Source of the DNA: Okamejei kenojei
Taxonomy: Eukaryota
Direction of reading: 5' to 3'
NCBI GenBank assembly: GCA_035221665.1
Contig: CM069135.1
Location: 17,422,001 to 17,486,000, forward strand
Length of the DNA: 64,000 bases
In this document: positions 1 through 64,000 of the stretch, piece by piece
Position numbering within the stretch: position 1 is the stretch's first letter
Layout: every line of letters starts with the position of its first letter
The notes under the pieces: generated by a model
Told to the model about the DNA's origin: nothing
The model's input: the letters and a program-made list of their open reading frames with translations, nothing else
Database searches by the model: none
Made by a program: the position numbers and the translations under genes

Positions 1-1424
1 TGGCAGGGAGCGGGGCACCGATGATGTACTGGGCGGTTTTCACCACCCGTTGTAGTGCCTTCCTGTCTGCTACGGTGCAACTGCTGTACCAGACCGTAAA
101 GCAGGTGGTCAGGATGCTTTTGATGGTACAGCGGTAAAAGTTGGTCAGGATCTGGGGGGACAGGTGGGCTTTTTTTGAGCCTCCTCAGGAAGTAAAGGCG
201 CTGCTGCACCTTTTTGATCAGCTTGGAGGTGTTGAGGGACCAGGACAGATTCTCCGAGATGTGTACCCCGAGGAATTTGTAGTTGGAGACCCTCTCCACC
301 TCAGTCCCGTTTATATGGATGGGGGCGTGTCTGCCCCCTCTGTTCTTTCTGAAGTCGACAATGATTTCCTTCGTCTTCTGGGAGTTGAGGACGAGGTTAT
401 TATTGGCACACCAGGTTGTCAGGTGCTGGACCTCCTCCCTGTAGGCTGACTCGTTGTTGTCACTGATCAGTCCTACCACCGTGGTGTCGTCGGCAAATTT
501 TATGATGGCGTTGGAGCCATACTTAGGGATGCAGTCATGGGTGAAGAGGGAGTAGAGGAGAGGGCTGAGCACACAGCCCTGTGGCACGCCAGTGTTCAGT
601 GTTATAGTGGAGGAGGTGAGGTTGTTGATCCTAACAGACTGTGGTCTGTTAGGGAGGAAATCCAGTGTCCCATTGCAGAGGGAAGTGGAGATGCCAAGAC
701 CGCTGAGTTTGGTGATCAAACTAGCGGGTATGACAGTGTTAAAGGCGGAGCTGAAGTCAATGAACAGCAACCTGATGTAGGTGTTATTGCTGTCCAGGTG
801 GGTCAGGGCAGAGTGTAGGGCCGCGATATGGCGTCTTCTGTTGGACCTATTGGTCCGGTAGGCAAACTGATGGGGGTCCAGTGTGGGGGGGTGGCTGGCT
901 TTGAGATGAGCCAAGATCAGCCGCTCGAAGCACTTGGCTATGACAGGGGTGAGTGCCACTGGCCGGAAATCGTTGAGACTCCCTGTCGCTGATTGTTTGG
1001 GCACTGGCACAATGGTAGATGTCTTGAGGCAAGTGGGGACGACACCCTGGGCCAGTGACAGATTGAAAATGTCAGTGAGGACCAGGGATAGTTGTCCAGC
1101 ACATGCCCTGAGCGCCCGCCCGGGGATGCCATCGGGGCCGGCAGCTTTGTGCTCATTCACCTTGCTCAGTGCATCTTGTACAGCAGAGATGGAGAGACTG
1201 AGGGGTTGTTCATGCGGGGGTGGAGCAACTTTGATGGCTGGAGTTTTGTTGTCCCGGTCAAAGCGGGCGTAGAAATGGTTTAGCTCATCAGGAAGGGAGG
1301 CATTGTCTGGGGGGGGGGGGGGGGGGGGGGAGGGGTGTTGACTTTATGGTAATCGCCAATGGATTTGATTCCTTGCCACATGCGCCTGGGGTCAGAGTTG
1401 TTTCGGAAATGCTCCTCGATCCGC
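1..1424 (-). mobile_element. Rex1/Babar-clade LINE, RT fragment (runs off the window start)
   Basis: The minus strand translates to [41 protein letters not shown] (472-508) and [14 protein letters not shown], all typical Rex1 ORF motifs. A poly-G tract lies at 1308-1330. Confidence 0.9.
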
Positions 1425-1449
1425 CGTTTGTGATTGAGTTTAGCATTCC

Positions 1450-1712
1450 TAATGGAGGAGTGGCTTTACTAATCAGGGAGAATGTTACGACGGTACATAG
1501 AGAGGAAATGCTAGAGGGTTCATCTATTGATGTATTATGGGTTGAGTTGAAAAATATGAAATGAGCAGTCACTCTAATAGCTCTATACGAGAGTCCACCC
1601 AATTCTCAGCGTGAGATAGAGGATCAGATATGTAGACAGATTATGGAAGTATGTAAGAACCACAGGTTTGTTGTTGTGCGTGACTTTAACTTCCCAATAT
1701 TGACTGGGACTT
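1450..1712 (+). mobile_element. CR1-clade LINE, APE endonuclease fragment (decayed)
   Basis: GGVALLIRENV...LWVELKN*...PPNSQREIE...VVRDFNFP, with an in-frame stop. Confidence 0.8.
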
Positions 1713-1845
1713 ATGAGGTGGTTGGCAAGTCCAATGTGGAAACGTTGCATTCTTCCACTGATGCAGCAGGAGGTATTTTGAGAGTTGATGCATTCCCTCT
1801 GCCACTTGTGTATCATCCTGATGCAGACTCTCTGATTGTCAATAC

Positions 1846-2073
1846 CATTTACGGTGTACATCAATTATTTAGATGAAGGGATTCAAAGTAACATTATCAA
1901 ATTTGCAGATGACACAAAGCTGGGTAGCAGCGTGAACTGTGAAGAGGAAGCTATGAGAATGCAGGGTGACTTGGACAGGTTGGGTGAGTGGGCAGATGCA
2001 TGGCAGATGCATGGCAGATGCAGTTTAATGTGGATAAATGCGAAGTTATCCACTTTGGTAGCAAAAACAGGCA
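1846..2073 (+). mobile_element. CR1 LINE RT fragment
   Basis: [26 protein letters not shown]...MQGDLDRLGEWADAWQM. Confidence 0.9.
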
Positions 2074-2079
2074 GTCTGG

Positions 2080-2182
2080 TAGCAATCAGTCTGAAGAAGG
2101 GTCCTGACCTAAAACATCACCTATCCATGTTTTCCAGAGATGCTGCCTGAGCCGCTGAGTTACTCCAGCATTTTGTGTATTT
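2080..2182 (+). mobile_element. Penelope-derived short repeat with degenerate hammerhead motif
   Basis: ctgaagaagggtcctgacctaaaacatc...gagatgctgcctgagccgctgagttactccagc. Homologous to 59708-59799; GAAA is mutated. Confidence 0.7.
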
Positions 2183-3209
2183 TCATAGCGATTGGCTGAT
2201 TCAGGAGTCAGGCATGTGAACATTGAGCATGTTGCCTGTTTTTGTAACCAAGACTTTAATATAGCACAATGTATTTCAGTGAGTATAAAAGATTGCAGAA
2301 GTTCAAATTATACTAAATCGAATTTTTGCCAAAAATCCAGTGAACCTTTGTTTGTTAATGTGGATTCGCGAGTAATTTCATGACGAAAATCCAGTGCAAT
2401 GAAACAGAATCGGCAAGCGGCAATACAAAGGAGGAAGTCCCATACGGTCCTTAGATTAATGTAAGATCCCATCAGCATTATACAAACAAGAGCAGTGATA
2501 CATATGATCTAATCAGACGTCCCAGATTCTGGACCCATTATACTAGTTGCTTTTCTAGGTTAGAAGTGTTTGTGTGACCTTTTTTTTGACTAGTATGACG
2601 ATCTGCGAAGAATGATACTTAAGGATAAAAAACAATTTATTGGTGCTGATAGCCTGCAAGACTCTACATACTGCTTAGATCCAGCGATGTATGGACTGGC
2701 TTTGCGAATGTGCCTCGTGTTGACATGTGGGCTGTAAAAATAGATATCAAAAGCCCTGTGGAACTCAGTATTTTAGGGAATTTGAATATGGAGATAGTGT
2801 TCGGCTTGTAATATTCAGCCAGGCAGATCATGATTAATTAAGAGTATATGGAGTGCAGGTTTTGGGATGTTGTAATGTGAAAGTACATGATACATTGATG
2901 AGATTCAAAATGAATCTTGACTGCTGATGGATTACCTCGGTCGCTCTGGAACTGCTTGGTATGGTCATTTGGAGAAATTAGAGGATTGAGTAGTTTGATC
3001 CCAGCTTTACTCTGCGGCAGCTGGTATTATTTTTGCATTTTTAAATGTCTGAAGAAAATCTTGTTTAAAATTGAAGTGGGCCCATTCAGACCTTTGACTC
3101 TACCTCCCATTTAATGCATTCAAGCTGATTTTTAACTTTTGTCCATCTGTCGGTCTTCGTCCCATGGCCAAGGCATTTGCAGGATCAATGGAGACATGCT
3201 TAGTGTAGA

Positions 3210-3470
3210 GCCAAGTCAAGAGTGTTTCATTGTCATGTGTACCGACAACGGGAAATTAAATTGTTACTTGAGCAGCGTAGCAGGCCTGTAATGCAATACA
3301 CAAAAATAATATATTACAATCAAAATTCAAGACATTATTAATCACAATACTAGTGCAAAAATAAAGTCATGTGCAACCAAAGACAGTCCACATAAATTCA
3401 TAATTGTGGTTGGTGTGGTGAGGTGCTTCCTGATGGGTGTTGGGAAGATGCCAGAGCCCATTCTGTTGTC
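3210..3470 (-). mobile_element. Rex1-like LINE 3' end (decayed)
   Basis: Reverse complement reads ...cacatgacaatgaaacactcttgacttg, like the Rex1 3' end at 61260-61330. Confidence 0.55.
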
Positions 3471-3929
3471 ACCAAATGGCTGTCGCACTAGGAATTGGCT
3501 GACATTGATGGAGAGTTGGTTGGGTGGATTGGGTTGGAGCTTCATGTCTATATGCCAGGTTTATATAGGTCACCTCCCAAATTATCTGTCCACAAGCACA
3601 TACTTTGTGCTCCATTTGTGATAGAATCCTATGCTACCTCATCCTATGTACCACAGAACCCACTAAACTGGAGGGAAGCAGTTAATTTGGATCTCAAGGG
3701 AAGAAGAAAAGGAAGGATTCTTCTTTGCTCTGAATAACATTTGACTGATTCTTAGCATCTGTGATCTCGATTGCCACTGCCAGGGGCAGAAATTGATTAA
3801 ATAATAACTTCAGAGGGTGAAGGGAAGAAATACTCAAAAAGACAGTATATGCAAAACTATGGGGCTGGCATTAAATGGAAATTCCCTGCAGTGAGCTGAT
3901 ACTAGACAATTTTCAGCTGCCATAACCTG

Positions 3930-4185
3930 GATTTAATCCTGGCTTGTCCGTGTGGAATTCTCCTCGTGACTGGTTGGGTTTCTTCCAAATTTCCCCGCAC
4001 ATTCCAAAGAAAGGCAGCTTGGGAGGTTAATTGGCCAGTGTATTGTTCCCACTGCAAGGGTTGGCGGTCGAATCTGTGAAATGGGGGTGTGGGGAGAATT
4101 AAAAGATAATCTGGGAAGAGCACAAATGGATTCTTGAGGTTGGAGTGGTGATGCAAAGGACCTGTTTCCATTCTGAATGACTATG
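3930..4185 (+). mobile_element. Old V-SINE (HE1-like) fragment
   Basis: Diverged V-domain (ttctcctcgtgac..gggttt..ccgcacattccaaaga..ggttaattggcc) and a CR1-type tail (ggacctgtttcc). Confidence 0.6.
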
Positions 4186-5498
4186 AATCTAAGGAGGGCC
4201 GAAAGAGCTATGTAATTCCAAATGTAAAGACATGAAACATTGATGGAAGATGGGGAGTGAACCCCCCCTTTAAAAATGAGCGCTTCATCTGATGAAAAAT
4301 GCATTAAATGGCAGAATTTACAGAGTAGCAGATGCCTGTCAGCACTTCAAAACCAATGATTATTCTGCTACCCAACACCCCCATAAAAAAGAGATTATCT
4401 GATTAGTCATCTCCTGCTGTTTGTGGGATGCTGCTGCTAACAGTCAGACCAATTTGTTGTGATATTTTGACAACATAATAAGGTGCCGTGGAAACATACG
4501 CAAGACAAACGTCAGCAGAAATTCATTTGTATCCTTTTCAGAATTTTTTATGTTGGCAGGTTTAAATAGAATCATAGAATTATACTTCGTAACATGAAAC
4601 CATTTGGTCTGTTGCCTTTATGGAGGCCTTTTAAAATAGATGTCCGAAGATTGCCTCTTCTCCCACTCTTCCCCCATAGCTCTCGAGCAACTGTTTTTTC
4701 ATTGGAATAAAGATTCAATATTTCAAACATAGTAGTGATTCTGCTTTCCCTCACCTTTTCTTGCTGCAAGATGTTATGAAAAGAAAAGTTTCAACCAATC
4801 CCCTCTGGTGCTTTTACCAATAGGGGTTAATTATGGTTGGAGCATTTGCAATCAACTTAAAGCAGGGATGCCAAGTACTGTATATACACCATCTTGATAT
4901 TCCGTCCTTATCAGCCTAATTTTAACCATAAATAAAATTATGGAAAGGGCTGTCAACAATGCAATCAAGTTGCAATCATTAATCAATAAATCACTCCTCA
5001 ATTTTTAGTTTTGATTCTCTGTTTGGCTCCAGTTTTGGATCAAGCGTTGGCGATATAATTTGTTCCTAGATGTCTAGAGAGATGGCCTTGATGTGATATT
5101 GAGGCGGCGTTGGACAATGAGTGGTATCAGTGACTACCAAGGCAACTGAAGACAATGAGCATCATGTGGAAACCCATGGTTGGCTGGAGTCATAAATAAA
5201 AGGAAGAAAGATCCTGTGGAGCCCAATCACTTCAGCTCTTGCTTATCATCACAGGAGCTCCATGGGGCACTGCCCTAATTACCAATCCTCGTTGTGGCTT
5301 CCAAAATTAATTTTCTTTCTGTCCCAAGGTAGGAAAGTATTCTGATGATGAAGAATTCAGCTGTAATCCAAAAGACTCCAGATAATCAAAATATGGAGAA
5401 TATTCAGATCGAGGCCAAAACGGTGAGCCACATATATTTTGAAAGTGGATGACCATCAAAGCGTCCAACTATCTCTGCCTGTGATTCAAATACTTTGT

Positions 5499-5668
5499 GT
5501 GGCACTGTGGCGCAGCGGTAGAGATGCTGCCTTACAGCGCCAGAGATCTGGTAAAAATTGTAAATTGTCCCTAGTGTGTGGGATAGTGTACAAAGTGATC
5601 GCTTGTCAGCACGGACTCGGTCGACCAAAGGGCCTGTTCCCACCCTGCATCTCTAAAGTCTAAAGTCT
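5499..5668 (+). mobile_element. V-SINE (HE1-like), internally deleted
   Basis: tRNA-like head gtggcgcagcggtagag joined directly to the 3' half; ends in a (ctaaagt)n tail. Confidence 0.85.
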
Positions 5669-5865
5669 ACACTGATTTGCAGTACCAAAGTCCACACAGT
5701 CAACATCCTGTGGATCGACACAGGCCACAACTTTAACAGTGCCTCATAAATACCAAGGTGTCAGGAGCACCCCAAAGCAACCTGCAGCAAGTAGTTTCCC
5801 CTCCCCACTCCCCAAAGCCTTTCCATTATATAGATGGGTGACGACATGTATGGATGTTAGATTTC

Positions 5866-6945
5866 TAATACTAGAGTCATAAAGTCATAGAGTGATGCAG
5901 TTTGGAAACAGGCCCTTCGGCCCAACTTGCCCACACCAGCCAACAAGTCCCTCTTGCCTGTGCTTGGTCCATATCCCTCCAAACCTGTCCTCTCCATGTA
6001 CCTGTCTAACTGTTTCTTAAACGATGGGTTAGTCCCAGCCTCAAATTCCTCTTCTGGCAGCTTGTTCCATACACCAACCACTCTTTGTGTGAAAAAGTTA
6101 CCCCTCGGATTCCAATTAAATCTTTTCCCCTTCACCTTGAACCTATGTCCTCTGGTTCTCGATTCCCCTGCTCTGGGCAAGAGAATCTGTGCATCTACCC
6201 GATTTATTCCTCTCATGATTTTGTATACCACTATAAGATCTCCCCTCATCCTCCTGTACTCCATAGAATAGAGCCCCAGCCTACTCAACCTCTCCCTTTA
6301 GCTCACACCCTCTAGTCCTGGCAACATACTCATAAATCTTTTCTGAACCCTTTCAATCTTGACAATATCTTTCCTGTAACATGGTTCCCAGAACTGAACA
6401 CAATAGTCTAAATGCGGTCTCATCAACGTCTTTTCAACTGCAACATGACCTCCCAACGTTAATACTCAATACTCTGACTGATGAAGGCCAAAGTGCCAAA
6501 AGCCTTTTTGACCACCTTATCTACCTGTGACTCGACCTTCAAGGAACCATGCACCTGTACCCCTAGATCCCTCTGCTCTACAACACTACCCAGAGGCCTA
6601 CCATTTACCGTGTAGGTCCTGCCCTTGTTCGACGTGCCAAAATGCAACACCTCTCTGTATTAAATACCATCAACCATTCCTCTGCCCACCTGGCCAATTG
6701 ATCCAGATCCTGCTGCAATCTTTCACAACCATCTTCACTATCTGCAAAACCACTAACATTTTAACATCAGCAAACTTGCTAATCTTGCCCTGTATGTTCT
6801 CATCCAAATCATTGATGTAGATGACAAACAGTAACGGGCCCAGCACCGAACCCCAACGCCACTGGTCACAGGCATCCAGTCTGAGAAGCAACCTTCCACC
6901 ATCACCCTCTGCTTCCTTCCATGGAGCCAGTTTGCTATCCATTCA
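5866..6945 (-). mobile_element. CR1/HER1-like LINE 3' part
   Basis: GSVLGPLLFVIYINDLDE, KFAD, RLGLYSMEYRRMRGDLI, ESRTRGHRFK, NFFTQRVV, followed by the 3' UTR and tail. Confidence 0.92.
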
Positions 6946-7974
6946 GCTGTGGATACTACATCATTTGAATAGTCACCTCACTGAGATTATGTTGATCATT
7001 AAAACTTGAATAGTTGTATCTGACTGCTGGCTCCACTCCTAGTTTGGAGAATAAGGTCACGTGGTAGAAACAACATACATATTTCAGCAAGGTGGAGTTT
7101 CAGTGATGTGGGTTGTGTGATTTCAGCAAGATTTTTTGGAAGTACCATAAATAAATAAATTTATACCTCACAATTAATTTATTTGATTTCGCATTATATA
7201 ATCAGTACCACTACGTGAGCAAGAATTGGTTCATATCTTCATCCTATTGTCCAATAGCTTCATCCAATCTCAATGATTAATGTTCATCTCGTGGCCAGGC
7301 TGTACTTTTCCTGCTGGATTTGGATGAATTACCATAAAGACATTACTTATTGCTTATATTATCAACAGCTGAATTATTGTTGGAAATAAGGTAGTTTCTA
7401 GATCACTCAATCAATTGTTGTTTCGCAATGTGATGTCTGTCACCGGATATTTTGTGAGGACCAGATAGCAAGATGTATTTAGTCTCACAGCTTCGACATA
7501 CAATGGCATCCAATCTCAATGATGAATGATCTAAATTGAACTACAGTGCAACTAAGTCCTGTTGTTCATTCTCTGAGTGATTGAATTGAATAGCAGTAAA
7601 TTATCTCAAGCATAGTCAGAACCTCATTTTGCATAGTTGTGCAGTTCTCTTATGAAAGTTGAGGCATTGTGGAAGATAGAATATGAGAGAGTCAAAAATA
7701 ATATCAGAACTCAATGCTTTCACTTTCCAAAAAAATACATCGGGGAGTTTCTTGTGTAAGAGAAAGAGAGGTGACAGAAGTCTTTAAAATGAAGTAAATG
7801 GGGAAGTTTGGCAGCACTGGTGAATGTGGTCTGGAATTGCGATGTGATTGGGATCTGTATCAACTGACCCAGCAGATTCTTTGCATACTTTGTGCATGCT
7901 ATGCAAAACAAAGAATTTCACTATGACATGTCACATGTGCGAATTAAGTATCAATTAATCATTCAATCATTGTT

Positions 7975-8190
7975 TAAAGTAGAGGGTGTGGGTTTATGGA
8001 AGACCTCCCAGAAGTGGTATTGGTGTGTACAATTACAATGTTCAAAAGATATTTGGACAGGCCCGGGGATAGGAAAGGTTGAGAGGGATATGAGCAAAAC
8101 ACAGGCAAATAGGATTCGTTCAGATTTGTGCCTTGGTTAGCATGGGTAGGTTGGGTCAAAGAACATGTTTCTGTGGTGTGTATTTCTTTG
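7975..8190 (+). mobile_element. CR1 LINE 3' end (decayed)
   Basis: agggtgtgggtttatggaa...ttcaaaagatatttggacagg...gttgggtcaaagaacatgtttctgtgg. Confidence 0.6.
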
Positions 8191-8483
8191 ATCCTAGGTC
8201 TTGACTTTCATGCACACAGTCAGCAGCAAACATGCTGTTCAATTCAATGGCAAACAGTCGCAGGTAAGTGTGAACGTGATTGGCACTTCTTAATAGGAAA
8301 TGCTCATTGACTCCAAACACTGCAGAAACTCTTGCAAAGCTGGGCGAAGGTTTACTCCAGCCACAGAATAGCTGCAAATGAGATAGCCCGCTGAATCACA
8401 GATGTCATTCTCAGTTGCCAAGGCGCAGAGGAGATGAGTTACTGGACACCAGAGAAGTAAAAACACTTAAAATAAATACTGGA

Positions 8484-8782
8484 CAGCACGGTAGCAGGGC
8501 GGTAGAGTTGCTGCCTTACAACACCCGAGACCCAGGTTCGATCCTGACAATGGGTGCCATCTGTACAGTGTTTGTGCATTCTCCCTGTGGCCGCATGGGC
8601 TTTTCCCGGGGGCTCCGGTTTCTTCCCACACTCCAAAGACGTACAGGTTTGTAGGTTAATTGGCTTCGGTAAAAATTGTAAATTGTCCATAGTATGTAGG
8701 ATAGTGTTAATGTGTGGGGATCGCTGGTCAGCGTGGACTTGGTGGGCCGAATGGCCTGTTTCCACTCTGTATCTCTAAATTA
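8484..8782 (+). mobile_element. Full-length V-SINE (HE1-like)
   Basis: A-box-like ggtagcagggcggtagag, B-box ggttcgatcc, V-domain, and CR1-shared tail ggtgggccgaatggcctgtttcc...tgtatctctaaa. Confidence 0.92.
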
Positions 8783-9409
8783 AGTAATGAAGCCATAATA
8801 GGACAGGTAGAGGAACAAAACATGTCTTGAGGAGACGTCAACTATGCTAATCAGTTCGTAATAGTAAGTAAAAATGCGATATTATCTCTGTCTGTTTGTC
8901 GGTCTCTCTCTGTGAGTAGTAGGTACCCAGTCAGGTCTAGACACTGTACCAATCATTGTCCCAATGAGCATATTAATAGTCAAGGATCCCTTAAATAAAA
9001 TGGATTAAAAATAGAATGGAAATTAAAAAAGGAATAGGCAATGGCTCTTCCTGTTGTCTGATCCAGCAACATAATGTGCATTTATGCATCTACATGGTCC
9101 AACCAGATACAGGCCAGGGTTGCAGTTGCTCCATACTTTTATTACACTTGTACAACAAGCATAAGACAATTCAATTCACACGGCAGCCGGTTTTATCTCT
9201 TTATCAATCTAATCATTGTTAACTGTATCCAATGTACTGAGCAAAGTTATAGCAGTGAAATAGGATGCAACGTGACTCAATTTTTAGGCTACATACAATC
9301 CACTTACAATAGTTTGTTCATAATGGAAACAGTTTACATGTGTTTGAAATGTTTAATCATTAGAGAGTCATAGTCGAACAGCACAGAAAAAAGCCTTACC
9401 ATGTCAGGA

Positions 9410-9648
9410 GTTCACAAGTTATAGAGGTAGAATGAGGCCATTCGGCCATGTCTGATCTCTGCCCCAATCAGACATTCAATCATGTCTGATCTCTGCCCCA
9501 ATCACATTTTCCTGCCTTCTCCCCATAACACTTGACACCCGTTCTAATCAAGAATTTGTCTATATCTGCCTTAAAAATATTCACTGACTTGGCTTCTATA
9601 GCACTCTGTGGCAATGAGTTCCGCAGATTAACAACCCTCTGACTAAAG
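9410..9648 (-). mobile_element. CR1 LINE 3' end with a 23-bp tandem duplication
   Basis: FSQRVVNLRNSLPQ...CYGEKAG; atgtctgatctctgccccaatca occurs twice (9449, 9482). Confidence 0.85.
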
Positions 9649-9949
9649 ACATGCCAACCATCAAATACCCATCTATACATCCCATTTACCAACCCTGGTC
9701 TGAAGCTTTCTCTGCCTTAGTGACGAGGAGCTGGTGGTCGGGAGGGCATTGGAGATTGGAGCCAGTCAGGCTGTGTGAGATTGGGGAATTCCGGGTCAGG
9801 CCAAGATTGGGCAGTTGAGCTGTAATGGGAGAGCTGGGAAATAGGGGACAGGAGAAGAGATCTAGGGCTTGTAGTCTGGAGATTACTGTGTGAGGGATGC
9901 AGGGATTTTTACCTTAGTAAAGGTATTAATAGACTAAAGACGTGCATGA

Positions 9950-11400
9950 TCAAGTTAAGAGTGTTTAATCCTCATATATACTGGCCACAGAAAATAAATA
10001 TCCTGCTGTCACATAACAAGCCTATAAACATACAGATAAGTATATAATAATCAATAATCTAATAAGATAATTACCATAATACCAGGTCACCTTAATAGTG
10101 CAAATCTGAAGTCGACAGTGCAATCAACAACAGAGTCCATAGAATTGTTGAGCTTAGCCATGATCATATTGAATGGCGGTGCAGGCTCGAAGGGCTGAAT
10201 GGCCTACTCCTGCACCTAATTTCTATGTTTCTATGTTTCTAGTGTTGTGCGGTGTTCAAGAGCCTGATGGTGGCTGGGAAGAAGCTATCCTGTAACCGTT
10301 GTGGTCACAGTTTTCATTGTACTGTAACTTCCTGTTGATGGTAGTAATGAAATGAGAGCATGACCAGCATAGTTTGATCTTTGATGATACTAGATGTCTT
10401 TTTGAGGCAGTGCCTCCTGTAGATCCCTTTGATGGTGGGGAGATCAGTACCTGGTATGGACTACGCAATGTACATCACTCTCTGTGGTATCCTTTGTTTG
10501 TGGGCATTCAGGTTGCTAAACCAGGCTGTCAGGCAACTAGTCATTATGGTCTCTACTAGAGAAGGTCGATGGAGTATTCAGCAACATACTGAATCTCCCT
10601 AATCTTCTGATGAAGTTGAGGCATTGATGAGCTTTCTTTGTGATTGGATTGATTTGCTCAGAGATATGCACACCCAAGAACTTGAAGTTGTTCACTCTTT
10701 CCACCACTGTCCCGTCAATGAAGAGGGGTTGAATCACCAATCAGCTCCTTAGTCTTGCTAATGTTGCGAGCAAGGTTATTGTTCAAGTTCAAGTTCAAGT
10801 TACATTTATTGTTACATACACCAATCTGGCACCATTCCATCAGATTTTTCATGTCCCTCCTGTACTCTGACTCATCATTGCCCGTTATTCATCCAACAAT
10901 GGTGGAGGTGAATTTAGAGATGGCATTGGAGCAGCATCTAACTATACAACCTTGGGTATAGAGCTATTAGGCCTGAGGTCTGAGCACACAGCTCGGAGAT
11001 GTTCTCATGTTGATGGTTATTGAGGAGGAAGCGTTGTTGCCAATTTGTTCTGACTGTGGTCTGCTGATGAGGAAGTTGAGAATCCAATTACATGGGAAAT
11101 GGGCAGAGACCCAATTCTCTGAGTTTGACAATAGGATTGGTGGGGATGTTGGTGTTGAACGCTGAACAGTAGTCATTGTACAACAACCTAACATACTGTT
11201 CTTATTGTCCAAATAGGCCAGTGCCAAGTGGAGAGTAAGAGAAATCTCAATCCCTGTTGATCTATTGTGACAGTAAGCAGGATTAGTGGTGGGTTTAGAA
11301 GTTGATGTGACATCACCGGCCAAACAAGGCAATCATCACCACAGATGTTAGTGCCACCGATTAGATATTGTGGCATGTCACCTTGCTCTTGTTGAACACC
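9950..11400 (-). mobile_element. Decayed Rex1/Babar LINE with a CR1 tail inserted (~10150-10241, +)
   Basis: [55 protein letters not shown]; the insert ends in (ttctatgt)n. Confidence 0.85.
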
Positions 11401-12454
11401 AGCATTAATGGTGTCCTTTTATTGTAGCTCTCTGTTGAGTTTCAAAAAAGCCTTAAAATATAAAATAATTAAGGATTATAATGTAAAATGATTAAAATGT
11501 AAAATAAGTAAGGATTACAATTTAGAGTAAATTTTATTTTTTTCTTTGCTGATATTCTGGATTATCTTATGGATTGTAAAGGATAGGCAAAAATATGTTT
11601 TCTGGCTTCAGCCTATTCCTTTTTCGGTCATTGATTATGTGAACGTTGTGTGAAATGGATACAGTGTTGGTTCATATTCACACAGATTGTAAAGTTTTGT
11701 TCTTTTTTATGTATGACTGAAATAAACTATTCATTCATTCATTCAATCATTGTAGGTGGGAATCTTGGACCTTAGTAATGAGAGGTTGAAGTGGTCCTCT
11801 GTAGGTCTTAAGAGCGAAGCCCGGATGTTCTCCAAAGGTTCACCCTCATGAAGATGTCATTAGCCTCAGTAACTGAGATTATAATGACACAGGGGGCTAT
11901 GGGGCCGGAGAAGGTACATCGACGTTCTCTCTTTCTAAATTAGCACAGAAAGCTTGAGCTCATTGAGGATTGATGACCCACTGCTTGATCAGTTTAGCAC
12001 AGCAATTTATCAACCAGCATCCCAAATCCCAACATCTTAAAGAGGGTGGTCAACTTTCCCAGGCCAACAACACTGGCATATCTGGCCACCATTAACTCCA
12101 TCCCCGTCCCTCACTCCAAAGTAGAAAGCCGTTGCTTTAAATTGGATTTCCTTTGTGAGCAGGCAGTTTGTTCCCATTACACCAGCCAGACACCTTCACA
12201 GCCCAGGAAACTACCTGGACCATTATGCATGCTGAAATCACTGTCCTGCAGAGTGCCTGCTGTTCACAATGGCAGTGGCTGACCACTTTACCCTCATTCT
12301 TCCTCTTCCCCGTCCCTTACCTGACATCAGCTCTCCAGCTTTCTTGATTACAAGAACTGTGGCCCATGTAATCACCTGCAGCTTCTCAAATATTGTAGCT
12401 CTATTTTCATCCCAATTAAGAGAACAGGTAATACTCGCCATTAGAACTGGAACC

Positions 12455-12850
12455 AGCACTGGAATCCCACTTCCCAAATGGAGTGGGACATCCACTGGAT
12501 TCCTACTGTTTGCACAGTGGGAACAACACTGCATTTCCACTGTCTGTACTGAGTGGGAACAGCATTACTGCTGGCACAGCGTGGGAACAACATGCATTCC
12601 CACTGCTCGTACAAAGATTCAACAGCACTGGGTCCCTGCTACCCACACAGAGTGAGAACTACTGCTCATATAGACAATCAATAGCATTGGCTTGCTGCTG
12701 TCCACAGAGAGAGAGGGAGCAACCCTGGGTTCCCACTGCCCCCACAGAGTGAAAGCAACACTCACTGGGTTCCACTGTTTACGCAGTGATAGCAACACTA
12801 GGTTCCCAATGTTTGCACAGACTGATAGCAACACTCACTGGGTTCCCAAT
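12455..12850. repeat. Degenerate ~35-bp minisatellite (~11 units)
   Basis: Recurring cactgggttcccactgyyygcacagagtgggaacaa-like unit. Confidence 0.75.
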
Positions 12851-13454
12851 CTTTTTAAAAGACAGTCATTTCAGGAACATGTTCATTTCCAGTCAGAAAA
12901 GGAAATACAACCTATAAGGCTGCTTTCAAAGTTCCTGCTGCCTGAGGATGTTTGACTGCATTAATAATTTTATATTTACAATTCAAAATAGCTGTGGGAA
13001 GTGTAGAAATTGAGATGAACCTTTTGGAAAATTACAAAAAGATAATATGTTAAGGAACTGCAACAGCTTTAGGGGCTAAATCACGAGATTTCAAAATAAA
13101 TTCAGATGTGGCAAGACATTTAAAACTCAGCTTATCAGTTGAGCAAATCCTTCCAGTATCGCTCACAACGAGCTGCCTTTGTAGAGTTCTTTCAGCACTG
13201 CAACACATCACCACATGCTTCACAGAATTGATATCCAAGTTCTGATCCTGACCAGAATGCATCCTATTTGTCAGTCACACATAGATCTTCACTCTACCTG
13301 ATCGCATCATGGAGTGCGACAGCACGGAAGTGGTACATTCAGCTCAATGAATCCACGCTGAACATCAACCACACATTTACACTAATCCTACATTCATCCC
13401 ATTTAAAAAAAATCTCCATTCAGAGTTCTTACAATGGTCCTCTTTCTGCATTTA

Positions 13455-13875
13455 TATAGAATATAGAAAAGTACAGGATTGGAAGAGACCCTAACTGTCT
13501 GTGCTGAATGTGATGCCAAGATAATTTAATCTCCTCTGCCTGCACGTGATCTGTATCTCTCCATTTCCTGTATATCCACATGTCTATTTAAAGCCTCTTA
13601 AATGTCACTATGTTATCTGCTTCCCCGTCACCCATGGCAGCATGTTCCAGACACCCACCACAACGTGCAAAATAAAATGTCCTCTACATCTCCTTTACAC
13701 TACTTTCCCCACCCATCTCCCCTCCATTCCCTCCCACATTAAAGTTACTTCTTACAGTCTTTGGTATTTCCATCCTGGCATAAAGGTTCTGACGGTCTAT
13801 GCTATCAACGCCTCTCATAATTTTATCTATTTATCAGCTCTCACGCTCCAGAGAAAACAATCCAAGTTTATCTAA
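13455..13875 (-). mobile_element. CR1 LINE 3' end (old)
   Basis: Reverse complement shows the CR1 3' pattern (gtgggtgtctggaacatgctgcc, tttaagaggctttaaatagac) and tail. Confidence 0.65.
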
Positions 13876-13967
13876 TTTGGGAATCTCTTCACTCAAATCC
13901 TCTTCCTGCTCATGTTTTCTGGCTGGAAATTTCTTCCAGCACCTTAATATCTGTATTTATTGCTGCA

Positions 13968-14059
13968 ACGTGTAGGAAAATGTTGGAGTAACTCAGCCGG
14001 ACAGGCAGCATCTCTGGAGAGAAGGAATGGGTGACGTTTCGGGTCGAGACCCTTTGTTC
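13968..14059 (-). mobile_element. Penelope-derived short insertion (hammerhead core truncated)
   Basis: gggtgacgtttcgggtcgagaccct, flanked by ttgctgca direct repeats (13960-13967, 14060-14067). Confidence 0.8.
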
Positions 14060-14543
14060 TTGCTGCATTCTCTTTCCAGTGCATCCCCATTGCATTTTTG
14101 GTGAGCCATATTTTTAAAGATGAGGAAAGGGACTGTTTGCAGACTCCAGGCTAGATCCTCACAAATCTCTGTGACGATATATATATATAGAGAGCAAAGG
14201 TCTGGAGTATGGCAACAGAAAGTGCCAGCTGTGCACTATGATTTGTGTGTAAGGTTTGCAGAAGGAAAGCCGTGATCAGCCGAGGAGGTGGGGTAAGATC
14301 AATAATGTTAGTGCAGTATTTAATTACAGAATATGTGGAAGCGTAGATCCAGTGGAGAGGATCATGAGAAACAGTCATCAGCCTCTGTTGGCTTGTTGCT
14401 TTTCATGTATCTGTTCTCCAAATGACACAATTAAGAACAATATGAGTGTTGGTGACAAAGCAAGAATGTGGCCGTCTAAAATTCTGGAGGGTAACATTAG
14501 TGATCTGGAGAAGACACCATTTCAAGAAGTGTGGGGACAGGGG

Positions 14544-15425
14544 TAGGGGTAGCTCAGTGACACAACTGGTAGAACTCTGTCTCAATAGGCAATAGATAAT
14601 AGACAATAGGTGCAGGAGTAGGTCATTTGGCCCTTCGAGCCAGCACTGCCATTCAATGTAATCATGGCTGATCATCCACAATCAGTATCCCGTTCCTGCC
14701 TTCTCCCGATATCTCCTGATCCCGCTATCTTTAAGAGCCCTATCAAACTCTCTCTTGAAAGTATGCAGGGAACCGGCCTCCACCGCCCTCTGAGGCAGAA
14801 AACTCCACAGACTTACAACTCTCTGTGTGAAAAAGTGTTTCCTCATCTCTGTTCTAAATGCCTTACCCCTTATTCTTAAACTGTGGCGCCTGGTTCTGGA
14901 CTCCCCCAACATCGGGAACATGTTTCCTGCCTCCAGCATGTCCAAACCCTTAATAATCTTATATGTTTCAATAAGATCCACTTTCATCCTTCTAAATTCC
15001 AGAGTATACAAACTCAGCCCCTCTATTCTCTTAGCATACGACAGACCCGCCATCCCGGGAATTAACCTTGTGAACCTAAGCTGCACTCCCTCAATAGCAA
15101 GAATGTCCATCCTCAAATTAGGGGACCAAAACTGCACACAGTACACCAGATGTCTCACAACATCAGAAACCCCGGTTCGATCCTGACCTCAGGCACTGCC
15201 TGTGTGGAGTTTGCATGTTCTCCCTGTGACTGCATGGGTTTCTTCTAAGTACTCAGGTTTCCTCCCATATCCCAAAGGTGTGCATGCTTGTAGGTTCATT
15301 AGCCTCTAACTTGCCCCGTGTGTAGGGAATGGATGCAAAAATAGGATAGAACTAGTGTGAATGGGTGATCAATCATCAGTATGGACTTGATGGGCCAAAG
15401 GGTGCGATTCCATGCTGTATGTTTC
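14544..15425 (+). mobile_element. V-SINE split by a CR1 insertion (head 14544-14582, body 15153-15425)
   Basis: The head gtgacacaactggtagaactctgtctca continues after the CR1 as tctcacaacatcagaaaccccggttcgatcc, then the V-domain and tail. Confidence 0.75.
14585..15152 (-). mobile_element. CR1/HER1-like LINE 3' fragment
   Basis: ORF 14682-15158: HLVYCVQFWSPNLR...EFRRMKVDLIETYKII...FFTQRVVSLW; tail (tctattg)n. Confidence 0.92.
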
Positions 15426-16169
15426 AGTCAAACATTGTACGGGTTATATGTGAAAGGTAAAAGTGAAATCACAGTCCCAACTGAGGTGGATCACAGAGCA
15501 GCAATGGTGGAGGAGGGTGGTGTCATCCACCCCCCTGAGATGGTCATAACAGATGTAATCTTTTTTAGTTTGTTACCAAGCATTGCCTTGATGATATTAA
15601 CTATATTGGTCTCAACCTCACTTTGAGCTTCATACTGTCAATAAATAATGTTCAAAATCAAGTGGCTTGAAAATGATTGTAAAAAACAAAACAGCATACA
15701 CATAATGAAAAACATCTTCAAATTACATTTGTGATCTTCAAATACGTTTTCTGTTCGGAACATTAAACCCCTCAATTATTCAATTGCTCATCCTACCTAT
15801 GAAATTAGGTAACTATTATTATCATAAAAAAATGTTTGTTTCCATTTCTTCCAGTTTTCATAGCATGACTAATGCCTACTGCTTGGATAGCATTAAACAC
15901 AACATGCTAATTGTTAGTTACTAGTTCATATGATAAAAAATGACAGAGGTTCTGCATGCAGCAGACTGTTCCTCGTGCAATGTTGTTTGAAAACATAATT
16001 TTTGTCCAATTTACTGCATTTCTTATTGAAAATCATTAAAGTTTGCATGTACTTACAGATATAAGATTTCACAGAAGAAAGGGATGATATTTAGGTCTTC
16101 ATTCCTGCGTCTATCTTGTGTACTCAACGAATCAACAAATCTAGTCACTCTTCTATAAGAAGTGTGAGT

Positions 16170-16600
16170 TAATGCTAGAAAGGGTGCAAAGAAGATTCAA
16201 CGGGATGTTAACTGGATTTGAGGGCTTGAGTTATCAGGATAAATTGGATAGACTAGGTCTATATTCCCTGGAGGGAAGGAGAATGATAGGGGATATTTTG
16301 GATTATAACATTATTAGAGGCTAGAGGCGTAGACAGGGTAGATCGCAAATGTCTGATTTCCATGGTAAGTGTGCCGAGACCTAGAGGACACGTTTAAACA
16401 GAGAGAGGAGATTTAAAGGGGATTTGAGGGGTAAATCTTTTTACGAAGCGTAGTTGATATCTGGAATGAACTGCCAGAAGATGTGGTGGAGGCAGGACAG
16501 TAACAGCATTTAAGAGGCATCTTCACCAGTTCTTGAATGAGCCGGACTTGAGAGATATGGGCTTAATGCTGGCAAGTGGAATTAATATGGATTGGAGTGA
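16170..16600 (+). mobile_element. Old CR1 LINE fragment
   Basis: ctagaaagggtgcaaagaagattc (LERVQRRF), ctagaggacac, tggaatgaactgcc. Confidence 0.75.
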
Positions 16601-16939
16601 TGTGTAGGAAGGAACTGCAGATGCAAATCCCCAATCTTTAAAAATATGTCTCCACCACTTTAAACCTTCAATGATCTAATCTCCACCACCATCCAGAGCA
16701 GAGAATTCCAAACGCTCATCGCCCTCTGCAAGAAGAATTTCCTCAGCACCTCAGTTTTAAGTGACAGCCTCCTTATTATGAAAACATGTCCCCTTATGTT
16801 GATACTTTCCCATTAGTGCAATCATCTCAATATCAACCGTGTCATGTCTCTTGAAGATCATCCCTTAATTTTTCTAATTTTGAAATAAAAACCCTTCAAC
16901 ACTAAAACAGTTTCAGGGTTCTGCAGACAACTGAAACTG

Positions 16940-17020
16940 AGTCTGAAGAAGGGTTCTGACCCAAAATGTCACCCATCTTTTTTCTTCAGATATGCTGCCT
17001 GATCCATTGAGTTACCCAGA
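16940..17020 (+). mobile_element. Penelope-derived short repeat with degenerate hammerhead motif
   Basis: gtctgaagaagggttctgacccaaaatgtcaccc...tgctgcctga...tgagttac. Confidence 0.7.
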
Positions 17021-18700
17021 AACAGATGTTGCTTGAGAATTACTGGGAGTGTGCTGGTATACAAAAAGAGAGCAATAGAAGCAGGAGCAGACATTTCAGT
17101 GCCTTGTGCTTGCTCCTCCATTTTAATAAGAGATGATCTTTTACTTTAATATCACTTTTCAGTACTAACCCTATAATTCCTTAATGCCCTTAAAGTCTGA
17201 AAATCCATTTATCAATTGTACTAAACACAATTCCAACATTTCCTTCCACTTTTGCTGATAAATATTGCCTTCATGTGTATGTTTTCCCAAATCCTTCAAA
17301 TATTTATTGAACTGAACATTTGAAAAAAGCTTTGCACCGTTTAGAAATGCATTTCTTTGGCTTTACTGTCGATCCTTTAGTTTATCCCTGTGACGCATAT
17401 GTTCCCAGATGCCTTTTCATGTTCCATTCATGGTAGGTATCCATCGTTGTCTGATGTTTTTACCAATCTTGTCAGTCTCAACACTTTGCACGTTGACTAT
17501 ATTAAATGACCTGCCAGCACACACCTGGTATGAGTAAAGCAGGCATCAAGTGCAAGTACCTATTGCTCCATCTCACTTAGTAGCAAGATTATGTTCTTAA
17601 AGGCTTGTGCCATCAGTCTACATTGTCACCCAGCGCGGATAGAAGTGGTTGCGGTTTTGTGTCATCTATTACTGATTGTGTCTGTCTTAGTGAGATGGAT
17701 GGAGGAGCACGGTTGAAGGAAACGACGTTTGATTTGTGCTGTACAATATTCAGAGTCAAAACATACAAGCTACAGAGCATACACTTGGACCTCACAATCA
17801 AATGACAAAGTGCCTGTCACTGCCAAAGTAGTCAAACCCCCTCCTGGACACAAATGTCATAATCCATCGCGAATGCTCCCTGAATGCCACTTGTTCAGGT
17901 CGCAATATGGATGTCTTGCGTCTGCCCTTTAAAGATGATGCAGGGTGACATTAAAAATAATGTGGAATTCGTGTGGCAGCGCCTGCCTCTCAATCAGATG
18001 ATTATAGACTTGTGTCATGCTCAAGTGCTCTGAGATTAATCACACAGCAGATGCTTTCCCTGATTGTGGACTCTTTTAGAGAACAAAGGTCAGGCCATTT
18101 AGAGCCGAGAAGAGGAGGGTTTTTTTTCATGCAGAGTTTAAGAAACATTTAAGACAGGTACATGGATCGGATAGGTTTTGAGAGATATTGGCTAAATGCA
18201 GGAAGATGAAATTAGTGTAGATGGGGCATTTTGGTTTGCATGGGGTAATTGGGCTGAATGGCCTATTTTCACGCTGTATGGCTCTATGACAATAAGGTTG
18301 CTGAACGTTTTGGAATTCTCTACTCAGGGAATGCTCTGGAGGTTTAGCCTCAAGCTGCAGATAACCAGAGTTCTGGATGTTCAGGAAATAAAGGGGGATA
18401 CTGTTGGTGAATGGCGATCGAGAAGAAGGTCAGCCTTTGATCCTGATGAATGGCTGGGAAGACTGGAAGAACTGTTAGTCTACACCTGCTGATAACCCCG
18501 ACCCCAGTCCCAGGCAAGTCCTGCACTGACAGAAGTATTGCTATCTGGATGAGATGTCTGCACCCTCAGATAAACATAGAAGACCCTTTGGCAATGTTTC
18601 TGAGAACAAGGGAGCACAAAATATTCCAATTGCTGGAAACCTGAAACACAAATGTAAAACCGCAGGTCAGTCGGTATCAGCGGAGGGAGCCATAGAGTTA

Positions 18701-19074
18701 AGCCCCTGTCTCTCTTAGGAGACCTAAACAGCAACCTCTAGTGACCTTGCCCGCCACCCAAGGTTTCCATGAGGTCACTGGAGGTTTTGGTCACTCTCCC
18801 TAATGGTCGAAAGTGGTTTCCGCATGATAGAGGCTTCATCTAGGTTGCTGCTATTTGTTCAATATGATTTAAACTGGCCTCGACTAAGAATAGGTTGCTG
18901 TTTTAAAAATCTTCATAGTCATAGAAAACCTTCTTCATAGTCGAGGAAGGTTTTCAACATAGGCGTGGGAGGTGGTAGGAGGTTGCAGGTCACCTCGACC
19001 TTGATTTTTTTTTTTGGGTGGCGGGCAAGGTCACCAGAGGTTGCTGTTTAGGTCTCCTAATTGTGGCAGGGGCT
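18701..19074. mobile_element. PIF/Harbinger-type MITE
   Basis: ~61-bp TIRs (18701-18761 and 19014-19074, agcccctg...caggggct) flanked by a TTA TSD (18698-18700, 19075-19077); no ORF. Confidence 0.85.
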
Positions 19075-19473
19075 TTAACGTTACATCTCAATGGAGATTT
19101 TGTCAGGATAGTGTCTGAACAAACAACTTGGGAAATGGAGGTTGGAGAGGCAGAATGAGTATTTGAACTTGCAAAAGGGAACTTTTGTAAAGGGCATAAA
19201 CCAGAAATAAAAATGCTGGAATTGCTGAGTCTCCGATGTTGCTGAATTTATTGCTGAATCCAAAGGTTGCATATTGCCGAGTCAGAGGATGTAGTGTACA
19301 ATGGCCTGAGAGGGGGAAAGATTAAAGGAGATGTGTGGGGCAAGAGAACATTGGGTGCCTGGAATGCAATGAGAGGGGTGGTGGTGGAGGCAGATACAGT
19401 ATAATAAGGGCATTTAAGAGGCTTGTAGATAGGCACCTGAATATGCAGGGAATGGAGGAATAAGGATCATGAA

Positions 19474-19926
19474 TAGGGCTGCCAATTTTCTCACTCCCAA
19501 ATAAGGGACAAAAGGTCAAAATATGGGCCAAATTCCCAATGGGAATTCATTGACCGGCTCGGCCATGGCTGGGTGAATGATGAGTTGGCCTGGGTGCTGG
19601 ACTGCACATAAAGTCCGGCTCCGCAACCAACTCATGAACCGATGATCGGCCATGAGAAGGAGGGGTGGTGGTGTTGGCAGTAAGTGAAGGTCCGAAGGTC
19701 GGACAGCTGGCCGGGCTGCCGACCGACGGGGCCACGGGCGAGGCGCTGCTGCTGCACTGCGTCGGGACGGGTGAGGTGGGGCTGGACGCGGCGCTCGGAA
19801 CCGACACTCCCCTCCACCCGAGTTGCAACAGTCAAATATGGGACAAGGGCGGTCCTGTATGGGACAAACCAATTTAACCCAAAATACTGGGATGTCCCAG
19901 CTAATATGGGACAGTTGGCAACCCTA
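19474..19926. mobile_element. Non-autonomous hAT element inserted in a CR1 3' end (~19300-20020)
   Basis: TIRs tagggctgccaa / ttggcaacccta; perfect 8-bp TSD atcatgaa (19466-19473, 19927-19934); repeated subterminal gggaca motifs. Confidence 0.9.
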
Positions 19927-20344
19927 ATCATGAATAGGCAGAGGAGATCAGCTTAATTTGGCATTGTTTCCAACATGAACGTTGTGGGCCGAATGGCTGT
20001 TCCTATGTTGTACGGTTCAATGTGCTTACATGAACGCCAAGGCTGATTTGGAGGCGGATTTCAATTAAAAACAGAATCAATACTCATGTGGTGCCAGCTA
20101 TACATTAACACATTTTCATGGCTGCTTGAAGGGGGAAGAAGCTCCAGGAAGGTGACAAAGAGAGGCCATCATTACTTGTTGGTCTTTTTGCAGCATTAAC
20201 TCTGCACAACGTCATCAGAGCTAAGGAGATGAATTAACTCTTATCCACGAGCAGCCACACCTGAACATGGCGGGTCGGATCAGGGGACAGATAAATACTG
20301 GAGTGCAGAATACCCACGCAATGATGATCTCACGACCACTTCAA

Positions 20345-20885
20345 TGCATTGCACTCCACAATGACCCTATACGCCAGTGCATCTCTCTCTACACTGACCC
20401 CAAAACCACCTGTAACTCACTCTCACGCTTGGTTTAAACCCCCAGTGCATATCTCTCCACACTGTCGCTAAACTCGGAGTGCATCTCCTTCCCAGGCTGA
20501 CCCTAAAACCACCTGCTATTCTCTCCACACTGAACCAATACCCTCAATGCATCTCTCTCCCACCCTGACATTAACCCCCTACAGCCCTCTCCCACACTGA
20601 CCCAAAAGTTAGATGTGGCCCTTGTGGCTAGAGGCATCAGGGGCTATGGAGAGAAGGCAGGTAAGGGATACTGAGTAGGATGATCATATTGAATGGTGAT
20701 GCAGGCTCGAAGGGCCGAATGGCCTACTCCTGCACCTATTTTCTATGTTTCTATGAAACCCACTTTGCAACTCTCTCACACTACCGTAACCCCCCTACAT
20801 CTCTATCCCACACTGACCCCAAACCCACAGTGCACTCCCCTCCCACACTAAACCTAAACCATGTCTGTGTCTCACTGTCCTGACC
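20345..20885. repeat. ~33-bp C-rich minisatellite interrupted by a CR1 tail (~20607-20756)
   Basis: Recurring cacactgaccctaaaccccagtgcatctctc-like unit on both sides of a CR1 3' end. Confidence 0.75.
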
Positions 20886-21564
20886 CCATGACTCATCAGT
20901 CAATTTATCTCGACAGACTGTAGGGAAAAAAAAAACTGGTGATTAGTGGAGAACAAGAGATATAACATCATGTAGATCAAGAAGGGTTCAAAAAACAATA
21001 ACATTATCAGCCATATAGACACATCCATGAGACCAAGCCTTAATGCTGCCTCTTTACTGGTTTTAGTTGCTGAATGTTTACTTGCGCCACTTGAACCATA
21101 TCAATCGTCTGATCAAAGGAGACAAGTAATGGTGGTGACTAAAGTAACATCAAAGTCCTGGCAATACTCAGGTAAGAGAGAGAGAGAGAGAGAGAGAATG
21201 TTTAGCTCGATAACTCTTAGGTCAGCAGTTAGGTGACTGTCATTTTTATCGGAGGGGAGTTCTGTAAGATTACTTTATTATCTCACTTAATGTCACTGAA
21301 CTCATTGCAAGTGTCTGAAAGAAAGAGTGCCAAAGAAATCGCAGTAATGTATATTATCACAGCACCTTTGACATCTTGAAATGCTTCACTTGAGTGTTAT
21401 CTGGGGGGGGGGGGGGGAAAGGAATGGAGTAACTTGAATTGATCATTAGAGGGAAGAATCACACTTGGCCAAAGTGGGATATTTAAAGGGATATTATACC
21501 AAAGGGGAGCAAAAATTGAGTTATTGGGAGAGATGCCAAAATTCTGTTTCCCTACTGCTTTTGA

Positions 21565-22497
21565 TATATGCTGCTTATGTAGATGACTTTGGACCTAAAT
21601 GTAGATGGGTTGGCTAGTACGTTTGTAGATGACACCAAGATTGCTGGGGTTATGGATTGTGATGAAGGCTGTCCAAGTCCATAACCTCTTGAAAGTGTCA
21701 ACACAAATAGATAGAATGATAAAGATGGCTTATGATATGTTTGCTTTCAAAGGTCGGGGCATTGAGTATAAGAGTCGGGAAGCTTTGCAGGACTTTGGTT
21801 GGGCCGGATTTGGGGTAATATGTGCTGTTCTGGTTGCCCCATTACAGGATATGGAGGTTTTGGAAAGGGTGCAGAGGAGGTGTACAAGAATGATGCATGA
21901 ATTAGGGGGGAAATAGCAACAGGGAGAGGTTGGAAAAACGTGTGTTGTGATATGATAGAATTAATGATACTCCCCGACTTGCACAACAGGCGACTTACAT
22001 AAGCTTGCACTTACATGAACAATGCTGCACTCGGTCCCGGGTGCAACCAGGGCACTTTGTAATGTCCACAACAACGATCACAGAAGTTTACATCAGTCAC
22101 AAGCTGGCAATGGCAATGTTTACTAGGGAGGTCGTGCACCACAGAAAGTGCCCATGGTGAGACAGACACAGGCTGGCAATGGCAGCTGTGCTTACCCAGA
22201 AGGATGGGCGCTGTTGAAAGTGTCCTGGATACAGCTGGCCGCCACTGATACAGTTAACATGCTCAGTCAGTTATTTTTGGGCAGGTGGTTCCAACATATG
22301 TAAAATCTGACTGATGTATGGGATAATGGAAGTTTAGTAATGGAAGATAATGGAAGATGTGCAGGCACGTTTTTTACACAGTGGGTGGTAAGTGCCTGAA
22401 ATGCCAGGTGTAGTGTTTGAGGCAAATACGATAGTGGCATTTATGAGACTTTGGGATAGGTATATAGATATGCAGCAAATGGAAGGATATAGATTAT
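21565..22497 (+). mobile_element. Decayed CR1 LINE with an unrelated insert (~21960-22340, possibly Tigger/pogo-like)
   Basis: FVDDTKI, GRGIEYKSRE, LERVQRR; the insert begins tactccccgactt...cgacttac; the CR1 resumes at ttttttacacagtgggtgg. Confidence 0.65.
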
Positions 22498-22498
22498 A

Positions 22499-23624
22499 CT
22501 AGACTAAGTGGGACCCGTTGGGGCTCACTCACCCAGGACGGGTGGGCTGGCAGCTCAGTCACCCAGGGCTGGTGGGCTGGAAGCTCAGAAACGGCCAGAA
22601 ATTCTGCCCAAAACCGGTGAAAGACTCTGTGAGAGAGAGAAGGTGGAGAGGGTGGAGAATCAATTTTAGACATTTTTCATCTTTTTCTGCAGATCACAGC
22701 AATGAAGGAGGAAAGTCTATCCTGACCTGGATCTCACAGGGAGAAAAATACTGGGGTGAGGTTTAATACTTGCAGGGGGAGTACTTACTGATGGGCCAAA
22801 GGGACTCTTGGGCTAGTACAGGCCTGAAGGGCTGAAGGGGCTCTTTAAAAAAATCTGAGAAATCTCAGTGAAAGGCGCTTTTTCTGGACTTTTCCTGGCC
22901 TGGCACGTATCTTTTGGGCCAAAATACTCCTCCTGCGTTAATACGGGCATTTCTGGCAAAAAGGACTGGTTTCTCGGCTGATAGGGGCCTTGTGGGCCGA
23001 AATCAGTGATTTCAGGCAGGCCAAACAAGTCATTTCATTTAATTTCCAATTGCATTGCAGTTTCAAGCACAGGGCAGGCTAAATAGATCATTGAATTTTC
23101 ATTTCACTTCCATTGCCATTGCAATTTCTGGCACAGGGCAGGCCAAGCCAAACAGCTGATTGCATTTTCACTTAATTTCCATTGCCATTGCACTTTCAAG
23201 CACAGGGCAAGCCAAACAACTCATTTTATTTTCATTAAGGGATAACAAATCAATTATTCAAGTACATTGCATACTCACAGTGTTCTGTAGTTTCCCAGCT
23301 CAGAGTCGTGACCTCACCCTTGCCATCTTGCAGACAGACTGAGCCATGCCCACAATTCCGGGTTGTATTGTCCCTCCCTCTTCCCACTGGAAAGGGTGTG
23401 GCCTTCATGGCGGTGTATGACAGGAGAGAGAATCTCAAGATATTTTTAACACTAATAAGTCTTTTATTTTTCATCGATGCAAAAAATCCTCAGGGACTGC
23501 ACAGCGGAGGAGGACTCTGAGTAAGATGGCCAAAGAATTACAGCCATATGTGGTAGCGTTTTTTCTATAATCAAAGCACAGTGCAAACAGGAAGTGGTCA
23601 AGATGAGACTTTTAATTATATAGA
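22499..23624 (-). mobile_element. Non-autonomous Helitron-like element
   Basis: Minus strand starts TCTATATAATTAAAAG and ends CTAG|T, with an imperfect hairpin (22510-22526) 11 nt before the end. No TSD; internal ~65-70-bp tandem repeats at ~23015-23235. Confidence 0.75.
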
Positions 23625-23729
23625 ACTGTTCTTGTGCATCACAGTTCCTTGTTCTTTCTTCTATGGCAGAATAAGGATTAGACAATTAGATAATAAGACA
23701 TTAAGAATAAGTTGTAGGCCATTTAGGAC

Positions 23730-23972
23730 TTAGATGATGAAAAACCTTTTCACCCAGAGAGTTATGAATCTGTGGAATTCTGCCACAGAAGGCAGAGGAG
23801 GCCAATTTACTGGATATTTTCAAGAGAGAGTTAGATTTAGCTCTTTGGGATAACGGAATCAAGGGATATGGGGAAAAAGCAGGAATGGGGTACTGATTTT
23901 GGATGATTTGCCATGATCATATTGAAGGGCCGAATGGCCTACTCCTGCACCTATTTTCTATGTTTTTATGAT
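23730..23972 (+). mobile_element. CR1 LINE 3' end
   Basis: tttcacccagagagttatgaatctgtggaattc...gaagggccgaatggcctactcctgcacc and tail. Confidence 0.88.
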
Positions 23973-24719
23973 GCATTGGCTGCCAAATGAAAGTCAAAAA
24001 AATATTAGAAAGGCTGGAAGTGGATGGAAAGATTTAGAGGGACCAAGCAAGGGAAGGCTTGGGTAATCAGTGGACAACTTCAATATCAATGAATTGCTAT
24101 TCCAGGAAGGTAGATCCTCGGGTACAGAGGGGTGAATGAGACTAGGTGGCAGGTACAATGTGAAGGATGCAATGAGGAAAGCCATGCAACAGAGCATTCA
24201 GTCTGTTGAATCTAGAGGTCAAAAGAGCATTCAGTCTGTTGAATCTAGAGATCTGTGTCTCCCAGTTGATGCTGGCATTTGAGGTGTCTATCCTTGCTCC
24301 CAACCTTGGACCTGAGGCTTCTTGCCATGAAGGAAATATGAGAAGGATAAAAACATGAACAATTCTACATGGGCCTTTGCAATGTACAGTTTTCAGAGTT
24401 TACCAGAGTCACAAATTATTACGTTAATTCCATGATCAGTGGGGATTAGTTACCAAGCACAATATTATTACTAAATTGAATCATTTAGGTCGAATATGCA
24501 ATGGATAAAATGTAAAGACTTAATAGATATAAACTGATAATTAATGTGATATCAACACTGACTAATTCTGGAAGCTGGAAGCGAGGTGAAGGTGGGACAA
24601 AGCCTTGCAAGTGACAGCTTCTAATATTCTGCTTGGATAGCTTTCAACCCAATGGTAGGGTTATTGACTACTCCAGTTTTAGGTAACCATCCAACAAACA
24701 CCCCCTCCTCATCGCTTTC

Positions 24720-25080
24720 CTCCCATTTTGTCTATCTTTCTTTCCTGGATGCGCACCAATTTCTCCCATTCCCTTCCTATATTCCTTCTTCTGCCTTCAC
24801 ATTTCACACCCCTTCTAACCTTATTTCCGAATATCACACTTTTTGTCTTTACATCCCTGACCTTTGTCCAACTATCTGCCAATAACCTCCCCACCCCCTG
24901 CCCCCCTGCCTCACACGTATACACCTATTGTTTGCCAGGCTTTGCCCTGGTCTCTTCTCCCTTACAGCTTTCTTCCCCCTGACTACAATCAGTATAAAGA
25001 TGGGTCCCTACCAAAAACATCGCCTATCCACGTTCTCCAGGGAAGCTACCAGGCCCTCTGAGTTACTCCAGTGTTTTTTT
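24720..25080 (+). mobile_element. Penelope-like 3' region (old) with degenerate hammerhead motif
   Basis: Pyrimidine-rich UTR, then cagtataaagatgggtccctaccaaaaacatcgcc...tgagttactccag. Confidence 0.6.
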
Positions 25081-25112
25081 TAGAATTTTGCACTCACATC
25101 TCCGAAACAGCA

Positions 25113-25365
25113 GAGTCTTTAGTCAGAGGGTGGTGAATCTGTGGAATTCTATGCCACAGAAGGCTCTGGAGGCCAAGAGGCCAGTGGCTATTTCTATAGC
25201 AGAGATACATAGATGTTTGATTAGTACATATGTCAGAGGTTATGGGGAGAAGGCAGGAGAATGGGGTTAGGAGGGAGAGATAGATCAGCCATGATTGAAT
25301 GGTGGAGTAGACTTGATGGGCCGAATGGCCTAATTCTACTCCTACCACTTATGATAACCTTATGA
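25113..25365 (+). mobile_element. CR1 LINE 3' end
   Basis: FSQRVVNLWNSMPQKA...RGYGEKAGEW. Confidence 0.88.
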
Positions 25366-25566
25366 CAGCAATTGAACCCAAAGCCATCCAACTTTGAGGT
25401 AAGGAAACTAATTGAACCATGAGTGGCAGTCATAACTTATCCAACTGCTTTGGTACTAAGAAGTCCATTCTGTTCATCATGCCACCGTATCCTATTGCAT
25501 CCATTGAGCATGATTAAAAACGTTCCCAAGCAAGTGGAATACATAAGCAATCAGAGTAATTCAATT

Positions 25567-25694
25567 GTTTACGAAGGAACTGCAGATGCTTGAAAATCGA
25601 AGGTAGACAAAAATGCTGGAGAAAATCAGCGGGTGAGGCAGCATCTATGGAGCGAAGGAAATAGGTGACGTTTTGGGTCGAGACCCTTCTTCAG
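25567..25694 (-). mobile_element. Penelope-derived short insertion ending at the hammerhead CUGA
   Basis: gacgttttgggtcgagacccttcttcag; TSD agtaattcaatt (25555-25566, 25693-25704). Confidence 0.85.
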
Positions 25695-26749
25695 TAATTC
25701 AATTCAGTGATTCAATTATACTTTATTGTCACATGTACCTTTGTTTTTGCATACAAGCCAGTAAAATCATACAGCTGTCCTCGCATAGGCAGTGCACAAG
25801 AGTCGCCACATTTCTGGTGCCGACAGTAGAGTTGTTTGGGGACTTCTAGTGTAGTTGAGACAGCAAATCAGCAGTCCTCGGTTAAAATAACGTGAAAGGG
25901 CATTGTACCCATTTCCCTGGAGTTCCCCTAGTTTTCCAAGTTACAGTGATGGGTCCCAAAGAAGCTGCAAGAAACTCTTGTGGGTGGGGAAGGGGGATCA
26001 TCTGAAAAATAGTCAAGCCCTCAATACTTCTGCTCCATTCTCTTAAAAATGAATTAGAGCTCATAATTAAAGCGGTGATGTAAGATTCAATGTTGTGACT
26101 TGTGGATAACTTAATCCATTTTCATTACCACTCCACTCTTGTACTTTCAAGGGGCACGTGGTGTAAAAGAACTGCCCTTAATCGAACACAAATTGGCATG
26201 ATTTCCACATGCATATTATCTGCACACGGCTTTCCTCGCATTGGTCTCCATATAAATGCAATTCCCAGCCTGAGTTCACAGAATGCAGGTTAATATCAAA
26301 TCTACTTTTGCTAACCTTTCAGTCGATGCATTACTGATCATAACTCCAAGTTCAAAAAATCTTATTTCCCCCCAGCTTTTACTCAATTACTGTAAATCCG
26401 TATCATTTGGTTGCTGACCTTTCATTCAGTGGGAATAGTTTTTCCTCCGATTTCTCTTTCAAAGCTCTTCATAATTTTAAACATCTTGTATCCCGCTGGA
26501 ATATCTTTTGCTTCGACTAAAATCCCAGCTTTCCCCTCCTCTCCATGTAACTGGATGATCCCATTCAGATCAATCTCTTAAGACATTCTTCCCCAGAGCA
26601 ATTAAAAAGGAAAAATCTGAAATATAAGTGTAATACGCTAGGAATATTCAGCAGTCAGGTGCTATCCCATTCAAAGAGCAACAGGTCATGTTTCAAACCC
26701 TCAATCAAGCTCAGTTCTGTTGATAGGTTATTAACCTTAAATTTTATTT

Positions 26750-26997
26750 ACGCTGAATCCGCACCGACCAGCGATCCCCGCACATTAACACTATCCTACA
26801 CACTCTAGGGACAATTTACACTTACAGTAGACCAAGCCAATTGACCAACAAACCTGTACGTCTTTGGAGTGTGGGAGCGAACCGAAGATCTCGGTGAAAA
26901 CCCACGTGGCCACGGGGAGAATGTACAAACTCCGTACAGACAGCAGCCGTAGTCTGGATCGAACCCGGACCTCCGGAGCTGTAAGGCAGCAAATCTA
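26750..26997 (-). mobile_element. V-SINE running into the assembly gap
   Basis: Reverse complement of the SINE body including the B-box (ggatcgaacc on +). Confidence 0.9.
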
Positions 26998-27172
26998 NNN
27001 NNNNNNNNNNNNNNNNNNNNNNNNNNNNNNNNNNNNNNNNNNNNNNNNNNNNNNNNNNNNNNNNNNNNNNNNNNNNNNNNNNNNNNNNNNNNNNNNNNNN
27101 NNNNNNNNNNNNNNNNNNNNNNNNNNNNNNNNNNNNNNNNNNNNNNNNNNNNNNNNNNNNNNNNNNNNNNNN
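26998..27172. other. Assembly gap (175 N)
   Basis: Run of N. Confidence 1.
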
Positions 27173-28959
27173 TGCTGCTAGCATTTTCTGTTTATCGTTC
27201 ACTCTTAACTAGATTTTGATTTTTTTTTTTCTAAATTGAAATAAATCTATATTTAACTCCCAAAACTATGATCCTTTTATAGTCATTAACATTCTTCACA
27301 CTGGTGACCCAACTGTGCGGGACTTTGAAACGGTACAGTGTATACAATTAGATACCTATAGTAAGATTCCTGTAGTTAGGATGGACATGCCTTGGTAATG
27401 GTGCAGAGTAGATTTAACAGGCTGGTTCTTGAGGTGAGGAAGTTGGCAAGTGGGGAAAGAGTGAGAGGGAGGGGTTGCTAGTCATTGGACTTGAGTGAGA
27501 GGTGATCCTTTTGAAAGATAAGACATGAGTTGAATCTTATGACAAAAGCAGATGACCCATTGAATTCTCTTCATGACTGGGATTGGGAATTGCGATTATT
27601 TTTCCAATAAAGACGATAAAGAGAGGCTGATTCTTTTGGTAGGAGAGAGTAGAGCCAGGAAGGGACCATGATATTCTGGATTGGGGCTAAGAGAATTTAG
27701 CCTATAGTGCGGTGATTCTTTGAAATCCTCTGCCACAGAGGACTTTGTGCATGCAGGTATTGTTTTGGATATTGGAGGGAATGCAGAACTAAGTAAAGAA
27801 TCATAAAAAATCTTATTAAATTGCAGAGCAGGTATAGGCCATTTCTGCCACACTTTATTTTAGTTTTAGATTTATATAAATTGAATATACAGATCGGCAA
27901 GGTTTAGCAGGAAATGGGCCTAATGCAGACAAAATTGAATTAACTTAGATGAGTATCTTGGTTGGCTTGGGGGAGTTGGACCGAAGGGCTGTTTCTAGAC
28001 TCTTTGCAACTCTATGACTCAGATGAAAACAAATATCACGAAGCATCACCAACATTACTATTTTTTTCCTTGTTCTATTAATATAACTAAAAATTAATTT
28101 TCTGGTGTTGTTTGCCAAAGTGAATTGGTTATATTAGCAGCTTGGTAAATTGTTGAGTTTGTCACATAAAGGGCAATGTGCTATGAAATTCTGTTAGGAA
28201 TTTGCTGAGAAAATGCATTGTGTAATTCCACCAGCAACCCCCCTCAGTGTGAACTCTGCCACTTGTCATGATTACTCCTCCAACGATAAAAACAAGTTGC
28301 TATTGACAGAACATTTATTTGCTTGCAGTTAGAAGTGAAAATGGTGTTAATGGAAAGGTAGTTGAAATAGCAAAGTTATTTGTTTGGCCACACTCGTTAT
28401 GTATAACTTTATTTTACTTAAATTAATAAAGGTGAATAAAACCTGCCGCTACCTGCTGATGTCATGAAAGGGCAAATTTATTCTGGAGGGCGTGAAAATA
28501 TGTCACGTGATTGTGATATGATTATTCCTGGATTGGGAATGCTGCTTCCATTCTTTTCTGGTATTGGTGGAATAAAACAAATCGCTTACCCCAACTGGTT
28601 CATTCCCATATTTATGCTCTACATATAATTCCTCCACATCTTCTAATGTTACACTATCATCTCCGCTTTCCCTGCGGTTGTATCTCCCTTAAGTGTAGCC
28701 GTGACATTCTTTTATTTGTCAAAGGAAAGTGGGCATAGCTAGAAAGGCCAGCATTTATCGCTCATCTTTAATTACCTCTACAGAACTATTGGATCACAGA
28801 ATGATCACAACACCAAAGAAGTTTATTTGGATCACTGTAGGAAAGTTCTCCCGTAGTTCGTCACTACTTTGGTACTGCCTGTTGCACCATTTGTTACTCC
28901 CTTGGTGAGGCCACTGCCACAGTTTGGCACTGTCCCTCATACCGTTTGTCACTCCCTTA

Positions 28960-29265
28960 CACTTTAGAGAGAGATACAGATTGTGGAGACAGTCCCTTCG
29001 CCCCACCGAGTCCACACCAAGCATTGACCACCCGTACACTAGTTCTATGTTTGACTCACTTTTGCGTCCTACCCACTAAGGGCAATTTACAGAAAGCAAT
29101 TAACCTAGTTTAGCTTAGATTAGTTTATGGTCATGTGTACATGGGTTGAGTGAAAAGCCACGTGGTCACAGGGGGAGTGTGCAAACTCCGTACAGACACT
29201 ACCTATAGTCAGGATCGAACCTGGGTCTCTGGTCCTGTGAGGCAGCAGCTCTACCACTGTGCCTG
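28960..29265 (-). mobile_element. V-SINE (partly rearranged)
   Basis: gagatacag...cccttcgccccaccgagtcc...aggatcgaacctgggtctctgg...ctctaccactgtgcc. Confidence 0.85.
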
Positions 29266-29617
29266 CACTCCCTTGGCACTGCCCCTTACACGTTGCTGCG
29301 CTGAATCAAGTTAGATTTTTGTGCCTTGTTTCAGACATGACTCCAACACCTTCAACCTGCATGTACCCATTCCCTCGGCTAGCCCACTCTTGTATTCCTC
29401 TGCTGATGTACAGTGCATTTTCATGTGATTACACACCATTATGCGTTCATGTATTCACAGTCTCTGCAGAAGAATACTTAGCTAGTCCCATTCTCCCATC
29501 CTCTCCCGATAGCCCTGCAATTTTTTACTCTTTCACGTATTTATTCAGCTCCATTCTGTACTGTACCTTAACTTTTCTCACTGACTTCAACTACTTTCCC
29601 CGACAATACATTTCACA

Positions 29618-29626
29618 ATGTGTGTG

Positions 29627-29672
<46 letters not shown>
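29618..29672. repeat. (TG)n microsatellite
   Basis: Directly visible. Confidence 0.98.
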
Positions 29673-29674
<2 letters not shown>

Positions 29675-29814
29675 TGTGCGTGTCTGTAAAAAAAATCCAT
29701 GATAATTCACCTTTTGGCCAACAACCATCATCTATCCAGCCCACAACCTTGGCACTGCCCCTTACACTTTGCTGCCCTAAATCAAGTTGGATGTCTGTGC
29801 ATTGTTACAGACAT

Positions 29815-30770
29815 GTTTCCTTGATCATCGTTACTTTTATCTTTCATTGATTTTCAGATCTTTCAGAATACCAACATCTTTCAGAATACCACCGGGTGGC
29901 GCCACCAATGGCCACCTCGCCAACAGCCTGTCACATCTCTTCTCTGTTTTTATTATTTTAAGTATGTTTTAAACGTGTGTTTCAATGTTTCTTGGTCAGT
30001 TTATGTGAGGGGAGGTGGGGGGAATAGGGGGATTTTTTTTTTCAGACCACTCCCCCCCCCCCATGGCCTAACAACTGGATTGGTGCGGCCTTTCCTGGAG
30101 ACCGGCCTGGAGCTTCATGCCGCAGGCACGGCTCAGACTTTAACATCGTAAAGCTGCGATCCTTTGCGGAGGATCGCCAGCAGAAGTGCTCGGACCGTGG
30201 GGCCTGTGGACTTTTAACACCATGAAGCCGCGGTCTCCGGTAAGAAGCGGCTGGCTCGGGAACTCCATGTTCCGATCCGTCCCAATGTCGGAGTTTCGAT
30301 CAACCCGACGAAAGGGCCTGAACATCAGACCGTTTGTAGCAGCGAACTGCAGACGGGTTCAAAGGCCCCGACCGCGGGTGAACAAAGGAAGAAGATGACT
30401 GAACTTTATTGCCCTCCATCACAGTGAGGAATGTTGATTCCACTGTGATGGATGTTTATGTTACATTTTATTTTCTGTGTGTATTGTGTTCTTTTCACTT
30501 AGTATGGCTGTATGGTAACTCAAATTTTACTGCATCTTAATTGGTTAAGTGACAATAAATGCAAACAAACTAATTTTTTCTATATCTTTCTATAATCATC
30601 ATCTATATCTCTTGTCGTCCTTTCCCCTGATTCACAGTCTGAAGAAGGCGTTCAACCCGAAACATCACCTATTCCTTTTCTCCAGAGATGCTGCCTGAGG
30701 CGCTGAGTTACTCCAAGTTTTTGTGTCTATCTCCGGTTTAAACCAACATCTGCAGTTCCTTCCTACACAT
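29815..30770 (+). mobile_element. Penelope-like 3' region split by a ~680-bp insertion; hammerhead motif at 30639-30666
   Basis: 29815-29855 and 30575-30770 are collinear with the reverse complement of 59708-59900. Confidence 0.7.
29892..30570 (+). mobile_element. Non-coding retroposon with a Rex1-like 3' end (unclassified)
   Basis: Starts ggtggcgccaccaatggcc, has a GC-rich middle with hairpins, and ends gtgacaataaatgcaaac like the Rex1 3' end at 63837. A related head lies at ~51505-51617. Confidence 0.5.
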
Positions 30771-31469
30771 CATTTTAAGCCCACTTGTTTTTGATCCCTC
30801 TGACAATAGGAACAGTTTTTCTTTATCTATTTTTTTAACACCCTTCAGAAATTTCTTGCAACCTCAACTGTTTCAAGAAAAACCCAAAAATCTCCAATAA
30901 AACCATGTATATGTAGGAGTTCCGGGAATCAATATCAGCACTGCATCATCTCAAGTCTTCACACCTTTCGACGAGTGGCGAATCAAGCCAGCAAATCAGT
31001 GGATAACAAGCACTCATGTTAAAAACATCACCATCAACCCCATTTCCCTCAACAATGCTTTTTCTTCTTTCATCAAAAAACTCTAACATGTTGGTGGGAC
31101 GTGATTTGCCTTTATTAAATCCATGCTCGCTTTCTCAAATAAATCTGCATTTGTCAAAGTGGCTGCTCATTCTGTCCCTGATTAATGTTTCCCCACCACT
31201 GAGGACAAACAGACCAGGTTACATTTGCTGGATTTCTCTCTGCATTGCTTTTGAACTGTTACAGCTCATCTAGTGAAGCTACTCCCACACTGCCCTTAGA
31301 CAGGTCCAAGACTTAGAATGGCAGATGATGAAGATTGTTGGTGAGAGGGTTTGTTGGCTTGGGATAGTGGCGGGTGGGGAGAGGGTGTTGCTGGAGCAGC
31401 CTTGGGCAAGCAACTGCAGGGTAGTTTATAGATGTTGTGGAGTAGATGAATGATTGGGGTGCTCGCCAA

Positions 31470-31682
31470 TTTTGACTTATCTGTGGTATCTGTATGGAGT
31501 TTGAACGTTTTACCTGTGACCATGTGGGTTTTCACAGAATGCTCATTTTTTCTTGGTAAGTCAGTTAACTGGCTTCTGTAAATTTCACTAATGTGGAGGA
31601 TAGAACTAGTTTATGGGTGATCACTGGCCGGTGCTGACACGGTGAGTTGAAGGGCCTGTTTCCATGCTGTATCTCTGTAAAC
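31470..31682 (+). mobile_element. V-SINE fragment
   Basis: tctgtatggagtttgaacgtttt...gaagggcctgtttccatgctgtatctct. Confidence 0.75.
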
Positions 31683-32782
31683 AAAAGCTATTGTGAGGTA
31701 TTCAGTGACTGTAATCTCACTGAATGTCCTAGCAGACCATTAAACCTCCTCTCTGCCAGCTCAACCCAGAGCCTCTCTTATTTTCCAGAATAAAGAGTCC
31801 TGGCCTCTTCAAGCCCATTGATCATTGGAATCTTTAAGAAATAAGAAGTGAAAGAAAAGTACCCATTCACCCTTGCACCAGGTAGGTCCTGGCTGATCCT
31901 GTGCCTCATCCACTTGGTAGCAATGTTACAACATTTTGAGATTTAAAAAATTAAGTCTGCAATTTATCCCATCATAAAAAGAAGTTGAATTTGACACCTA
32001 ATTCACTTTCATATCTTCAGTATTAAAAATGTTATGGCCATTTACATACTCGGAAATTAGCATCTTGTTCCCTATTGCTTTTCCATTGACTTAACTCAAA
32101 AGCTGTGATCGAGGACAGTCAAAAGCCCATAACTTTTGTTAAAAATAAAGAGAACTGAAAGAAACTCCAGCGATTAAATTGTCCCGCAAATTTTTTTTTT
32201 AAAACTTCCGAGAACGCAAGTCGGAACAATTTTTCAGCATCAGCTAGCAGCCCGAGAAAATATCTCTCGGACAGGCAGGAGAAAATGGCATTTTAATTCC
32301 GCCCCCTCCCCCCCCTCAAAGGTGCCAAAGGCGTGCACACGGCCAGTGGCAGAACTTACACTTGGTCTCCATATCCCTAGATGTTTACACATTAGGAATC
32401 TCAGCCCTGAAAATACTCAATAACTGAACATCCAGTATTCTTCGGATAGAGAGTTCCAATGAACTTCAGTTACTTCTCTCAATCCTAAATTGCCATGGCC
32501 TCTTCTTCTGAGACCTCTTCCCATTGATCTAGATCCTCCAGCTGGAAGAAGTAGCAAAACATACTGCTAGTTTTCTCTTATCGTTCTCTCAACTTCAATA
32601 AGCTTCTGCTGTGAGCTGTTTTGGAAGTCGTCTAGCCAGGAGGCATCCATCAAATAATCTGGTTGTAACTGTTTCGGTAGAGGCACTCACTGGAGAAGAT
32701 GGGGATGAGGAGGGATTTCTTCTCCGAGGATTCGAGAATTCTCTTCCCCGAGAGCTATGGAGTCAGAATCGCTGAGCCTTCA

Positions 32783-35500
32783 AAGTTGGACCCTTGAAGA
32801 CTGAAACAGGTGAATTTACTATGGGGAACAAGGAAATGGCAGATGAGTTGAACAAGGACTTAAGATCTGTCTTCACTAAGGAAGACACAAACAATTTCCC
32901 TGATGTACTAGTGGACAGAGGATCTGGGGTGACGGTGGAACTGAAGGAAATTCACATTAGGCAGGAAATGGTGTTGGGTAGACTGATGGGACTGAAGGCT
33001 GATAAATCCCCAGGGCTTGATGGTCTGCATCCCAGGGTACTTAAGGAAGTGGCTCTAGAAATCGTGGCGCATTGGCGATCATTTTCCAATGTTCTTTTGA
33101 TTCAGGATCAGTTCCTGTGGATCGGAGGGTAGCTAATGTATTAATGTTAATGAGAGAGAAAACAGGTATAGAAACATAGAAATTAGGTGCAGGAGCAGGC
33201 CATTCGGCCCTTCGAGCCTGCACCGCCATTCAATATGATCATGGCTGATCATCCAACTCAGTATCCTGTACCTGCCTTCTCTCCATACCCCCTGATCCCT
33301 TCAACCACAAGGGCCACATCCATTATAGACCAGTTAGCCTGACATCGGTGGTGGGGAAGATGCTAGAGGCAATTACAAAAGATGAAATAGCAGTATCAGG
33401 TCCGAGTCAGCATGGACTTATGAAGGGGAAATCATGCTTGACTAATCTTCCGGAATTTTTTGAGGATGTAACAAGGAAAATGGACAAGGGAGGGCCAATG
33501 GATGTAGTTTACCTGGACTTTCAGAAAGCATTCGATAAGGTCCCACAAAGGAGATTACAGGGAAAAATTAGAGCACATGGTATTAGGGGTAGGGTACTGA
33601 CATGGATCGAAAATTAGTTGGCAGACAGGAAACAAAGAGTAGGGATTAACGTGTACCTTTTAGAATGGCAGGCAGTGACTAGTGCGGTACCGCAAGGCTC
33701 AGTGCTGGGACCGCAGCTATTTACAATATATATCAATGATTTACTTGAAGGGATTAAAAGTAACATTAGCAAATTTGCAGATGATACAAAGCTGGGTGGC
33801 AGTGTGAACTATGAGTCAGTCAGTCAGTCAGTCAATTTTATTTGTTTAGCACATTTAAAAACAACTCACGTTGACCAAAGTGCTGTACATCAGTGCAGGT
33901 ACTAATGTGCTACATACAATGGTACACAGATCTAACAATACATACATAAACTGATTACAGCGCCCCCTCAGAAATCCTTAAGATTGAGAGTCAAGTAGCC
34001 CCAAGTCGACCTGAGGGACCTGGAGGTTGAATGGTGGGTTAGAAGATTGTTGATATGGGGGGGGGGGGAGCTAGTTAAGGCAGCAGGAGATGAATGTGTG
34101 GATGATTTTTTTAAGGTCGTCGATTTGGAGGAATGGATTGATGTTAGCTATGATACGGAGCTGGAAGAAAGTAGCTTTTACCACAGAGTTGACTTGCTGG
34201 TCAAACTTTAATGCGGAATCAAATATCACGGCAAGGTTTTTGCCGTGCGGTTTGACTCAGGAGGTTAGGCTTCCAAGGCTGCCTGATATCGTTTTGATGG
34301 AGTCGGAGGGGCTGAGTAGGATGACCTTAGACTTGCTCTCGTTTGGTTGGAGGAAGTTCTGTGCCATCCGACTTTTTATGTCCTTGAGGCAGTGCATGAG
34401 GCTGATTAAATTTGACCGGTTGCTGGGTTTCAGGGGGAGATGGAGCTGTGTGTCATCTGCATAACAGTGAAAAGAAATGCCATGCCTTTGAATGACTTGG
34501 CCGAGGGGGAGCATGCACAGAGAGAAGAGAATGGGGCCTAGGGTGCACTCTGCAGAAAAGGCTAGCTGGGGAAGAGAAAGAATTGTCTATGTTGGTAGAC
34601 TATTTTTGAGGTAGGAAACGAAACAGCTCAGGACAGTGCCATCAACACCAACCCCGTACCGGAGATGGTCAATTAGGATGGAAGGTGACTTGGACAGGTT
34701 GGGTGAGTGCGCAGATGCAGTTTAATGTGGATAAATGTAAGATTATCCACTTTGGTGGCAACAACGGGAAGGCAGATTATTATCTGAATGGTGTCTGAAT
34801 TGGGAAGAGGAGAAGAACAAAGAGATCTAGGGGTCTTTGGTCATCACTCACTGAAAGAAAGCATGCAGGTACAGCAGGCAGTGAAGAAAGCTAATGGCAT
34901 GTTGGCCTTCATAACAAGAGGAGTTGAGTATAGGAGCAAAGTGGTCCTTCTGCAGTAGTACAGGGCCCTAGTGAGACCACACCTGGAGTATTGTGTGCAG
35001 TTTTGGTCTCCAAATTTGAGGAAGGACATTCTTGCTATTGAGGGAGTGCAGCGTAGGTTGACGAGGTTAATTCCCGGGATGGCGGGACTGTCATATGTTG
35101 ATAGAATGGAACGGCTGGACTTGTATACTCTGGAATTTGGAAGGATGAGAGCGATCTTATTGAAATATATAAGATTATTAAGGGATTGGACGCGTTAGAG
35201 GCAGGAAACATGTTCCCGATGTTGGGGGAGTCTAGAACCATGGGCCACAGTTTTGGAATAAGGGGTAGACCATTTAGAACGGAGATGAGGAGAAACTTTT
35301 TCACCCAGAGAGTTGTGAATCTGTGGAGGCCAATTATCTGGATGCTTTCAAGAGAGTTAGCTAGAGCTCTTAAAGATAGCGGATAAAGGGGATATGGTGA
35401 GAAGGCAGGAACGGGGTACTGAATGGGGATGATCAGCCACAGTGAATGGCAGTGCTGGCTCAAAGGGCCGAATGACCTACTGCTGCACCTATTGTCTATT
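32783..35500 (+). mobile_element. CR1/HER1-like LINE ORF2 (decayed), interrupted by a CR1 tail (~33165-33320, -) and an L2
   Basis: KSPGLDGLHPRVLKE, QHGLMKGKSCLTNL, DFQKAFDKV, PQGSVLGPQLFTIYINDL, KFADDTKLG; resumes at ~34676 through to the 3' tail. Confidence 0.93.
33813..34675 (-). mobile_element. L2-clade LINE fragment nested in CR1
   Basis: MLPLGQVIQRHGISFHCYADDTQL; 3' end aataaaat(tgac)n on the minus strand. Confidence 0.88.
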
Positions 35501-36099
35501 TTGAAATAGTTGTCTGCTGATATGATCCAATGATCCATTATTAGCTTAAGATGATCAATTTTGCCAATTTTGCCATCACACATCTGTGGTGATATTCAAT
35601 ATGATTCCTAACTTTGGATCTCTTCTCACAACATAGTATGGGCTTAAAAGTTATCATTATATAATCAAATCATCAGGACTTTTTCATCATTTATACTTCT
35701 ACAAATTTCATGCTCCAAATAATAACTATGTTTCACTTGGGCTGCTCAGTGATGTGAAACAAACTGTATGGCTTTTAGAAAAAGCCTGTCTCCTTCTGTT
35801 AACCCCTAAAGACTTTGTATAATGCCTTAAATTCAAAACACAAAAATAATAACTTTCAGAAAAATCACAAGTAATAAACATCAAGGAATTACAGGTTGTT
35901 TTAATCCTGTAAGTACGGTGAAGGGGCCGTTTTACAGTGTATACCCTTTCATTGCCACATTGTGTCCCCAGGTTCTGATGTTGGATCATTGTGTCTAAAT
36001 GTTAAGGATTCAAAGCTCACTCAGAAAGCTGAATACATGCTGTTGGAGGTCTCATAAATGAAGGTCCAATCTATAAACAAGAGATAGCGGGTTTTGTTT

Positions 36100-36556
36100 A
36101 GTTTTAGTTTTGGAGCTACAGCGTGGAAACAGGTCCTTTGGTCGACTGAGACCATGCCGAGCAGCGGTCACCCGTTACACTAGTTCTATCCGACACACCA
36201 GGGACAATTTACAGAAGCCAATTAACCTACCAAACTGTGCAGGGAGGAACTGCAGTTGCTGGTTTAAACCAAAGATAGACACAAAATGCTGGAGTAACTC
36301 AGCGAGACAGGCAGCATCCATGGAGAGAAGGAATGGGTGACGTTTCTGGTCTAAACCCTTCTTCAGACCTACCAAATTGTATGTCTTTGGGATATGAGAG
36401 GAAACCTGGAGCACCCAGAGGAAACCCGTGCGTTCACAGGGTGAACATACAAATGCCATACAGACAGCACCCGTGGTCAGGATCAAACCTGGATCTCTGG
36501 CTCTGTAAGGCAGCTGAGGCACTGTGGCTGCGTAAGGCAGCTGCGCCACTGTGCCA
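36100..36556 (-). mobile_element. V-SINE containing a Penelope-derived insertion
   Basis: SINE tail at 36100, B-box region ggatcaaacctgg, head at ~36556. Confidence 0.85.
36239..36366 (-). mobile_element. Penelope-derived short insertion ending exactly at the hammerhead CUGA
   Basis: gacgtttctggtctaaacccttcttcag; TSD acctaccaaa(c/t)tgt (36225-36238, 36367-36380). Confidence 0.88.
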
Positions 36557-38357
36557 CCTAGATGCCGGAATCTGGTGCAATGAACAATTGTCTCCGATGA
36601 ACAATCTGCTGGAGGGACCCAACAAGTCCAGCTTCCAGATACTGTTTGACCCACTAAGTTCCTCCACCAGATTGTTTGTTGCTCAGTCTACAAACTTAGA
36701 TGGATACAAAGGATTCTACAACACTACTTGAAAGTAGTGTGGATGAGTTATCAGTTACGCTAATGGTTCAGCAGCCAGTATCCCTGAATAACACATTATT
36801 AAGATGGAGACCTGAACTATTGCCGTTACTCCAAATGCAACCCCACTGAGGGATTGCAGAGTTTCTGTGGGGTCCGACGGTCTTGTAACGGATGGGTGAA
36901 CAAAGAAACGAAGGCTAAACTGAGAGCAAAGAGAAAAGTGTGGAAAAGTTACAAGAGCAGGGTGACAAAGATGAATACAAATCTAGTAAAGAAATGAAAA
37001 AAAAGAAAAAAATACAAATTATCAAAATATGTAAAGAAAGAGAGAAAATCAGGAATGGTAGGCCCATTAATTGTATCTCTGTTGTTAGAAAAATCTTGCA
37101 ATCCGTCAAGGCGGGTGTGGAGATAGGGGTCTGAGAAAATCTACAATTTAGCAATGTGCTTTTATGAAAAAGTAACATATTTGATATATCTGATGTTTTC
37201 TTTTTAAACTCTGCATCATGCGGCATTAATAAGGAACCAGTAGGTAGAATTGTACCATATGTCATAACCAGAATGTGGATTTGGAAAAGCATTTATTAAG
37301 ATGCCAATAAAAATGGATGAAATCAGGGTTCATGGAATTAGGGAAATATGTCGCAGCGCACAGCATAAAGCAGGGTATGAATAAACGGTTAGTTTTCTGT
37401 AAAGTACGCGGTTTTGGTCTCCATACCTTACGAACGATTCTCTTGCTATGGTTATAATTCTCCACTGATTCAGTGAGATGATTCCTAGACCAGCAAATTG
37501 TCCTGTGCAAAGAAAAAGGGGTATAGTGGGCTTGCACTGCTGGGGTTTAAAAAGGTGATCTCACTGAGACACACAAGGTTGTGAGTGGGATTGACCAAGC
37601 AGCTGCTGAGGGGTTGTCATATTTGGCAGTCCTCTGGGGTTGACGATGACTTGCTTGTAATGCATGATGAGGTGACGGATGATGCCCGATATGAGAATCA
37701 CAGACCCTGCCATGAGTGGTGGGATATGAAGTGGATGTTATCAGGTAATGCAGCCCTTCTGCCACATCTGTGTGCTCCTGATGCATAGAATTGAGGCTCT
37801 CCATTCTTTCTCTCCATTTTTGAGGGGATTATTGTGCATTTTTCCATTCTCCATTTTGGAAAGGGATGACTGAAACTTGTGGTGTGAGATCCCTTAAAAC
37901 TCTTTCACATTTCCAGTTGATTTAATGTGTAACCTGGAATGCCCTTTTCCTTGCATTCTTGCAGCTTCATCGATCCATCATGGCTTCAAGATGATTTGTT
38001 GCCAACTCATGCCACCTTCACTACAGGGCAGATAGCAACTCGAATGCCTCATTAATGTTGCAATGTGTTGCATCACTCGACCTCCTGCTGTGCAGCTTTG
38101 CGAGCAGCTAATTGACAGACTTGAGTCTTGAGTTCATCCAATTCTTTGGTGGATGATAATTCTTCTTGTTCCCACACAGCTGTTCACTGCTGTGGTAACT
38201 ATTTTTGGCCACGATTAGTTTCAGTGTCGATGAAATAGGATGTAATTTTGGTCCTGTCTTTTTGCAGTGCACAAGCTGCAAATACTGATATCATTGCCCT
38301 TCAATATCTTGGCTTCTCCCAGCTTTATTGTGCTACTCATTCTAATTTCTTTGACTA

Positions 38358-38765
38358 ACATAGAAACATAGAAAATAGGCGCAGGAGGAGGCCATTCGGC
38401 CCTTCGAGCCAGCACCGCCATGCGTTGTGATCATGGCTGATCATCCCCCTTAATAACCCTTGCCTGACTTCTCCCCATATCCCTTGACTTCACTAGCCCC
38501 TAGAGCTTTATCTAACTCCCTCTTAAATCCATCCAGTGACTTGGCCTCCACTGCCCTCTGTGGCAGGGAATTCCATAAATTCACAACTCTCTGGGTGAAA
38601 AAGTTTTTTCTCACCTCAGTCTTAAATGACCTCCCCTTTATTCTAAGACTGTGGCCCCTGGACTCGCCCAACATTGGGAACATTTTTCCTGCTTCTAGCT
38701 TGTCCAGTCCTTTTTTAATTTTATATGTTTCTATAAGATACCCCCTCATCCTTCTAAACTCCAGT
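38358..38765 (-). mobile_element. CR1/HER1-like LINE 3' end
   Basis: LEFRRMRGYLIETYKI...FFTQRVVNLWNSLPQ; (ttctatgt)n tail. Confidence 0.92.
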
Positions 38766-39417
38766 AAATGATGATGAATATCATGTAACATTTTTCCAAT
38801 ATCGATTACAAAGGGGAAAATCCTAGGCTTTTTAAATTCTATGTTTCATGGAGGTGAATCTCTTAGAATCTGCACATAGGCCTGGGTGCATGATGCAAGA
38901 TTTGTGGCAATTATTACTGATTTTAAGACTTGCACAGTGAAGAGCTTTGGCCCGTTATTTCCTCTAGAACCACCTTATGGACATCTTGTCATCCAAAATT
39001 ATTTTCCCTCACCACTGTTGGGTACATATTCCACAACTCTGGCCACAAGGCAACTCTCCTTAAACTTTCTCACCCTTTGCCTCTCTTTCCTCAGTAAAAT
39101 ACTGTCCCTAACCTTTGTATGTGACCGGGCATTTGGTTTGGTCTCAATCTATGTGATTAAGCTCCTTTCAAAAATCTTGGGACATTTTAGCTTTTTGGCA
39201 TGTGATTCCACCCATTTCATAGATCTGGGAAGTTAGTAATGGCAGGCAATCATGGAAGAATAAAGAGGTCAGACAGTCCAGTAGGGGAAAATATTTACAA
39301 TCCTACTGCCACTTTCTTTAAAATTAACACAGCTTCTCATTGCTGGAGGTTAAACCAGCAACACGGGGCTCTCAGTCATTAACGGGTATTGTTAAGAAGT
39401 GTAAAGCTGTTGATGAC

Positions 39418-39685
39418 TGGGGCATCACAGTGGCACAGTTGCTGCTGATTTACAGCGCCAGTACATTCTCCCGATGACCGCATAGGCTTCCTCTGGGTGC
39501 TCCAGTTTCCTCCCACACCCCAAAGACGTACAGGTTTGTAGGTTAATTGGCTTTGGTAAAATTGTAACTTGTCTCTAATGTGTAGGATAGTGCTAGCGTA
39601 CGGGGATTGCAGGTCGGTGTGGATTCGGCAAGCCGAAGGGTCTGTTTCCACACTGTATCTCGAAAGGCTAAAGTCTAAAGTCCAA
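39418..39685 (+). mobile_element. V-SINE (internal deletion)
   Basis: acagtggcacagttgctg...cctcccacaccccaaagacgtacagg...(ctaaagt)n. Confidence 0.85.
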
Positions 39686-39867
39686 AGGCCAGCATCGACA
39701 AGAAACTTCAAGCTGGATCATGAATGAGTGTGTCATTGTGATAATCATGAAGAAAAGAGCCACTTTAGCCCCACAAATATGTGTATTAATGCTTTACACT
39801 TGGGCAGTTTTTTTACCCTTCCTCATCTGCCCTTGTCAACATGCACTCTAGTTCTTATCTCTTCGAC

Positions 39868-40145
39868 TTTAGACATACAGTGTAAAAACAGGCCCTTCGG
39901 CCCACCGAGCCTATGCCGAACAGCACTCACCCCATATACTAACACTAGGGACAATTTACAGAAGCCAATTAACCTACAAACCTACACGTCTTTGGAGTGT
40001 GGGTAGAAACTGGAGCCACCTGGAGAAACCCGCATGGTCACAGGGAGAACATACATACTCCGTACAGACAGCCCCAATAGTCAGGAGTGAACCCGGGTCT
40101 CTGGCGCTGTAAGCCAGCAACTCTACCGCTGAGACTATGCACCGT
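39868..40145 (-). mobile_element. V-SINE
   Basis: caggcccttcggcccaccgag...gaacccgggtctctggcgctgtaag...ctctaccgctg. Confidence 0.88.
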
Positions 40146-40760
40146 CTTTTATGTATATTCCCTAAAAAGCGCTGTTCCATAATTTTGCAAAAACAGAGAA
40201 TACACCAGAGATTTAGACTTTTCTGAGAAAATATTAATCATGTATTACTTGACCACTTTTGTCGTGGTTTTGAGCTTTATTTTAATGGTGGAAATAAAAT
40301 CATGAATTCCAAAATTGCCTTCCTGTTCATAGATGATTTCATTTTGAAAGACTGGGGAGTACTGTGTCCATGCATTTAAATTATGCAAGAACCAGAAGTA
40401 GCTGGATATGAGGTTTTGCCACATTTCCCAAATAGTCACAATATTTTGCAGAGCACTGCTGGCTTTTGCAGTGTGCGCTGTCTCCTGCAATTAAAAATTG
40501 TCCCCAGTGATTCTAAACATTATTATTTTCCTCGAGTCATACCAAAGAAAGTAATAAAGACATTTCTCCCGAGCCATCTCTCAGTACAATTAGGTTACTC
40601 AACAGTTACCCACTTGTATACCTGCTCTGGCAGCAGATTGCATTGACTGATGTGGCACAAACCCACAGCTGGCAACAATTCACAGCCTTGTTTTCCTAGA
40701 CCCTCGCCCACAGGGGGCTGAAAATCCATCTACTTCCAAAAAGGAGAGTTAAAGCAAGCG

Positions 40761-41034
40761 AAATGTGCAGGAAGGAACTGCAGACGCTGGTTTAATCTAA
40801 AGATAGACACAAAAAACTGGTGTAACTCAGCAGGACAGGCAGCATCTCAGGAGAAAAGGAATGGGTGAGGTTTCGGGTCGAGACCCTTCTTCAAACTAGT
40901 CTGAAGAAGGGTCTCGACCTGAAATATCACCCATTCCTTCTCTCCAGAGATGCTGCCTGTCCTGCTGAGTTCCTTTAGCTTTTTGTGCCTATCTTTGGTT
41001 TAAACCATCTTCTGCAGTTCCTTCCTACATATTT
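40761..41034. repeat. 274-bp palindrome of two head-to-head Penelope-derived units
   Basis: Arms 40761-40897 and 40898-41034 are reverse complements with scattered mismatches. The centre act|agt lies between two hammerhead motifs. Confidence 0.9.
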
Positions 41035-41773
41035 GTTCAATCTCTCTCTTATACACTGATTCATCATCAGCAATGATCACCCAACACAATGGCGTCATCA
41101 GCGAATTCATAGACGGCACTGGAGCTGTGCCTAGCCAGGCAGTCATTGGGGTGAAGGGAGTAAACCAAGGGCTATGCTTGCAGTCTTGAGATGCACCTGT
41201 GTTGGTGGTCAGTGTGGAGGACATGTTGTTATCAATCTGCAACGAGTAAACATTTCATTGTTCCGTTCCCGGTACTTATGATAATTAAACACTCTTGACT
41301 CTAGTCTGATTGAGGTTTGCCGATGAGTGAGTCAAGGATCCGGTTGCAAAGGGTGGTACAGAGACCCAAGACTTGGAGTTAGGAGAGAATTATAGTGTTG
41401 GCTGTCGAGCTGTAGTGGATGAACAGCAGCCTGATGTATGTGTTCCTGTTATTCAGAAGGTCCAGAGCACAGTGGAGCCAGTGATATAGCAGCTGCTGTT
41501 GTACCATTGTGGCGATAGGGAATCCTAAGGCAGGAATTGATTTGTATCATAATCAACCTCTTGAACCACTGCAGTAGGGTGGATGGATGAGTTACCTGAC
41601 TATAGTCGTCGAAGCGTGTCACCATGCTCTTTTTGGACACTCGTACCATGAATGTCCTTTAAAAGCAAGTGGCGACCTCAGTCCGCAGAAGACAGAGGTG
41701 GAAAATATTCATGAATACTCCAGTCAGTTGGTCCACACAAGTCTTTAGCAATTAACCACAGATTTAGCGCATA

Positions 41774-43349
41774 CAGTGCATTCAGAATGTATTCGGACCC
41801 CTTCACTTTTTCCACATTGTTACGTTAATCAATCTACACACAATACCCAATCTACACACAATACCCAAAATAAAAAGGCAAACGCAGGTGTTTATAAGTT
41901 TTTGCAAAGTAATTAAAAAGAAATAACTGAAATATCATATTTACATAAGTATTCAGACCCTTTACTCACTACTTTGTTGAGGCATCTTTGGCAACGATTA
42001 CAGACTCGAGTCTTCTTAGTATGACGCTACAAGCTTGGCACCTGTATTTGGGTAATTTCTCCCATTCTTCTTTGCAGATCCTCTCAAGCTCAGGTTGGAT
42101 GGGGAACGTCGATGCACAGCTATTTTCAGGTCCCTCCAGAGATGTTCGATCGGGTTCAAGTCCGGGCTCTGGCTGGGCCACTCAAGGACATCACAGACTT
42201 GTCACAAAGCCACTCCTGCGTTGTCTTGGCTGTGTGCTTAGGGTCGTTGTCCTGTTCAAAGGTGAACCTCCGCCCTAGTCTGAGGTCCAGAATGCTCTGG
42301 AGCAGGATTTCATCAAGGATCTCTCTGTGCTCCATTCATCTTTACCTCAATCCTGACTCGTCTCCCAGTTTCTGCTGCAGAAAAACATCCCCACAGCATG
42401 ATGCTGCCACCATCATGCTTCACCGTAGGTATGGTATTGGCCAGGTGATGAGCAATGCCTGGTTTCCTTCCGACGTGACACTTGGCATTCAGGCCAAAGA
42501 GTTCAATCTTGGTTTCATCAGATTAGAGAAGCTTTTTGCTCATGGTCTGAGAGTCCTTTAGGTGCCTTTTGGCAAAAGCCAAGCAGCTGTCATGTGCCTT
42601 TTACCGAGGAGTGGCTTTTGACTGGCCACTCTACCATAAAAGCCTGATTGGTGGAGTGCTGCTGATATAGTTGTCCTTCTGGAAGTTTCTCCCATCTCCA
42701 CAGAGGATCTCTGGAGTTCTGTCACCTCCCTGTCCAAGGCCCTTCCCCCCTGATTGCTCAGTTTGGTCGGGTGGCCAGCTCTATGAAGAGTCCTGATGGT
42801 TCCAAATATCTTCCATTTAAGAATGACGGAGGCCGCTGTGCTCTTTGGGATGTGCAATGTTGCAGAAATTGTTTTATAACCTTTCCCAGATCTGTGTCTC
42901 AACACAATCCTGTCTTGGAGGTCTACAGACAATTCCTTCATCTGCATGGCTTGGTTTTTGGTCTGACATGCTCTGCCAACTGTGGGACCTTATATAGACA
43001 GGTATGTGCCTTTCCAAATCATGTCAAATCAATTTAATTTACCACTGGTGGACTCCAATTAAGTTGTAGAAACATCTCAAGGATAATCAATGGAAACAGG
43101 ATGAACCTAGGCTCAATTTTGAGTTTCATAGCAAAGGGTCTGAATACTTATGTAAATGTGATATTTCAGTTGTTTCTTTTTAATTACTTTGGAAAAATTT
43201 CTAAACACCTGTTTTCGCTTCTTCATTCTGGAGTATTGTAATAAAATTGATGATAAAAAAAAAATGAATTGAATCAATTTTAAAATAAGGCTGAAATGTA
43301 ACAAAATGTGGAAAAGGTGAATGGGTCTGAATAATTTCTGAATACACTG
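41774..43349 (-). mobile_element. Tc1/mariner transposon, IR/DR type, defective
   Basis: TA|CAGTG...CACTG|CA ends; ~200-bp TIRs with an internal repeated gtattcagaccc (41789, 41949; inverted at 43136, 43323). Confidence 0.93.
41969..42947 (-). pseudogene. Tc1 transposase (frameshifted, internally deleted)
   Basis: MKELSVDLQDRIVLRHRSGKGYKTIS...AGHPTKLS (paired-like HTH with a GRP-like motif); C-terminal [15 protein letters not shown]...RRLESVIVAK. Confidence 0.9.
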
Positions 43350-43536
43350 CATGCCATCTGGGCCAGATGCTTTACAAGGATTCACCCTCTTAAAGGATGT
43401 TCTGACATTGGTTGCAGAGACTCAGCAGAGGCATTGGGGGCTCATGTAAGGGTGTCAATATTCTTCCATTCAAAGTATGCACAAGAGGTATTGAGCTGAT
43501 CTGGAAGTGATGCTTCATTGCTGCTTATACTATTTG

Positions 43537-43908
43537 ATAGAAACATAGAAACATAGAAATTAGGTGCAGGAGCAGGCCATTCGGCCCTTCGAGCCTGCAC
43601 CGCCATTCAATATGATCATAGCTGATCATCCAACTCAGTATCCTGTACCTGCCTTCTCTCCATACCCCCTGATCCCTTCAGCCACAAGGGCCACATCCAA
43701 CTCCCTCTTAAATTTGGCCAACGAACTGGCCTCAACTACCTTCTGTGGCAGAGATTTCCACAGATTCACCACTCTTTGTGTGAAAAACGATTTTCTCATC
43801 TCGGTCCTAAAAGACTTCCCCCTTATCCTTAAACTGTGACCCCTTGTCCTGGACTCCCCCAACATCGGGAACAATCTTCCTGCATCTAGCCTGTCCAACC
43901 CCTTAAGG
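43537..43908 (-). mobile_element. Young CR1/HER1-like 3' end
   Basis: LKGLDRLDAGRLFPMLGESRTRGHSLRIRG...GYGEKAGTGY and tail. Confidence 0.93.
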
Positions 43909-45224
43909 GTTGGCCAGGGATCTTGCCTTATCGGACGTGATGGGGGTGGGGGTGGGGGAATCCAAAGGGTAGCGCAACTGCATAAAAATGACTCTTTCTC
44001 AGGGCTAGAGAGGTTGCCCCACAGTAAGCACGACATAATATACCCTTAATATTTGATTACGCTTCTTCGAACAAGGCACATTGTTTTCAGTAGATTTTGC
44101 AGTGATAAAAGTGCATAAAAATTTGAAGCTCCTGTCAAGTCAATGATTCTCTGTTCCAACCACAGCAACACACTTGGATCTGGGACAGCAACGATCAGAT
44201 TTCCGCATTTAAATTTACATGCACAGAGGCCAGAAATTGTAGTCAGCTTTCTGCAGCATTGACAATTTCACCCCCATTGCAAATGCTAATTCTCAGCCAT
44301 TATTACTTCTCCTTCTGCCAGTAACACCACAGTTTAAAGTGCCTATTAGAGCCCACTTTGTCTGTTTAAGTATTTCCCTGATGGCTCACACTGTTCCTCC
44401 TGGATAGTGTTCAACTTTATTTTTGGTCTACTTATGAAGCATAGCTCTCATTAATTTGCCAACGCTTCTTTATATTATTTCACTTGGAAGCCTAAGTAGA
44501 GCCAAAGTATCTCTAAAAGTTAAATGCTAATAGGTCTTTACATTGTGTTGCAGCTTTTTACCATGTATACAATTTATGTCAATTTTCATGCCTTCGGCTG
44601 ATTTGGGATTCAGGTCCATTTCAGAAACAGCCACTCTGAATGAATGCAAATAACCTAACTGTGACAGTGTAAAAATTGTCACCAATTTGCAAACATTGCT
44701 CAACTACATTTTTGCTTGCCTTTGCACTTTAAATAAATTTGGTAAAATAATTCCTCAGAGTACTTACTTCAGCTGGTAACAGCACACTGATATTTAGATT
44801 TGTACAATGTACTTATCATCTAACCCAATCTAGCTGCAGGCTAGTCCAACATGGTAAGTCAAACAATGATAAAATGCAAGGTTGCGAATGTAAAAGGCAC
44901 CGCGTAAGGCAGTCTAAAAATACCTGCAATAAATAATAATGCGACAAGTGCATGTAGTACTTGCATTAATGAGGTACTAATATTTTGTAATTACATTCCA
45001 GTAGAAACAAGTTATTTTTATTTGTTTTGCTCTATTCATGCAGATAATTTTCATTCCCCATTCTCTCCTTCCTCAAGGCCTGTTGCCTCCTGCACATTGG
45101 GTCATGCAAGTCTTTTTAATGTTGTTTTGATATCCTTTCTCTCTCCCACCTCTGGTTTATTTTACTCCTGTCCAGATACAGTCTGCGACCACCTATTATT
45201 GGCCTTTGACTGTGATCTGTAATG

Positions 45225-45600
45225 ACGGACATAACTCAACGGGTCTGGCTGCATCTGTGGAGGGAATGGATAGGCAACATTTCTGGTTGAGAGTCTTCTC
45301 CAGACTGATTGTGGTGGTGGGGGCGGGTGTGGGGGGGGGGGGGGAGGGGGAGCGAAGTGGGGGTGGGGGGCGGGAGGGAGATGAAAGTTGTAAAATAAGT
45401 GAGCGTATTGGGGGAAGGACAAAGCCTGTCAAGTACTAGATGGATACAGCTGAGGAGGGTTTGATTCGCAGATGGGGTGACAAACGCTAGAGATGAAAAG
45501 GAGACAACACGGGGTCAGCTGGAAAGGAATGGGGAGGTGGGGGGATGTGAAAGGAAGGCGGAATAGTGTGAGAAAGGAGCTGAAATCTGGATCGGCATAA
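45225..45600 (-). mobile_element. Penelope-like 3' region (old)
   Basis: taactcaacgggtctggctgcatct...gagtcttctccagactgattgtgg, then a purine-rich UTR similar to 24720-25080. Confidence 0.6.
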
Positions 45601-45724
45601 TACAGACCTATTGGCCCATTTAACATTTCCTTGCTAGCTCTTTCAAAGAATTAACCAATTTGATTCCAATCCCTGGCTCTTTCTCTGGTGCTCTTGATTG
45701 TTTTTTCCTTTTCAAGTATGTAAT

Positions 45725-46130
45725 TTGGAATTTAGAAGATTGAGGGGGGATCTCATAGAGACTTACAAAATTCTTAAGGGGTTGGACAGGCTAGATGCAG
45801 GATGATTGTTCCCGATATTGGGGAAGTCCAGGACAAGGGGTCACAGTTTAAGGATAAGGGGGAAGTCTTTTAGGACCGAGATGAGAAAATCGTTTTTCAC
45901 ACAGAGAGTGGTGAATCTGTGGAATTCTCTGCTACAGAAGGTAGTTGAGGCCAGTTCGTTGGCCATATTTAAGAGGGAGTTGGATGTGGCCCTTGTGGCT
46001 GAAGGGATCAGGGGGTATGGAGAGAAGGCAGGTACAGGATACTGAGTTGGATGATCAGCCATGATCATATTGAATGGCGGTGCAGGCTCGAAGGGCCGAA
46101 TGGCCTGCTCCTGCACCTAATTTCTATGTA
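45725..46130 (+). mobile_element. Young CR1/HER1-like 3' end
   Basis: Near-identical inverted copy of 43555-43908. Confidence 0.93.
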
Positions 46131-46714
46131 TCCCATTCTCTTTTGAAAACTACTGCTGAATCTTTCACAAAAGGACACAAAGTGTTGGAATGTCTCAGCA
46201 GGTCGGGCATTGGATTCTGTATCACAACTCTCTGATATTCTCTGAATATCGCTGGATCTTCCCTCTGATTCTTTTGCCATTTAGCATCTGAGTTGCTGAT
46301 CATCTTACCAACAGAAATAGCGGTTTAAGAATTCACCATGTTCCTCATTCACCAGCTGTGCAGTTTTATATTATATCCACCTTAAACCCTGCTTCTGGAC
46401 TACGGTTCCATTGACGGCTTTGACAGCAGTAGCAGCAGCTAAAAATTCCGTTAGTAAACACACCATTAGCAGATGCTGGTTTACACTGAAGATAGACACA
46501 ACATGCTGCAGTTGTCAGAGTCTCTTCCTCCACCATTGCAACCCAGATTGTCACCACCCTCTGGACGAAAAAACATCTCAAACCTCAAGCCCTCACTGAA
46601 TCACCAACAACTAACCTTAAACCTATTCTCTCTGGTTATGGAAATCTTAGCTAAAGGGAAAGGTTTCCCACTGTTTACTATATCTGCTTCCCTCATAATT
46701 TTGTAAACCTCTCA

Positions 46715-47378
46715 ATAGACAGTAGACAATAGACAATAGGTGCAGCAGTAGGCCATTTGGCCCTTCGAGCCATTCAATGTGATCATGGCTGATCATCCTC
46801 AATCAGTGCCCCTGACTCCGCTATTTTTAAGAGCCCTATCTAGCTCTTTCTTGAAAGCATTCAGAGAACCTGCCTCCACCGCCCTCTGAGGCAGAGAATT
46901 TCACAGACTCACCACGCTCTGTGAGAAAAAGTGTTTCCTCGTCTCTGTTCTAAATGGCTTACTCCTTATTCTTAAACTGTGGCCGCTGGTTCTGGACTCC
47001 CCCAACATCGGGAACATGTTTCCTGCCTCTAGCTTGTCCAAGCCCTTAACAATCTTATATGTTTCAATGAGATATCCTCTCATCCTTCTAAACTCCAGAG
47101 TGTGCAAGCCCAGCTGCTTCATTCTCTCAGCATTTGACAGTCCCGCCATCCCGGGAATTAACCCTGTAAACCTACGCTGCACTCCCTCAATAGCAAGAAT
47201 GTCCTTTCTCAAATTAGGGGACCAAAACCTCACACAATACTCCAGGTGTGGTCTCACTAGGGTTCTGTACAACTGCAGAAGGACCTCTTTGCTCCTATAT
47301 TCGATTCCTCTTGTTCTAAAGGCCAATATGCCATTTGCTTTCTTCACTGCCTGCTGTACCTGCATGCTTACTTGCATC
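46715..47378 (-). mobile_element. CR1/HER1-like LINE 3' fragment
   Basis: ORF 46901-47401: QVQQAVKKANGILA...RPHLEYCVRFWSP...EFRRMRGYLIETYKI. Confidence 0.92.
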
Positions 47379-49135
47379 TTCTTCCCTACACAGAGAGACA
47401 AATGATGGAGAGTAATAAAAACTGTCTGGACTGTTTAATAAAACCCCTCTAGACTGTGCAACCTCTCCTGTGGAGATATGACACTTATGTATCACTATAT
47501 AAACATTTTCTACTCCATCCTAAACCATGTAATCTGGTGGGAGAGGCAGAGGATCAGTTGAACTCTTCAGGTTAATTGTCAAATCGTCTTTCTGCACAAA
47601 GTTGTGGATGAAAGTTGTTTTACACAGATATATTATCAGTCCAAATTCATCTTTTAGTTTGCATAGTTTTGAAGGAAATCAGATTTTGATGTTCGGATAG
47701 TCGGTATCAACATCAGTGATATTCTTTAGTAATGTTCCAAACTTTACTAAAATTGATTCAATATAGAAAGTAGTTTTAAAAATTGTACTGGGAGATTTAA
47801 TTATCATTGTTTTGCATGTTAAAGAGGCATTAGAATTGATTTCCATTTTTCTCAAAGACATTATTCAGGTCGGCTCCCACAAATTAAATATAATTAGCAT
47901 GACAGATATATTTAACCACTCAGCAATCTTGTGGAATGAAAAGAAAAAACCTAAATATGTTTTACGTGGCAGAATATCTGGAAATTAGTGTGTTTAGTGT
48001 GAGCGGCAAGGCAGGTAGGTTAAAGTGAAGGGCAAGGCAGATGGGCATAACCGAGCTGGGATAACAAGAGAAATTAAGGCTCTGGTCAAGAAAATGAAGG
48101 AGGCGTGGGGCAGGTAGAAGCAACTGAAATCAAGTGTATCCCTGGAGGAATAACGAAAACTGAGGAGCATGTTAATAAAGGAAATCAGGAGGGCAAAAAG
48201 GAGGCATGAGATAGCTCTGGCAGATAATATTATACACAATCCCAAGAGATTTTATTTATACATTAAGAGAAAAAGCGTAGCCCTCCAGGAATTAAAGCGT
48301 TCATTTCTGTATGGAGCCGCAGAAGATGGGCAAGATCCCCAATGAGTATTCTCTGAAGAAAGACAGGAGGACTGAAGAACTTGGGACAGTCAATGGAAGT
48401 ATCAAGAGAGCGATCAGTATTATGGTCAAGGAGGTGCTGAAGATCCTAACACGTATGAAGGTAGACTAATCACTCGAGCCAGATCAGATATATTTGAGGA
48501 CTCCGTGGGAAGCAAGAGAGGAAATCGCAGGTGCCCTTGCTGAGATTTATGAGTTGTCATTAAATGCAGGTGAGGTGCCGGAAGACTGGTGGGTGGCAAA
48601 TATAGTGTCTCTATTTAAGAAGGACTACAGGGAAAAGCCTGGGAACTACAGGCCAGTGAGTCTAACATCTGTGGTTGGGGAGTTACTAGAGGTATAAGAT
48701 ATACATGCATTCAGATTGACTGGGACGATTAGGGATAATCAGCATGGTTTTGTACATGGGTGGTCAATGAACCTGATTGAGTTTTTTCAAAATTTTGAGG
48801 AGGGCAGAGCTGTAGACGTTGTATATAGAGATGTCAGCAAAGCCTTTGGCAAGGTTCCGCTTGGTAGGCTGCTCGAGAAGGTTAGATCGCATGGGAACCA
48901 AGGAGAGATGACTGGATAGAAAATTGGCTTTGTGACAGGAAGCAGAGGGTGAAGGTGGTAGGTATTTTTTATTGGACTGGAGGCCTGTGACTAATGGTGT
49001 GCCTCAGGGTTCATGCTGGGGCATTGCTGTTTCTTATCTATATCAAGGATTTAGATGAGAAAGTACAATATAAGATTGGAGATGAGACTAAAGTGGACAG
49101 TGAAGATGGTTGTCAAACATTGTAGCAGGATCAGG

Positions 49136-49438
49136 GAGGCACCATGGTCCAGTGGTAGATAGCATTGCTGCCTTACATCGCCAGAGACTCAGGTTCGATC
49201 CTGTTTATGGGTGCTGTCTGTACGGAGTCTATACGATCTCCACATGACCTGCGTGGGTTTTCTCCGAGATTTTCGGTTTCCTCCCACAAATGTACAGGTT
49301 TGTAGGTTAATTGGTCTGGTATAAATGTAAATTGTCCCTAGTGTGTGTAGGATAGTGTTAATGTGCGGGGATCGCTGGTCAGTGCAGACTCGGTGGGCCG
49401 AAAGGCCTGTTTCTGCACTGTATCTCTAAACTAAACTA
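49136..49438 (+). mobile_element. Full-length V-SINE
   Basis: Head, B-box ggttcgatcc, V-domain and (ctaaa)n tail. Confidence 0.9.
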
Positions 49439-49444
49439 ATCTTG

Positions 49445-49573
49445 TGTAGGAAGGAGCTGCAGTTGCTGGTTTAAACTGAAGATCAACACAAAATGCTGGA
49501 GTAACTAAGCGGGACATGGGTGACGTCTCTGTAGAGAAGGAATGGGTGACGTTTCGGGTCTAGACCCTTCTTC
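49445..49573 (-). mobile_element. Penelope-derived short insertion ending at the hammerhead core
   Basis: gacgtttcgggtctagacccttcttc; TSD aaactaatcttg (49433-49444, 49574-49585). Confidence 0.88.
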
Positions 49574-52161
49574 AAACTAATCTTGATGGATTAGGCAGAT
49601 GGGCTCATGAATGGTTAATGGAATTTAAGACAGAGAGGTACGGGGTGTATTAGGTTGTCCAACCAGGGCAAGACCTACACAATGTATGGCAGGGCTCTGG
49701 GGTGTCTTGGAGTGCAGATACATTGCTCCTTGAAAGTGGAGTCGCAAGTTGAGAGGGTGGTCAAAAAGGGTTTTTGGTACATTAGCCTTCGTCAGAGTGT
49801 TGTGTATAGAAGTTGGGCGGTCATGTTACAGTTGTACAAGACATTGGTGAATCTGCATTTGGAGTGTTGTGTTCAGTTGTTCTAGGAATTATGTTGTTAA
49901 GCTGGAAAGGGTGCAGAGAAGATTTGCAAGGATGTGACCGGGACTCAAGGGCTTAAGGGAGGTTGAGCAGGCTTGGACTTTATTCCTTGGAGTGCAGAAG
50001 ATTGAGGAGTGATCATGTAGAGGTGTATGAGATCATGAGAGGAATAGAGAGGGTAAATGCACACAGTCTTTCACCCAGAATAGGGGAATCAAGAACCAGA
50101 GGACATACAGTGGTTTAAGGTGAGGGGGGAAGATTTAATAACAACCTGAGGGGCAACTTTTTATACAGAAAGGACGATACGTACACGGAATGAGCAACTG
50201 GAGGAGGTAATTGTGGCAGGTACTTTCACAATATTAAAAAAAACATTTGGACAGGTATGTGGATAAGATAGGTTTGGAACAATATGGGCACAGGCAGATG
50301 GGACTAATGTAGACAACGTGGGCAATTTGGGCCGAAGGGCTTGTTTCGACTGTATGACTCTCCATGACTCTCTGAAAGCAAGTTATTATTAATTGCTCTG
50401 AAAATTGTTCGTTATTAAAAAGAGAATTTGCGAAATGCTGACTAAAAGAGAAGAAATTAGGCCTTTTTTTATCAGTTAAGACCTTGTTGATGGTGATCAT
50501 CCATCTCATTCCAATTTGCATTGTCCTGTCTGTCACCTCTGCCGCTTTCCTCTTTATCTTGCAGCTCATTTAGAATGGCTTTAACCTTACTCTTTGAAAC
50601 GTATGCATTTTCTCCTTGTTTCCCTTGCAAAGATCCATTGCGAACAAGCTTCTCTTTCATTTATCCTTTGAGTTCGGCCTAAATCATCAGCTGGGGCAAA
50701 TCCAGTTGAGACTCGCAATGAAGCACGAGCCAGTATCCTTTCAAAAGATTGTTTAAAACTGAGCAAATAAGTACAAATGCCACAAAAAAAAGTTATAAAT
50801 CATACAGTGCTATAAAAAAATTACTGAAGATAGGGGTATTAAAGTACGACAAACTCTCCTTTGCTGATATGATCTCTGTGCTGTATCTTTCATTGCTTTA
50901 AGCCACAATGTTAATTTATGTTATATTCTCCTGCACCTCCTTTTAACTCTGAACATGTCCACAGTTCCCTTGCAACTTCTCAAAGTTTGTCCTGAACTCA
51001 TCAAACCATTATACCCATGACAGTTTGATTGATGCAGATATCCCTTTGTAACAACTGCATCCTGTTTTCCTGCCACAGGACCATGAACTGACTGTTAAAA
51101 GGAACGTTTGTTGTGCTAATGTTTGTACATCAAAGATGTTTTGATGGGGAAAAAAGTTTGAGCTTATCAGCATTATCAGCAGGTAGGTTGATGAATGAGT
51201 CTTACTTCAGTGATAATTTTGACATTTACCACATCCAAAGCCTTTTGGTGGTGGAAGCAGGTACACCAGATCTTGCTACTTGACATGATGCTACTGGCGA
51301 CATTTCCACATCGCAGAAGTCCAGAAGAGAAACTTACAGTTCTGTAAGTAAATACTTCAGGATTTCCTTTTGGCTTACAGGCGATTTGAAAACATTAGTA
51401 TTTATCCCATAGAATAAAACATTTTCATTCAGATTTCGGTTCACATGGTTCACATTCAGATTCCGTTCTCATTAAGTACTTGCTGAAGGTACACAGTTGC
51501 ATCACACTGCAGCCTCACCAGCAGTGTGTCTGTCATTTCGACTTTTTTGTTTATTTAGTATGTCTCAATGTATGTGTTAGTGTTTCTCAGTATGTTTTAT
51601 ATGGGGGGTGGGGGGCATTAATAGTAAGATTAAACGCAAACTTACCAGTTTGAAGTTTGATCTTTATTTTATGAGGAGTTGCGATGAGGGATTTCGTGAA
51701 GACCCCGCCAGGCACGCATGCGCGGCATTCTTCAAAGCAGCGGTGTGGAATCACAGAACTACCCAGAAATGAACTAATATAGTATGATTGAAGAGACTCT
51801 AATTACCAGCTGATCTTATAGTTGAGGGTTGGGAGCGGAGGGCACGAAATCCCTCATCGCAACTCCTCATAAAATAAAGATCAAACCTCAAACTGGTAAG
51901 CTCGTTTAATCTTACTATTTCATTTCGGAGTCACGTGAGTGAAGATTTCAAAGCTCTGTGATTACATGCCCTGGATCACGTCCATGCCCACACACTGCCG
52001 TAATACTGATGGAGGAAGTATGTTAACGTATTTCAGACTTGAACAAGCTGAAAAATAATAACATTATTGTTAATACAACAATAAACCCCTGAACTCGGGG
52101 ACAAATGCTTAGGGAACAGCACTTAAAACTGACTCCGCAACGTTGCAGGAGCGACCACAGG

Positions 52162-52940
52162 TTAGTTAAGAAACCGCTGAAATGTGGTTTCACTGGCCCA
52201 GCCCGCTATTGCGAGGACATGATCCATGAACACCTCCATGGTCCTCGCCGCTGATGTGGATGCAGCCCTGGTAGAATGACATTTTAAAATGTTTAGTGTC
52301 TTACCTGCTGCACCGAATACCACCTTGAGCCATCTGGAGATAGTCTGCACCGTCACCCTGTGACGTGGGCTTCCATAGCTGATAACAGATCTGCCTCCAT
52401 ATTCCTGATGGCCATTTTCAGACCTGTAGTCGCAGGTCTGTGTAGTTTAAGCAACTCTTTTATAAACAAGTTACTTTATTATGGGTCGATCATTCTATCC
52501 AGGTTTAATTCCTGTAGAGTCTGGACCCGTTGTGCTGTGTTCAGTGCCATTACCATCACTACTTAAAAGGTGAGTAAGTCCAGTGGTAAATCCGTCATAC
52601 GCGACCAGCTCCTGAGTAGGGTCATCACCACCCTTATATCTCAGGTAATATAATATTGTGGTCGGTGAGGGATGGATAGAACATATCCCTCATAGTTTGG
52701 ATACCAGCTGGTGAGATCCCACTCCAATGCTGAGATAGGATGACAGTGCACTCCTGGCACTGTAACTGAGGGACTCATCATAATGAAGACCCATGAGGAT
52801 GCCAGCACATTGGAGATTGTAGCAGATATGTAGGTGGTCTTGGTCCGACTACAGAAACCTCCATATCCTTATGTAGGTGAGGTACTGCTTCCTAGTGGAC
52901 TCTCTCTGCACGATGCTGTAAGACGTCCATAGTCCTTTAT
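52162..52940 (-). pseudogene. DIRS tyrosine recombinase remnant
   Basis: TISRWLK...CHSTRAASTSAA...LAIAGWASETTFQRF (HxxR and AGW motifs); upstream MVMALNTAQRVQTLQEL (RxxxL box) and STRKQY (N-terminal domain). Confidence 0.85.
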
Positions 52941-53177
52941 GTTGCAGAAATCTGGTTGCATTTCCTGCAACACCTGACTGATGAAGCAGAATGGGGAAAG
53001 CATAGAAATCGATTTCCCCCAATGTAGCGAGAACCTGTCCATCGTCACTGCCCCAGGATCTGGTTCTCAAGAGACACATATTGGTATCTAATGGTTCAAC
53101 CTGGACGCAAGGAGGTCGATATCTGGTGTTCCATATTAGGCTATAATTTTAGCAAATATTTGGAGGTTCAACATCCA

Positions 53178-53845
53178 CTAGGTGTCGTTATTAAATACTT
53201 GTGACCTGGTGTCCGCCACTGTATTGAGCTGAACCAAAAGGTACATAGCTGATATCCAAATATTTCTTTCAATGCACCAGAGCCAAATTAATTTCCCCAA
53301 TTCATCACAAGATATTGACTTGATACCACCCATAAGGTTTAAATATGCCACCTCAGTGGTATTATTTTGAAGATGGACATACGTATGCTGCAGATTAGTG
53401 CATTGAGCCCGCAGCCCGTGACATGCTCCCAGCATTTCTGAACAGTCCCAGCCTTGGTGCTTGCGTCGGTCTGTAACACGACTAATGGGTTTTATGTAAT
53501 GATGGGATTTAACAATCACAAACATTGCTAATCCACCATTGTAGCTCAATTTATGCCTTGATTGGCGGCTGCATAGGTTCGTAAACAATGTCCAGCATTC
53601 GCTATTAATGCTGAGATTTTGCTCTTTGCAAGCTTTGATAGTATAACGGCCCAATTATGTAGCTAGAATGTAGCTACAAGTTTACCAATTACCTTAGCAG
53701 CATATCTAATGGTCGGTTTCCTGGCGCAAGCAAGGCTGTTACATGCCTCTATAATGTCTATTGCTTTGTTCCCTGGGATAGTGACAATCAGACCCATGTA
53801 TCCCAGAATGTATGTAACCTCTCTCCTACTTGTGAGGTTATACAT
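53178..53845 (-). pseudogene. DIRS RT C-terminus / RNase H remnant
   Basis: KPTIRYAAKVIGKLVATF; HVHLQNNTTEVAYLNLMGG...IWLWCIERNIWISAMYL...NTVAD. Confidence 0.85.
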
Positions 53846-55274
53846 GCAGCACTTCCTAGAGAACCAGACCCCCTACCTCCATGGCTACCGGCGGGCCTGT
53901 CGTTCTGGTTCCTGGTGTTCCGTTGAATTGTGTTGAGGTGCTGCTGACGTGTAGGTCCTTACTGGTCTTTCAGGTGGCCCGAGGTCTTCCATATGATGTT
54001 TGCCTGCGCACTTCCGCCCTGCTGGAGGGAGGTGGGTTATCAACCCGACTGCCTCCATCTCCTAATCCAGGTCCTTGACCTGTATGGGCAGGTCCTCACC
54101 GAACAGCTGTCTCAGTGGTGGCGTCGCAGATGCCTTGTACAACCCCGCAAATATAGGGTTTAGGAGTCGGTTTAATGGCGATATTCCGGGAAGCGTTAAC
54201 TTCATGACTAATATCGCAAGAGCATCCTCCTGCTCTGCCGTCATTCCCGTACCGTCAACCGACCTGGCAAAGGCAGTAATCACCGACATCAGCAATTTCA
54301 GGATCTTTTGTAACTTCAGCTCCTGTGCCCTTATCCCGGGACTGTTGTTGCCCCAGATGGGCGTGTTGACTGTCGTACATTCAACGATATGCAGTTATTT
54401 GGGCTTTGTATCTGTTGATCGCCTTGGTAAGGACCTGTTCCTGCAGCTGGTGTGTGGTGAGATAGCCTATGCTAGCCCCTAATTTGGGCTGCAAAAGGCT
54501 GACCTGAGTGCTTCGGCTGGGCGAACTCGGAGACCACATTCAGCAGTTCCTCCTGGGTTTTCTCAGGTACTGCAGGTTCCTGCTCCACCCTTCTTACGTG
54601 TCAGCCAGCTGCTGATCCGTGGCATTCCCCACCAATGACGGGGACATGCTGGGTGACCCAGCCACATGTCTCCAGGACTGGAGGACATCTGGTCCAGCTG
54701 CAGAGATTGTGCTCTAGGATACGCTCCACCCTCTCCCCCCTCCCCCAGCTCCAATGGTGACCAGACTCTCATGCGGGACATAGACTGCCGCTAACGGCAA
54801 GGCTCCCGCCTGTGTGTGAGTCGGGGCCCCGGCTCTGTCTACTACCTCTATAGGGTAGCATAGCCGTTAGTCCGCGGTATACCTGTGGCCTGCGGCGTTG
54901 AGTCGGAGCTCCTGCTCTGCCTTTGCTGCCCGTGAATGGCAGTCTCCGAGCCCGGACCCTCCTGGTCCACGGGCTTGCCCGACTTCCGGGAGGTGTTGCC
55001 GTCAGCCCGTGGTGACCCTGCGGGCAGCGGTGTAGATTCGGGCTGCCGCTCTGCCGTCACTGCCTGCGAACGGCGAGTGTGAGCCCGGACCCTACGGGGT
55101 CAACGAGCTGCCCAACCTGCCTGGTGTAGAAATAAAGTCGGGGCAATGGCGTAAGTAAAATGAAAGAAGGACAGCAGGTTAGTTTTTTCTTACCTGCAGG
55201 TCCTTACAGTAGAGGAGCAACGCTCCTCAATGCCTGTCGCTCGCATGCGGTCGACGATATGTCGTGCATGCGTG

Positions 55275-55378
55275 GGTACACAAAAAGCTGGAGAAACTCA
55301 GCGGGTGCAGCAGCATCTAAGGAGCGAAGGAGATAGGCGACGTTTCGGGTCGAGACCCTTCTTCAGACGGGGCAATGG
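55275..55378 (-). mobile_element. Young Penelope-derived short insertion at the DIRS 5' end
   Basis: 92 bp (55277-55368) identical to 59708-59799; TSD gtcgtgcatgcgtg (55261-55274, 55379-55392). Confidence 0.9.
55339..55366 (-). ncRNA. Minimal hammerhead ribozyme motif (intact core)
   Basis: Minus strand: CUGAAGA A GGGU-CUCG-ACCC GAAA CG UC. Confidence 0.65.
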
Positions 55379-55439
55379 GTCGTGCATGCGTGCCTGGCGG
55401 GGTCTTCACCAAGTCACTCACGTGACTCCGAAATGAAAT

Positions 55440-56050
55440 CTACATTAAACTCCATTGACCATTCCTCAGCTAACTTGCCCAATGGGTCAAGATCCTGCTG
55501 TAATGTTGGATAATCATCTTTGCTCTCTATGATACCACCCACTTAACTTAGTACAGCATTGGAATGGGCCCTCTAGCCCACAATGTTTGTGCCGAACATG
55601 ATGGCAAGTTAAACTGATGTCCAGCCTGTAAATGATCTATATCCCTCTATTCTATGAACTTCCATGAGCCTATCCAAAAGCATCCTAAGCATTACTATTG
55701 TCTTCGCCATCTTCCCTGGTACCACGTTCCAGGTCATCATCACTCTCTGTGTAAAAAACGTGCTCTGCACATCTCCATTAAACTTTCTCCCTCTCATCAT
55801 AACTGTGCACTCTAGTGCATTTCCACCTTGGGAAAATGGTTCTGATTGTCTACCCTATCTATGTCTCTCATAATTTTATATGCTTCTTTCTAATCTATTC
55901 AACATTCTCATCCAAAACATTGATATAATCCACAAACAGCAACGGGCCCAGCTCCAATCCCTGTGACACACCACTAGTTGCGGGCCTCTAGTCTGATAAA
56001 CAACCCTTCACCACCACCCTCTGCATCTTTGCATTAAGCCAATTCTCTAT
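55440..56050 (-). mobile_element. Two decayed CR1 fragments (nested)
   Basis: MRGRKFNGDV...FFTQRVMMTWN; ggtgtgtcacagggattggagctggggcccgttgctg (PQGS-like). Confidence 0.7.
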
Positions 56051-56367
56051 CCAGTTGACATTTTCCCAAAATATCCATTCTCAATTTCAAATCCTTTCAT
56101 TCTTTCAATATCTCTGCCTGTCTCAGTACTTTCCTCTGCCATTTATTCCAGAACTTGAAGTTTTCAGTAACACTGAGTCACTCCTGCCTTCTCTGCTCAT
56201 CCTCATCAACATTCGAAGGAGTTCCCACAACCACCACATGCGCTTGCAAGTCACCAAAACGGTGGAAATTTCTATCTTGACATTTCCTTTTGTCCTTTAG
56301 ACCTTAGGCTTCTGAGATACAGTGCAGAAACAGGCCCTTCGGCCCACCAAGTCCACACTGACCAATG

Positions 56368-57344
56368 ACATAGAAACATAGAAACATAGAAATTAGGTGC
56401 AGGAGTAGGCCATTCAGCCCTTCGAGCCTGCACCGCCATTCAATATGATCATGGCTGATCATCCAACTCAGTATCCCGTACCTGCCTTCTCTCCATACCC
56501 TCTGATCCCCTTAGCCACAAGGGCCACATCCAACTCACTCTTAAATATAGCCAATGAACTGGCCTCAACTACCCTCTGTGGCAGAGAGTTCCAGAGACTC
56601 ACCACTCTCTGTGTGAAGAAAGTCTTTCTCATCTCAGTCTTTAAAGGATTTCCCCCTTATCCTTAAGCTGTGACCCCTTGTCCTGGACTTCCCCAACATC
56701 GGGAACAATCTTCCTGCATCTAGCCTGTCCAACCCCTTAAGAATTTTGTAAGTTTCTATAAGATCCCCTCTTAATCTCCTAAATTCCAGAGAGTATAAAC
56801 CAAGTCTATCCAGTCTTTCTTCATAAGACAGTCCTGACATCCCAGGAATCAGTCTGGTGAACCTTCTCTGCACTCCCTCTATGGCAATAATGTCCTTCCT
56901 CAGATTTGGAGACCAAAACTGCACGCAATACTCCAGGTGTGGTCTCACCAAGACCCTGTACAACTGAAGTAGAACCTCCCTGCTCCTGTACTCAAATCCT
57001 TTTGCTATGAAAGCTAACATACCATTCGCTTTTTTCACTGCCTGCTGCACCTGCATGCCTACTTTCAATGACTGGTGTACCATGACACCCAGGTCTCGCT
57101 GCATCTCCCCTTTTCCTAATCGGCCACCATTTAAATAATATTCTGCTTTCCTGTTTTTGCCACCAAAGTGGATAACCTCACATTTATCCACATTATACTG
57201 CATCTGCCAAACATTTGCCCACTCACCCAGCCTATCCAAGTCACCTTGCAGTCTCCTAGCATCCTCCTCACAGCGAACACTGCCCCCAGCTTAGTGTCAT
57301 CCGCAAACTTGGAGATATTGCCTTCAATTCCCTCATCCAGATCA
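56368..57344 (-). mobile_element. Young CR1/HER1-like LINE 3' ~1 kb
   Basis: Open 201-aa ORF 56634-57239 (DRLGEWANVWQMQYNVDKC...RPHLEYCVQFWSP...), KFADDTKLG at ~57290-57310, and tail. Confidence 0.95.
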
Positions 57345-57516
57345 TCCCCCTATGCTAAAACTATCCTAACCCTAGGGGCATTTTTACAATTTTACTGAAA
57401 CCAATTAACCTACAAACCTGTACGTCTTAGGAATGTGGGAGAAAACCGGAGCTCGCAGGGAAAACCCCTGTGGTCACAGGAAGAATGCACAAACTCCGTA
57501 CAGTCAGCACCCTTAG

Positions 57517-59225
57517 CAGGGCTGGATTTAGATGAAGAGAGGCTCTAGGCTATTCCACGAGAGGCCGCTCCCAATCCCCCACCCCAACGATGGCAGGAAG
57601 ATAGAAGAGTCCAGCAGACTGACACCGATGTGCAGCCGAGCGTGGCCAATGAGATAAGGGTTGGAAAGCTGCATTATTTATTTATTTATTTATTGCCAGT
57701 GCTAGTGTCGATTATTGCCTTAACACACTATTATTCTGAAATGGAGGGCAAGGAAAATTACTGAAGTGTTGTTTAGAGACTACAGTGCGTTGTGAAAAGC
57801 ATATGTAAGAAAGGCCAATGACAGTGTCAAAAATATTATACACCAGGCCCGTACGAAGTTTTTCAAAAAGGGGGGTGGCATGGCAGGATTACAAAAATTT
57901 TATGTGAAATAAGTGCACGCAGCGTATAACACAAGTGGGAAGCTCGAAGTCCGTTGCGGCCGCGTCCAGAGCCCTGGAAGTTCTGGGGTTTTAAATGCTC
58001 TCTGGTGCATTCTGAGCCTTATTTAGGAGCATTTTTGCACCAGATCTATGACCAATATTTCGGAAATAACTTTGGTTGAGTCAAGAGTAATGAATGGTTG
58101 GAATGGGATGATTGGGGTCATTGTTGTATACATTTTTTTTAATCAAGAATTGAAGTTGTCCTTGTTTTAATAATCAAGTTGTACTGTAAAATGTTATGTA
58201 AAATGTAATATAGGAGCATGCAAACACTGCAAATAAAATACTGTAAGTTTTTGCAGTAAATAAAACCTATTTTTAGAAAATGTTTTTGTGTTGATTTGAT
58301 TGCCTGTCACTGTTCGACTCTGTTAGTGTGTGCACATTAAAAATATGATGCAAAATGAAGGTGACAAACAATGGAATACATATTTTTCAGCATTGTTATC
58401 AAGGAAAAGAAAGCAGCTCCAATTGTTTGATATTATTCATGAGGAGAAAATATAATTGCTCTAAAACCTACCTTAATTTTGCAATCTCACTAAAGATAAT
58501 CCTCCTTTCCCTCTCCCCTCTCCTCCTTCCCCCTCCCTCTCCCTCCACCTCTCTATCTCTCCCCCCCTCACCCCCCCCCTCTCTCACCCCTCCCTCTCTA
58601 TCCCCCCTCTCTCAACCCCCCCTTTCCCCCTCTCACATCCCCTCCTCTCTCTCCCTCCCTCTCCCCCCTCTCCCTCCCACGCAGCGAGGCTATGACTCCG
58701 CGCCGCAGACACCACAACCCCCCCCCCTCCCCCCCGACCCAGAGAAACGGGCATTCCCGCAACGCAATATTCCACTACTTACCTGGAGTAGACATCGAGG
58801 ATCTTTGGTAGACACGAGGCATCGAGGTGATTGTGTTGAGTCCAAATGGAGATCTGAACCCGTCTGGGCCCACTGCGCACGTGCGGAAAGACAGCGTCAT
58901 TTTGCGTCGCCACTGTGTCACCGGCGTCCCCCAACTGCACAGGCGCGGATGGTCGCAATTTTTTTCCCCAAAATGCCAGCGGGCCGGAAGCAGAATTTTG
59001 AGTAATTTCCGTCAAAGTGGAAATGTTGATAGTGCTCCAATTTTTTTTTTTCTCAGGATTTTTTTTACTCTGCGAAAAAAACACCTTGGCCGGAGGCCCC
59101 CTAGATTTTGAGGCCCTAGGCTTTAGCCTACGAAGCCTATAGGTAAATCCGTCCCTGCCGAGGCCCCCCTAGATCTCGTGGCCCTAAGCTTAAGCTTGTG
59201 AAGCTTATATGCAAATCCGGCCCTG
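57517..59225. mobile_element. Non-autonomous hAT element
   Basis: TIRs cagggctggattt / aaatccggccctg; perfect 8-bp TSD acccttag (57509-57516, 59226-59233); no transposase seen; C-rich low-complexity tract at 58500-58680. Confidence 0.88.
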
Positions 59226-59704
59226 ACCCTTAGTCAAGATTGAACCCGGGCCTTGAAAAGCGCCTGGACCTGATGGTATACCCGGTCGTGTTCTAAAAAC
59301 CTGTGCGGACCAACTGGCTGGAGTTTTCACGGACATTTTCAACCTCTCTCTTCTGAGGTCTGAGGTCCCCACCTGCTTTAAAAGGGCAACAATTATACCA
59401 GTGCCCAAGAAGAGTAAGATGACGTGCCTCAATGACCAGTGGCACTAACGCCTATGGTGATGAAGTGCTTTGAGAGGTTGATCATGGAGCAAATCAACTC
59501 CTACCTTGACAAAAACCTGGACCCACTGCAGTTCGCTTACTGCCACAATAGATCAATGGTGGATGCAATCTCGCTGGCCCTCCACTCCGCTCTGGACCAC
59601 TTGGACAACAAAAACTCATATGTCAGGCTGCTACTTATCAATTACAGCTCAGCATTTAACACAATCATCCCCTCCAAGCTGGTTACCAAACTCTCAGAAC
59701 TGGG

Positions 59705-60220
59705 GGTTACACAAAAAGCTGGAGAAACTCAGCGGGTGCAGCAGCATCTAAGGAGCGAAGGAGATAGGCGACGTTTCGGGTCGAGACCCTTCTTCAGACT
59801 GGTCAGGGATCAGGGAAACGAGAGATATAGACGGTGATGTGGAGAGATAAAGAACAATGAATGAAAGATATGCAAAAAAGTATCGATGATAAAGGGAACA
59901 AGCCATTGTAAGCTGTTTGTGGTGTGAAAATGAGAAGCTAGTGTGACTAGGGTGGGGGAGGGAGATAGAGATAGAGGAATGCCAGGGCCCGAGGGCTGAG
60001 GCAGAGGTGGGAAGGGGAGGAGACAGCAAGGGTTAACAGAATTGAGAAAATTCAATGTTCAAGCCCAAAGGATGCAGACTCCTCAAGCGGAATATGAGGT
60101 GCTGTTCCTCCAACTTGCGGTGTTGCTCACTCTGGCCGTGGAGGAGGCCCAGGACCGAGAGGTCGGATATGGAATGGGAGGGGGAGTTGAAGTGCTGAGC
60201 CACCGGGAGGTCGGGTTGGG
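59705..60220 (-). mobile_element. Penelope-like element 3' end: GIY-YIG C-terminus, UTR and hammerhead
   Basis: QPDLPVAQHFNSPSHS...RKLEEQHLIFRLRSLHPLGLNIEF*; TSD tctc(a/t)gaactggg (59692-59704, 60221-60233). Confidence 0.9.
59770..59797 (-). ncRNA. Minimal hammerhead ribozyme motif (intact core)
   Basis: Minus strand: CUGAAGA A GGGU-CUCG-ACCC GAAA CG UC, on the same strand as the GIY-YIG ORF. Confidence 0.7.
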
Positions 60221-62259
60221 TCTCTGAACTGGGTCTCTGCGCATCCCTCTGCAATTGGATCCTCGACCCTCATTCACAGACCACAGTCCGTTCGTATTAG
60301 TGGAAATGTGTCAGCCTCGATAACAATCAGCACGGGAGCACCTCAAGGCTGCGTGCTCAGCCCCCTGCTGTACTCACTCTATACTCATGACTGCGTAGCC
60401 GGTCACAGTGCGAACTCCATCATCAAGTTCGCTGACAACACCACTGTTGTGTAATGTATCACTGATGGGGATGAGTCAGAGTATAGAAGGGAGATCGAGC
60501 AACTGTCCATATGGTGCCAGCACAATAACCTGGCCCTCAACACCAGCAAAACCAAAGAACTGATTGTGGACTTTGGAAGGAGTAGGATGGGGACCCACAG
60601 TCCCGTTTATATCAACGGGTCGATGGTTGAAAGGGTCAAGAGCTTCAAATTCCTGGGAGTGCACATCTCTGAAGATCTTTCCTGGTCCGAGAACACTAAT
60701 GCAATTATCAAGAAAGCACATCAGCGCCTCTACTTCCTGAGAAGATTACGGAGAGTCGGTTTGTCAAGGAGGACTCTCTCTAACTTCTACAGGTGCACAG
60801 TAGAGAGCATGCTGACTGGTTGCATCGTGGCTTGGTTCGGCAACTTGAGCACCCTGGAGAGGAAAAGACTACAAAAAGTAGTAAACACTGCCCAGTCCAT
60901 CATCGGCTCTGACCTTCCTTCCATCGAGGGGATTTATCGCAGTCGCTGCCTGAAAAAGGCTGGCAGCTTCATCAAGGACCCCACACCATCCTGGTCTCAC
61001 ACACATCTCCCTGCTACCTTCAGGTAGAAGGTACAGGAGCCTGAAGACTGCAAGGACCAGGTTCAGGAATAGCTACTTCCCCACAGCCATCAGGCTATTA
61101 AACCTGGCTCGGACAAAACTATTATCATTAATAACCCATTATCTGTTATCTGTTATTTGCACTTTATCAGTTTATTTATTCACGTGTGTATGTATTTATA
61201 TAATGATATATGCACACACTGATCTGTTTTGTAGTAAATGCCTACTATGCTCTGTGTGCTGATGCAAAGCAAGAATTTCCTTGTCCTATCAGGGACACAT
61301 GACAATACACTCACTTGAACTTGAACTTGAACTTGGGTCTCTGGTGCTGTAAGGCAGCAACTCTGCTGCTGCACCACCGTGCCGTCTTTACAGAAGTTTT
61401 TTAGTTCCTTTACATTTACACCATCCTCATCCTCAAACTGTTACTTTGCAGCGAGCACAGGACCTCACTGAGTATTCTGTATGAGTGTTTAACAGCAAAC
61501 TCTTGAGTCCTTCCAGAATCTGACAATCACAGCTTTGAAAGTAGCTTTCTTACCCTGTGGAAATGAAATGTTGTCACTATGCCAATGCAAATGAAAGATA
61601 TCCACTTTTCTTGTCACACGCTGAGTGCCAAGCAGACGTAGGAGATGGTAGCACATATGCTGCGTTAGGCTCTTTCCTGATCCCAGATTAGTTTTTAACT
61701 GCCAGGAAACTGCTTTCTACATTATTCTGCATATCAGTTCCTAAATCACTGTGAGGTTTTTTTTTGCCTTTTCAGCTAGGAGGGTGGGGCAGGGGAAATT
61801 ATATACCATTATTAATGACCTGGTCAATTTGGAGTAAAAACAGAAATTACCAGAGAAACACAGCAAGTCTGGCAGCATCTGTGGAGCGAGAACTAGAGTT
61901 AAAGGCCCATTTATCGGAGCTGATGAAGCCTGGCCTGCTGAGTGTTTCCACTATTCTCTATCTTTTCAATTCAGATTTCCAGCATTTAGGGTGGGTTTTT
62001 TAAAGTTTTGGTGGGCAATTCAGAGGAATTGAATTGAACAAAAGAAGTGGATAGGTGGAAAGAGCAGATCTTTGAGGAGGTCAAATTCCCTTACTGGACT
62101 GTTATTTGTGAACATTGTGATTCTATTGCAGACATGTGGTTTCATAAACACTAAAACATAAAGTTAACTTTTCATTCCAGATTTATTTATTCCCTGTGGC
62201 CATGGTCGGATTTGAACTCATTTTTTCAGATCAATGCTTTAATCATAGTGTCATGGAGA

Positions 62260-62540
62260 GTCAGTCAGAGAGTCGTACAACAGAGGAATAAACCCTTCGA
62301 ATGACCATATCGATGCAAACAATCATGCACCCATCAGTAATTAATAGTATTTCCCAGTTCATAGCCTTCTCTGCCTTCGCAATTTCAAATGCTTGTCCAG
62401 ATACCTCTCAAATGTTGTGAAGTCTCTGCCTTCACCAATGCCTCGAGCAGTACATTCCAGGTTCCAAGCACCTTCCAGGTTAATACCTCCTCAGATCCTC
62501 TACAAACTTCTTTCCCCTGATCATAAACCTTACACCTGAC
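62260..62540 (-). mobile_element. Old CR1 3' end
   Basis: KVLGTWNVLLEALVKAE...atttgagaggtatctggacaagc. Confidence 0.6.
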
Positions 62541-62574
62541 TGCATCATACAACCCCATGTGACTCCTCAGTTCA

Positions 62575-63860
62575 GTGGATGGACCACACACTGTCCCTGG
62601 ACAAAGTAAAAGGCGGAGCGGGTCTGCTTTCTAGTCAACACCTCATGGTGCCTGGATGTGGCAGTCCTGGCGAGCACCTGCCTCCTGGACCTGGGCTATC
62701 TAACGGTGAAGTGCCATCCCTGCTGTCTGCAGCTGGAACTCACTTTGCCTATCCTGACTGACGGCAGTTCACATTCCACCCCATGCTGATGTTAAGCTTG
62801 CACTGGATAAATCACACTCCGCTACCAACAACCTGGAAATGAAGTCTCCTAAGCTTTTTTCATAATAGCCAAGGACTTCAACCTGACCAAGTCCAAGACT
62901 GTGCTACCAAAATCCCATCAGCACACTTCCTGTCCCACCAGAGGCCCTAATACTCTAGACCACTGTTACACAATCATCAAATATGCCAATTGCTTCATAC
63001 CCCGACCACATCCCCCCTGACCTTCAACACTGATGACCCGCAGGGATGTACGCTCAGTACCCCACTCCATTCCATTGTGCACCCATGACTGTGCAGGCAG
63101 GTATAACACCATCGATCTTCATGTAGTCGGCTGGATCACCACAACAATGAGGCAGAGCGCAGGAACGAGGTCAGGAACCTTGTGTCATGGTGTCAAAACA
63201 ACAACATGGCGCTTAAGTTTAGCAAGATGAAAGAGTTGGTGGTTGACCTAAGGAGGTGGAGGCGCGGTGTACATACAACCCTGCCCTCACAAACGGAGCC
63301 GCTGTAGAGATTCCTGGGCGTCCATATCACGAACAACCTGAGCTAATCCCTTCACATTGATGTGGTGATTGGGAAATTGCATCAGTGTATTTATTTTCTT
63401 AGATATGGCATGCCAACAAGGATTAATCTTGGATTTACTGATGCACCAAAGAAAGTATCGGGAAGGAATGCATCTGAATCTGGTATGACTCTTGCTTTGC
63501 TTTTGCCCGCTTGAACCTGCAGGAAGCGGTGAACCCAGCCCAGTCCATCACAGGCTCATCACTTCCTTCCGTCGATTCCACCTTCAGGTTGCGTGGCATC
63601 AGGATGGCTGGAAGGGTCGTCAAGGATGTTTGCTATCCTGGCTGTTTTCCTCGTCCACCTTGGTGGGAAGATACAGGAGCTTGAAATCCCTGATAAATAG
63701 ACTTAAAATCAGCTTCTTCCCCACAGCTGTCAGGCCTCTGACTGATCATCCCTTTCATGCATCCTTCCTGGAGGTGCTGCCATGTACCCTTGCAGGTTAG
63801 CACGCAACAAAAGCTTTTCACTGTACCTCGGTATATGTGACAATAAACTAAAGTCAAACT
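62575..63860 (+). mobile_element. Old Rex1/Babar LINE remnants (endonuclease, RT, 3' end)
   Basis: CFLVNTSWC, QHTSCPTRGPNTLDHCYT, GRYRSLKS...RLKISFFPTAVR; 3' gtgacaataaac. Confidence 0.8.
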
Positions 63861-64000
63861 TTAACTAATATCTCTGCCTCATTTGATTATCCTGTTACAG
63901 CACTTCATTATTTATTTGCACTACTTCAACTTGCACTCCAGTCTTTGCAGCATTGAGCTGTTTTGTATTCATCATTGTATTTATGGTTGTATCTATCATT

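What the first reader, a model, noticed from the sequence alone, without database searches (positions are those of the whole stretch)
13960..55392. Recurrent ~90-130 bp TSD-flanked insertions that all end at a hammerhead ribozyme core
Seen: five separate insertions of the same Penelope-derived sequence, each with its own 8-14 bp TSD: 13968-14059, 25567-25694, 36239-36366, 49445-49573 and 55275-55378. In all five, homology to the longer Penelope copy (59705-60220) stops at or within a few nt of the CUGAAGA box. It stops exactly at C3 in the 25694 and 36366 copies, 2 nt short at 49573, 2 nt beyond at 55368, and just after stem II in the 14 kb copy. Random 5' truncation would not cluster like this. 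Established: Penelope-like elements carry minimal hammerheads in their pseudo-LTRs. Inference: this is a discrete ribozyme-bounded mobile unit (solo pLTR, SINE-like or retrozyme-like) mobilised by the Penelope RT/GIY-YIG protein. The boundary is NOT the predicted self-cleavage site (after GUC, ~28 nt further in). It may instead mark the transcript 5' end, copied by internally primed reverse transcription, or a strong RT stop at the ribozyme fold.
Basis: partly seen in the sequence, partly recalled or inferred. Interest (0 to 1): 0.72.

Follow-up and report, generated by a model that had tools for sequence, protein, structure and literature searches.

The report
Penelope run-off stubs marking RNA start
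These tiny insertions are short end-pieces of a known kind of jumping gene (a Penelope-like retrotransposon), and most copies across the genome begin within a few bases of one spot just ahead of its ribozyme motif, likely because copying starts inside the element's RNA and runs off the RNA's first base.

Summary
Observation confirmed and general. The five TSD-flanked inserts are short copies of the pseudo-LTR end of a Penelope-like element (RT + GIY-YIG, probably Neptune clade); about 417 hits per Mb, roughly 1.1 million extrapolated. With hammerhead C3 = 0, 3' ends fall at two sites (+89-93, +126-131), matching the known two-start 'tail'. 5' ends pile up at -7..+5 (mode -2/-3): 19 of 30 position-picked young copies, a rate about 30 times that upstream, and 289 of 360 randomly sampled copies. 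The same boundary starts 7 of 23 ORF-bearing copies. It is not the cleavage site (+28). The stubs are not a family of their own: all five sequence types also have long members. Best reading: internally primed cDNA runs off a physical RNA 5' end, probably a transcription start at an initiator-like YCAGTCT. Stop rate ignores stem II strength, and the last bases are sometimes re-copied. No RNA-end data could be obtained. The class, tail, inverted copies and solo hammerheads are published; I found the fixed boundary in none of the papers read. This scan noted it before, here and in other genomes.

The parts
13968..14059 (-). short copy, 8-bp TSD, ends about +2..+6 from C3, long (+131) 3' end with ~39-nt internal deletion
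25567..25694 (-). short copy, 12-bp TSD, 5' end 0..+2, long 3' end
36239..36366 (-). short copy, 14-bp TSD (1 mismatch), 5' end -2..0, long 3' end; sits inside another repeat
49445..49573 (-). short copy, 12-bp TSD, 5' end +2 with microhomology to -3, long 3' end
55275..55378 (-). short copy of the young subfamily, 14-bp TSD, 5' end -2 plus 10 extra bases, short (+89) 3' end
59705..60220 (-). 5'-truncated young copy: GIY-YIG C-terminal 61 aa, 3' UTR, hammerhead, short 3' end; 8-bp TSD 59697-704/60226-33; inserted in a LINE
59768..59802 (-). minimal type I hammerhead motif in the long copy (C3 at 59797, predicted cleavage after 59770) with the initiator-like YCAGTCT at -5..+1
   Evidence: sequence read against PMC4209133; no Rfam hit
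40765..41030 (.). head-to-head pair, both arms end exactly at -3 in a blunt join
2088..2179 (+). older short copy, 5' end about -3..-6, short 3' end
16940..17017 (+). older short copy, 5' end -3
30570..30768 (+). copy that runs about 70 nt upstream of C3 (counter-example)
24950..25081 (+). old copy that continues into the pyrimidine-rich 3' UTR (counter-example; upstream edge approximate)
45230..45346 (-). old copy that continues about 43 nt upstream (counter-example)

Best explanation
The inserts are short copies of a Penelope-like element's ribozyme-bearing end, likely made when the element's enzyme primes at one of two internal sites near the start of its own RNA and runs off the RNA's 5' end, which is probably a transcription start about 3 nt ahead of the hammerhead core. 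Shown: parent element, two 3' end classes, TSDs, a sharp 5' pile-up shared by short and ORF-bearing copies, no pile-up at the cleavage site. Inferred: the pile-up is a physical RNA end; that end is a Pol II start at the A of YCAGTCT; ragged ends (-7..+5) come from joining to the target. A usual transcript has a junction with sequence beyond +131 only at its 5' end, so priming there would give mostly dead-end stubs; long copies would need tandem read-through RNA or a jump to the RNA's 3' repeat. The ribozyme motif is a passenger in the stubs.
For: Parent: tandem units of about 3.96 kb with RT and GIY-YIG matches. 3' ends at +89-93 and +126-131, like the two RT starts and 30-40-nt tail of anole Poseidon, where priming needed RNA well beyond the start site and ribozyme cleavage was dispensable (PMC11167929, parts 1-2). 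5' ends: 19 of 30 position-picked young copies at -7..+4, 0.089 per base at risk against 0.0026 upstream and 0.005 at +5..+25; 289 of 360 random copies stop there (177 solo, 112 with inverted partner); 7 of 23 ORF-bearing copies that reach +10 stop at -5..+6. Templated bases in solo copies fall from 0.87 at -1 to 0.54 at -3, 0.32 at -4 and about 0 from -7. CAGTCT is the commonest context in all six groups while bases further upstream differ, though -3/-4 are unpaired in stem I; it fits the initiator consensus YYANWYY (recalled). Re-copies of the terminal bases sit just upstream in 11 of 184 solo copies against 15 of 920 control windows, p=0.002, as expected at a template end. Stop rate is the same for strong and weak stem II, 78 of 109 and 12 of 17. 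D. virilis Penelope has an internal TATA-less promoter in the pLTR (PMC2377424, passages and Discussion).
Against: No RNA-end data: only assembled contigs were available and they cannot show starts. No clear cap-derived G: 15 of 40 non-C bases at -4 against about 27% expected. The modal end is -2, not -3 (8 against 4 of 38), and -2 is also the edge of stem I. 16 of 23 ORF-bearing copies run on past the boundary, and the stop rate differs between first and second passage (19 of 27 against 7 of 23, p=0.01), which needs extra sources of longer RNA or a jump. In D. virilis the start lies about 120 nt upstream of the ribozyme, so the layout is not conserved. The downstream-promoter match is poor. 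About 4 of the 11 re-copy cases look like chance. The priming requirement comes from a different clade.
Confidence: 0.55

Rival explanations
1. The RNA end is physical but made by processing: 5'-3' exonuclease decay of a longer read-through transcript stalls at the foot of the (protein-bound) ribozyme fold.
For: Modal end -2 is the first paired base of stem I (pairs -1:+28 in 93% and -2:+29 in 90% of 70 copies); ragged ends; no cap-G; the anole ribozyme folds with protein help. Explains re-copying as well as a start site does.
Against: Stem I is only 2 bp plus a possible 2 more; the region folds no better than shuffles (z 0.1-0.5 for the young copies); does not explain conservation of unpaired C-4, A-3; no dependence on stem II.
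Confidence: 0.15
2. The RNA continues upstream and RT pauses or is released at the ribozyme (RNA fold, or a terminator-like cDNA hairpin followed by a pyrimidine run).
For: About 30% of young copies and 70% of ORF-bearing copies pass the site seamlessly; ends lie 3-15 nt past stem II.
Against: By -2 both strands of stem II and the 3' strand of stem I are already copied; only 3 of 30 ends at +5..+25, all inverted arms; cDNA hairpin is about -2 kcal/mol and no better than shuffles; the stem II variant that loses two cDNA pairs stops equally often (n=17 only).
Confidence: 0.15
3. Ends are set by annealing or snap-back at the short palindrome (T)CAG-T-CTG(A) centred on -1 during resolution of two cDNAs.
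For: Ends are roughly symmetric around -1; second arms of head-to-head pairs cluster in palindromic stem II, +8..+19; palindromes at inverted junctions are published (PMC3846280 passages).
Against: Solo copies outnumber inverted ones (177 to 112), and 16 of 23 young solo stubs have a TSD within 20 nt of the end, so no partner was involved.
Confidence: 0.08
4. A discrete non-autonomous SINE-like or retrozyme-like family that spreads from short master copies.
For: Very high copy number; one type is 81 short to 14 long; stubs would keep the downstream part of an internal promoter, so some secondary spread cannot be excluded.
Against: All five types have long members; nearest-neighbour test; no shared 5' flank among 184 solo copies other than misclassed long copies and passengers in host repeats; recurrent junctions proved local or carried by another repeat; ends are not at the cleavage site.
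Confidence: 0.05
5. The boundary is a 3' splice site (pyrimidine tract then CAG at -4..-2), as the D. virilis intron ends at helix I.
For: Sequence fits an acceptor; precedent in PMC4209133.
Against: No common leader upstream of solo ends; many ends keep bases -3..-7; splicing leaves no free 5' end; no GT..AG joint to this site among the 15 of 93 joints shown (weak).
Confidence: 0.03

Closest known systems
Endonuclease-positive Penelope-like elements, Neptune/Nematis type (PMC8557442, PMC3846280; passages read)
   Same: RT plus C-terminal GIY-YIG, cysteine motif in the linker, partial tandems, inverted 5' copy, optional 30-40-nt tail, TSDs, solo pLTRs.
   Different: These passages describe 5' truncation as variable; here about 70-80% of copies that reach the ribozyme stop in a 12-nt window.
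Poseidon of Anolis carolinensis, in vitro (PMC11167929; main text read)
   Same: Hammerhead at the pLTR-ORF junction, two internal RT starts about 100-130 nt downstream, both strands extended, cleavage not needed.
   Different: Other clade; there the ORF starts in stem II, here the first in-frame ATG is at +163; the paper's main text reports no fixed 5' end of genomic copies.
Minimal type I hammerheads of metazoan PLEs (PMC4209133; results and discussion read)
   Same: Core boxes, extra base before stem II, palindromic minimal helix III, thousands of dispersed solo motifs and opposite-strand pairs, taken as truncated PLEs.
   Different: Insertion boundaries relative to C3 are not given; stem I here is 2 bp.
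Non-LTR retrozymes (bioRxiv 10.64898/2026.07.22.740005; parts 1-2 of 5 read)
   Same: Derived from PLE pLTRs, carry type I hammerheads, monomers dispersed.
   Different: Defined by tandem units each with a full ribozyme; these stubs are solo or head-to-head and not bounded by cleavage sites.
Minus-strand strong-stop DNA of LTR retroelements (recalled)
   Same: Short cDNA from an internal priming site to the RNA 5' end, within a terminally repeated region.
   Different: Target-primed and integrated as such; a strand transfer is not shown here.
L1Tc 5' 77-nt HDV ribozyme (PMC6765202 passages)
   Same: Ribozyme at the very 5' end of a retrotransposon.
   Different: There cleavage makes the 5' end; here the end lies upstream of the core, 28-31 nt before the cut site.

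Membership tests
EN+ Penelope-like element | RT and GIY-YIG in one ORF, EN C-terminal | tested here: met
   RVT_1 E 5.5e-6 and GIY-YIG E 2.6e-4, both just under Pfam's curated cut-offs, in frameshifted pieces of L171; DKG motif seen
EN+ Penelope-like element | partial tandems (pLTR) and inverted 5' copies | tested here: met
   L171, L172; 90 head-to-head pairs in the random set
EN+ Penelope-like element | optional 30-40-nt tail | tested here: met
   3' ends at +89-93 and +126-131
Neptune clade | Zn-finger-like motif between RT and EN | tested here: met
   cysteine cluster before the GIY-YIG match; shared with Nematis per PMC8557442
Neptune clade | placement in RT phylogeny | not tested
   no reference set fetched; clade name rests on the linker and on recall
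Minimal type I hammerhead | CUGANGA, GAAA, NUH, stem II, palindromic helix III | tested here: met
   present in young copies; all three boxes intact in 82 of 297 random copies; no Rfam match
Minimal type I hammerhead | stem I of 4-5 bp | tested here: not met
   2 bp, then two unpaired positions, then two pairs in 74% and 61% of 70 copies
Minimal type I hammerhead | self-cleavage as a dimer | not testable with these tools
   needs an assay
Non-LTR retrozyme | head-to-tail tandem units each with a complete ribozyme | tested here: not met
   solo or head-to-head; the only short tandem arrays seen lack the CUGA box
Non-LTR retrozyme | copy ends at the cleavage site | tested here: not met
   2 of 44 young-like random copies end at +28/+29, one of them doubtful; no peak in aligned ends; 2 of 68 TSD-defined ends at +27/+28
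Non-LTR retrozyme | circular RNA | not testable with these tools
   no raw reads
SINE / non-autonomous family | own lineage from short masters | tested here: not met
SINE / non-autonomous family | Pol III (tRNA, 7SL, 5S) head | tested here: not met
   whole stub is contiguous element sequence; no Rfam match over the copies

The most novel reading that the evidence does not exclude
These stubs are integrated 'strong-stop' cDNAs of an obligatory two-step cycle: transcription starts inside stem I so the 5' ribozyme is crippled, the 3' ribozyme cuts at +27, RT primes near the 5' end, runs off at -3 (sometimes re-copying the last bases, telomerase-like) and jumps through the 30-nt overlap to the RNA's 3' end. 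That would be a retrovirus-like first strand transfer in a target-primed element, explaining how pseudo-LTRs are regenerated and what the hammerhead is for.
Probability: 0.2. Interest if true: 0.85.

Novelty: new variant of a known kind. Interest (0 to 1): 0.5.

Why it matters
How Penelope-like elements, the sister group of telomerase, rebuild their pseudo-LTRs is open (PMC2377424: 'no obvious mechanism'), and the role of their hammerhead is unknown. About a million stubs give a base-level record of where copying starts and stops. They yield a precise, cheap prediction (an RNA 5' end at -3/-2) and a template design for the existing in vitro system. As an element it is ordinary: no new mobile family and probably no active ribozyme in the stubs.

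Tried and rejected
Rfam scan: no hammerhead match. RNA runs: 24 listed, all contigs, none raw; four laid, RNA status only guessed and one probably DNA, so no start or splice information; depth steps (core far above 3' UTR far above ORF start) only echo copy number in related organisms; a second laying gave no result, so RNA ends remain untested. Cap-G test inconclusive. Exact 12-nt telomerase-like repeat: 1 of 127 solo and 2 of 76 inverted, the latter two one local event; only the looser re-copy signal stands. Self-spreading fold-back subfamily: one junction had 81 exact hits, but 20 fetched loci share long flanks, so it rides in a host repeat. Deleted 14-kb form as a subfamily: 2 hits. Recombination test for strand transfer: first pass suggested low linkage across C3 but downstream markers were badly coded; a clean marker pair is linked across C3 (4/0 against 2/7, p=0.02), so frequent jumps between different RNAs are not supported and jumps within one RNA are untested. 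DNA search with the young core returned nothing because the words are too common. No PDB match for the RT piece. Folding z-scores unremarkable. No full tree was built; a nearest-neighbour test was used. Literature: seven searches showed no paper on a fixed 5' boundary; Lunse et al. 2016 is not held and was not read; Arkhipova 2006 not read; no supplements opened, and Fig. S2 of PMC11167929 (coverage of genomic copies) may already show such a boundary.
Full report
Coordinates. Positions marked + or - are relative to hammerhead C3 (first base of the CUGAAGA box) = 0, in the sense of the element. Predicted cleavage follows +27.

Observation. The five inserts and their TSDs are in the sequence as described. 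All lie on the minus strand. TSDs are 8, 12, 14 (one mismatch), 12 and 14 bp; in three the TSD shares 2-5 bases with the element, so the exact junction is ambiguous. The copies belong to at least three sequence types. A profile built from six natural copies finds 15 hits in the window: 9 stop at the ribozyme box (two of them as a blunt head-to-head pair at 40765-41030), 4 run on upstream, 2 are inner fragments.

Parent. The window is G000:C5:17422001-17486000 of a 2.76-Gb genome; a cartilaginous fish, probably a skate, by recall and earlier notes, not tested. Relatives of the 59705-60220 copy share its 3' end and extend to many different lengths into an ORF. L171 and L172 hold tandem units of about 3.96 kb with inverted pieces; their frameshifted ORF pieces match RVT_1 and GIY-YIG just below Pfam's cut-offs and carry a DKG motif and a cysteine linker. 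The ribozyme is sense to the ORF and lies at the pLTR-ORF junction; the first in-frame ATG is at +163.

Abundance. 536 hits in 116 evenly spaced 10-kb loci plus the window, 0 in reversed sequence; 594 hits in 1.424 Mb with 20 more loci, 417 per Mb, about 1.1 million if extrapolated. One 43-nt motif of the young subfamily has 33,438 exact matches, control 0.

3' ends. Two classes, +89-93 and +126-131. This is the published tail, which in anole Poseidon corresponds to two internal RT starts.

5' ends. By TSD alone, 68 of 291 solo copies have one (control 127 of 5805); 31 of the 68 end at -10..+9, three of these being tandem-array artefacts. By homology, of 360 random copies reaching +12 or beyond, 177 stop as solo, 112 stop beside an inverted partner and 71 continue; a further 160 of the 536 have aligned ends inside +13..+95, with no peak at +28, and 16 lacked flank or length. 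Against an exact natural reference, 30 young copies picked only by position gave 19 ends at -7..+4, 3 at +12..+18 (all inverted arms) and 8 at -31..-748; this pick could not see ends at +28, the random set of 44 could and gave 2. Rates per base at risk are 0.089, 0.005 and 0.0026. Among 30 copies chosen for the ORF 5' region, 7 end at +60 or later, 7 at -5..+6, 7 at -50..-188 and 9 continue as tandems (two rows are one locus). So the boundary belongs to the element, not to a separate short family.

Not a separate family. All five types have short and long members, and 98 of 201 short copies have a long copy as nearest neighbour against 25% expected. Seven pairs among 184 solo copies share junction flank; they are misclassed long or inverted copies or passengers in duplicated host repeats.

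What sets the boundary. Cleavage is excluded. An RT block by the RNA fold should act at the 3' foot of the helices (+20..+30), where ends are rare, and nothing of the fold is left once RT reaches -2 (inference). A cDNA hairpin is weak and the stop rate does not change with stem II type. Templated bases drop most between -2 and -4. The window's own pair joins -3 to -3. Terminal bases are re-copied in 11 of 184 solo copies against 15 of 920 controls. These points favour a physical RNA end. The A at -3 lies in YCAGTCT, conserved across types although -3/-4 are unpaired, and fits the initiator consensus (recalled); Penelope of D. virilis has an internal TATA-less promoter, though about 120 nt upstream of its ribozyme. 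Against: mode at -2, no clear cap-G, and 16 of 23 ORF-bearing copies pass the site. Exonuclease trimming to the fold remains a fair rival. No RNA ends could be measured.

Model. Shown: parent, two 3' classes, TSDs, shared 5' pile-up. Inferred: if priming needs RNA beyond the start site, as in vitro for the anole element, an ordinary transcript can be primed only near its 5' end; the cDNA runs off after 90-135 nt and is joined to the target (solo stub) or to a second cDNA (head-to-head pair). Long copies come from tandem read-through RNA or a jump to the 3' repeat; a marker pair linked across C3 speaks against frequent jumps between different RNAs and says nothing on jumps within one.

Comparison and novelty. 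PLE layout, tail, inverted copies, solo pLTRs and dispersed minimal hammerheads are published. The stubs fail the retrozyme and SINE tests. Seven searches showed no account of a fixed 5' boundary at the core; one key paper was not held and supplements were not opened. This scan has noted the pattern many times, in this genome and others; those notes are unchecked and were not used as evidence. Verdict: real, a new variant of a known kind, of value as a testable clue to the PLE cycle. Interest 0.5.

Noticed in passing
random loci; window 40765-41030: Head-to-head pairs mostly have one long (+118-131) and one short (+80-104) arm, 50 of 61; the window's pair is an exception with two long arms.
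   Followed up: yes
L065:1649-1869, L073:8738-8804, L103:927-994, L289:9203: Tandem arrays of a 66-nt unit (+20..+86) that starts at the GAAA box and lacks the CUGA box.
   Followed up: no
L291-L310; 81 exact sites in G000: An old fold-back copy with a fixed junction, often with part of stem II deleted, carried inside a larger unidentified repeat with shared flanks.
   Followed up: partly
L250/L251 and L253 (G000:C1:834631, 890057): Same re-copied junction at two sites 55 kb apart with different flanks, nowhere else in the genome.
   Followed up: partly
L150, L155, L158, L160, L161, L164, L168: 7 of 30 ORF-bearing copies end between +60 and just past +131, near the RT start sites; may reflect collision with a complex bound there.
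   Followed up: no
young copies: Short 3' ends often carry extra C bases; two long ends (L267, L270) carry an A run.
   Followed up: no
window 59436-61027: LINE-like RT region interrupted by the 59705-60220 copy.
   Followed up: partly
window 42025-43037: Decayed frames that resemble a Tc1-type transposase (recalled likeness).
   Followed up: no
window 26998-27172: Run of 175 N.
   Followed up: no
L171 minus strand, +160: Splice-donor-like sequence just before the first in-frame ATG, and an upstream out-of-frame ATG at +50.
   Followed up: no
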